The notes beneath the pieces were generated by a model. The model saw only the letters and a list, made by a program, of their open reading frames with translations, did no database searches and was not told where the DNA came from. 64,000 nucleotides of DNA. Source: Botryllus schlosseri (lineage: Eukaryota). Both the position numbers and the translations under genes were made by a program. This document shows, in pieces, positions 1-64,000 of the stretch (position 1 is the first letter of the stretch; each line of letters starts with the position of its first letter). The stretch lies in contig CM119371.1 in the NCBI GenBank assembly GCA_051294905.1, positions 41,728,001-41,792,000 on the forward strand. The letters run 5' to 3'.

Positions 1-148
1 TCTTTGAGAGTTTAATACGATCGGCTGAAGCTCCAGGACCATTTTCAATAACGACCACCCGCTTGAACACGTTGAAATAGGGAGAGTAGGATAATTGATT
101 CTGATCAAGCTAGTTTTTCAGGGGGTCAAATCTGGTCTAGCTTTCACG

Positions 149-296
149 TCTCTGAGAGTTTGATACGATCGGTTGAAGCTCCAGGACCATTTTCAATAAC
201 GACCGCCCGCTTGAACACGTTGAATTAGGGAGAGTAGGATAATTGATTCTGATCAAGCTAGTTTTTCAGGGGGTCAAATCTGGTCTAGCTTTCACG
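149..296. repeat. Representative type C monomer (148 bp), type B with a 45-bp internal deletion
   Basis: Reads ...GGTCTAGCTTTCACGTCTC..., whereas B reads GGTCTAGC-TTTCA-(40 bp)-TTTCA-CGTCTC (TTTCA at 1506-1510 and 1551-1555). Confidence 0.98.
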
Positions 297-489
297 TCTC
301 TGAGAGTTTGATACGATCGGTTGAAGCTCCAGGACCATTTTCAATAACGACCGCCCGCTTGAACACGTTGAAATAGGGTATCGGATTATTCATTCTGAAT
401 ATGCTACTTTTTTAGGTGGTATAATAAATGAACTTGATTTCAATTAAACTTTTGCGCCTCTTTAAGCGTCGCGTCGACGAAATCCCCCG

Positions 490-682
490 TCTTTGAGAGT
501 TTAATACGATCGGCTTTAGCTCCAGGACCATTTTCAATAACGACCGCCCGCTTGAACACGTTGAAATAGGGTATCGGATTATTCATTCTGAATATGCTAC
601 TTTTTTAGGGGGTATAATAAATGAACTTGATTTCAATTAAACTTTTGCGCCTCTTTAAGCGTCGCGTCGACGAAATCCCCCG
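490..682. repeat. Representative type A monomer (193 bp), diagnostic segment AAATAGGGTATCGGATTATTCATTCTGAATATGCTAC...GTATAATAAATGAACTTGA
   Basis: The unit recurs at 683, 876 and throughout. Two sub-variants usually alternate (AGGTGG followed by GGCTTTAGC, AGGGGG followed by GGCTGAAGC). Confidence 0.98.
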
Positions 683-1557
683 TCTTTGAGAGTTTAATAC
701 GATCGGCTGAAGCTCCAGGACCATTTTCAATAACGACCGCCCGCTTGAACACGTTGAAATAGGGTATCGGATTATTCATTCTGAATATGCTACTTTTTTA
801 GGTGGTATAATAAATGAACTTGATTTCAATTAAACTTTTGCGCCTCTTTAAGCGTCGCGTCGACGAAATCCCCCGTCTTTGAGAGTTTAATACGATCGGC
901 TTTAGCTCCAGGACCATTTTCAATAACGACCGCCCGCTTGAACACGTTGAAATAGGGTATCGGATTATTCATTCTGAATATGCTACTTTTTTAGGGGGTA
1001 TAATAAATGAACTTGATTTCAATTAAACTTTTGCGCCTCTTTAAGCGTCGCGTCGACGAAATCCCCCGTCTTTGAGAGTTTATAACGATCGGCTGAAGCT
1101 CCAGGACCATTTTCAATAACGACCGCCCGCTTGAACACGTTGAATTAGGGAGAGTAGGATAATTGATTCTGATCAAGCTAGTTTTTCAGGGGGTCAAATC
1201 TGGTCTAGCTTTCACGTCTCTGAGAGTTTGATACGATCGGTTGAAGCTCCAGGACCATTTTCAATAACGACCGCCCGCTTGAACACGTTGAATTAGGGAG
1301 AGTAGGATAATTGATTCTGATCAAGCTAGTTTTTCAGGGGGTCAAATCTGGTCTAGCTTTCACGTCTCTGAGAGTTTGATACGATCGGTTGAAGCTCCAG
1401 GACCATTTTCAATAACGACCGCCCGCTTGAACACGTTGAATTAGGGAGAGTAGGATAATTGATTCTGATCAAGCTAGTTTTTCAGGGGGTCAAATCTGGT
1501 CTAGCTTTCAATTGGACTTTTGCGCCTCTTTAAGCGTCGCGTCGAAGAAATTTCACG

Positions 1558-1750
1558 TCTCTGAGAGTTTGATACGATCGGCTGAAGCTCCAGGACCATT
1601 TTCAATAACGACCGCCCGCTTGAACACGTTGAATTAGGGAGAGTAGGATAATTGATTCTGATCAAGCTAGTTTTTCAGGGGGTCAAATCTGGTCTAGCTT
1701 TCAATTGGACTTTTGCGCCTCTTTAAGCGTCGCGTCGAAGAAATTTCACG
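1558..1750. repeat. Representative type B monomer (193 bp), diagnostic segment AATTAGGGAGAGTAGGATAATTGATTCTGATCAAGCTAG...CAAATCTGGTCTAGCTTTCAATTGGAC
   Basis: Aligns end to end with type A. It shares the 48-bp core and TTTTGCGCCTCTTTAAGCGTCGCGTCGA, and differs in the middle ~80 bp. Confidence 0.98.
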
Positions 1751-4700
1751 TCTCTGAGAGTTTGATACGATCGGCTGAAGCTCCAGGACCATTTTCAATA
1801 ACGACCGCCCGCTTGAACACGTTGAATTAGGGAGAGTAGGATAATTGATTCTGATCAAGCTAGTTTTTCAGGGGGTCAAATCTGGTCTAGCTTTCACGTC
1901 TCTGAGAGTTTGATACGATCGGTTGAAGCTCCAGGACCATTTTCAATAACGACCGCCCGCTTGAACACGTTGAAATAGGGTATCGGATTATTCATTCTGC
2001 ATATGCTACTTTTTTAGGTGGTATAATAAATGAACTTGATTTCAATTAAACTTTTGCGCCTCTTTAAGCGTCGCGTCGACGAAATCCCCCGTCTTTGAGA
2101 GTTTAATACGATCGGCTTTAGCTCCAGGACCATTTTCAATAACGACCGCCCGCTTGAACACGTTGAAATAGGGTATCGGATTATTCATTCTGAATATGCT
2201 ACTTTTTTAGGGGGTATAATAAATGAACTTGATTTCAATTAAACTTTTGCGCCTCTTTAAGCGTCGCGTCGACGAAATCCCCCGTCTTTGAGAGTTTAAT
2301 ACGATCGGCTGAAGCTCCAGGACCATTTTCAATAACGACCGCCCGCTTGAACACGTTGAAATAGGGTATCGGATTATTCATTCTGAATATGCTACTTTTT
2401 TAGGTGGTATAATAAATGAACTTGATTTCAATTAAACTTTTGCGCCTCTTTAAGCGTCGCGTCGACGAAATCCCCCGTCTTTGAGAGTTTAATACGATCG
2501 GCTTTAGCTCCAGGACCATTTTCAATAACGACCGCCCGCTTGAACACGTTGAAATAGGGTATCGGATTATTCATTCTGAATATGCTACTTTTTTAGGGGG
2601 TATAATAAATGAACTTGATTTCAATTAAACTTTTGCGCCTCTTTAAGCGTCGCGTCGACGAAATCCCCCGTCTTTGAGAGTTTATAACGATCGGCTGAAG
2701 CTCCAGGACCATTTTCAATAACGACCGCCCGCTTGAACACGTTGAATTAGGGAGAGTAGGATAATTGATTCTGATCAAGCTAGTTTTTCAGGGGGTCAAA
2801 TCTGGTCTAGCTTTCAATTGGACTTTTGCGCCTCTTTAAGCGTCGCGTCGAAGAAATTTCACGTCTCTGAGAGTTTGATACGATCGGCTGAAGCTCCAGG
2901 ACCATTTTCAATAACGACCGCCCGCTTGAACACGTTGAATTAGGGAGAGTAGGATAATTGATTCTGATCAAGCTAGTTTTTCAGGGGGTCAAATCTGGTC
3001 TAGCTTTCACGTCTCTGAGAGTTTGATACGATCGGTTGAAGCTCCAGGACCATTTTCAATAACGACCGCCCGCTTGAACACGTTGAATTAGGGAGAGTAG
3101 GATAATTGATTCTGATCAAGCTAGTTTTTCAGGGGGTCAAATCTGGTCTAGCTTTCACGTCTCTGAGAGTTTGATACGATCGGTTGAAGCTCCAGGACCA
3201 TTTTCAATAACGACCGCCCGCTTGAACACGTTGAAATAGGGTATCGGATTATTCATTCTGAATATGCTACTTTTTCAGGTGGTATAATAAATGAACTTGA
3301 TTTCAATTAAACTTTTGCGCCTCTTTAAGCGTCGCGTCGACGAAATCCCCCGTCTTTGAGAGTTTAATACGATCGGCTTTAGCTCCAGGACCATTTTCAA
3401 TAACGACCGCCCGCTTGAACACGTTGAAATAGGGTATCGGATTATTCATTCTGAATATGCTACTTTTTTAGGGGGTATAATAAATGAACTTGATTTCAAT
3501 TAAACTTTTGCGCCTCTTTAAGCGTCGCGTCGACGAAATCCCCCGTCTTTGAGAGTTTAATACGATCGGCTGAAGCTCCAGGACCATTTTCAATAACGAC
3601 CGCCCGCTTGAACACGTTGAAATAGGGTATCGGATTATTCATTCTGAATATGCTACTTTTTTAGGTGGTATAATAAATGAACTTGATTTCAATTAAACTT
3701 TTGCGCCTCTTTAAGCGTCGCGTCGACGAAATCCCCCGTCTTTGAGAGTTTAATACGATCGGCTTTAGCTCCAGGACCATTTTCAATAACGACCGCCCGC
3801 TTGAACACGTTGAAATAGGGTATCGGATTATTCATTCTGAATATGCTACTTTTTTAGGGGGTATAATAAATGAACTTGATTTCAATTAAACTTTTGCGCC
3901 TCTTTAAGCGTCGCGTCGACGAAATCCCCCGTCTTTGAGAGTTTAATACGATCGGCTGAAGCTCCAGGACCATTTTCAATAACGACCGCCCGCTTGAACA
4001 CGTTGAAATAGGGTATCGGATTATTCATTCTGAATATGCTACTTTTTTAGGTGGTATAATAAATGAACTTGATTTCAATTAAACTTTTGCGCCTCTTTAA
4101 GCGTCGCGTCGACGAAATCCCCCGTCTTTGAGAGTTTAATACGATCGGCTTTAGCTCCAGGACCATTTTCAATAACGACCGCCCGCTTGAACACGTTGAA
4201 ATAGGGTATCGGATTATTCATTCTGAATATGCTACTTTTTTAGGGGGTATAATAAATGAACTTGATTTCAATTAAACTTTTGCGCCTCTTTAAGCGTCGC
4301 GTCGACGAAATCCCCCGTCTTTGAGAGTTTATAACGATCGGCTGAAGCTCCAGGACCATTTTCAATAACGACCGCCCGCTTGAACACGTTGAATTAGGGA
4401 GAGTAGGATAATTGATTCTGATCAAGCTAGTTTTTCAGGGGGTCAAATCTGGTCTAGCTTTCAATTGGACTTTTGCGCCTCTTTAAGCGTCGCGTCGAAG
4501 AAATTTCACGTCTCTGAGAGTTTGATACGATCGGCTGAAGCTCCAGGACCATTTTCAATAACGACCGCCCGCTTGAACACGTTGAATTAGGGAGAGTAGG
4601 ATAATTGATTCTGATCAAGCTAGTTTTTCAGGGGGTCAAATCTGGTCTAGCTTTCACGTCTCTGAGAGTTTGATACGATCGGTTGAAGCTCCAGGACCAT

Positions 4701-7700
4701 TTTCAATAACGACCGCCCGCTTGAACACGTTGAATTAGGGAGAGTAGGATAATTGATTCTGATCAAGCTAGTTTTTCAGGGGGTCAAATCTGGTCTAGCT
4801 TTCACGTCTCTGAGAGTTTGATACGATCGGTTGAAGCTCCAGGACCATTTTCAATAACGACCGCCCGCTTGAACACGTTGAAATAGGGTATCGGATTATT
4901 CATTCTGAATATGCTACTTTTTCAGGTGGTATAATAAATGAACTTGATTTCAATTAAACTTTTGCGCCTCTTTAAGCGTCGCGTCGACGAAATCCCCCGT
5001 CTTTGAGAGTTTAATACGATCGGCTTTAGCTCCAGGACCATTTTCAATAACGACCGCCCGCTTGAACACGTTGAAATAGGGTATCGGATTATTCATTCTG
5101 AATATGCTACTTTTTTAGGGGGTATAATAAATGAACTTGATTTCAATTAAACTTTTGCGCCTCTTTAAGCGTCGCGTCGACGAAATCCCCCGTCTTTGAG
5201 AGTTTAATACGATCGGCTGAAGCTCCAGGACCATTTTCAATAACGACCGCCCGCTTGAACACGTTGAAATAGGGTATCGGATTATTCATTCTGAATATGC
5301 TACTTTTTTAGGGGGTATAATAAATGAACTTGATTTCAATTAAACTTTTGCGCCTCTTTAAGCGTCGCGTCGACGAAATCCCCCGTCTTTGAGAGTTTAA
5401 TACGATCGGCTGAAGCTCCAGGACCATTTTCAATAACGACCACCCGCTTGAACACGTTGAAATAGGGAGAGTAGGATAATTGATTCTGATCAAGCTAGTT
5501 TTTCAGGGGGTCAAATCTGGTCTAGCTTTCACGTCTCTGAGAGTTTGATACGATCGGTTGAAGCTCCAGGACCATTTTCAATAACGACCGCCCGCTTGAA
5601 CACGTTGAATTAGGGAGAGTAGGATAATTGATTCTGATCAAGCTAGTTTTTCAGGGGGTCAAATCTGGTCTAGCTTTCACGTCTCTGAGAGTTTGATACG
5701 ATCGGTTGAAGCTCCAGGACCATTTTCAATAACGACCGCCCGCTTGAACACGTTGAAATAGGGTATCGGATTATTCATTCTGAATATGCTACTTTTTTAG
5801 GTGGTATAATAAATGAACTTGATTTCAATTAAACTTTTGCGCCTCTTTAAGCGTCGCGTCGACGAAATCCCCCGTCTTTGAGAGTTTAATACGATCGGCT
5901 TTAGCTCCAGGACCATTTTCAATAACGACCGCCCGCTTGAACACGTTGAAATAGGGTATCGGATTATTCATTCTGAATATGCTACTTTTTTAGGGGGTAT
6001 AATAAATGAACTTGATTTCAATTAAACTTTTGCGCCTCTTTAAGCGTCGCGTCGACGAAATCCCCCGTCTTTGAGAGTTTAATACGATCGGCTGAAGCTC
6101 CAGGACCATTTTCAATAACGACCGCCCGCTTGAACACGTTGAAATAGGGTATCGGATTATTCATTCTGAATATGCTACTTTTTTAGGTGGTATAATAAAT
6201 GAACTTGATTTCAATTAAACTTTTGCGCCTCTTTAAGCGTCGCGTCGACGAAATCCCCCGTCTTTGAGAGTTTAATACGATCGGCTTTAGCTCCAGGACC
6301 ATTTTCAATAACGACCGCCCGCTTGAACACGTTGAAATAGGGTATCGGATTATTCATTCTGAATATGCTACTTTTTTAGGGGGTATAATAAATGAACTTG
6401 ATTTCAATTAAACTTTTGCGCCTCTTTAAGCGTCGCGTCGACGAAATCCCCCGTCTTTGAGAGTTTATAACGATCGGCTGAAGCTCCAGGACCATTTTCA
6501 ATAACGACCGCCCGCTTGAACACGTTGAATTAGGGAGAGTAGGATAATTGATTCTGATCAAGCTAGTTTTTCAGGGGGTCAAATCTGGTCTAGCTTTCAC
6601 GTCTCTGAGAGTTTGATACGATCGGTTGAAGCTCCAGGACCATTTTCAATAACGACCGCCCGCTTGAACACGTTGAATTAGGGAGAGTAGGATAATTGAT
6701 TCTGATCAAGCTAGTTTTTCAGGGGGTCAAATCTGGTCTAGCTTTCACGTCTCTGAGAGTTTGATACGATCGGTTGAAGCTCCAGGACCATTTTCAATAA
6801 CGACCGCCCGCTTGAACACGTTGAATTAGGGAGAGTAGGATAATTGATTCTGATCAAGCTAGTTTTTCAGGGGGTCAAATCTGGTCTAGCTTTCAATTGG
6901 ACTTTTGCGCCTCTTTAAGCGTCGCGTCGAAGAAATTTCACGTCTCTGAGAGTTTGATACGATCGGCTGAAGCTCCAGGACCATTTTCAATAACGACCGC
7001 CCGCTTGAACACGTTGAATTAGGGAGAGTAGGATAATTGATTCTGATCAAGCTAGTTTTTCAGGGGGTCAAATCTGGTCTAGCTTTCAATTGGACTTTTG
7101 CGCCTCTTTAAGCGTCGCGTCGAAGAAATTTCACGTCTCTGAGAGTTTGATACGATCGGCTGAAGCTCCAGGACCATTTTCAATAACGACCGCCCGCTTG
7201 AACACGTTGAATTAGGGAGAGTAGGATAATTGATTCTGATCAAGCTAGTTTTTCAGGGGGTCAAATCTGGTCTAGCTTTCACGTCTCTGAGAGTTTGATA
7301 CGATCGGTTGAAGCTCCAGGACCATTTTCAATAACGACCGCCCGCTTGAACACGTTGAAATAGGGTATCGGATTATTCATTCTGCATATGCTACTTTTTT
7401 AGGTGGTATAATAAATGAACTTGATTTCAATTAAACTTTTGCGCCTCTTTAAGCGTCGCGTCGACGAAATCCCCCGTCTTTGAGAGTTTAATACGATCGG
7501 CTTTAGCTCCAGGACCATTTTCAATAACGACCGCCCGCTTGAACACGTTGAAATAGGGTATCGGATTATTCATTCTGAATATGCTACTTTTTTAGGGGGT
7601 ATAATAAATGAACTTGATTTCAATTAAACTTTTGCGCCTCTTTAAGCGTCGCGTCGACGAAATCCCCCGTCTTTGAGAGTTTAATACGATCGGCTGAAGC

Positions 7701-10700
7701 TCCAGGACCATTTTCAATAACGACCGCCCGCTTGAACACGTTGAAATAGGGTATCGGATTATTCATTCTGAATATGCTACTTTTTTAGGTGGTATAATAA
7801 ATGAACTTGATTTCAATTAAACTTTTGCGCCTCTTTAAGCGTCGCGTCGACGAAATCCCCCGTCTTTGAGAGTTTAATACGATCGGCTTTAGCTCCAGGA
7901 CCATTTTCAATAACGACCGCCCGCTTGAACACGTTGAAATAGGGTATCGGATTATTCATTCTGAATATGCTACTTTTTTAGGGGGTATAATAAATGAACT
8001 TGATTTCAATTAAACTTTTGCGCCTCTTTAAGCGTCGCGTCGACGAAATCCCCCGTCTTTGAGAGTTTATAACGATCGGCTGAAGCTCCAGGACCATTTT
8101 CAATAACGACCGCCCGCTTGAACACGTTGAATTAGGGAGAGTAGGATAATTGATTCTGATCAAGCTAGTTTTTCAGGGGGTCAAATCTGGTCTAGCTTTC
8201 AATTGGACTTTTGCGCCTCTTTAAGCGTCGCGTCGAAGAAATTTCACGTCTCTGAGAGTTTGATACGATCGGCTGAAGCTCCAGGACCATTTTCAATAAC
8301 GACCGCCCGCTTGAACACGTTGAATTAGGGAGAGTAGGATAATTGATTCTGATCAAGCTAGTTTTTCAGGGGGTCAAATCTGGTCTAGCTTTCACGTCTC
8401 TGAGAGTTTGATACGATCGGTTGAAGCTCCAGGACCATTTTCAATAACGACCGCCCGCTTGAACACGTTGAATTAGGGAGAGTAGGATAATTGATTCTGA
8501 TCAAGCTAGTTTTTCAGGGGGTCAAATCTGGTCTAGCTTTCACGTCTCTGAGAGTTTGATACGATCGGTTGAAGCTCCAGGACCATTTTCAATAACGACC
8601 GCCCGCTTGAACACGTTGAAATAGGGTATCGGATTATTCATTCTGAATATGCTACTTTTTCAGGTGGTATAATAAATGAACTTGATTTCAATTAAACTTT
8701 TGCGCCTCTTTAAGCGTCGCGTCGACGAAATCCCCCGTCTTTGAGAGTTTAATACGATCGGCTTTAGCTCCAGGACCATTTTCAATAACGACCGCCCGCT
8801 TGAACACGTTGAAATAGGGTATCGGATTATTCATTCTGAATATGCTACTTTTTTAGGGGGTATAATAAATGAACTTGATTTCAATTAAACTTTTGCGCCT
8901 CTTTAAGCGTCGCGTCGACGAAATCCCCCGTCTTTGAGAGTTTAATACGATCGGCTGAAGCTCCAGGACCATTTTCAATAACGACCGCCCGCTTGAACAC
9001 GTTGAAATAGGGTATCGGATTATTCATTCTGAATATGCTACTTTTTTAGGTGGTATAATAAATGAACTTGATTTCAATTAAACTTTTGCGCCTCTTTAAG
9101 CGTCGCGTCGACGAAATCCCCCGTCTTTGAGAGTTTAATACGATCGGCTTTAGCTCCAGGACCATTTTCAATAACGACCGCCCGCTTGAACACGTTGAAA
9201 TAGGGTATCGGATTATTCATTCTGAATATGCTACTTTTTTAGGGGGTATAATAAATGAACTTGATTTCAATTAAACTTTTGCGCCTCTTTAAGCGTCGCG
9301 TCGACGAAATCCCCCGTCTTTGAGAGTTTAATACGATCGGCTGAAGCTCCAGGACCATTTTCAATAACGACCGCCCGCTTGAACACGTTGAAATAGGGTA
9401 TCGGATTATTCATTCTGAATATGCTACTTTTTTAGGTGGTATAATAAATGAACTTGATTTCAATTAAACTTTTGCGCCTCTTTAAGCGTCGCGTCGACGA
9501 AATCCCCCGTCTTTGAGAGTTTAATACGATCGGCTTTAGCTCCAGGACCATTTTCAATAACGACCGCCCGCTTGAACACGTTGAAATAGGGTATCGGATT
9601 ATTCATTCTGAATATGCTACTTTTTTAGGGGGTATAATAAATGAACTTGATTTCAATTAAACTTTTGCGCCTCTTTAAGCGTCGCGTCGACGAAATCCCC
9701 CGTCTTTGAGAGTTTATAACGATCGGCTGAAGCTCCAGGACCATTTTCAATAACGACCGCCCGCTTGAACACGTTGAATTAGGGAGAGTAGGATAATTGA
9801 TTCTGATCAAGCTAGTTTTTCAGGGGGTCAAATCTGGTCTAGCTTTCAATTGGACTTTTGCGCCTCTTTAAGCGTCGCGTCGAAGAAATTTCACGTCTCT
9901 GAGAGTTTGATACGATCGGCTGAAGCTCCAGGACCATTTTCAATAACGACCGCCCGCTTGAACACGTTGAATTAGGGAGAGTAGGATAATTGATTCTGAT
10001 CAAGCTAGTTTTTCAGGGGGTCAAATCTGGTCTAGCTTTCACGTCTCTGAGAGTTTGATACGATCGGTTGAAGCTCCAGGACCATTTTCAATAACGACCG
10101 CCCGCTTGAACACGTTGAATTAGGGAGAGTAGGATAATTGATTCTGATCAAGCTAGTTTTTCAGGGGGTCAAATCTGGTCTAGCTTTCACGTCTCTGAGA
10201 GTTTGATACGATCGGTTGAAGCTCCAGGACCATTTTCAATAACGACCGCCCGCTTGAACACGTTGAAATAGGGTATCGGATTATTCATTCTGAATATGCT
10301 ACTTTTTTAGGTGGTATAATAAATGAACTTGATTTCAATTAAACTTTTGCGCCTCTTTAAGCGTCGCGTCGACGAAATCCCCCGTCTTTGAGAGTTTAAT
10401 ACGATCGGCTTTAGCTCCAGGACCATTTTCAATAACGACCGCCCGCTTGAACACGTTGAAATAGGGTATCGGATTATTCATTCTGAATATGCTACTTTTT
10501 TAGGGGGTATAATAAATGAACTTGATTTCAATTAAACTTTTGCGCCTCTTTAAGCGTCGCGTCGACGAAATCCCCCGTCTTTGAGAGTTTAATACGATCG
10601 GCTGAAGCTCCAGGACCATTTTCAATAACGACCGCCCGCTTGAACACGTTGAAATAGGGTATCGGATTATTCATTCTGCATATGCTACTTTTTTAGGTGG

Positions 10701-11558
10701 TATAATAAATGAACTTGATTTCAATTAAACTTTTGCGCCTCTTTAAGCGTCGCGTCGACGAAATCCCCCGTCTTTGAGAGTTTAATACGATCGGCTTTAG
10801 CTCCAGGACCATTTTCAATAACGACCGCCCGCTTGAACACGTTGAAATAGGGTATCGGATTATTCATTCTGAATATGCTACTTTTTTAGGGGGTATAATA
10901 AATGAACTTGATTTCAATTAAACTTTTGCGCCTCTTTAAGCGTCGCGTCGACGAAATCCCCCGTCTTTGAGAGTTTAATACGATCGGCTGAAGCTCCAGG
11001 ACCATTTTCAATAACGACCGCCCGCTTGAACACGTTGAAATAGGGTATCGGATTATTCATTCTGAATATGCTACTTTTTTAGGTGGTATAATAAATGAAC
11101 TTGATTTCAATTAAACTTTTGCGCCTCTTTAAGCGTCGCGTCGACGAAATCCCCCGTCTTTGAGAGTTTAATACGATCGGCTTTAGCTCCAGGACCATTT
11201 TCAATAACGACCGCCCGCTTGAACACGTTGAAATAGGGTATCGGATTATTCATTCTGAATATGCTACTTTTTTAGGGGGTATAATAAATGAACTTGATTT
11301 CAATTAAACTTTTGCGCCTCTTTAAGCGTCGCGTCGACGAAATCCCCCGTCTTTGAGAGTTTATAACGATCGGCTGAAGCTCCAGGACCATTTTCAATAA
11401 CGACCGCCCGCTTGAACACGTTGAATTAGGGAGAGTAGGATAATTGATTCTGATCAAGCTAGTTTTTCAGGGGGTCAAATCTGGTCTAGCTTTCAATTGG
11501 ACTTTTGCGCCTCTTTAAGCGTCGCGTCGAAGAAATTTCACGTCTCTGAGAGTTTGAT

Positions 11559-14500
11559 ACGATCGGCTGAAGCTCCAGGACCATTTTCAATAACGACCGC
11601 CCGCTTGAACACGTTGAATTAGGGAGAGTAGGATAATTGATTCTGATCAAGCTAGTTTTTCAGGGGGTCAAATCTGGTCTAGCTTTCACGTCTCTGAGAG
11701 TTTGATACGATCGGTTGAAGCTCCAGGACCATTTTCAATAACGACCGCCCGCTTGAACACGTTGAATTAGGGAGAGTAGGATAATTGATTCTGATCAAGC
11801 TAGTTTTTCAGGGGGTCAAATCTGGTCTAGCTTTCACGTCTCTGAGAGTTTGATACGATCGGTTGAAGCTCCAGGACCATTTTCAATAACGACCGCCCGC
11901 TTGAACACGTTGAAATAGGGTATCGGATTATTCATTCTGAATATGCTACTTTTTCAGGTGGTATAATAAATGAACTTGATTTCAATTAAACTTTTGCGCC
12001 TCTTTAAGCGTCGCGTCGACGAAATCCCCCGTCTTTGAGAGTTTAATACGATCGGCTTTAGCTCCAGGACCATTTTCAATAACGACCGCCCGCTTGAACA
12101 CGTTGAAATAGGGTATCGGATTATTCATTCTGAATATGCTACTTTTTTAGGGGGTATAATAAATGAACTTGATTTCAATTAAACTTTTGCGCCTCTTTAA
12201 GCGTCGCGTCGACGAAATCCCCCGTCTTTGAGAGTTTAATACGATCGGCTGAAGCTCCAGGACCATTTTCAATAACGACCGCCCGCTTGAACACGTTGAA
12301 ATAGGGTATCGGATTATTCATTCTGAATATGCTACTTTTTTAGGTGGTATAATAAATGAACTTGATTTCAATTAAACTTTTGCGCCTCTTTAAGCGTCGC
12401 GTCGACGAAATCCCCCGTCTTTGAGAGTTTAATACGATCGGCTTTAGCTCCAGGACCATTTTCAATAACGACCGCCCGCTTGAACACGTTGAATTAGGGA
12501 GAGTAGGATAATTGATTCTGATCAAGCTAGTTTTTCAGGGGGTCAAATCTGGTCTAGCTTTCACGTCTCTGAGAGTTTGATACGATCGGTTGAAGCTCCA
12601 GGACCATTTTCAATAACGACCGCCCGCTTGAACACGTTGAAATAGGGTATCGGATTATTCATTCTGAATATGCTACTTTTTCAGGTGGTATAATAAATGA
12701 ACTTGATTTCAATTAAACTTTTGCGCCTCTTTAAGCGTCGCGTCGACGAAATCCCCCGTCTTTGAGAGTTTAATACGATCGGCTTTAGCTCCAGGACCAT
12801 TTTCAATAACGACCGCCCGCTTGAACACGTTGAAATAGGGTATCGGATTATTCATTCTGAATATGCTACTTTTTTAGGGGGTATAATAAATGAACTTGAT
12901 TTCAATTAAACTTTTGCGCCTCTTTAAGCGTCGCGTCGACGAAATCCCCCGTCTTTGAGAGTTTAATACGATCGGCTGAAGCTCCAGGACCATTTTCAAT
13001 AACGACCGCCCGCTTGAACACGTTGAAATAGGGTATCGGATTATTCATTCTGAATATGCTACTTTTTTAGGGGGTATAATAAATGAACTTGATTTCAATT
13101 AAACTTTTGCGCCTCTTTAAGCGTCGCGTCGACGAAATCCCCCGTCTTTGAGAGTTTAATACGATCGGCTGAAGCTCCAGGACCATTTTCAATAACGACC
13201 ACCCGCTTGAACACGTTGAAATAGGGAGAGTAGGATAATTGATTCTGATCAAGCTAGTTTTTCAGGGGGTCAAATCTGGTCTAGCTTTCACGTCTCTGAG
13301 AGTTTGATACGATCGGTTGAAGCTCCAGGACCATTTTCAATAACGACCGCCCGCTTGAACACGTTGAATTAGGGAGAGTAGGATAATTGATTCTGATCAA
13401 GCTAGTTTTTCAGGGGGTCAAATCTGGTCTAGCTTTCACGTCTCTGAGAGTTTGATACGATCGGTTGAAGCTCCAGGACCATTTTCAATAACGACCGCCC
13501 GCTTGAACACGTTGAAATAGGGTATCGGATTATTCATTCTGAATATGCTACTTTTTTAGGTGGTATAATAAATGAACTTGATTTCAATTAAACTTTTGCG
13601 CCTCTTTAAGCGTCGCGTCGACGAAATCCCCCGTCTTTGAGAGTTTAATACGATCGGCTTTAGCTCCAGGACCATTTTCAATAACGACCGCCCGCTTGAA
13701 CACGTTGAAATAGGGTATCGGATTATTCATTCTGAATATGCTACTTTTTTAGGGGGTATAATAAATGAACTTGATTTCAATTAAACTTTTGCGCCTCTTT
13801 AAGCGTCGCGTCGACGAAATCCCCCGTCTTTGAGAGTTTAATACGATCGGCTGAAGCTCCAGGACCATTTTCAATAACGACCGCCCGCTTGAACACGTTG
13901 AAATAGGGTATCGGATTATTCATTCTGAATATGCTACTTTTTTAGGTGGTATAATAAATGAACTTGATTTCAATTAAACTTTTGCGCCTCTTTAAGCGTC
14001 GCGTCGACGAAATCCCCCGTCTTTGAGAGTTTAATACGATCGGCTTTAGCTCCAGGACCATTTTCAATAACGACCGCCCGCTTGAACACGTTGAAATAGG
14101 GTATCGGATTATTCATTCTGAATATGCTACTTTTTTAGGGGGTATAATAAATGAACTTGATTTCAATTAAACTTTTGCGCCTCTTTAAGCGTCGCGTCGA
14201 CGAAATCCCCCGTCTTTGAGAGTTTAATACGATCGGCTTTAGCTCCAGGACCATTTTCAATAACGACCGCCCGCTTGAACACGTTGAAATAGGGTATCGG
14301 ATTATTCATTCTGAATATGCTACTTTTTTAGGGGGTATAATAAATGAACTTGATTTCAATTAAACTTTTGCGCCTCTTTAAGCGTCGCGTCGACGAAATC
14401 CCCCGTCTTTGAGAGTTTATAACGATCGGCTGAAGCTCCAGGACCATTTTCAATAACGACCGCCCGCTTGAACACGTTGAATTAGGGAGAGTAGGATAAT

Positions 14501-17500
14501 TGATTCTGATCAAGCTAGTTTTTCAGGGGGTCAAATCTGGTCTAGCTTTCACGTCTCTGAGAGTTTGATACGATCGGTTGAAGCTCCAGGACCATTTTCA
14601 ATAACGACCGCCCGCTTGAACACGTTGAAATAGGGTATCGGATTATTCATTCTGAATATGCTACTTTTTCAGGTGGTATAATAAATGAACTTGATTTCAA
14701 TTAAACTTTTGCGCCTCTTTAAGCGTCGCGTCGACGAAATCCCCCGTCTTTGAGAGTTTAATACGATCGGCTGAAGCTCCAGGACCATTTTCAATAACGA
14801 CCGCCCGCTTGAACACGTTGAAATAGGGTATCGGATTATTCATTCTGAATATGCTACTTTTTTAGGGGGTATAATAAATGAACTTGATTTCAATTAAACT
14901 TTTGCGCCTCTTTAAGCGTCGCGTCGACGAAATCCCCCGTCTTTGAGAGTTTAATACGATCGGCTGAAGCTCCAGGACCATTTTCAATAACGACCGCCCG
15001 CTTGAACACGTTGAAATAGGGTATCGGATTATTCATTCTGAATATGCTACTTTTTTAGGTGGTATAATAAATGAACTTGATTTCAATTAAACTTTTGCGC
15101 CTCTTTAAGCGTCGCGTCGACGAAATCCCCCGTCTTTGAGAGTTTAATACGATCGGCTTTAGCTCCAGGACCATTTTCAATAACGACCGCCCGCTTGAAC
15201 ACGTTGAAATAGGGTATCGGATTATTCATTCTGAATATGCTACTTTTTTAGGGGGTATAATAAATGAACTTGATTTCAATTAAACTTTTGCGCCTCTTTA
15301 AGCGTCGCGTCGACGAAATCCCCCGTCTTTGAGAGTTTATAACGATCGGCTGAAGCTCCAGGACCATTTTCAATAACGACCGCCCGCTTGAACACGTTGA
15401 ATTAGGGAGAGTAGGATAATTGATTCTGATCAAGCTAGTTTTTCAGGGGGTCAAATCTGGTCTAGCTTTCAATTGGACTTTTGCGCCTCTTTAAGCGTCG
15501 CGTCGAAGAAATTTCACGTCTCTGAGAGTTTGATACGATCGGCTGAAGCTCCAGGACCATTTTCAATAACGACCGCCCGCTTGAACACGTTGAATTAGGG
15601 AGAGTAGGATAATTGATTCTGATCAAGCTAGTTTTTCAGGGGGTCAAATCTGGTCTAGCTTTCAATTGGACTTTTGCGCCTCTTTAAGCGTCGCGTCGAA
15701 GAAATTTCACGTCTCTGAGAGTTTGATACGATCGGCTGAAGCTCCAGGACCATTTTCAATAACGACCGCCCGCTTGAACACGTTGAATTAGGGAGAGTAG
15801 GATAATTGATTCTGATCAAGCTAGTTTTTCAGGGGGTCAAATCTGGTCTAGCTTTCACGTCTCTGAGAGTTTGATACGATCGGTTGAAGCTCCAGGACCA
15901 TTTTCAATAACGACCGCCCGCTTGAACACGTTGAATTAGGGAGAGTAGGATAATTGATTCTGATCAAGCTAGTTTTTCAGGGGGTCAAATCTGGTCTAGC
16001 TTTCACGTCTCTGAGAGTTTGATACGATCGGTTGAAGCTCCAGGACCATTTTCAATAACGACCGCCCGCTTGAACACGTTGAAATAGGGTATCGGATTAT
16101 TCATTCTGAATATGCTACTTTTTCAGGTGGTATAATAAATGAACTTGATTTCAATTAAACTTTTGCGCCTCTTTAAGCGTCGCGTCGACGAAATCCCCCG
16201 TCTTTGAGAGTTTAATACGATCGGCTTTAGCTCCAGGACCATTTTCAATAACGACCGCCCGCTTGAACACGTTGAAATAGGGTATCGGATTATTCATTCT
16301 GAATATGCTACTTTTTTAGGGGGTATAATAAATGAACTTGATTTCAATTAAACTTTTGCGCCTCTTTAAGCGTCGCGTCGACGAAATCCCCCGTCTTTGA
16401 GAGTTTAATACGATCGGCTGAAGCTCCAGGACCATTTTCAATAACGACCGCCCGCTTGAACACGTTGAAATAGGGTATCGGATTATTCATTCTGAATATG
16501 CTACTTTTTTAGGTGGTATAATAAATGAACTTGATTTCAATTAAACTTTTGCGCCTCTTTAAGCGTCGCGTCGACGAAATCCCCCGTCTTTGAGAGTTTA
16601 ATACGATCGGCTTTAGCTCCAGGACCATTTTCAATAACGACCGCCCGCTTGAACACGTTGAAATAGGGTATCGGATTATTCATTCTGAATATGCTACTTT
16701 TTTAGGGGGTATAATAAATGAACTTGATTTCAATTAAACTTTTGCGCCTCTTTAAGCGTCGCGTCGACGAAATCCCCCGTCTTTGAGAGTTTAATACGAT
16801 CGGCTGAAGCTCCAGGACCATTTTCAATAACGACCGCCCGCTTGAACACGTTGAAATAGGGTATCGGATTATTCATTCTGAATATGCTACTTTTTTAGGG
16901 GGTATAATAAATGAACTTGATTTCAATTAAACTTTTGCGCCTCTTTAAGCGTCGCGTCGACGAAATCCCCCGTCTTTGAGAGTTTAATACGATCGGCTGA
17001 AGCTCCAGGACCATTTTCAATAACGACCACCCGCTTGAACACGTTGAAATAGGGAGAGTAGGATAATTGATTCTGATCAAGCTAGTTTTTCAGGGGGTCA
17101 AATCTGGTCTAGCTTTCACGTCTCTGAGAGTTTGATACGATCGGTTTAAGCTCCAGGACCATTTTCAATAACGACCGCCCGCTTGAACACGTTGAATTAG
17201 GGAGAGTAGGATAATTGATTCTGATCAAGCTAGTTTTTCAGGGGGTCAAATCTGGTCTAGCTTTCACGTCTCTGAGAGTTTGATACGATCGGTTGAAGCT
17301 CCAGGACCATTTTCAATAACGACCGCCCGCTTGAACACGTTGAAATAGGGTATCGGATTATTCATTCTGAATATGCTACTTTTTTAGGTGGTATAATAAA
17401 TGAACTTGATTTCAATTAAACTTTTGCGCCTCTTTAAGCGTCGCGTCGACGAAATCCCCCGTCTTTGAGAGTTTAATACGATCGGCTTTAGCTCCAGGAC

Positions 17501-20500
17501 CATTTTCAATAACGACCGCCCGCTTGAACACGTTGAAATAGGGTATCGGATTATTCATTCTGAATATGCTACTTTTTTAGGGGGTATAATAAATGAACTT
17601 GATTTCAATTAAACTTTTGCGCCTCTTTAAGCGTCGCGTCGACGAAATCCCCCGTCTTTGAGAGTTTAATACGATCGGCTGAAGCTCCAGGACCATTTTC
17701 AATAACGACCGCCCGCTTGAACACGTTGAAATAGGGTATCGGATTATTCATTCTGAATATGCTACTTTTTTAGGTGGTATAATAAATGAACTTGATTTCA
17801 ATTAAACTTTTGCGCCTCTTTAAGCGTCGCGTCGACGAAATCCCCCGTCTTTGAGAGTTTAATACGATCGGCTTTAGCTCCAGGACCATTTTCAATAACG
17901 ACCGCCCGCTTGAACACGTTGAAATAGGGTATCGGATTATTCATTCTGAATATGCTACTTTTTTAGGGGGTATAATAAATGAACTTGATTTCAATTAAAC
18001 TTTTGCGCCTCTTTAAGCGTCGCATCGACGAAATCCCCCGTCTTTGAGAGTTTATAACGATCGGCTGAAGCTCCAGGACCATTTTCAATAACGACCGCCC
18101 GCTTGAACACGTTGAATTAGGGAGAGTAGGATAATTGATTCTGATCAAGCTAGTTTTTCAGGGGGTCAAATCTGGTCTAGCTTTCACGTCTCTGAGAGTT
18201 TGATACGATCGGTTGAAGCTCCAGGACCATTTTCAATAACGACCGCCCGCTTGAACACGTTGAAATAGGGTATCGGATTATTCATTCTGAATATGCTACT
18301 TTTTCAGGTGGTATAATAAATGAACTTGATTTCAATTAAACTTTTGCGCCTCTTTAAGCGTCGCGTCGACGAAATCCCCCGTCTTTGAGAGTTTAATACG
18401 ATCGGCTTTAGCTCCAGGACCATTTTCAATAACGACCGCCCGCTTGAACACGTTGAAATAGGGTATCGGATTATTCATTCTGAATATGCTACTTTTTTAG
18501 GGGGTATAATAAATGAACTTGATTTCAATTAAACTTTTGCGCCTCTTTAAGCGTCGCGTCGACGAAATCCCCCGTCTTTGAGAGTTTATAACGATCGGCT
18601 GAAGCTCCAGGACCATTTTCAATAACGACCGCCCGCTTGAACACGTTGAATTAGGGAGAGTAGGATAATTGATTCTGATCAAGCTAGTTTTTCAGGGGGT
18701 CAAATCTGGTCTAGCTTTCACGTCTCTGAGAGTTTGATACGATCGGTTGAAGCTCCAGGACCATTTTCAATAACGACCGCCCGCTTGAACACGTTGAATT
18801 AGGGAGAGTAGGATAATTGATTCTGATCAAGCTAGTTTTTCAGGGGGTCAAATCTGGTCTAGCTTTCACGTCTCTGAGAGTTTGATACGATCGGTTGAAG
18901 CTCCAGGACCATTTTCAATAACGACCGCCCGCTTGAACACGTTGAAATAGGGTATCGGATTATTCATTCTGAATATGCTACTTTTTCAGGTGGTATAATA
19001 AATGAACTTGATTTCAATTAAACTTTTGCGCCTCTTTAAGCGTCGCGTCGACGAAATCCCCCGTCTTTGAGAGTTTAATACGATCGGCTTTAGCTCCAGG
19101 ACCATTTTCAATAACGACCGCCCGCTTGAACACGTTGAAATAGGGTATCGGATTATTCATTCTGAATATGCTACTTTTTTAGGGGGTATAATAAATGAAC
19201 TTGATTTCAATTAAACTTTTGCGCCTCTTTAAGCGTCGCGTCGACGAAATCCCCCGTCTTTGAGAGTTTAATACGATCGGCTGAAGCTCCAGGACCATTT
19301 TCAATAACGACCGCCCGCTTGAACACGTTGAAATAGGGTATCGGATTATTCATTCTGAATATGCTACTTTTTTAGGTGGTATAATAAATGAACTTGATTT
19401 CAATTAAACTTTTGCGCCTCTTTAAGCGTCGCGTCGACGAAATCCCCCGTCTTTGAGAGTTTAATACGATCGGCTTTAGCTCCAGGACCATTTTCAATAA
19501 CGACCGCCCGCTTGAACACGTTGAAATAGGGTATCGGATTATTCATTCTGAATATGCTACTTTTTTAGGGGGTATAATAAATGAACTTGATTTCAATTAA
19601 ACTTTTGCGCCTCTTTAAGCGTCGCGTCGACGAAATCCCCCGTCTTTGAGAGTTTAATACGATCGGCTGAAGCTCCAGGACCATTTTCAATAACGACCAC
19701 CCGCTTGAACACGTTGAAATAGGGAGAGTAGGATAATTGATTCTGATCAAGCTAGTTTTTCAGGGGGTCAAATCTGGTCTAGCTTTCACGTCTCTGAGAG
19801 TTTGATACGATCGGTTGAAGCTCCAGGACCATTTTCAATAACGACCGCCCGCTTGAACACGTTGAATTAGGGAGAGTAGGATAATTGATTCTGATCAAGC
19901 TAGTTTTTCAGGGGGTCAAATCTGGTCTAGCTTTCACGTCTCTGAGAGTTTGATACGATCGGTTGAAGCTCCAGGACCATTTTCAATAACGACCGCCCGC
20001 TTGAACACGTTGAAATAGGGTATCGGATTATTCATTCTGAATATGCTACTTTTTTAGGTGGTATAATAAATGAACTTGATTTCAATTAAACTTTTGCGCC
20101 TCTTTAAGCGTCGCGTCGACGAAATCCCCCGTCTTTGAGAGTTTAATACGATCGGCTTTAGCTCCAGGACCATTTTCAATAACGACCGCCCGCTTGAACA
20201 CGTTGAAATAGGGTATCGGATTATTCATTCTGAATATGCTACTTTTTTAGGGGGTATAATAAATGAACTTGATTTCAATTAAACTTTTGCGCCTCTTTAA
20301 GCGTCGCGTCGACGAAATCCCCCGTCTTTGAGAGTTTAATACGATCGGCTGAAGCTCCAGGACCATTTTCAATAACGACCGCCCGCTTGAACACGTTGAA
20401 ATAGGGTATCGGATTATTCATTCTGAATATGCTACTTTTTTAGGTGGTATAATAAATGAACTTGATTTCAATTAAACTTTTGCGCCTCTTTAAGCGTCGC

Positions 20501-23500
20501 GTCGACGAAATCCCCCGTCTTTGAGAGTTTAATACGATCGGCTTTAGCTCCAGGACCATTTTCAATAACGACCGCCCGCTTGAACACGTTGAAATAGGGT
20601 ATCGGATTATTCATTCTGAATATGCTACTTTTTTAGGGGGTATAATAAATGAACTTGATTTCAATTAAACTTTTGCGCCTCTTTAAGCGTCGCGTCGACG
20701 AAATCCCCCGTCTTTGAGAGTTTAATACGATCGGCTTTAGCTCCAGGACCATTTTCAATAACGACCGCCCGCTTGAACACGTTGAAATAGGGTATCGGAT
20801 TATTCATTCTGAATATGCTACTTTTTTAGGGGGTATAATAAATGAACTTGATTTCAATTAAACTTTTGCGCCTCTTTAAGCGTCGCGTCGACGAAATCCC
20901 CCGTCTTTGAGAGTTTATAACGATCGGCTGAAGCTCCAGGACCATTTTCAATAACGACCGCCCGCTTGAACACGTTGAATTAGGGAGAGTAGGATAATTG
21001 ATTCTGATCAAGCTAGTTTTTCAGGGGGTCAAATCTGGTCTAGCTTTCACGTCTCTGAGAGTTTGATACGATCGGTTGAAGCTCCAGGACCATTTTCAAT
21101 AACGACCGCCCGCTTGAACACGTTGAAATAGGGTATCGGATTATTCATTCTGAATATGCTACTTTTTCAGGTGGTATAATAAATGAACTTGATTTCAATT
21201 AAACTTTTGCGCCTCTTTAAGCGTCGCGTCGACGAAATCCCCCGTCTTTGAGAGTTTAATACGATCGGCTGAAGCTCCAGGACCATTTTCAATAACGACC
21301 GCCCGCTTGAACACGTTGAAATAGGGTATCGGATTATTCATTCTGAATATGCTACTTTTTTAGGGGGTATAATAAATGAACTTGATTTCAATTAAACTTT
21401 TGCGCCTCTTTAAGCGTCGCGTCGACGAAATCCCCCGTCTTTGAGAGTTTAATACGATCGGCTGAAGCTCCAGGACCATTTTCAATAACGACCGCCCGCT
21501 TGAACACGTTGAAATAGGGTATCGGATTATTCATTCTGAATATGCTACTTTTTTAGGTGGTATAATAAATGAACTTGATTTCAATTAAACTTTTGCGCCT
21601 CTTTAAGCGTCGCGTCGACGAAATCCCCCGTCTTTGAGAGTTTAATACGATCGGCTTTAGCTCCAGGACCATTTTCAATAACGACCGCCCGCTTGAACAC
21701 GTTGAAATAGGGTATCGGATTATTCATTCTGAATATGCTACTTTTTTAGGGGGTATAATAAATGAACTTGATTTCAATTAAACTTTTGCGCCTCTTTAAG
21801 CGTCGCGTCGACGAAATCCCCCGTCTTTGAGAGTTTATAACGATCGGCTGAAGCTCCAGGACCATTTTCAATAACGACCGCCCGCTTGAACACGTTGAAT
21901 TAGGGAGAGTAGGATAATTGATTCTGATCAAGCTAGTTTTTCAGGGGGTCAAATCTGGTCTAGCTTTCAATTGGACTTTTGCGCCTCTTTAAGCGTCGCG
22001 TCGAAGAAATTTCACGTCTCTGAGAGTTTGATACGATCGGCTGAAGCTCCAGGACCATTTTCAATAACGACCGCCCGCTTGAACACGTTGAATTAGGGAG
22101 AGTAGGATAATTGATTCTGATCAAGCTAGTTTTTCAGGGGGTCAAATCTGGTCTAGCTTTCAATTGGACTTTTGCGCCTCTTTAAGCGTCGCGTCGAAGA
22201 AATTTCACGTCTCTGAGAGTTTGATACGATCGGCTGAAGCTCCAGGACCATTTTCAATAACGACCGCCCGCTTGAACACGTTGAATTAGGGAGAGTAGGA
22301 TAATTGATTCTGATCAAGCTAGTTTTTCAGGGGGTCAAATCTGGTCTAGCTTTCACGTCTCTGAGAGTTTGATACGATCGGTTGAAGCTCCAGGACCATT
22401 TTCAATAACGACCGCCCGCTTGAACACGTTGAAATAGGGTATCGGATTATTCATTCTGAATATGCTACTTTTTCAGGTGGTATAATAAATGAACTTGATT
22501 TCAATTAAACTTTTGCGCCTCTTTAAGCGTCGCGTCGACGAAATCCCCCGTCTTTGAGAGTTTAATACGATCGGCTTTAGCTCCAGGACCATTTTCAATA
22601 ACGACCGCCCGCTTGAACACGTTGAAATAGGGTATCGGATTATTCATTCTGAATATGCTACTTTTTTAGGGGGTATAATAAATGAACTTGATTTCAATTA
22701 AACTTTTGCGCCTCTTTAAGCGTCGCGTCGACGAAATCCCCCGTCTTTGAGAGTTTAATACGATCGGCTGAAGCTCCAGGACCATTTTCAATAACGACCG
22801 CCCGCTTGAACACGTTGAAATAGGGTATCGGATTATTCATTCTGAATATGCTACTTTTTTAGGTGGTATAATAAATGAACTTGATTTCAATTAAACTTTT
22901 GCGCCTCTTTAAGCGTCGCGTCGACGAAATCCCCCGTCTTTGAGAGTTTAATACGATCGGCTTTAGCTCCAGGACCATTTTCAATAACGACCGCCCGCTT
23001 GAACACGTTGAAATAGGGTATCGGATTATTCATTCTGAATATGCTACTTTTTTAGGGGGTATAATAAATGAACTTGATTTCAATTAAACTTTTGCGCCTC
23101 TTTAAGCGTCGCGTCGACGAAATCCCCCGTCTTTGAGAGTTTAATACGATCGGCTGAAGCTCCAGGACCATTTTCAATAACGACCGCCCGCTTGAACACG
23201 TTGAAATAGGGTATCGGATTATTCATTCTGAATATGCTACTTTTTTAGGGGGTATAATAAATGAACTTGATTTCAATTAAACTTTTGCGCCTCTTTAAGC
23301 GTCGCGTCGACGAAATCCCCCGTCTTTGAGAGTTTAATACGATCGGCTGAAGCTCCAGGACCATTTTCAATAACGACCACCCGCTTGAACACGTTGAAAT
23401 AGGGAGAGTAGGATAATTGATTCTGATCAAGCTAGTTTTTCAGGGGGTCAAATCTGGTCTAGCTTTCACGTCTCTGAGAGTTTGATACGATCGGTTTAAG

Positions 23501-26500
23501 CTCCAGGACCATTTTCAATAACGACCGCCCGCTTGAACACGTTGAATTAGGGAGAGTAGGATAATTGATTCTGATCAAGCTAGTTTTTCAGGGGGTCAAA
23601 TCTGGTCTAGCTTTCACGTCTCTGAGAGTTTGATACGATCGGTTGAAGCTCCAGGACCATTTTCAATAACGACCGCCCGCTTGAACACGTTGAAATAGGG
23701 TATCGGATTATTCATTCTGAATATGCTACTTTTTTAGGTGGTATAATAAATGAACTTGATTTCAATTAAACTTTTGCGCCTCTTTAAGCGTCGCGTCGAC
23801 GAAATCCCCCGTCTTTGAGAGTTTAATACGATCGGCTTTAGCTCCAGGACCATTTTCAATAACGACCGCCCGCTTGAACACGTTGAAATAGGGTATCGGA
23901 TTATTCATTCTGAATATGCTACTTTTTTAGGGGGTATAATAAATGAACTTGATTTCAATTAAACTTTTGCGCCTCTTTAAGCGTCGCGTCGACGAAATCC
24001 CCCGTCTTTGAGAGTTTAATACGATCGGCTGAAGCTCCAGGACCATTTTCAATAACGACCGCCCGCTTGAACACGTTGAAATAGGGTATCGGATTATTCA
24101 TTCTGAATATGCTACTTTTTTAGGTGGTATAATAAATGAACTTGATTTCAATTAAACTTTTGCGCCTCTTTAAGCGTCGCGTCGACGAAATCCCCCGTCT
24201 TTGAGAGTTTAATACGATCGGCTTTAGCTCCAGGACCATTTTCAATAACGACCGCCCGCTTGAACACGTTGAAATAGGGTATCGGATTATTCATTCTGAA
24301 TATGCTACTTTTTTAGGGGGTATAATAAATGAACTTGATTTCAATTAAACTTTTGCGCCTCTTTAAGCGTCGCATCGACGAAATCCCCCGTCTTTGAGAG
24401 TTTATAACGATCGGCTGAAGCTCCAGGACCATTTTCAATAACGACCGCCCGCTTGAACACGTTGAATTAGGGAGAGTAGGATAATTGATTCTGATCAAGC
24501 TAGTTTTTCAGGGGGTCAAATCTGGTCTAGCTTTCACGTCTCTGAGAGTTTGATACGATCGGTTGAAGCTCCAGGACCATTTTCAATAACGACCGCCCGC
24601 TTGAACACGTTGAAATAGGGTATCGGATTATTCATTCTGAATATGCTACTTTTTCAGGTGGTATAATAAATGAACTTGATTTCAATTAAACTTTTGCGCC
24701 TCTTTAAGCGTCGCGTCGACGAAATCCCCCGTCTTTGAGAGTTTAATACGATCGGCTTTAGCTCCAGGACCATTTTCAATAACGACCGCCCGCTTGAACA
24801 CGTTGAAATAGGGTATCGGATTATTCATTCTGAATATGCTACTTTTTTAGGGGGTATAATAAATGAACTTGATTTCAATTAAACTTTTGCGCCTCTTTAA
24901 GCGTCGCGTCGACGAAATCCCCCGTCTTTGAGAGTTTATAACGATCGGCTGAAGCTCCAGGACCATTTTCAATAACGACCGCCCGCTTGAACACGTTGAA
25001 TTAGGGAGAGTAGGATAATTGATTCTGATCAAGCTAGTTTTTCAGGGGGTCAAATCTGGTCTAGCTTTCACGTCTCTGAGAGTTTGATACGATCGGTTGA
25101 AGCTCCAGGACCATTTTCAATAACGACCGCCCGCTTGAACACGTTGAAATAGGGTATCGGATTATTCATTCTGAATATGCTACTTTTTCAGGTGGTATAA
25201 TAAATGAACTTGATTTCAATTAAACTTTTGCGCCTCTTTAAGCGTCGCGTCGACGAAATCCCCCGTCTTTGAGAGTTTAATACGATCGGCTTTAGCTCCA
25301 GGACCATTTTCAATAACGACCGCCCGCTTGAACACGTTGAAATAGGGTATCGGATTATTCATTCTGAATATGCTACTTTTTTAGGGGGTATAATAAATGA
25401 ACTTGATTTCAATTAAACTTTTGCGCCTCTTTAAGCGTCGCGTCGACGAAATCCCCCGTCTTTGAGAGTTTAATACGATCGGCTGAAGCTCCAGGACCAT
25501 TTTCAATAACGACCGCCCGCTTGAACACGTTGAAATAGGGTATCGGATTATTCATTCTGAATATGCTACTTTTTTAGGTGGTATAATAAATGAACTTGAT
25601 TTCAATTAAACTTTTGCGCCTCTTTAAGCGTCGCGTCGACGAAATCCCCCGTCTTTGAGAGTTTAATACGATCGGCTTTAGCTCCAGGACCATTTTCAAT
25701 AACGACCGCCCGCTTGAACACGTTGAAATAGGGTATCGGATTATTCATTCTGAATATGCTACTTTTTTAGGGGGTATAATAAATGAACTTGATTTCAATT
25801 AAACTTTTGCGCCTCTTTAAGCGTCGCGTCGACGAAATCCCCCGTCTTTGAGAGTTTAATACGATCGGCTGAAGCTCCAGGACCATTTTCAATAACGACC
25901 ACCCGCTTGAACACGTTGAAATAGGGAGAGTAGGATAATTGATTCTGATCAAGCTAGTTTTTCAGGGGGTCAAATCTGGTCTAGCTTTCACGTCTCTGAG
26001 AGTTTGATACGATCGGTTGAAGCTCCAGGACCATTTTCAATAACGACCGCCCGCTTGAACACGTTGAATTAGGGAGAGTAGGATAATTGATTCTGATCAA
26101 GCTAGTTTTTCAGGGGGTCAAATCTGGTCTAGCTTTCACGTCTCTGAGAGTTTGATACGATCGGTTGAAGCTCCAGGACCATTTTCAATAACGACCGCCC
26201 GCTTGAACACGTTGAAATAGGGTATCGGATTATTCATTCTGAATATGCTACTTTTTTAGGTGGTATAATAAATGAACTTGATTTCAATTAAACTTTTGCG
26301 CCTCTTTAAGCGTCGCGTCGACGAAATCCCCCGTCTTTGAGAGTTTAATACGATCGGCTTTAGCTCCAGGACCATTTTCAATAACGACCGCCCGCTTGAA
26401 CACGTTGAAATAGGGTATCGGATTATTCATTCTGAATATGCTACTTTTTTAGGGGGTATAATAAATGAACTTGATTTCAATTAAACTTTTGCGCCTCTTT

Positions 26501-29500
26501 AAGCGTCGCGTCGACGAAATCCCCCGTCTTTGAGAGTTTAATACGATCGGCTGAAGCTCCAGGACCATTTTCAATAACGACCGCCCGCTTGAACACGTTG
26601 AAATAGGGTATCGGATTATTCATTCTGAATATGCTACTTTTTTAGGTGGTATAATAAATGAACTTGATTTCAATTAAACTTTTGCGCCTCTTTAAGCGTC
26701 GCGTCGACGAAATCCCCCGTCTTTGAGAGTTTAATACGATCGGCTTTAGCTCCAGGACCATTTTCAATAACGACCGCCCGCTTGAACACGTTGAAATAGG
26801 GTATCGGATTATTCATTCTGAATATGCTACTTTTTTAGGGGGTATAATAAATGAACTTGATTTCAATTAAACTTTTGCGCCTCTTTAAGCGTCGCGTCGA
26901 CGAAATCCCCCGTCTTTGAGAGTTTAATACGATCGGCTTTAGCTCCAGGACCATTTTCAATAACGACCGCCCGCTTGAACACGTTGAAATAGGGTATCGG
27001 ATTATTCATTCTGAATATGCTACTTTTTTAGGGGGTATAATAAATGAACTTGATTTCAATTAAACTTTTGCGCCTCTTTAAGCGTCGCGTCGACGAAATC
27101 CCCCGTCTTTGAGAGTTTATAACGATCGGCTGAAGCTCCAGGACCATTTTCAATAACGACCGCCCGCTTGAACACGTTGAATTAGGGAGAGTAGGATAAT
27201 TGATTCTGATCAAGCTAGTTTTTCAGGGGGTCAAATCTGGTCTAGCTTTCACGTCTCTGAGAGTTTGATACGATCGGTTGAAGCTCCAGGACCATTTTCA
27301 ATAACGACCGCCCGCTTGAACACGTTGAAATAGGGTATCGGATTATTCATTCTGAATATGCTACTTTTTCAGGTGGTATAATAAATGAACTTGATTTCAA
27401 TTAAACTTTTGCGCCTCTTTAAGCGTCGCGTCGACGAAATCCCCCGTCTTTGAGAGTTTAATACGATCGGCTGAAGCTCCAGGACCATTTTCAATAACGA
27501 CCGCCCGCTTGAACACGTTGAAATAGGGTATCGGATTATTCATTCTGAATATGCTACTTTTTTAGGGGGTATAATAAATGAACTTGATTTCAATTAAACT
27601 TTTGCGCCTCTTTAAGCGTCGCGTCGACGAAATCCCCCGTCTTTGAGAGTTTAATACGATCGGCTGAAGCTCCAGGACCATTTTCAATAACGACCGCCCG
27701 CTTGAACACGTTGAAATAGGGTATCGGATTATTCATTCTGAATATGCTACTTTTTTAGGTGGTATAATAAATGAACTTGATTTCAATTAAACTTTTGCGC
27801 CTCTTTAAGCGTCGCGTCGACGAAATCCCCCGTCTTTGAGAGTTTAATACGATCGGCTTTAGCTCCAGGACCATTTTCAATAACGACCGCCCGCTTGAAC
27901 ACGTTGAAATAGGGTATCGGATTATTCATTCTGAATATGCTACTTTTTTAGGGGGTATAATAAATGAACTTGATTTCAATTAAACTTTTGCGCCTCTTTA
28001 AGCGTCGCGTCGACGAAATCCCCCGTCTTTGAGAGTTTATAACGATCGGCTGAAGCTCCAGGACCATTTTCAATAACGACCGCCCGCTTGAACACGTTGA
28101 ATTAGGGAGAGTAGGATAATTGATTCTGATCAAGCTAGTTTTTCAGGGGGTCAAATCTGGTCTAGCTTTCAATTGGACTTTTGCGCCTCTTTAAGCGTCG
28201 CGTCGAAGAAATTTCACGTCTCTGAGAGTTTGATACGATCGGCTGAAGCTCCAGGACCATTTTCAATAACGACCGCCCGCTTGAACACGTTGAATTAGGG
28301 AGAGTAGGATAATTGATTCTGATCAAGCTAGTTTTTCAGGGGGTCAAATCTGGTCTAGCTTTCAATTGGACTTTTGCGCCTCTTTAAGCGTCGCGTCGAA
28401 GAAATTTCACGTCTCTGAGAGTTTGATACGATCGGCTGAAGCTCCAGGACCATTTTCAATAACGACCGCCCGCTTGAACACGTTGAATTAGGGAGAGTAG
28501 GATAATTGATTCTGATCAAGCTAGTTTTTCAGGGGGTCAAATCTGGTCTAGCTTTCACGTCTCTGAGAGTTTGATACGATCGGTTGAAGCTCCAGGACCA
28601 TTTTCAATAACGACCGCCCGCTTGAACACGTTGAATTAGGGAGAGTAGGATAATTGATTCTGATCAAGCTAGTTTTTCAGGGGGTCAAATCTGGTCTAGC
28701 TTTCACGTCTCTGAGAGTTTGATACGATCGGTTGAAGCTCCAGGACCATTTTCAATAACGACCGCCCGCTTGAACACGTTGAAATAGGGTATCGGATTAT
28801 TCATTCTGAATATGCTACTTTTTCAGGTGGTATAATAAATGAACTTGATTTCAATTAAACTTTTGCGCCTCTTTAAGCGTCGCGTCGACGAAATCCCCCG
28901 TCTTTGAGAGTTTAATACGATCGGCTTTAGCTCCAGGACCATTTTCAATAACGACCGCCCGCTTGAACACGTTGAAATAGGGTATCGGATTATTCATTCT
29001 GAATATGCTACTTTTTTAGGGGGTATAATAAATGAACTTGATTTCAATTAAACTTTTGCGCCTCTTTAAGCGTCGCGTCGACGAAATCCCCCGTCTTTGA
29101 GAGTTTAATACGATCGGCTGAAGCTCCAGGACCATTTTCAATAACGACCGCCCGCTTGAACACGTTGAAATAGGGTATCGGATTATTCATTCTGAATATG
29201 CTACTTTTTTAGGTGGTATAATAAATGAACTTGATTTCAATTAAACTTTTGCGCCTCTTTAAGCGTCGCGTCGACGAAATCCCCCGTCTTTGAGAGTTTA
29301 ATACGATCGGCTTTAGCTCCAGGACCATTTTCAATAACGACCGCCCGCTTGAACACGTTGAAATAGGGTATCGGATTATTCATTCTGAATATGCTACTTT
29401 TTTAGGGGGTATAATAAATGAACTTGATTTCAATTAAACTTTTGCGCCTCTTTAAGCGTCGCGTCGACGAAATCCCCCGTCTTTGAGAGTTTAATACGAT

Positions 29501-32500
29501 CGGCTGAAGCTCCAGGACCATTTTCAATAACGACCGCCCGCTTGAACACGTTGAAATAGGGTATCGGATTATTCATTCTGAATATGCTACTTTTTTAGGG
29601 GGTATAATAAATGAACTTGATTTCAATTAAACTTTTGCGCCTCTTTAAGCGTCGCGTCGACGAAATCCCCCGTCTTTGAGAGTTTAATACGATCGGCTGA
29701 AGCTCCAGGACCATTTTCAATAACGACCACCCGCTTGAACACGTTGAAATAGGGAGAGTAGGATAATTGATTCTGATCAAGCTAGTTTTTCAGGGGGTCA
29801 AATCTGGTCTAGCTTTCACGTCTCTGAGAGTTTGATACGATCGGTTTAAGCTCCAGGACCATTTTCAATAACGACCGCCCGCTTGAACACGTTGAATTAG
29901 GGAGAGTAGGATAATTGATTCTGATCAAGCTAGTTTTTCAGGGGGTCAAATCTGGTCTAGCTTTCACGTCTCTGAGAGTTTGATACGATCGGTTGAAGCT
30001 CCAGGACCATTTTCAATAACGACCGCCCGCTTGAACACGTTGAAATAGGGTATCGGATTATTCATTCTGAATATGCTACTTTTTTAGGTGGTATAATAAA
30101 TGAACTTGATTTCAATTAAACTTTTGCGCCTCTTTAAGCGTCGCGTCGACGAAATCCCCCGTCTTTGAGAGTTTAATACGATCGGCTTTAGCTCCAGGAC
30201 CATTTTCAATAACGACCGCCCGCTTGAACACGTTGAAATAGGGTATCGGATTATTCATTCTGAATATGCTACTTTTTTAGGGGGTATAATAAATGAACTT
30301 GATTTCAATTAAACTTTTGCGCCTCTTTAAGCGTCGCGTCGACGAAATCCCCCGTCTTTGAGAGTTTAATACGATCGGCTGAAGCTCCAGGACCATTTTC
30401 AATAACGACCGCCCGCTTGAACACGTTGAAATAGGGTATCGGATTATTCATTCTGAATATGCTACTTTTTTAGGTGGTATAATAAATGAACTTGATTTCA
30501 ATTAAACTTTTGCGCCTCTTTAAGCGTCGCGTCGACGAAATCCCCCGTCTTTGAGAGTTTAATACGATCGGCTTTAGCTCCAGGACCATTTTCAATAACG
30601 ACCGCCCGCTTGAACACGTTGAAATAGGGTATCGGATTATTCATTCTGAATATGCTACTTTTTTAGGGGGTATAATAAATGAACTTGATTTCAATTAAAC
30701 TTTTGCGCCTCTTTAAGCGTCGCATCGACGAAATCCCCCGTCTTTGAGAGTTTATAACGATCGGCTGAAGCTCCAGGACCATTTTCAATAACGACCGCCC
30801 GCTTGAACACGTTGAATTAGGGAGAGTAGGATAATTGATTCTGATCAAGCTAGTTTTTCAGGGGGTCAAATCTGGTCTAGCTTTCACGTCTCTGAGAGTT
30901 TGATACGATCGGTTGAAGCTCCAGGACCATTTTCAATAACGACCGCCCGCTTGAACACGTTGAATTAGGGAGAGTAGGATAATTGATTCTGATCAAGCTA
31001 GTTTTTCAGGGGGTCAAATCTGGTCTAGCTTTCACGTCTCTGAGAGTTTGATACGATCGGTTGAAGCTCCAGGACCATTTTCAATAACGACCGCCCGCTT
31101 GAACACGTTGAAATAGGGTATCGGATTATTCATTCTGAATATGCTACTTTTTCAGGTGGTATAATAAATGAACTTGATTTCAATTAAACTTTTGCGCCTC
31201 TTTAAGCGTCGCGTCGACGAAATCCCCCGTCTTTGAGAGTTTAATACGATCGGCTTTAGCTCCAGGACCATTTTCAATAACGACCGCCCGCTTGAACACG
31301 TTGAAATAGGGTATCGGATTATTCATTCTGAATATGCTACTTTTTTAGGGGGTATAATAAATGAACTTGATTTCAATTAAACTTTTGCGCCTCTTTAAGC
31401 GTCGCGTCGACGAAATCCCCCGTCTTTGAGAGTTTAATACGATCGGCTGAAGCTCCAGGACCATTTTCAATAACGACCGCCCGCTTGAACACGTTGAAAT
31501 AGGGTATCGGATTATTCATTCTGAATATGCTACTTTTTTAGGTGGTATAATAAATGAACTTGATTTCAATTAAACTTTTGCGCCTCTTTAAGCGTCGCGT
31601 CGACGAAATCCCCCGTCTTTGAGAGTTTAATACGATCGGCTTTAGCTCCAGGACCATTTTCAATAACGACCGCCCGCTTGAACACGTTGAATTAGGGAGA
31701 GTAGGATAATTGATTCTGATCAAGCTAGTTTTTCAGGGGGTCAAATCTGGTCTAGCTTTCACGTCTCTGAGAGTTTGATACGATCGGTTGAAGCTCCAGG
31801 ACCATTTTCAATAACGACCGCCCGCTTGAACACGTTGAAATAGGGTATCGGATTATTCATTCTGAATATGCTACTTTTTCAGGTGGTATAATAAATGAAC
31901 TTGATTTCAATTAAACTTTTGCGCCTCTTTAAGCGTCGCGTCGACGAAATCCCCCGTCTTTGAGAGTTTAATACGATCGGCTTTAGCTCCAGGACCATTT
32001 TCAATAACGACCGCCCGCTTGAACACGTTGAAATAGGGTATCGGATTATTCATTCTGAATATGCTACTTTTTTAGGGGGTATAATAAATGAACTTGATTT
32101 CAATTAAACTTTTGCGCCTCTTTAAGCGTCGCGTCGACGAAATCCCCCGTCTTTGAGAGTTTAATACGATCGGCTGAAGCTCCAGGACCATTTTCAATAA
32201 CGACCGCCCGCTTGAACACGTTGAAATAGGGTATCGGATTATTCATTCTGAATATGCTACTTTTTTAGGGGGTATAATAAATGAACTTGATTTCAATTAA
32301 ACTTTTGCGCCTCTTTAAGCGTCGCGTCGACGAAATCCCCCGTCTTTGAGAGTTTAATACGATCGGCTGAAGCTCCAGGACCATTTTCAATAACGACCAC
32401 CCGCTTGAACACGTTGAAATAGGGAGAGTAGGATAATTGATTCTGATCAAGCTAGTTTTTCAGGGGGTCAAATCTGGTCTAGCTTTCACGTCTCTGAGAG

Positions 32501-35500
32501 TTTGATACGATCGGTTGAAGCTCCAGGACCATTTTCAATAACGACCGCCCGCTTGAACACGTTGAATTAGGGAGAGTAGGATAATTGATTCTGATCAAGC
32601 TAGTTTTTCAGGGGGTCAAATCTGGTCTAGCTTTCACGTCTCTGAGAGTTTGATACGATCGGTTGAAGCTCCAGGACCATTTTCAATAACGACCGCCCGC
32701 TTGAACACGTTGAAATAGGGTATCGGATTATTCATTCTGAATATGCTACTTTTTTAGGTGGTATAATAAATGAACTTGATTTCAATTAAACTTTTGCGCC
32801 TCTTTAAGCGTCGCGTCGACGAAATCCCCCGTCTTTGAGAGTTTAATACGATCGGCTTTAGCTCCAGGACCATTTTCAATAACGACCGCCCGCTTGAACA
32901 CGTTGAAATAGGGTATCGGATTATTCATTCTGAATATGCTACTTTTTTAGGGGGTATAATAAATGAACTTGATTTCAATTAAACTTTTGCGCCTCTTTAA
33001 GCGTCGCGTCGACGAAATCCCCCGTCTTTGAGAGTTTAATACGATCGGCTGAAGCTCCAGGACCATTTTCAATAACGACCGCCCGCTTGAACACGTTGAA
33101 ATAGGGTATCGGATTATTCATTCTGAATATGCTACTTTTTTAGGTGGTATAATAAATGAACTTGATTTCAATTAAACTTTTGCGCCTCTTTAAGCGTCGC
33201 GTCGACGAAATCCCCCGTCTTTGAGAGTTTAATACGATCGGCTTTAGCTCCAGGACCATTTTCAATAACGACCGCCCGCTTGAACACGTTGAAATAGGGT
33301 ATCGGATTATTCATTCTGAATATGCTACTTTTTTAGGGGGTATAATAAATGAACTTGATTTCAATTAAACTTTTGCGCCTCTTTAAGCGTCGCGTCGACG
33401 AAATCCCCCGTCTTTGAGAGTTTAATACGATCGGCTTTAGCTCCAGGACCATTTTCAATAACGACCGCCCGCTTGAACACGTTGAAATAGGGTATCGGAT
33501 TATTCATTCTGAATATGCTACTTTTTTAGGGGGTATAATAAATGAACTTGATTTCAATTAAACTTTTGCGCCTCTTTAAGCGTCGCGTCGACGAAATCCC
33601 CCGTCTTTGAGAGTTTATAACGATCGGCTGAAGCTCCAGGACCATTTTCAATAACGACCGCCCGCTTGAACACGTTGAATTAGGGAGAGTAGGATAATTG
33701 ATTCTGATCAAGCTAGTTTTTCAGGGGGTCAAATCTGGTCTAGCTTTCACGTCTCTGAGAGTTTGATACGATCGGTTGAAGCTCCAGGACCATTTTCAAT
33801 AACGACCGCCCGCTTGAACACGTTGAAATAGGGTATCGGATTATTCATTCTGAATATGCTACTTTTTCAGGTGGTATAATAAATGAACTTGATTTCAATT
33901 AAACTTTTGCGCCTCTTTAAGCGTCGCGTCGACGAAATCCCCCGTCTTTGAGAGTTTAATACGATCGGCTGAAGCTCCAGGACCATTTTCAATAACGACC
34001 GCCCGCTTGAACACGTTGAAATAGGGTATCGGATTATTCATTCTGAATATGCTACTTTTTTAGGGGGTATAATAAATGAACTTGATTTCAATTAAACTTT
34101 TGCGCCTCTTTAAGCGTCGCGTCGACGAAATCCCCCGTCTTTGAGAGTTTAATACGATCGGCTGAAGCTCCAGGACCATTTTCAATAACGACCGCCCGCT
34201 TGAACACGTTGAAATAGGGTATCGGATTATTCATTCTGAATATGCTACTTTTTTAGGTGGTATAATAAATGAACTTGATTTCAATTAAACTTTTGCGCCT
34301 CTTTAAGCGTCGCGTCGACGAAATCCCCCGTCTTTGAGAGTTTAATACGATCGGCTTTAGCTCCAGGACCATTTTCAATAACGACCGCCCGCTTGAACAC
34401 GTTGAAATAGGGTATCGGATTATTCATTCTGAATATGCTACTTTTTTAGGGGGTATAATAAATGAACTTGATTTCAATTAAACTTTTGCGCCTCTTTAAG
34501 CGTCGCGTCGACGAAATCCCCCGTCTTTGAGAGTTTATAACGATCGGCTGAAGCTCCAGGACCATTTTCAATAACGACCGCCCGCTTGAACACGTTGAAT
34601 TAGGGAGAGTAGGATAATTGATTCTGATCAAGCTAGTTTTTCAGGGGGTCAAATCTGGTCTAGCTTTCAATTGGACTTTTGCGCCTCTTTAAGCGTCGCG
34701 TCGAAGAAATTTCACGTCTCTGAGAGTTTGATACGATCGGCTGAAGCTCCAGGACCATTTTCAATAACGACCGCCCGCTTGAACACGTTGAATTAGGGAG
34801 AGTAGGATAATTGATTCTGATCAAGCTAGTTTTTCAGGGGGTCAAATCTGGTCTAGCTTTCAATTGGACTTTTGCGCCTCTTTAAGCGTCGCGTCGAAGA
34901 AATTTCACGTCTCTGAGAGTTTGATACGATCGGCTGAAGCTCCAGGACCATTTTCAATAACGACCGCCCGCTTGAACACGTTGAATTAGGGAGAGTAGGA
35001 TAATTGATTCTGATCAAGCTAGTTTTTCAGGGGGTCAAATCTGGTCTAGCTTTCACGTCTCTGAGAGTTTGATACGATCGGTTGAAGCTCCAGGACCATT
35101 TTCAATAACGACCGCCCGCTTGAACACGTTGAATTAGGGAGAGTAGGATAATTGATTCTGATCAAGCTAGTTTTTCAGGGGGTCAAATCTGGTCTAGCTT
35201 TCACGTCTCTGAGAGTTTGATACGATCGGTTGAAGCTCCAGGACCATTTTCAATAACGACCGCCCGCTTGAACACGTTGAAATAGGGTATCGGATTATTC
35301 ATTCTGAATATGCTACTTTTTCAGGTGGTATAATAAATGAACTTGATTTCAATTAAACTTTTGCGCCTCTTTAAGCGTCGCGTCGACGAAATCCCCCGTC
35401 TTTGAGAGTTTAATACGATCGGCTTTAGCTCCAGGACCATTTTCAATAACGACCGCCCGCTTGAACACGTTGAAATAGGGTATCGGATTATTCATTCTGA

Positions 35501-38500
35501 ATATGCTACTTTTTTAGGGGGTATAATAAATGAACTTGATTTCAATTAAACTTTTGCGCCTCTTTAAGCGTCGCGTCGACGAAATCCCCCGTCTTTGAGA
35601 GTTTAATACGATCGGCTGAAGCTCCAGGACCATTTTCAATAACGACCGCCCGCTTGAACACGTTGAAATAGGGTATCGGATTATTCATTCTGAATATGCT
35701 ACTTTTTTAGGTGGTATAATAAATGAACTTGATTTCAATTAAACTTTTGCGCCTCTTTAAGCGTCGCGTCGACGAAATCCCCCGTCTTTGAGAGTTTAAT
35801 ACGATCGGCTTTAGCTCCAGGACCATTTTCAATAACGACCGCCCGCTTGAACACGTTGAAATAGGGTATCGGATTATTCATTCTGAATATGCTACTTTTT
35901 TAGGGGGTATAATAAATGAACTTGATTTCAATTAAACTTTTGCGCCTCTTTAAGCGTCGCGTCGACGAAATCCCCCGTCTTTGAGAGTTTAATACGATCG
36001 GCTGAAGCTCCAGGACCATTTTCAATAACGACCGCCCGCTTGAACACGTTGAAATAGGGTATCGGATTATTCATTCTGAATATGCTACTTTTTTAGGGGG
36101 TATAATAAATGAACTTGATTTCAATTAAACTTTTGCGCCTCTTTAAGCGTCGCGTCGACGAAATCCCCCGTCTTTGAGAGTTTAATACGATCGGCTGAAG
36201 CTCCAGGACCATTTTCAATAACGACCACCCGCTTGAACACGTTGAAATAGGGAGAGTAGGATAATTGATTCTGATCAAGCTAGTTTTTCAGGGGGTCAAA
36301 TCTGGTCTAGCTTTCACGTCTCTGAGAGTTTGATACGATCGGTTTAAGCTCCAGGACCATTTTCAATAACGACCGCCCGCTTGAACACGTTGAATTAGGG
36401 AGAGTAGGATAATTGATTCTGATCAAGCTAGTTTTTCAGGGGGTCAAATCTGGTCTAGCTTTCACGTCTCTGAGAGTTTGATACGATCGGTTGAAGCTCC
36501 AGGACCATTTTCAATAACGACCGCCCGCTTGAACACGTTGAAATAGGGTATCGGATTATTCATTCTGAATATGCTACTTTTTTAGGTGGTATAATAAATG
36601 AACTTGATTTCAATTAAACTTTTGCGCCTCTTTAAGCGTCGCGTCGACGAAATCCCCCGTCTTTGAGAGTTTAATACGATCGGCTTTAGCTCCAGGACCA
36701 TTTTCAATAACGACCGCCCGCTTGAACACGTTGAAATAGGGTATCGGATTATTCATTCTGAATATGCTACTTTTTTAGGGGGTATAATAAATGAACTTGA
36801 TTTCAATTAAACTTTTGCGCCTCTTTAAGCGTCGCGTCGACGAAATCCCCCGTCTTTGAGAGTTTAATACGATCGGCTGAAGCTCCAGGACCATTTTCAA
36901 TAACGACCGCCCGCTTGAACACGTTGAAATAGGGTATCGGATTATTCATTCTGAATATGCTACTTTTTTAGGTGGTATAATAAATGAACTTGATTTCAAT
37001 TAAACTTTTGCGCCTCTTTAAGCGTCGCGTCGACGAAATCCCCCGTCTTTGAGAGTTTAATACGATCGGCTTTAGCTCCAGGACCATTTTCAATAACGAC
37101 CGCCCGCTTGAACACGTTGAAATAGGGTATCGGATTATTCATTCTGAATATGCTACTTTTTTAGGGGGTATAATAAATGAACTTGATTTCAATTAAACTT
37201 TTGCGCCTCTTTAAGCGTCGCATCGACGAAATCCCCCGTCTTTGAGAGTTTATAACGATCGGCTGAAGCTCCAGGACCATTTTCAATAACGACCGCCCGC
37301 TTGAACACGTTGAATTAGGGAGAGTAGGATAATTGATTCTGATCAAGCTAGTTTTTCAGGGGGTCAAATCTGGTCTAGCTTTCACGTCTCTGAGAGTTTG
37401 ATACGATCGGTTGAAGCTCCAGGACCATTTTCAATAACGACCGCCCGCTTGAACACGTTGAAATAGGGTATCGGATTATTCATTCTGAATATGCTACTTT
37501 TTCAGGTGGTATAATAAATGAACTTGATTTCAATTAAACTTTTGCGCCTCTTTAAGCGTCGCGTCGACGAAATCCCCCGTCTTTGAGAGTTTAATACGAT
37601 CGGCTTTAGCTCCAGGACCATTTTCAATAACGACCGCCCGCTTGAACACGTTGAAATAGGGTATCGGATTATTCATTCTGAATATGCTACTTTTTTAGGG
37701 GGTATAATAAATGAACTTGATTTCAATTAAACTTTTGCGCCTCTTTAAGCGTCGCGTCGACGAAATCCCCCGTCTTTGAGAGTTTATAACGATCGGCTGA
37801 AGCTCCAGGACCATTTTCAATAACGACCGCCCGCTTGAACACGTTGAATTAGGGAGAGTAGGATAATTGATTCTGATCAAGCTAGTTTTTCAGGGGGTCA
37901 AATCTGGTCTAGCTTTCACGTCTCTGAGAGTTTGATACGATCGGTTGAAGCTCCAGGACCATTTTCAATAACGACCGCCCGCTTGAACACGTTGAATTAG
38001 GGAGAGTAGGATAATTGATTCTGATCAAGCTAGTTTTTCAGGGGGTCAAATCTGGTCTAGCTTTCACGTCTCTGAGAGTTTGATACGATCGGTTGAAGCT
38101 CCAGGACCATTTTCAATAACGACCGCCCGCTTGAACACGTTGAAATAGGGTATCGGATTATTCATTCTGAATATGCTACTTTTTCAGGTGGTATAATAAA
38201 TGAACTTGATTTCAATTAAACTTTTGCGCCTCTTTAAGCGTCGCGTCGACGAAATCCCCCGTCTTTGAGAGTTTAATACGATCGGCTTTAGCTCCAGGAC
38301 CATTTTCAATAACGACCGCCCGCTTGAACACGTTGAAATAGGGTATCGGATTATTCATTCTGAATATGCTACTTTTTTAGGGGGTATAATAAATGAACTT
38401 GATTTCAATTAAACTTTTGCGCCTCTTTAAGCGTCGCGTCGACGAAATCCCCCGTCTTTGAGAGTTTAATACGATCGGCTGAAGCTCCAGGACCATTTTC

Positions 38501-41500
38501 AATAACGACCGCCCGCTTGAACACGTTGAAATAGGGTATCGGATTATTCATTCTGAATATGCTACTTTTTTAGGTGGTATAATAAATGAACTTGATTTCA
38601 ATTAAACTTTTGCGCCTCTTTAAGCGTCGCGTCGACGAAATCCCCCGTCTTTGAGAGTTTAATACGATCGGCTTTAGCTCCAGGACCATTTTCAATAACG
38701 ACCGCCCGCTTGAACACGTTGAAATAGGGTATCGGATTATTCATTCTGAATATGCTACTTTTTTAGGGGGTATAATAAATGAACTTGATTTCAATTAAAC
38801 TTTTGCGCCTCTTTAAGCGTCGCGTCGACGAAATCCCCCGTCTTTGAGAGTTTAATACGATCGGCTGAAGCTCCAGGACCATTTTCAATAACGACCACCC
38901 GCTTGAACACGTTGAAATAGGGAGAGTAGGATAATTGATTCTGATCAAGCTAGTTTTTCAGGGGGTCAAATCTGGTCTAGCTTTCACGTCTCTGAGAGTT
39001 TGATACGATCGGTTGAAGCTCCAGGACCATTTTCAATAACGACCGCCCGCTTGAACACGTTGAATTAGGGAGAGTAGGATAATTGATTCTGATCAAGCTA
39101 GTTTTTCAGGGGGTCAAATCTGGTCTAGCTTTCACGTCTCTGAGAGTTTGATACGATCGGTTGAAGCTCCAGGACCATTTTCAATAACGACCGCCCGCTT
39201 GAACACGTTGAAATAGGGTATCGGATTATTCATTCTGAATATGCTACTTTTTTAGGTGGTATAATAAATGAACTTGATTTCAATTAAACTTTTGCGCCTC
39301 TTTAAGCGTCGCGTCGACGAAATCCCCCGTCTTTGAGAGTTTAATACGATCGGCTTTAGCTCCAGGACCATTTTCAATAACGACCGCCCGCTTGAACACG
39401 TTGAAATAGGGTATCGGATTATTCATTCTGAATATGCTACTTTTTTAGGGGGTATAATAAATGAACTTGATTTCAATTAAACTTTTGCGCCTCTTTAAGC
39501 GTCGCGTCGACGAAATCCCCCGTCTTTGAGAGTTTAATACGATCGGCTGAAGCTCCAGGACCATTTTCAATAACGACCGCCCGCTTGAACACGTTGAAAT
39601 AGGGTATCGGATTATTCATTCTGAATATGCTACTTTTTTAGGTGGTATAATAAATGAACTTGATTTCAATTAAACTTTTGCGCCTCTTTAAGCGTCGCGT
39701 CGACGAAATCCCCCGTCTTTGAGAGTTTAATACGATCGGCTTTAGCTCCAGGACCATTTTCAATAACGACCGCCCGCTTGAACACGTTGAAATAGGGTAT
39801 CGGATTATTCATTCTGAATATGCTACTTTTTTAGGGGGTATAATAAATGAACTTGATTTCAATTAAACTTTTGCGCCTCTTTAAGCGTCGCGTCGACGAA
39901 ATCCCCCGTCTTTGAGAGTTTAATACGATCGGCTTTAGCTCCAGGACCATTTTCAATAACGACCGCCCGCTTGAACACGTTGAAATAGGGTATCGGATTA
40001 TTCATTCTGAATATGCTACTTTTTTAGGGGGTATAATAAATGAACTTGATTTCAATTAAACTTTTGCGCCTCTTTAAGCGTCGCGTCGACGAAATCCCCC
40101 GTCTTTGAGAGTTTATAACGATCGGCTGAAGCTCCAGGACCATTTTCAATAACGACCGCCCGCTTGAACACGTTGAATTAGGGAGAGTAGGATAATTGAT
40201 TCTGATCAAGCTAGTTTTTCAGGGGGTCAAATCTGGTCTAGCTTTCACGTCTCTGAGAGTTTGATACGATCGGTTGAAGCTCCAGGACCATTTTCAATAA
40301 CGACCGCCCGCTTGAACACGTTGAAATAGGGTATCGGATTATTCATTCTGAATATGCTACTTTTTCAGGTGGTATAATAAATGAACTTGATTTCAATTAA
40401 ACTTTTGCGCCTCTTTAAGCGTCGCGTCGACGAAATCCCCCGTCTTTGAGAGTTTAATACGATCGGCTGAAGCTCCAGGACCATTTTCAATAACGACCGC
40501 CCGCTTGAACACGTTGAAATAGGGTATCGGATTATTCATTCTGAATATGCTACTTTTTTAGGGGGTATAATAAATGAACTTGATTTCAATTAAACTTTTG
40601 CGCCTCTTTAAGCGTCGCGTCGACGAAATCCCCCGTCTTTGAGAGTTTAATACGATCGGCTGAAGCTCCAGGACCATTTTCAATAACGACCGCCCGCTTG
40701 AACACGTTGAAATAGGGTATCGGATTATTCATTCTGAATATGCTACTTTTTTAGGTGGTATAATAAATGAACTTGATTTCAATTAAACTTTTGCGCCTCT
40801 TTAAGCGTCGCGTCGACGAAATCCCCCGTCTTTGAGAGTTTAATACGATCGGCTTTAGCTCCAGGACCATTTTCAATAACGACCGCCCGCTTGAACACGT
40901 TGAAATAGGGTATCGGATTATTCATTCTGAATATGCTACTTTTTTAGGGGGTATAATAAATGAACTTGATTTCAATTAAACTTTTGCGCCTCTTTAAGCG
41001 TCGCGTCGACGAAATCCCCCGTCTTTGAGAGTTTATAACGATCGGCTGAAGCTCCAGGACCATTTTCAATAACGACCGCCCGCTTGAACACGTTGAATTA
41101 GGGAGAGTAGGATAATTGATTCTGATCAAGCTAGTTTTTCAGGGGGTCAAATCTGGTCTAGCTTTCAATTGGACTTTTGCGCCTCTTTAAGCGTCGCGTC
41201 GAAGAAATTTCACGTCTCTGAGAGTTTGATACGATCGGCTGAAGCTCCAGGACCATTTTCAATAACGACCGCCCGCTTGAACACGTTGAATTAGGGAGAG
41301 TAGGATAATTGATTCTGATCAAGCTAGTTTTTCAGGGGGTCAAATCTGGTCTAGCTTTCAATTGGACTTTTGCGCCTCTTTAAGCGTCGCGTCGAAGAAA
41401 TTTCACGTCTCTGAGAGTTTGATACGATCGGCTGAAGCTCCAGGACCATTTTCAATAACGACCGCCCGCTTGAACACGTTGAATTAGGGAGAGTAGGATA

Positions 41501-44500
41501 ATTGATTCTGATCAAGCTAGTTTTTCAGGGGGTCAAATCTGGTCTAGCTTTCACGTCTCTGAGAGTTTGATACGATCGGTTGAAGCTCCAGGACCATTTT
41601 CAATAACGACCGCCCGCTTGAACACGTTGAAATAGGGTATCGGATTATTCATTCTGAATATGCTACTTTTTCAGGTGGTATAATAAATGAACTTGATTTC
41701 AATTAAACTTTTGCGCCTCTTTAAGCGTCGCGTCGACGAAATCCCCCGTCTTTGAGAGTTTAATACGATCGGCTTTAGCTCCAGGACCATTTTCAATAAC
41801 GACCGCCCGCTTGAACACGTTGAAATAGGGTATCGGATTATTCATTCTGAATATGCTACTTTTTTAGGGGGTATAATAAATGAACTTGATTTCAATTAAA
41901 CTTTTGCGCCTCTTTAAGCGTCGCGTCGACGAAATCCCCCGTCTTTGAGAGTTTAATACGATCGGCTGAAGCTCCAGGACCATTTTCAATAACGACCGCC
42001 CGCTTGAACACGTTGAAATAGGGTATCGGATTATTCATTCTGAATATGCTACTTTTTTAGGTGGTATAATAAATGAACTTGATTTCAATTAAACTTTTGC
42101 GCCTCTTTAAGCGTCGCGTCGACGAAATCCCCCGTCTTTGAGAGTTTAATACGATCGGCTTTAGCTCCAGGACCATTTTCAATAACGACCGCCCGCTTGA
42201 ACACGTTGAAATAGGGTATCGGATTATTCATTCTGAATATGCTACTTTTTTAGGGGGTATAATAAATGAACTTGATTTCAATTAAACTTTTGCGCCTCTT
42301 TAAGCGTCGCGTCGACGAAATCCCCCGTCTTTGAGAGTTTAATACGATCGGCTGAAGCTCCAGGACCATTTTCAATAACGACCGCCCGCTTGAACACGTT
42401 GAAATAGGGTATCGGATTATTCATTCTGAATATGCTACTTTTTTAGGGGGTATAATAAATGAACTTGATTTCAATTAAACTTTTGCGCCTCTTTAAGCGT
42501 CGCGTCGACGAAATCCCCCGTCTTTGAGAGTTTAATACGATCGGCTGAAGCTCCAGGACCATTTTCAATAACGACCACCCGCTTGAACACGTTGAAATAG
42601 GGAGAGTAGGATAATTGATTCTGATCAAGCTAGTTTTTCAGGGGGTCAAATCTGGTCTAGCTTTCACGTCTCTGAGAGTTTGATACGATCGGTTTAAGCT
42701 CCAGGACCATTTTCAATAACGACCGCCCGCTTGAACACGTTGAATTAGGGAGAGTAGGATAATTGATTCTGATCAAGCTAGTTTTTCAGGGGGTCAAATC
42801 TGGTCTAGCTTTCACGTCTCTGAGAGTTTGATACGATCGGTTGAAGCTCCAGGACCATTTTCAATAACGACCGCCCGCTTGAACACGTTGAAATAGGGTA
42901 TCGGATTATTCATTCTGAATATGCTACTTTTTTAGGTGGTATAATAAATGAACTTGATTTCAATTAAACTTTTGCGCCTCTTTAAGCGTCGCGTCGACGA
43001 AATCCCCCGTCTTTGAGAGTTTAATACGATCGGCTTTAGCTCCAGGACCATTTTCAATAACGACCGCCCGCTTGAACACGTTGAAATAGGGTATCGGATT
43101 ATTCATTCTGAATATGCTACTTTTTTAGGGGGTATAATAAATGAACTTGATTTCAATTAAACTTTTGCGCCTCTTTAAGCGTCGCGTCGACGAAATCCCC
43201 CGTCTTTGAGAGTTTAATACGATCGGCTGAAGCTCCAGGACCATTTTCAATAACGACCGCCCGCTTGAACACGTTGAAATAGGGTATCGGATTATTCATT
43301 CTGAATATGCTACTTTTTTAGGTGGTATAATAAATGAACTTGATTTCAATTAAACTTTTGCGCCTCTTTAAGCGTCGCGTCGACGAAATCCCCCGTCTTT
43401 GAGAGTTTAATACGATCGGCTTTAGCTCCAGGACCATTTTCAATAACGACCGCCCGCTTGAACACGTTGAAATAGGGTATCGGATTATTCATTCTGAATA
43501 TGCTACTTTTTTAGGGGGTATAATAAATGAACTTGATTTCAATTAAACTTTTGCGCCTCTTTAAGCGTCGCATCGACGAAATCCCCCGTCTTTGAGAGTT
43601 TATAACGATCGGCTGAAGCTCCAGGACCATTTTCAATAACGACCGCCCGCTTGAACACGTTGAATTAGGGAGAGTAGGATAATTGATTCTGATCAAGCTA
43701 GTTTTTCAGGGGGTCAAATCTGGTCTAGCTTTCACGTCTCTGAGAGTTTGATACGATCGGTTGAAGCTCCAGGACCATTTTCAATAACGACCGCCCGCTT
43801 GAACACGTTGAAATAGGGTATCGGATTATTCATTCTGAATATGCTACTTTTTCAGGTGGTATAATAAATGAACTTGATTTCAATTAAACTTTTGCGCCTC
43901 TTTAAGCGTCGCGTCGACGAAATCCCCCGTCTTTGAGAGTTTAATACGATCGGCTTTAGCTCCAGGACCATTTTCAATAACGACCGCCCGCTTGAACACG
44001 TTGAAATAGGGTATCGGATTATTCATTCTGAATATGCTACTTTTTTAGGGGGTATAATAAATGAACTTGATTTCAATTAAACTTTTGCGCCTCTTTAAGC
44101 GTCGCGTCGACGAAATCCCCCGTCTTTGAGAGTTTATAACGATCGGCTGAAGCTCCAGGACCATTTTCAATAACGACCGCCCGCTTGAACACGTTGAATT
44201 AGGGAGAGTAGGATAATTGATTCTGATCAAGCTAGTTTTTCAGGGGGTCAAATCTGGTCTAGCTTTCACGTCTCTGAGAGTTTGATACGATCGGTTGAAG
44301 CTCCAGGACCATTTTCAATAACGACCGCCCGCTTGAACACGTTGAAATAGGGTATCGGATTATTCATTCTGAATATGCTACTTTTTCAGGTGGTATAATA
44401 AATGAACTTGATTTCAATTAAACTTTTGCGCCTCTTTAAGCGTCGCGTCGACGAAATCCCCCGTCTTTGAGAGTTTAATACGATCGGCTTTAGCTCCAGG

Positions 44501-47500
44501 ACCATTTTCAATAACGACCGCCCGCTTGAACACGTTGAAATAGGGTATCGGATTATTCATTCTGAATATGCTACTTTTTTAGGGGGTATAATAAATGAAC
44601 TTGATTTCAATTAAACTTTTGCGCCTCTTTAAGCGTCGCGTCGACGAAATCCCCCGTCTTTGAGAGTTTAATACGATCGGCTGAAGCTCCAGGACCATTT
44701 TCAATAACGACCGCCCGCTTGAACACGTTGAAATAGGGTATCGGATTATTCATTCTGAATATGCTACTTTTTTAGGTGGTATAATAAATGAACTTGATTT
44801 CAATTAAACTTTTGCGCCTCTTTAAGCGTCGCGTCGACGAAATCCCCCGTCTTTGAGAGTTTAATACGATCGGCTTTAGCTCCAGGACCATTTTCAATAA
44901 CGACCGCCCGCTTGAACACGTTGAAATAGGGTATCGGATTATTCATTCTGAATATGCTACTTTTTTAGGGGGTATAATAAATGAACTTGATTTCAATTAA
45001 ACTTTTGCGCCTCTTTAAGCGTCGCGTCGACGAAATCCCCCGTCTTTGAGAGTTTAATACGATCGGCTGAAGCTCCAGGACCATTTTCAATAACGACCAC
45101 CCGCTTGAACACGTTGAAATAGGGAGAGTAGGATAATTGATTCTGATCAAGCTAGTTTTTCAGGGGGTCAAATCTGGTCTAGCTTTCACGTCTCTGAGAG
45201 TTTGATACGATCGGTTGAAGCTCCAGGACCATTTTCAATAACGACCGCCCGCTTGAACACGTTGAATTAGGGAGAGTAGGATAATTGATTCTGATCAAGC
45301 TAGTTTTTCAGGGGGTCAAATCTGGTCTAGCTTTCACGTCTCTGAGAGTTTGATACGATCGGTTGAAGCTCCAGGACCATTTTCAATAACGACCGCCCGC
45401 TTGAACACGTTGAAATAGGGTATCGGATTATTCATTCTGAATATGCTACTTTTTTAGGTGGTATAATAAATGAACTTGATTTCAATTAAACTTTTGCGCC
45501 TCTTTAAGCGTCGCGTCGACGAAATCCCCCGTCTTTGAGAGTTTAATACGATCGGCTTTAGCTCCAGGACCATTTTCAATAACGACCGCCCGCTTGAACA
45601 CGTTGAAATAGGGTATCGGATTATTCATTCTGAATATGCTACTTTTTTAGGGGGTATAATAAATGAACTTGATTTCAATTAAACTTTTGCGCCTCTTTAA
45701 GCGTCGCGTCGACGAAATCCCCCGTCTTTGAGAGTTTAATACGATCGGCTGAAGCTCCAGGACCATTTTCAATAACGACCGCCCGCTTGAACACGTTGAA
45801 ATAGGGTATCGGATTATTCATTCTGAATATGCTACTTTTTTAGGTGGTATAATAAATGAACTTGATTTCAATTAAACTTTTGCGCCTCTTTAAGCGTCGC
45901 GTCGACGAAATCCCCCGTCTTTGAGAGTTTAATACGATCGGCTTTAGCTCCAGGACCATTTTCAATAACGACCGCCCGCTTGAACACGTTGAAATAGGGT
46001 ATCGGATTATTCATTCTGAATATGCTACTTTTTTAGGGGGTATAATAAATGAACTTGATTTCAATTAAACTTTTGCGCCTCTTTAAGCGTCGCGTCGACG
46101 AAATCCCCCGTCTTTGAGAGTTTAATACGATCGGCTTTAGCTCCAGGACCATTTTCAATAACGACCGCCCGCTTGAACACGTTGAAATAGGGTATCGGAT
46201 TATTCATTCTGAATATGCTACTTTTTTAGGGGGTATAATAAATGAACTTGATTTCAATTAAACTTTTGCGCCTCTTTAAGCGTCGCGTCGACGAAATCCC
46301 CCGTCTTTGAGAGTTTATAACGATCGGCTGAAGCTCCAGGACCATTTTCAATAACGACCGCCCGCTTGAACACGTTGAATTAGGGAGAGTAGGATAATTG
46401 ATTCTGATCAAGCTAGTTTTTCAGGGGGTCAAATCTGGTCTAGCTTTCACGTCTCTGAGAGTTTGATACGATCGGTTGAAGCTCCAGGACCATTTTCAAT
46501 AACGACCGCCCGCTTGAACACGTTGAAATAGGGTATCGGATTATTCATTCTGAATATGCTACTTTTTCAGGTGGTATAATAAATGAACTTGATTTCAATT
46601 AAACTTTTGCGCCTCTTTAAGCGTCGCGTCGACGAAATCCCCCGTCTTTGAGAGTTTAATACGATCGGCTGAAGCTCCAGGACCATTTTCAATAACGACC
46701 GCCCGCTTGAACACGTTGAAATAGGGTATCGGATTATTCATTCTGAATATGCTACTTTTTTAGGGGGTATAATAAATGAACTTGATTTCAATTAAACTTT
46801 TGCGCCTCTTTAAGCGTCGCGTCGACGAAATCCCCCGTCTTTGAGAGTTTAATACGATCGGCTGAAGCTCCAGGACCATTTTCAATAACGACCGCCCGCT
46901 TGAACACGTTGAAATAGGGTATCGGATTATTCATTCTGAATATGCTACTTTTTTAGGTGGTATAATAAATGAACTTGATTTCAATTAAACTTTTGCGCCT
47001 CTTTAAGCGTCGCGTCGACGAAATCCCCCGTCTTTGAGAGTTTAATACGATCGGCTTTAGCTCCAGGACCATTTTCAATAACGACCGCCCGCTTGAACAC
47101 GTTGAAATAGGGTATCGGATTATTCATTCTGAATATGCTACTTTTTTAGGGGGTATAATAAATGAACTTGATTTCAATTAAACTTTTGCGCCTCTTTAAG
47201 CGTCGCGTCGACGAAATCCCCCGTCTTTGAGAGTTTATAACGATCGGCTGAAGCTCCAGGACCATTTTCAATAACGACCGCCCGCTTGAACACGTTGAAT
47301 TAGGGAGAGTAGGATAATTGATTCTGATCAAGCTAGTTTTTCAGGGGGTCAAATCTGGTCTAGCTTTCAATTGGACTTTTGCGCCTCTTTAAGCGTCGCG
47401 TCGAAGAAATTTCACGTCTCTGAGAGTTTGATACGATCGGCTGAAGCTCCAGGACCATTTTCAATAACGACCGCCCGCTTGAACACGTTGAATTAGGGAG

Positions 47501-50162
47501 AGTAGGATAATTGATTCTGATCAAGCTAGTTTTTCAGGGGGTCAAATCTGGTCTAGCTTTCAATTGGACTTTTGCGCCTCTTTAAGCGTCGCGTCGAAGA
47601 AATTTCACGTCTCTGAGAGTTTGATACGATCGGCTGAAGCTCCAGGACCATTTTCAATAACGACCGCCCGCTTGAACACGTTGAATTAGGGAGAGTAGGA
47701 TAATTGATTCTGATCAAGCTAGTTTTTCAGGGGGTCAAATCTGGTCTAGCTTTCACGTCTCTGAGAGTTTGATACGATCGGTTGAAGCTCCAGGACCATT
47801 TTCAATAACGACCGCCCGCTTGAACACGTTGAATTAGGGAGAGTAGGATAATTGATTCTGATCAAGCTAGTTTTTCAGGGGGTCAAATCTGGTCTAGCTT
47901 TCACGTCTCTGAGAGTTTGATACGATCGGTTGAAGCTCCAGGACCATTTTCAATAACGACCGCCCGCTTGAACACGTTGAAATAGGGTATCGGATTATTC
48001 ATTCTGAATATGCTACTTTTTCAGGTGGTATAATAAATGAACTTGATTTCAATTAAACTTTTGCGCCTCTTTAAGCGTCGCGTCGACGAAATCCCCCGTC
48101 TTTGAGAGTTTAATACGATCGGCTTTAGCTCCAGGACCATTTTCAATAACGACCGCCCGCTTGAACACGTTGAAATAGGGTATCGGATTATTCATTCTGA
48201 ATATGCTACTTTTTTAGGGGGTATAATAAATGAACTTGATTTCAATTAAACTTTTGCGCCTCTTTAAGCGTCGCGTCGACGAAATCCCCCGTCTTTGAGA
48301 GTTTAATACGATCGGCTGAAGCTCCAGGACCATTTTCAATAACGACCGCCCGCTTGAACACGTTGAAATAGGGTATCGGATTATTCATTCTGAATATGCT
48401 ACTTTTTTAGGTGGTATAATAAATGAACTTGATTTCAATTAAACTTTTGCGCCTCTTTAAGCGTCGCGTCGACGAAATCCCCCGTCTTTGAGAGTTTAAT
48501 ACGATCGGCTTTAGCTCCAGGACCATTTTCAATAACGACCGCCCGCTTGAACACGTTGAAATAGGGTATCGGATTATTCATTCTGAATATGCTACTTTTT
48601 TAGGGGGTATAATAAATGAACTTGATTTCAATTAAACTTTTGCGCCTCTTTAAGCGTCGCGTCGACGAAATCCCCCGTCTTTGAGAGTTTAATACGATCG
48701 GCTGAAGCTCCAGGACCATTTTCAATAACGACCGCCCGCTTGAACACGTTGAAATAGGGTATCGGATTATTCATTCTGAATATGCTACTTTTTTAGGGGG
48801 TATAATAAATGAACTTGATTTCAATTAAACTTTTGCGCCTCTTTAAGCGTCGCGTCGACGAAATCCCCCGTCTTTGAGAGTTTAATACGATCGGCTGAAG
48901 CTCCAGGACCATTTTCAATAACGACCACCCGCTTGAACACGTTGAAATAGGGAGAGTAGGATAATTGATTCTGATCAAGCTAGTTTTTCAGGGGGTCAAA
49001 TCTGGTCTAGCTTTCACGTCTCTGAGAGTTTGATACGATCGGTTTAAGCTCCAGGACCATTTTCAATAACGACCGCCCGCTTGAACACGTTGAATTAGGG
49101 AGAGTAGGATAATTGATTCTGATCAAGCTAGTTTTTCAGGGGGTCAAATCTGGTCTAGCTTTCACGTCTCTGAGAGTTTGATACGATCGGTTGAAGCTCC
49201 AGGACCATTTTCAATAACGACCGCCCGCTTGAACACGTTGAAATAGGGTATCGGATTATTCATTCTGAATATGCTACTTTTTTAGGTGGTATAATAAATG
49301 AACTTGATTTCAATTAAACTTTTGCGCCTCTTTAAGCGTCGCGTCGACGAAATCCCCCGTCTTTGAGAGTTTAATACGATCGGCTTTAGCTCCAGGACCA
49401 TTTTCAATAACGACCGCCCGCTTGAACACGTTGAAATAGGGTATCGGATTATTCATTCTGAATATGCTACTTTTTTAGGGGGTATAATAAATGAACTTGA
49501 TTTCAATTAAACTTTTGCGCCTCTTTAAGCGTCGCGTCGACGAAATCCCCCGTCTTTGAGAGTTTAATACGATCGGCTGAAGCTCCAGGACCATTTTCAA
49601 TAACGACCGCCCGCTTGAACACGTTGAAATAGGGTATCGGATTATTCATTCTGAATATGCTACTTTTTTAGGTGGTATAATAAATGAACTTGATTTCAAT
49701 TAAACTTTTGCGCCTCTTTAAGCGTCGCGTCGACGAAATCCCCCGTCTTTGAGAGTTTAATACGATCGGCTTTAGCTCCAGGACCATTTTCAATAACGAC
49801 CGCCCGCTTGAACACGTTGAAATAGGGTATCGGATTATTCATTCTGAATATGCTACTTTTTTAGGGGGTATAATAAATGAACTTGATTTCAATTAAACTT
49901 TTGCGCCTCTTTAAGCGTCGCATCGACGAAATCCCCCGTCTTTGAGAGTTTATAACGATCGGCTGAAGCTCCAGGACCATTTTCAATAACGACCGCCCGC
50001 TTGAACACGTTGAATTAGGGAGAGTAGGATAATTGATTCTGATCAAGCTAGTTTTTCAGGGGGTCAAATCTGGTCTAGCTTTCACGTCTCTGAGAGTTTG
50101 ATACGATCGGTTGAAGCTCCAGGACCATTTTCAATAACGACCGCCCGCTTGAACACGTTGAA
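11559..50162. repeat. 19,198-bp tandem duplication (106 monomers: 78x193 + 28x148), each copy made of three ~6.35-6.5-kb higher-order units
   Basis: All 18 ORF markers from 12340 to 30663 recur at +19198 (31538 to 49861). The CGCATCG variant occurs at 18024, 24374, 30724, 37222, 43572 and 49922 (spacings 6350, 6350, 6498, 6350, 6350). Boundaries come from the nearest mismatches found by eye; not every base was compared. Confidence 0.9.
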
Positions 50163-51468
50163 ATAGGGTATCGGATTATTCATTCTGAATATGCTACTTT
50201 TTCAGGTGGTATAATAAATGAACTTGATTTCAATTAAACTTTTGCGCCTCTTTAAGCGTCGCGTCGACGAAATCCCCCGTCTTTGAGAGTTTAATACGAT
50301 CGGCTTTAGCTCCAGGACCATTTTCAATAACGACCGCCCGCTTGAACACGTTGAAATAGGGTATCGGATTATTCATTCTGAATATGCTACTTTTTTAGGG
50401 GGTATAATAAATGAACTTGATTTCAATTAAACTTTTGCGCCTCTTTAAGCGTCGCGTCGACGAAATCCCCCGTCTTTGAGAGTTTATAACGATCGGCTGA
50501 AGCTCCAGGACCATTTTCAATAACGACCGCCCGCTTGAACACGTTGAATTAGGGAGAGTAGGATAATTGATTCTGATCAAGCTAGTTTTTCAGGGGGTCA
50601 AATCTGGTCTAGCTTTCACGTCTCTGAGAGTTTGATACGATCGGTTGAAGCTCCAGGACCATTTTCAATAACGACCGCCCGCTTGAACACGTTGAATTAG
50701 GGAGAGTAGGATAATTGATTCTGATCAAGCTAGTTTTTCAGGGGGTCAAATCTGGTCTAGCTTTCACGTCTCTGAGAGTTTGATACGATCGGTTGAAGCT
50801 CCAGGACCATTTTCAATAACGACCGCCCGCTTGAACACGTTGAAATAGGGTATCGGATTATTCATTCTGAATATGCTACTTTTTCAGGTGGTATAATAAA
50901 TGAACTTGATTTCAATTAAACTTTTGCGCCTCTTTAAGCGTCGCGTCGACGAAATCCCCCGTCTTTGAGAGTTTAATACGATCGGCTTTAGCTCCAGGAC
51001 CATTTTCAATAACGACCGCCCGCTTGAACACGTTGAAATAGGGTATCGGATTATTCATTCTGAATATGCTACTTTTTTAGGGGGTATAATAAATGAACTT
51101 GATTTCAATTAAACTTTTGCGCCTCTTTAAGCGTCGCGTCGACGAAATCCCCCGTCTTTGAGAGTTTAATACGATCGGCTGAAGCTCCAGGACCATTTTC
51201 AATAACGACCGCCCGCTTGAACACGTTGAAATAGGGTATCGGATTATTCATTCTGAATATGCTACTTTTTTAGGTGGTATAATAAATGAACTTGATTTCA
51301 ATTAAACTTTTGCGCCTCTTTAAGCGTCGCGTCGACGAAATCCCCCGTCTTTGAGAGTTTAATACGATCGGCTTTAGCTCCAGGACCATTTTCAATAACG
51401 ACCGCCCGCTTGAACACGTTGAAATAGGGTATCGGATTATTCATTCTGAATATGCTACTTTTTTAGGG

Positions 51469-54400
51469 GGTATAATAAATGAACTTGATTTCAATTAAAC
51501 TTTTGCGCCTCTTTAAGCGTCGCGTCGACGAAATCCCCCGTCTTTGAGAGTTTAATACGATCGGCTGAAGCTCCAGGACCATTTTCAATAACGACCACCC
51601 GCTTGAACACGTTGAAATAGGGAGAGTAGGATAATTGATTCTGATCAAGCTAGTTTTTCAGGGGGTCAAATCTGGTCTAGCTTTCACGTCTCTGAGAGTT
51701 TGATACGATCGGTTGAAGCTCCAGGACCATTTTCAATAACGACCGCCCGCTTGAACACGTTGAATTAGGGAGAGTAGGATAATTGATTCTGATCAAGCTA
51801 GTTTTTCAGGGGGTCAAATCTGGTCTAGCTTTCAATTGGACTTTTGCGCCTCTTTAAGCGTCGCGTCGAAGAAATTTCACGTCTCTGAGAGTTTGATACG
51901 ATCGGCTGAAGCTCCAGGACCATTTTCAATAACGACCGCCCGCTTGAACACGTTGAATTAGGGAGAGTAGGATAATTGATTCTGATCAAGCTAGTTTTTC
52001 AGGGGGTCAAATCTGGTCTAGCTTTCACGTCTCTGAGAGTTTGATACGATCGGTTGAAGCTCCAGGACCATTTTCAATAACGACCGCCCGCTTGAACACG
52101 TTGAATTAGGGAGAGTAGGATAATTGATTCTGATCAAGCTAGTTTTTCAGGGGGTCAAATCTGGTCTAGCTTTCACGTCTCTGAGAGTTTGATACGATCG
52201 GTTGAAGCTCCAGGACCATTTTCAATAACGACCGCCCGCTTGAACACGTTGAAATAGGGTATCGGATTATTCATTCTGAATATGCTACTTTTTCAGGTGG
52301 TATAATAAATGAACTTGATTTCAATTAAACTTTTGCGCCTCTTTAAGCGTCGCGTCGACGAAATCCCCCGTCTTTGAGAGTTTAATACGATCGGCTTTAG
52401 CTCCAGGACCATTTTCAATAACGACCGCCCGCTTGAACACGTTGAAATAGGGTATCGGATTATTCATTCTGAATATGCTACTTTTTTAGGGGGTATAATA
52501 AATGAACTTGATTTCAATTAAACTTTTGCGCCTCTTTAAGCGTCGCGTCGACGAAATCCCCCGTCTTTGAGAGTTTAATACGATCGGCTGAAGCTCCAGG
52601 ACCATTTTCAATAACGACCGCCCGCTTGAACACGTTGAAATAGGGTATCGGATTATTCATTCTGAATATGCTACTTTTTTAGGTGGTATAATAAATGAAC
52701 TTGATTTCAATTAAACTTTTGCGCCTCTTTAAGCGTCGCGTCGACGAAATCCCCCGTCTTTGAGAGTTTAATACGATCGGCTTTAGCTCCAGGACCATTT
52801 TCAATAACGACCGCCCGCTTGAACACGTTGAAATAGGGTATCGGATTATTCATTCTGAATATGCTACTTTTTTAGGGGGTATAATAAATGAACTTGATTT
52901 CAATTAAACTTTTGCGCCTCTTTAAGCGTCGCGTCGACGAAATCCCCCGTCTTTGAGAGTTTAATACGATCGGCTGAAGCTCCAGGACCATTTTCAATAA
53001 CGACCGCCCGCTTGAACACGTTGAAATAGGGTATCGGATTATTCATTCTGAATATGCTACTTTTTTAGGGGGTATAATAAATGAACTTGATTTCAATTAA
53101 ACTTTTGCGCCTCTTTAAGCGTCGCGTCGACGAAATCCCCCGTCTTTGAGAGTTTAATACGATCGGCTGAAGCTCCAGGACCATTTTCAATAACGACCAC
53201 CCGCTTGAACACGTTGAAATAGGGAGAGTAGGATAATTGATTCTGATCAAGCTAGTTTTTCAGGGGGTCAAATCTGGTCTAGCTTTCACGTCTCTGAGAG
53301 TTTGATACGATCGGTTGAAGCTCCAGGACCATTTTCAATAACGACCGCCCGCTTGAACACGTTGAATTAGGGAGAGTAGGATAATTGATTCTGATCAAGC
53401 TAGTTTTTCAGGGGGTCAAATCTGGTCTAGCTTTCACGTCTCTGAGAGTTTGATACGATCGGTTGAAGCTCCAGGACCATTTTCAATAACGACCGCCCGC
53501 TTGAACACGTTGAAATAGGGTATCGGATTATTCATTCTGAATATGCTACTTTTTTAGGTGGTATAATAAATGAACTTGATTTCAATTAAACTTTTGCGCC
53601 TCTTTAAGCGTCGCGTCGACGAAATCCCCCGTCTTTGAGAGTTTAATACGATCGGCTTTAGCTCCAGGACCATTTTCAATAACGACCGCCCGCTTGAACA
53701 CGTTGAAATAGGGTATCGGATTATTCATTCTGAATATGCTACTTTTTTAGGGGGTATAATAAATGAACTTGATTTCAATTAAACTTTTGCGCCTCTTTAA
53801 GCGTCGCGTCGACGAAATCCCCCGTCTTTGAGAGTTTAATACGATCGGCTGAAGCTCCAGGACCATTTTCAATAACGACCGCCCGCTTGAACACGTTGAA
53901 ATAGGGTATCGGATTATTCATTCTGAATATGCTACTTTTTTAGGTGGTATAATAAATGAACTTGATTTCAATTAAACTTTTGCGCCTCTTTAAGCGTCGC
54001 GTCGACGAAATCCCCCGTCTTTGAGAGTTTAATACGATCGGCTTTAGCTCCAGGACCATTTTCAATAACGACCGCCCGCTTGAACACGTTGAAATAGGGT
54101 ATCGGATTATTCATTCTGAATATGCTACTTTTTTAGGGGGTATAATAAATGAACTTGATTTCAATTAAACTTTTGCGCCTCTTTAAGCGTCGCGTCGACG
54201 AAATCCCCCGTCTTTGAGAGTTTATAACGATCGGCTGAAGCTCCAGGACCATTTTCAATAACGACCGCCCGCTTGAACACGTTGAATTAGGGAGAGTAGG
54301 ATAATTGATTCTGATCAAGCTAGTTTTTCAGGGGGTCAAATCTGGTCTAGCTTTCACGTCTCTGAGAGTTTGATACGATCGGTTGAAGCTCCAGGACCAT

Positions 54401-57400
54401 TTTCAATAACGACCGCCCGCTTGAACACGTTGAAATAGGGTATCGGATTATTCATTCTGAATATGCTACTTTTTCAGGTGGTATAATAAATGAACTTGAT
54501 TTCAATTAAACTTTTGCGCCTCTTTAAGCGTCGCGTCGACGAAATCCCCCGTCTTTGAGAGTTTAATACGATCGGCTGAAGCTCCAGGACCATTTTCAAT
54601 AACGACCACCCGCTTGAACACGTTGAAATAGGGAGAGTAGGATAATTGATTCTGATCAAGCTAGTTTTTCAGGGGGTCAAATCTGGTCTAGCTTTCACGT
54701 CTCTGAGAGTTTGATACGATCGGTTGAAGCTCCAGGACCATTTTCAATAACGACCGCCCGCTTGAACACGTTGAATTAGGGAGAGTAGGATAATTGATTC
54801 TGATCAAGCTAGTTTTTCAGGGGGTCAAATCTGGTCTAGCTTTCAATTGGACTTTTGCGCCTCTTTAAGCGTCGCGTCGAAGAAATTTCACGTCTCTGAG
54901 AGTTTGATACGATCGGCTGAAGCTCCAGGACCATTTTCAATAACGACCGCCCGCTTGAACACGTTGAATTAGGGAGAGTAGGATAATTGATTCTGATCAA
55001 GCTAGTTTTTCAGGGGGTCAAATCTGGTCTAGCTTTCACGTCTCTGAGAGTTTGATACGATCGGTTGAAGCTCCAGGACCATTTTCAATAACGACCGCCC
55101 GCTTGAACACGTTGAATTAGGGAGAGTAGGATAATTGATTCTGATCAAGCTAGTTTTTCAGGGGGTCAAATCTGGTCTAGCTTTCACGTCTCTGAGAGTT
55201 TGATACGATCGGTTGAAGCTCCAGGACCATTTTCAATAACGACCGCCCGCTTGAACACGTTGAAATAGGGTATCGGATTATTCATTCTGAATATGCTACT
55301 TTTTCAGGTGGTATAATAAATGAACTTGATTTCAATTAAACTTTTGCGCCTCTTTAAGCGTCGCGTCGACGAAATCCCCCGTCTTTGAGAGTTTAATACG
55401 ATCGGCTTTAGCTCCAGGACCATTTTCAATAACGACCGCCCGCTTGAACACGTTGAAATAGGGTATCGGATTATTCATTCTGAATATGCTACTTTTTTAG
55501 GGGGTATAATAAATGAACTTGATTTCAATTAAACTTTTGCGCCTCTTTAAGCGTCGCGTCGACGAAATCCCCCGTCTTTGAGAGTTTAATACGATCGGCT
55601 GAAGCTCCAGGACCATTTTCAATAACGACCGCCCGCTTGAACACGTTGAAATAGGGTATCGGATTATTCATTCTGAATATGCTACTTTTTTAGGTGGTAT
55701 AATAAATGAACTTGATTTCAATTAAACTTTTGCGCCTCTTTAAGCGTCGCGTCGACGAAATCCCCCGTCTTTGAGAGTTTAATACGATCGGCTTTAGCTC
55801 CAGGACCATTTTCAATAACGACCGCCCGCTTGAACACGTTGAAATAGGGTATCGGATTATTCATTCTGAATATGCTACTTTTTTAGGGGGTATAATAAAT
55901 GAACTTGATTTCAATTAAACTTTTGCGCCTCTTTAAGCGTCGCGTCGACGAAATCCCCCGTCTTTGAGAGTTTAATACGATCGGCTGAAGCTCCAGGACC
56001 ATTTTCAATAACGACCGCCCGCTTGAACACGTTGAAATAGGGTATCGGATTATTCATTCTGAATATGCTACTTTTTTAGGGGGTATAATAAATGAACTTG
56101 ATTTCAATTAAACTTTTGCGCCTCTTTAAGCGTCGCGTCGACGAAATCCCCCGTCTTTGAGAGTTTAATACGATCGGCTGAAGCTCCAGGACCATTTTCA
56201 ATAACGACCACCCGCTTGAACACGTTGAAATAGGGAGAGTAGGATAATTGATTCTGATCAAGCTAGTTTTTCAGGGGGTCAAATCTGGTCTAGCTTTCAC
56301 GTCTCTGAGAGTTTGATACGATCGGTTGAAGCTCCAGGACCATTTTCAATAACGACCGCCCGCTTGAACACGTTGAATTAGGGAGAGTAGGATAATTGAT
56401 TCTGATCAAGCTAGTTTTTCAGGGGGTCAAATCTGGTCTAGCTTTCACGTCTCTGAGAGTTTGATACGATCGGTTGAAGCTCCAGGACCATTTTCAATAA
56501 CGACCGCCCGCTTGAACACGTTGAAATAGGGTATCGGATTATTCATTCTGAATATGCTACTTTTTTAGGTGGTATAATAAATGAACTTGATTTCAATTAA
56601 ACTTTTGCGCCTCTTTAAGCGTCGCGTCGACGAAATCCCCCGTCTTTGAGAGTTTAATACGATCGGCTTTAGCTCCAGGACCATTTTCAATAACGACCGC
56701 CCGCTTGAACACGTTGAAATAGGGTATCGGATTATTCATTCTGAATATGCTACTTTTTTAGGGGGTATAATAAATGAACTTGATTTCAATTAAACTTTTG
56801 CGCCTCTTTAAGCGTCGCGTCGACGAAATCCCCCGTCTTTGAGAGTTTAATACGATCGGCTGAAGCTCCAGGACCATTTTCAATAACGACCGCCCGCTTG
56901 AACACGTTGAAATAGGGTATCGGATTATTCATTCTGAATATGCTACTTTTTTAGGTGGTATAATAAATGAACTTGATTTCAATTAAACTTTTGCGCCTCT
57001 TTAAGCGTCGCGTCGACGAAATCCCCCGTCTTTGAGAGTTTAATACGATCGGCTTTAGCTCCAGGACCATTTTCAATAACGACCGCCCGCTTGAACACGT
57101 TGAAATAGGGTATCGGATTATTCATTCTGAATATGCTACTTTTTTAGGGGGTATAATAAATGAACTTGATTTCAATTAAACTTTTGCGCCTCTTTAAGCG
57201 TCGCGTCGACGAAATCCCCCGTCTTTGAGAGTTTATAACGATCGGCTGAAGCTCCAGGACCATTTTCAATAACGACCGCCCGCTTGAACACGTTGAATTA
57301 GGGAGAGTAGGATAATTGATTCTGATCAAGCTAGTTTTTCAGGGGGTCAAATCTGGTCTAGCTTTCACGTCTCTGAGAGTTTGATACGATCGGTTGAAGC

Positions 57401-57588
57401 TCCAGGACCATTTTCAATAACGACCGCCCGCTTGAACACGTTGAAATAGGGTATCGGATTATTCATTCTGAATATGCTACTTTTTCAGGTGGTATAATAA
57501 ATGAACTTGATTTCAATTAAACTTTTGCGCCTCTTTAAGCGTCGCGTCGACGAAATCCCCCGTCTTTGAGAGTTTAATACGATCGGCT
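51469..57588. repeat. 3011-bp tandem duplication (17 monomers: 11x193 + 6x148)
   Basis: Markers 51463/54474, 53065/56076 and 54133/57144 are offset by 3011. Flanking mismatches are at 51468/54479 and 54578/57589. Confidence 0.88.
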
Positions 57589-60500
57589 TTAGCTCCAGGA
57601 CCATTTTCAATAACGACCGCCCGCTTGAACACGTTGAAATAGGGTATCGGATTATTCATTCTGAATATGCTACTTTTTTAGGGGGTATAATAAATGAACT
57701 TGATTTCAATTAAACTTTTGCGCCTCTTTAAGCGTCGCGTCGACGAAATCCCCCGTCTTTGAGAGTTTATAACGATCGGCTGAAGCTCCAGGACCATTTT
57801 CAATAACGACCGCCCGCTTGAACACGTTGAATTAGGGAGAGTAGGATAATTGATTCTGATCAAGCTAGTTTTTCAGGGGGTCAAATCTGGTCTAGCTTTC
57901 ACGTCTCTGAGAGTTTGATACGATCGGTTGAAGCTCCAGGACCATTTTCAATAACGACCGCCCGCTTGAACACGTTGAATTAGGGAGAGTAGGATAATTG
58001 ATTCTGATCAAGCTAGTTTTTCAGGGGGTCAAATCTGGTCTAGCTTTCACGTCTCTGAGAGTTTGATACGATCGGTTGAAGCTCCAGGACCATTTTCAAT
58101 AACGACCGCCCGCTTGAACACGTTGAAATAGGGTATCGGATTATTCATTCTGAATATGCTACTTTTTCAGGTGGTATAATAAATGAACTTGATTTCAATT
58201 AAACTTTTGCGCCTCTTTAAGCGTCGCGTCGACGAAATCCCCCGTCTTTGAGAGTTTAATACGATCGGCTTTAGCTCCAGGACCATTTTCAATAACGACC
58301 GCCCGCTTGAACACGTTGAAATAGGGTATCGGATTATTCATTCTGAATATGCTACTTTTTTAGGGGGTATAATAAATGAACTTGATTTCAATTAAACTTT
58401 TGCGCCTCTTTAAGCGTCGCGTCGACGAAATCCCCCGTCTTTGAGAGTTTAATACGATCGGCTGAAGCTCCAGGACCATTTTCAATAACGACCGCCCGCT
58501 TGAACACGTTGAAATAGGGTATCGGATTATTCATTCTGAATATGCTACTTTTTTAGGTGGTATAATAAATGAACTTGATTTCAATTAAACTTTTGCGCCT
58601 CTTTAAGCGTCGCGTCGACGAAATCCCCCGTCTTTGAGAGTTTAATACGATCGGCTTTAGCTCCAGGACCATTTTCAATAACGACCGCCCGCTTGAACAC
58701 GTTGAAATAGGGTATCGGATTATTCATTCTGAATATGCTACTTTTTTAGGGGGTATAATAAATGAACTTGATTTCAATTAAACTTTTGCGCCTCTTTAAG
58801 CGTCGCGTCGACGAAATCCCCCGTCTTTGAGAGTTTAATACGATCGGCTGAAGCTCCAGGACCATTTTCAATAACGACCACCCGCTTGAACACGTTGAAA
58901 TAGGGAGAGTAGGATAATTGATTCTGATCAAGCTAGTTTTTCAGGGGGTCAAATCTGGTCTAGCTTTCACGTCTCTGAGAGTTTGATACGATCGGTTGAA
59001 GCTCCAGGACCATTTTCAATAACGACCGCCCGCTTGAACACGTTGAATTAGGGAGAGTAGGATAATTGATTCTGATCAAGCTAGTTTTTCAGGGGGTCAA
59101 ATCTGGTCTAGCTTTCACGTCTCTGAGAGTTTGATACGATCGGTTGAAGCTCCAGGACCATTTTCAATAACGACCGCCCGCTTGAACACGTTGAAATAGG
59201 GTATCGGATTATTCATTCTGAATATGCTACTTTTTTAGGGGGTATAATAAATGAACTTGATTTCAATTAAACTTTTGCGCCTCTTTAAGCGTCGCGTCGA
59301 CGAAATCCCCCGTCTTTGAGAGTTTAATACGATCGGCTTTAGCTCCAGGACCATTTTCAATAACGACCGCCCGCTTGAACACGTTGAAATAGGGTATCGG
59401 ATTATTCATTCTGAATATGCTACTTTTTTAGGGGGTATAATAAATGAACTTGATTTCAATTAAACTTTTGCGCCTCTTTAAGCGTCGCGTCGACGAAATC
59501 CCCCGTCTTTGAGAGTTTAATACGATCGGCTGAAGCTCCAGGACCATTTTCAATAACGACCGCCCGCTTGAACACGTTGAAATAGGGTATCGGATTATTC
59601 ATTCTGAATATGCTACTTTTTTAGGTGGTATAATAAATGAACTTGATTTCAATTAAACTTTTGCGCCTCTTTAAGCGTCGCGTCGACGAAATCCCCCGTC
59701 TTTGAGAGTTTAATACGATCGGCTTTAGCTCCAGGACCATTTTCAATAACGACCGCCCGCTTGAACACGTTGAAATAGGGTATCGGATTATTCATTCTGA
59801 ATATGCTACTTTTTTAGGGGGTATAATAAATGAACTTGATTTCAATTAAACTTTTGCGCCTCTTTAAGCGTCGCGTCGACGAAATCCCCCGTCTTTGAGA
59901 GTTTATAACGATCGGCTGAAGCTCCAGGACCATTTTCAATAACGACCGCCCGCTTGAACACGTTGAATTAGGGAGAGTAGGATAATTGATTCTGATCAAG
60001 CTAGTTTTTCAGGGGGTCAAATCTGGTCTAGCTTTCAATTGGACTTTTGCGCCTCTTTAAGCGTCGCGTCGAAGAAATTTCACGTCTCTGAGAGTTTGAT
60101 ACGATCGGCTGAAGCTCCAGGACCATTTTCAATAACGACCGCCCGCTTGAACACGTTGAATTAGGGAGAGTAGGATAATTGATTCTGATCAAGCTAGTTT
60201 TTCAGGGGGTCAAATCTGGTCTAGCTTTCAATTGGACTTTTGCGCCTCTTTAAGCGTCGCGTCGAAGAAATTTCACGTCTCTGAGAGTTTGATACGATCG
60301 GCTGAAGCTCCAGGACCATTTTCAATAACGACCGCCCGCTTGAACACGTTGAATTAGGGAGAGTAGGATAATTGATTCTGATCAAGCTAGTTTTTCAGGG
60401 GGTCAAATCTGGTCTAGCTTTCACGTCTCTGAGAGTTTGATACGATCGGTTGAAGCTCCAGGACCATTTTCAATAACGACCGCCCGCTTGAACACGTTGA

Positions 60501-61134
60501 AATAGGGTATCGGATTATTCATTCTGAATATGCTACTTTTTTAGGTGGTATAATAAATGAACTTGATTTCAATTAAACTTTTGCGCCTCTTTAAGCGTCG
60601 CGTCGACGAAATCCCCCGTCTTTGAGAGTTTAATACGATCGGCTTTAGCTCCAGGACCATTTTCAATAACGACCGCCCGCTTGAACACGTTGAAATAGGG
60701 TATCGGATTATTCATTCTGAATATGCTACTTTTTTAGGGGGTATAATAAATGAACTTGATTTCAATTAAACTTTTGCGCCTCTTTAAGCGTCGCGTCGAC
60801 GAAATCCCCCGTCTTTGAGAGTTTAATACGATCGGCTGAAGCTCCAGGACCATTTTCAATAACGACCGCCCGCTTGAACACGTTGAAATAGGGTATCGGA
60901 TTATTCATTCTGAATATGCTACTTTTTTAGGTGGTATAATAAATGAACTTGATTTCAATTAAACTTTTGCGCCTCTTTAAGCGTCGCGTCGACGAAATCC
61001 CCCGTCTTTGAGAGTTTAATACGATCGGCTTTAGCTCCAGGACCATTTTCAATAACGACCGCCCGCTTGAACACGTTGAAATAGGGTATCGGATTATTCA
61101 TTCTGAATATGCTACTTTTTTAGGGGGTATAATA

Positions 61135-61159
61135 GAGAGAGAGAGAGAGAGTCTTTATT
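61135..61159 (-). repeat. LINE 3' terminus: AATAAA followed by GAC and a (TC)8 microsatellite tail
   Basis: The plus strand has (GA)8 at 61135-61150, GTC at 61151-61153 and TTTATT at 61154-61159. CR1/L2-group LINEs typically end in short tandem repeats instead of poly(A). Confidence 0.85.
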
Positions 61160-61242
61160 TTCATCGAACCAAAATACATAACAAACGGCAGTGAATGTGG
61201 TACAGAAAATATGCGTGCACAGTATTCGGTATTAGATAGGAA

Positions 61243-61279
61243 TGATCGATAAGACCGTGTAGGTCATCTAGTCTGATCA
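61243..61279 (-). promoter_or_regulatory. Predicted 3'-UTR RNA stem-loop of the LINE (candidate cis element for RT recognition)
   Basis: The minus strand reads TGATC-AGACTA-GAT-GACC-TACAC-GGTC-TT-ATC-GATCA, giving nested pairings GACC/GGTC, GAT/ATC and TGATC/GATCA. GACTAGATGACC...GGTC resembles the 3' hairpin I recall from vertebrate CR1 elements. Confidence 0.7.
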
Positions 61280-61416
61280 CACCAGCATCAAACAGGTACA
61301 CTTGACTCAGAACAGTCTGGCTGTAAAAAAATGTTTAGTTAGGAAAGTAGAAAAAAATTAAACAATGGTAGCAAATTATCAATGAAGCAATGTCTGGGCG
61401 AGGTAGGGCAACAGTG

Positions 61417-64000
61417 TTAGTGTAACGACAAGAGGTGATCAAGTAGGGCTTTTTTGAATCTATTATAAGGCAATTCACGGATATGTGATGGTAATGCATT
61501 CCAGATGATAGGTCCTGAGTAGTCGATAGATCTCTTAGTTAGGTTGCTATTGGGTTGGGGTAAGTAGACGTTTCCTTTAGACGAAGATCTCGTGTAATGG
61601 GAATGGACATGTTTAGCAGGTATGAAAAAGTCATCAAACACAGGAGGGAGACTATTGGAAAAATATTTGTGAACAACTTTTGATACTTCGAAGCGATACA
61701 GTTCATCAACTCGCAAAATTCGATGCTTACGGTAGTAAGGCGATAAATTGGTACGTAAAGGTACAGATGAGATCAGCCGTATCGCACGGTTTTGCAGGGT
61801 TCGAATTCTGCACAAAAATGTTGTACATGCATTTCCCCATACTACGATTCCATATTGCAGATGCGAGTGGAAAAGAGAGAAGTAGATGGTTCGTAGTACT
61901 GATCTGGAAACCAAAGATTGGAGACGGGTCATTATTCCCACACACCGAGCTAGTTTTGATATTGTGCATTCAATATGCTGCTTCCAAGACAATTTGGAAT
62001 CAATGGTGACGCCGAGATATTTTGCTGAGTCACATATTGAGATTTGTTTATGATTGATGTTCACAGTGAAATTATGACTGGCATTATTTAAAACGAGCAT
62101 CTCGGTCTTATCTGCATTCAAACTCAGTTTGTTTGCTTGCAGCCATCTCGACACTTTCGGGAGTTCCCTATTCACAGATGCATGCAAATCATCGACAGTG
62201 TTGGAGGTTATGAAGAGGTGAGTATCATCAGCAAATAGCGTTGTGCGGAATAAAGATGCATTAACAATGTCGTTAATATAAATGAGGAAAAAAGTCGGTC
62301 CAAGGACTGAGCCTTGTGGCACTCCACAAGTTATATCTCTGGTAGTCGTTCTTAATGTCCCCAGTTTAACATATTGTTTGCGGTTTGCCAGGTAGCTTTC
62401 AAGTAGAGTTGCTGCAATACCCCTGATTCCATAGTGTTCTAGCTTGTATCTTAAGATTCTGTGGTTAACTGTGTCGAAAGCTTTGCGGAGATCGATAAAA
62501 ATGCTGCAGCCACTTTCTTTTTGCTTGATGGTTTTGTAATAGTCCGTTACAATTGATAGTATTGCATGGTTGGTGTTGTGGTTGGATCTGAATCCATGCT
62601 GGGTCGGAGACAGTACTGCATTCAATTCAAAAAAGTTCTTAAGTCGGCAGTCAATCAGTTTCTCAAAAACCGTGGCAAGATTTGGCAAAACAGATATTGG
62701 TCGGTAGTTAGAAATTAGCTTTTTACAGCCTTTCTTAAACACTGGCATTACTCTGGCAGTTTTCAGTGCATCTGGGAAAATGCCTAGACGTATCGACTCA
62801 TTAAAGAAAATGCATATAACATCACCAATAATATTAAAGATTAGCTTCAGGAAGTGAGTTGGGATGAGATCGGGTCCTACTGCTTTGTTACTTTTCATTT
62901 CAGATAATACGATCGCAACTTCTCCTTCACTTGTCGGCTCAAGAAAAATGGATTTCTGAGGGCCAGGACTCAAGTACGAGAGAAAGTCATCAGAGGAGTT
63001 TGGTATTGAAGCTGCAAGATCCGGACCAATGTTGCAAAAATACTGATTGAACTTTTCTGCTACTGCAAGCTGGTCTTTGATGATGCTGCCATTCTCGAGT
63101 AGCTCGATGTCATCAGTACTCTTGGGAGCATTACCTTTAGTTAGGTTGATAATTTCTCCAATGGTTTTCCATGTGTTCTTGGGATCTTTGGAGCACTCTT
63201 CGAATCTTTTTTGGAAGTATGCTTTTTTGGCATTTTCTTTCATATGCGTCACTTGGTTTGCATATTTTTTGTACACTTTTTTGCCTTCGATGGTGCCTTG
63301 CAGATAGTAGTGCTTATGCATCCAATCCCTCGTTTTGATCGCAACAAGTATGTCATGACCAATCCAGGGTTTCGATTTCAAGCGCCTTGCATTGCGGTTG
63401 ACTTTCCTAATTGGGAAAGATGTGTCGAGGGCTGCCCGCAGTTCCTCAATAAATTTTTCAAAATGGCAGTTGTAGTTGTCAGTTGTGAGTGGAGGAATTT
63501 TGTAGTTGTTGAAGGTATTGCTGACAATTTCAATATACTCCTCTATACCGCGTGGGTTTAAGGGCGTTCGAGATTCAAATTCTTTAGCACAATGTGGCAG
63601 GGCCAATTTCATGTGGCAGATGATGGGATAGTGATCAGTCATACTGTGTTGGAGCACAAAAGGGGACAGGTGATATTGATGAGTGTTGCAGTAGAAGTGA
63701 TCTAGTAGAGTTTTGGATTGATCAGCTATTCTTGTGGGTTCAGTAATTATCTGAGCTATTCCATAAGAATCAAGCATTTCACGGTACCTTGTGTTAAAGT
63801 TGGTGGTCTTCAGCAAATCAATATTTATGTCTCCCATAATAAATATTTGTTCGTTAGCTGCCGTTAGCGTTTCCAGAATATTTGAGAATTCGTCAAGAAA
63901 AGTCTCTTGCTTTGTTCCTGGGTGTTTGTAGATGACTGCCACTGTGAGAGCTTTTTGTACATGTACTCTGACAAATATATATTCTACGCCTTCGGTTTCA
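61417..64000 (-). CDS. LINE ORF2-type polyprotein (apurinic-like endonuclease + reverse transcriptase), 5'-partial, at least 860 aa
   Basis: APE motifs: VIYKHP, GDINID (63817-63834), TLLDHF, TDHYPI (DH at 63631-63636). RT motifs: KAVGPD, NYRPISVL, QHGFR, FIDLRKAFDTV, GVPQGSVLGP, FADD (62224-62235), KYLGV. Stop TAA at 61417-61419. The listed start at 63942 is an internal GTG; the frame stays open to the window edge (ETEGVEYIFVRVHVQKALTV). Confidence 0.96.
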   Translation of the reverse strand, partial: ETEGVEYIFVRVHVQKALTVAVIYKHPGTKQETFLDEFSNILETLTAANEQIFIMGDINIDLLKTTNFNTRYREMLDSYGIAQIITEPTRIADQSKTLLDHFYCNTHQYHLSPFVLQHSMTDHYPIICHMKLALPHCAKEFESRTPLNPRGIEEYIEIVSNTFNNYKIPPLTTDNYNCHFEKFIEELRAALDTSFPIRKVNRNARRLKSKPWIGHDILVAIKTRDWMHKHYYLQGTIEGKKVYKKYANQVTHMKENAKKAYFQKRFEECSKDPKNTWKTIGEIINLTKGNAPKSTDDIELLENGSIIKDQLAVAEKFNQYFCNIGPDLAASIPNSSDDFLSYLSPGPQKSIFLEPTSEGEVAIVLSEMKSNKAVGPDLIPTHFLKLIFNIIGDVICIFFNESIRLGIFPDALKTARVMPVFKKGCKKLISNYRPISVLPNLATVFEKLIDCRLKNFFELNAVLSPTQHGFRSNHNTNHAILSIVTDYYKTIKQKESGCSIFIDLRKAFDTVNHRILRYKLEHYGIRGIAATLLESYLANRKQYVKLGTLRTTTRDITCGVPQGSVLGPTFFLIYINDIVNASLFRTTLFADDTHLFITSNTVDDLHASVNRELPKVSRWLQANKLSLNADKTEMLVLNNASHNFTVNINHKQISICDSAKYLGVTIDSKLSWKQHIECTISKLARCVGIMTRLQSLVSRSVLRTIYFSLFHSHLQYGIVVWGNACTTFLCRIRTLQNRAIRLISSVPLRTNLSPYYRKHRILRVDELYRFEVSKVVHKYFSNSLPPVFDDFFIPAKHVHSHYTRSSSKGNVYLPQPNSNLTKRSIDYSGPIIWNALPSHIRELPYNRFKKALLDHLLSLH

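Follow-up and report, generated by a model that had tools for sequence, protein, structure and literature searches.

The window analysed here, 64,000 bp of Botryllus schlosseri DNA, is occupied up to position 61134 by a satellite array of two monomer lengths, in which the 148-bp unit (C) is one 45-bp microhomology deletion of a 193-bp subfamily (B), later amplified. Divergence of two 193-bp subfamilies (A and B), this single deletion and block duplication very probably account for the array. We lean towards reading it as a young domain of length variants, recently expanded at the LINE-cut edge of an array of an abundant 193-bp family, centromeric or pericentromeric in location. That 148 bp matches the size of a nucleosome is most likely coincidental.

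Monomer classes and extent of the array

The array and representative units were placed as follows.

1..61134, plus strand: satellite array of head-to-tail A (193 bp), B (193 bp) and C (148 bp) monomers, left edge open
59697..59889, plus strand: A monomer, example of the commonest type, A1 (93 of 337)
60083..60275, plus strand: B monomer, example
60276..60423, plus strand: C monomer, example, 148 bp, equal to the first 148 bp of B
60113..60160, plus strand: shared block, monomer positions 31-78

A 12-bp anchor was counted 339 times on the plus strand and never on the minus strand; its spacings were 193 bp (244 of 338) or 148 bp (94 of 338), with no other length. The 337 full monomers (219 A, 25 B and 93 C) comprised only 18 distinct sequences, with mean pairwise identity within classes of 98.5% for A, 98.8% for B and 97.9% for C. 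None of the 680 distinct 31-mers and none of the 883 distinct 51-mers in 1-61134 was single-copy, indicating very recent copying. The first-pass annotation had described two lengths only, uniform orientation and extreme homogeneity over 61 kb, and these counts bear it out on all three. The array continues past the left end of the window, and the 61 kb are its visible part, not its full size; on the right, a (GA)n tail adjoins the last letter of the array, 61134, which is position 132 of an A monomer.

Subfamilies A and B differed at 30 of 195 aligned columns, and a 2-bp insertion and a 2-bp deletion cancel, leaving both at 193 bp. The shared block was invariant across all 337 monomers except at position 59, where 18 C copies differed. 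It forms the core of a 62-bp run identical in the commonest A and B units, which was equalled in 9 of 100,000 permutations. The head of each monomer tracked the type of the preceding tail, so that cutting the units inside the shared block reduced the 18 types to 12 among 338 units.

The array is thus satellite DNA in the usual sense, long, non-coding, head to tail and in one orientation. A coding repeat was rejected since the longest stop-free frame reached only 65 aa. A tandem RNA-gene array (5S, snRNA, SL or tRNA) was likewise rejected: segment 59100-61134, which holds all three classes, had no Rfam match, the one match over 59100-64000 was a chance hit within the LINE described below (E 2.2), and ARAGORN found no tRNA gene in the whole window.

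Origin of the 148-bp monomer

C equals B without the following segment.

60231..60275, plus strand: 45-bp B segment absent from C, with a 5-bp direct repeat, TTTCA, at 60226-60230 and 60271-60275

The TTTCA copies lie at B positions 144-148 and 189-193, and one of them is kept in C, the anatomy of a microhomology-mediated deletion. The C junctions were identical in 94 of 94 cases. The second TTTCA copy was absent from A, and the deletion was found in none of the 219 A tails. Once the family had split into its diverged subfamilies of equal length, one B copy would have lost the 45 bp between the repeats, by microhomology-mediated repair or template switching. Deletions of B between microhomologies of 5 bp or longer could give 28 product lengths, of which 2 fall within 147 +/- 3 bp and 12 within 100-200 bp. 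C, with 93 copies, now outnumbers its parent B, with 25.

Higher-order structure

The order of monomers repeated at offsets of 17, 30, 34-36, 70-72 and 106 monomers, and the longest repeats were exact.

11559..30964, plus strand: exact 19,406-bp duplication, first copy, 106 monomers in three higher-order units of about 6.3 kb
30757..50162, plus strand: second copy of this duplication, offset 19,198 bp
1..10307, plus strand: second higher-order domain, exact 4,922-bp repeat at an offset of 5,385 bp (30 monomers)

A further exact repeat of 6,957 bp was found at an offset of 12,700 bp. Lempel-Ziv parsing of the monomer order gave 41 phrases, where 20 shuffles gave 123 on average and never fewer than 118, and the nesting of higher-order repeats noticed in the first reading of the sequence is confirmed by these figures. 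Exact block repeats spanned 3.0-19.4 kb, blocks being more alike between copies than within them, as in higher-order repeats (HORs). Minor variants sat at fixed places in the HORs (A6 and C5, for example, six times each), and the units differed through gain or loss of single monomers. C occurred as 25 singles and 34 pairs, never three in a row. A/B/C blocks may have been duplicated out of register to build the nested units, whose sizes are 0.5-1.6 kb, about 6.3 kb and 19.2 kb. Break-induced replication or unequal exchange is the probable route, and the exchanges would lie in the shared block.

The LINE at the array edge

61134..61151, minus strand: LINE 3' tail, (CT)9, preceded by AATAAA on the sense strand and adjoining the truncated A monomer
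61417..63999, minus strand: LINE ORF2, 860 aa without a stop, 5' end open, RVT_1 E 2.3e-34

The cut N-terminus of ORF2 gave only E 0.16 for Exo_endo_phos; among the matches listed, the endonuclease domain PF03372 was annotated in most of 120 homologues. An ORF2 with reverse transcriptase and endonuclease, followed by a 3' tail, identifies an APE-RT non-LTR LINE, which from its anatomy we take to belong to the L2/CR1 group. It shares with that group the endonuclease-plus-reverse-transcriptase ORF2 and the microsatellite 3' tail after AATAAA, but its 5' end and any target-site duplication lie beyond the window, and its ORF2 is seen only in part. The junction fits insertion of a young LINE within an A monomer. 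Descent of the satellite from this LINE was rejected, as the two shared only an 11-bp chance match.

The family in other sequencing runs

Abundance in other runs was gauged by summed contig depth, which is not a copy number. Contigs drop rare variants and so show presence, not absence. Runs X1-X4 possibly come from the source sample and are not independent; runs with shares of 0.41-0.53 and an 'urban metagenome' entry were left out of the evidence. None of the 24 runs listed was labelled as ChIP or CUT&Tag, with library types recorded for few of them. In run X5 (organism A, study P2; another study under the same species label, library type unrecorded), the A body reached a summed depth of about 100,000-128,000 at single places, and window-like B letters reached 550-1,240, about 1% of A. 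Across the runs compared, B/C-type sequence contributes little to the family; in the window (B+C)/A is 118/219, or 54%. Family depth, again as an abundance gauge and not a copy number, was about 1e5 in X5, far above that in X7 (about 4e3, or 4,000) and X13 (about 5e2, or 470). At the B-diagnostic place 59974, the whole X7 depth (49.7 of 49.7) lacked the 2 bp, and the X13 contigs listed no depth there. The C deletion joint was found in contigs of none of four runs, weak evidence given the loss of rare variants from contigs.

Exact A contigs were recovered from organism B (89 bp, 0 differences) and organism C (104 bp, 0 differences), and a diverged organism B contig held the 193-bp register across one junction (113 of 113 bp). 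All four runs also showed sequences related to the B body that were diverged and differently flanked (loose ends at 59977 and 60060). No RNA run was among the runs listed as containing the family. In the single RNA library searched, X24, 33 of 12,895,792 records matched (about 6% of the run read), of which 31 were partial and four crossed an A-A junction; no abundant transcripts were seen in it, and DNA carry-over may explain the matches. Matches to a 21-bp core pattern (four metagenome loci and one genome locus) were discarded as chance, all five aligning over 22-23 bp only. Comparison with other scanned windows gave no look-alikes and one chance match to a phage island (3 of 145 words).

Nucleosome size and monomer length

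A nucleosome core wraps about 147 bp, and typical repeat lengths are about 160-200 bp. From this the first-pass annotation had proposed that the A/B/C order could encode nucleosome spacing or the placement of CENP-A versus H3. Such a code, with both lengths under selection, we consider very improbable. The arithmetic is suggestive (148 = 147 + 1; 193 = 147 + 46), and two observations hint at some constraint on length: the cancelling indels of A and B, and the lack of any CCC run among 337 monomers. The 193-bp register of the diverged organism B contig, the rarity in permutations of the 62-bp identical run and the rise of C above its parent could also be read in favour of a code. However, exchange between A and B accounts for the conserved block just as well, monomer order is accounted for by duplication, C has a single mutational origin, two of the 28 product lengths open to B fall near 147 bp, and B/C-type sequence is scarce beside A in X5. 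A 10-11-bp periodicity of flexible dinucleotides, the one signal covered by this crude comparison, was absent from A1, A2, B2 and C1, its power being reached by 37-80% of 1,000 shuffles. Between two consecutive 148-bp units the linker would be 1 bp, and such a repeat is shorter than any nucleosome repeat length reported in vivo, the minimum being 154 bp, in the available part of PMC12961432; the same part describes arrays of about 130 bp formed on telomeric DNA in vitro. Less DNA can suffice for a CENP-A nucleosome, as with the 105 bp seen with CCAN in yeast (PMC7475651, available part), so 148 bp could hold a CENP-A nucleosome with a short linker. In its fullest form the proposal would describe a sequence-defined ascidian centromere under length selection, with 193 bp held by cancelling indels, the 62-bp block serving as a protein-binding box, the 148-bp variant driven up as a fit to the open-ended CENP-A nucleosome and never set three in a row, and the order writing the spacing; we give this little credence. 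The proposed code was thus not upheld, and the caveat entered beside it, that the length match may be coincidental, was well placed. C would more simply be a passenger, its length carrying no code and nucleosomes adjusting over it.

Centromeric and other explanations

The label 'centromere-like satellite' given earlier remains a fair one. It fits the single strand, the homogeneity, the nested HORs, the LINE edge and the abundance of A in X5; neither a CENP-B box nor a dyad excess was found. The CENP-B box is 17 bp long with nine essential bases. The best match in A1, B2 and C4 was six of nine, a score of at least six being reached by 298 of 300 shuffles of A1. Each monomer had 3-4 dyads, where the shuffles averaged 2.5-4.1 and the count was reached by 22-68% of 200 of them, a dyad excess being a tendency of centromeric satellites and not universal among them. 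Folding z-scores of the monomers were +1.5, +1.3 and -0.1. A hairpin with compensatory changes between A (93-107) and B (97-110) was dropped, because the centres were offset and the counts were those of chance.

The same origin could also have produced a 193-bp family lying outside centromeres, as a heterochromatic satellite of interstitial or subtelomeric position, perhaps akin to repeats carried within transposons, with another family marking the centromeres; we hold this a real but less than even possibility. It would suit the summed depths of X7 and X13, which lie far below that of X5, the diverged B-body relatives with other flanks and the lack of a centromere-specific motif in the monomers. 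Against it stand the very high A depth in X5 and the exact A sequence under two other species labels, together with homogeneity and nested HORs that match described satellite centromeres, though they are not exclusive to them. According to the available text of PMC8997354, nested HORs and microhomology events are described traits of such centromeres. LINEs make up 1.3% of centromeric arrays, and 128 of 263 families of candidate centromeric satellites fall into the commonest length class, 100-200 bp, in the portion available of bioRxiv 10.64898/2026.09.17.752431. By analogy with mouse minor-satellite length variants, which are located at junctions with less CENP-A (PMC12583555, available part), CENP-A, if on the family, would more likely sit on pure-A arrays than on the mixed A/B/C block. 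Human CENP-A can occupy an admixed HOR layer (PMC8997354, available part), so the active core can be of mixed composition. That the uniformity or size of the array is largely an assembly product, whether from consensus polishing or because a shorter array was over-expanded, appears extremely improbable. The exact 19,406-bp tandem copy and the lack of single-copy 31-mers would suit such a product, and in mouse the density of variants was not the same under different assembly methods (PMC12583555, available part). Polishing, however, would not create recurring minor variants or single-monomer gains and losses, and A, with B-like sequence at low depth, was found in another study's run. For the 19.2-kb step alone an artefact is unlikely but carries appreciably more weight.

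Relation to known satellites and significance

Mouse minor satellite carries a 112-mer and a 112-64 dimer beside its 120-mer (PMC12583555, available part) and resembles the present family in that a homogeneous family has one dominant monomer and, beside it, shorter variants with blocks and HORs of their own. Here, in contrast, there is no CENP-B box and the variants are mixed with A monomer by monomer in nested HORs; CENP-A is reduced on the mouse variants, while the present array, known from sequence alone, is likened to them by structure. Human alpha-satellite HORs, as described in the available part of PMC8997354, share A/B monomer classes, nested near-identical units and a structure of the break-induced-replication type. 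They differ in that monomers within a unit are 50-70% alike, against 85-100% here; the present monomers are 193 and not 171 bp long, lack a CENP-B box and form irregular rather than regimented HORs. In the available portion of the Darwin Tree of Life atlas (bioRxiv 10.64898/2026.09.17.752431), 27 of 165 satellite species are ditypic. Examples such as icScaQuad.92/109 and idCluTigr.118/193 also show two mixed lengths in the 100-200-bp range, heterogeneous HORs and LINE interruptions, but here the short form is traceable to one subfamily deletion; the comparison, including that with the fly 193-mer, is by description. The main text of the atlas, as available, gave no match to tunicate terms.

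CentroMiner yielded candidate centromeric monomers for B. schlosseri itself (PMC12448946, available part), likewise an ascidian tandem-monomer region proposed as centromeric, there from sequence plus Hi-C. Its figure legends and five supplementary files give neither monomer length nor sequence, and the likeness is by description only. For Oikopleura, the authors found no high-copy centromeric repeat (PMC8008620, available part). Our search on 193-bp satellites and ascidian or tunicate centromeres, with subscription journals, Repbase and bioRxiv supplements outside its scope, found no description of the family, and no experimentally validated ascidian centromeric repeat was found in the literature searched. 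Two-length satellites with nested repeats are already known and the short unit is of ordinary origin, and the finding is of modest importance in that respect. The abundant 193-bp family occurs under three species labels and offers a concrete probe for CENP-A mapping and FISH. B and C form a clean natural experiment, one 45-bp deletion in otherwise identical sequence, and footprinting of single molecules over the two would show whether monomer length sets nucleosome spacing.

Results

A 12-bp anchor occurred 339 times on the + strand of the window and never on the - strand; the 338 spacings measured 193 bp (244) or 148 bp (94), with no other length. Of the 337 full monomers, 219 were of class A and 25 of class B, both 193 bp long, and 93 were of the 148-bp class C. 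They comprised 18 distinct sequences; cutting instead within a block common to all classes gave 338 units with 12 sequences. Within-class identity was 98-99%. The first-pass annotation had described two monomer lengths only over 61 kb, uniform orientation and extreme homogeneity, and these counts bear it out. No single-copy 31-mers (0/680) or 51-mers (0/883) were found across the 61 kb. Given an assumed mutation rate of 3e-9 to 1e-8 per base per generation, their absence would bound the last copying round of the array at roughly 5,000-16,000 generations, to which assembly polishing could contribute. GC content was 41-43% over the whole window. The CpG observed/expected ratio was 1.48 in the array versus 0.72 in the flanking LINE (61160-64000), thus showing no sign of CpG decay in the array.

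The nested higher-order repeats claimed earlier were also recovered. Runs of one to six A monomers alternated with B and C runs in blocks of 0.5-1.6 kb, which combined into larger units, each 6.2-6.5 kb long and made of 34-36 monomers. Three such units recurred exactly, as a copy of 19,406 bp offset by 19,198 bp (11,559-30,964 = 30,757-50,162), and the first 10 kb of the array had a separate period of 30 monomers (5,385 bp). The monomer order was described by 41 Lempel-Ziv phrases compared with at least 118 in 20 of 20 shuffles, showing that the order is a record of block copying. Positions 11559-50162 held two adjoining 19.2-kb copies with zero differences between them, reflecting either a very recent duplication or assembly over-expansion.

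Over its whole length, C was identical to positions 1-148 of B. The 45 bp absent from C sit between two TTTCA copies of B, one of which was retained. When B-type bodies were followed past the left breakpoint (n = 119), 94 shared one identical junction and 25 ran on as full B. All 219 A bodies were undeleted, and the second TTTCA was missing from A. Because C equals the first 148 bp of B and the junction is identical in 94 of 94 cases, the second length is most simply explained by one deletion that was then amplified, rather than by an independently tuned monomer. C (93) outnumbered its parent B (25). Among rare array variants, only one (position 179, 6 copies) was a CpG transition in the region of the deleted segment.

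A and B were both 193 bp through one 2-bp insertion and one 2-bp deletion. Between their 30 differences lay uninterrupted stretches of identity, 62 and 30 bp long, matched by 9 and 1 of 100,000 permutations, respectively. Monomer positions 31-78 (e.g., 60113-60160) formed a near-invariant block common to A, B and C; the 62-bp run refers to the commonest A versus B units. Exchange in this zone is one possible explanation for the block, a protein-binding box another. A and B units switched within the identical run, so that exchange can explain the run with no function needed.

No CENP-B box was found (best match 6 of 9 essential bases, equalled by 298 of 300 shuffles). The 10-11-bp dinucleotide periodicity was also absent, the observed power being reached by 37-80% of 1,000 shuffles, and the monomers had no excess of dyads and no unusual folding. 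C occurred as 25 singles and 34 pairs; CCC never occurred, a lack that carries no valid P value because monomer copies are not independent.

Features at the right edge of the array were as follows.
61134: array end; last A monomer cut at its own position 132, against (GA)n, at an AT-rich spot
Other strand of (GA)n: LINE tail, (CT)9 following AATAAA
61417-63999, - strand: LINE ORF2, 860 aa, stop-free, with a reverse transcriptase domain

The 860-aa ORF shared 99% identity with a 545-aa protein record (P0001) and, over its length, 37% with an endonuclease-RT protein. The element at 61134-64000 is a young LINE with its 5' end beyond the window; its anatomy suggests L2/CR1.

Among the runs listed, 20 in 10 studies matched the satellite, mostly from organism A, with one run each from organisms B and C (species labels unrelated to monomer letters). 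Four of 24 listed runs were compared against 59,760-60,130 (A body, one B and the following head), with likely source runs left out; contigs show presence, not absence, and summed contig depth is not copy number. In X5 (organism A, from a study other than those of the best-matching runs), summed contig depth was 100,000-128,000 at four A-body places and 550-1,240 for window-like B-body letters, about 1% of A; (B+C)/A in the window was 118/219. Contigs matching A letter for letter came from organism B, 89 bp long at a depth of 1,571, and from organism C, 104 bp long at a depth of 330. At the B-diagnostic place 59974, two letters were missing in 49.7/49.7 of X7 depth; no depth was listed for X13. 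An X5 tail variant, A>G at monomer position 183 (60072-60088), had a depth of about 19,000 and was missing from the window; it marks another large sub-family. The 45-bp skip was listed in none of the four runs, whose contigs reveal presence only. We read A as the probable bulk form of the family and the A/B/C mix as a local or individual domain.

Against a simple reading, X7 depth was 700-2,100 deeper within the B body. Loose ends at 59977 and 60060 place these contigs in a related repeat, with a continuation unlike the window. A 208-bp X7 contig, another variant of the family, had 12 differences in 98 bp and kept the 193 register. A stretch of about 84 bp in the B body (59977-60060) was common to a related repeat with other flanks in X5, X7, X13 and X24, and X7 and X13 contigs came back to the same stretch. 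That return suggests a tandem relative whose period, judged by record lengths, would be about 160 bp at most. The X24 RNA reads came mostly from such relatives.

Discussion

The first-pass annotation had suggested that 148 bp fits a linkerless nucleosome core and that the A/B/C order could encode nucleosome spacing or CENP-A versus H3 placement, while allowing that the length match might be coincidental. The proposed code is not supported: C most simply derives from a single B deletion, the order records block copying, and 10-11-bp periodicity was absent. Direct repeats of at least 5 bp in B allow 28 product lengths, 2 within 147 ± 3 and 12 within 100-200 bp, and a post-hoc fit to the nucleosome core size is not rare; in the available text of a centromeric satellite survey, 128 of 263 candidate families measure 100-200 bp (bioRxiv 10.64898/2026.09.17.752431). 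That the lengths encode nucleosome spacing is therefore very unlikely, although the compensating A/B indels, the long identical runs and the lack of CCC would fit a length constraint, and CENP-A particles can hold less DNA, as noted in part of one source (PMC7475651). In a CC pair, two canonical cores would be only 1 bp apart, whereas the shortest in-vivo repeat length in the accessible text of PMC12961432 is 154 bp; in vitro, the same text describes telomeric DNA forming ~130-bp arrays.

We suggest instead that an abundant 193-bp family built arrays, homogenised via out-of-register copying. For nested higher-order repeats, the proposed models are break-induced replication and microhomology repair (PMC8997354, in part). 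A single B copy would then have lost 45 bp, the mixed A/B/C block would have expanded with C as a passenger, and the LINE would have inserted into the array.

The literature searched gave neither a description of the 193-bp satellite, which may be named in unsearched papers, repeat databases or the survey's tables, nor a validated centromeric repeat from any ascidian. In one ascidian assembly paper, the supplementary legends speak of candidate centromeric monomers but give neither their length nor their sequence, and five of its supplementary files gave no match (PMC12448946); the Oikopleura assembly paper, in its accessible part, found no high-copy centromeric repeat (PMC8008620). The main rival reading, a non-centromeric satellite, is somewhat improbable, and we lean towards a (peri)centromeric 193-bp family. 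In its workings the array resembles known length-variant satellite arrays but differs from CENP-B-box satellites in lacking the box. In the text available to us, mouse minor satellite length variants lie at centromere-pericentromere junctions with less CENP-A than the main monomer, and they are the closest working model for the A/B/C block (PMC12583555).
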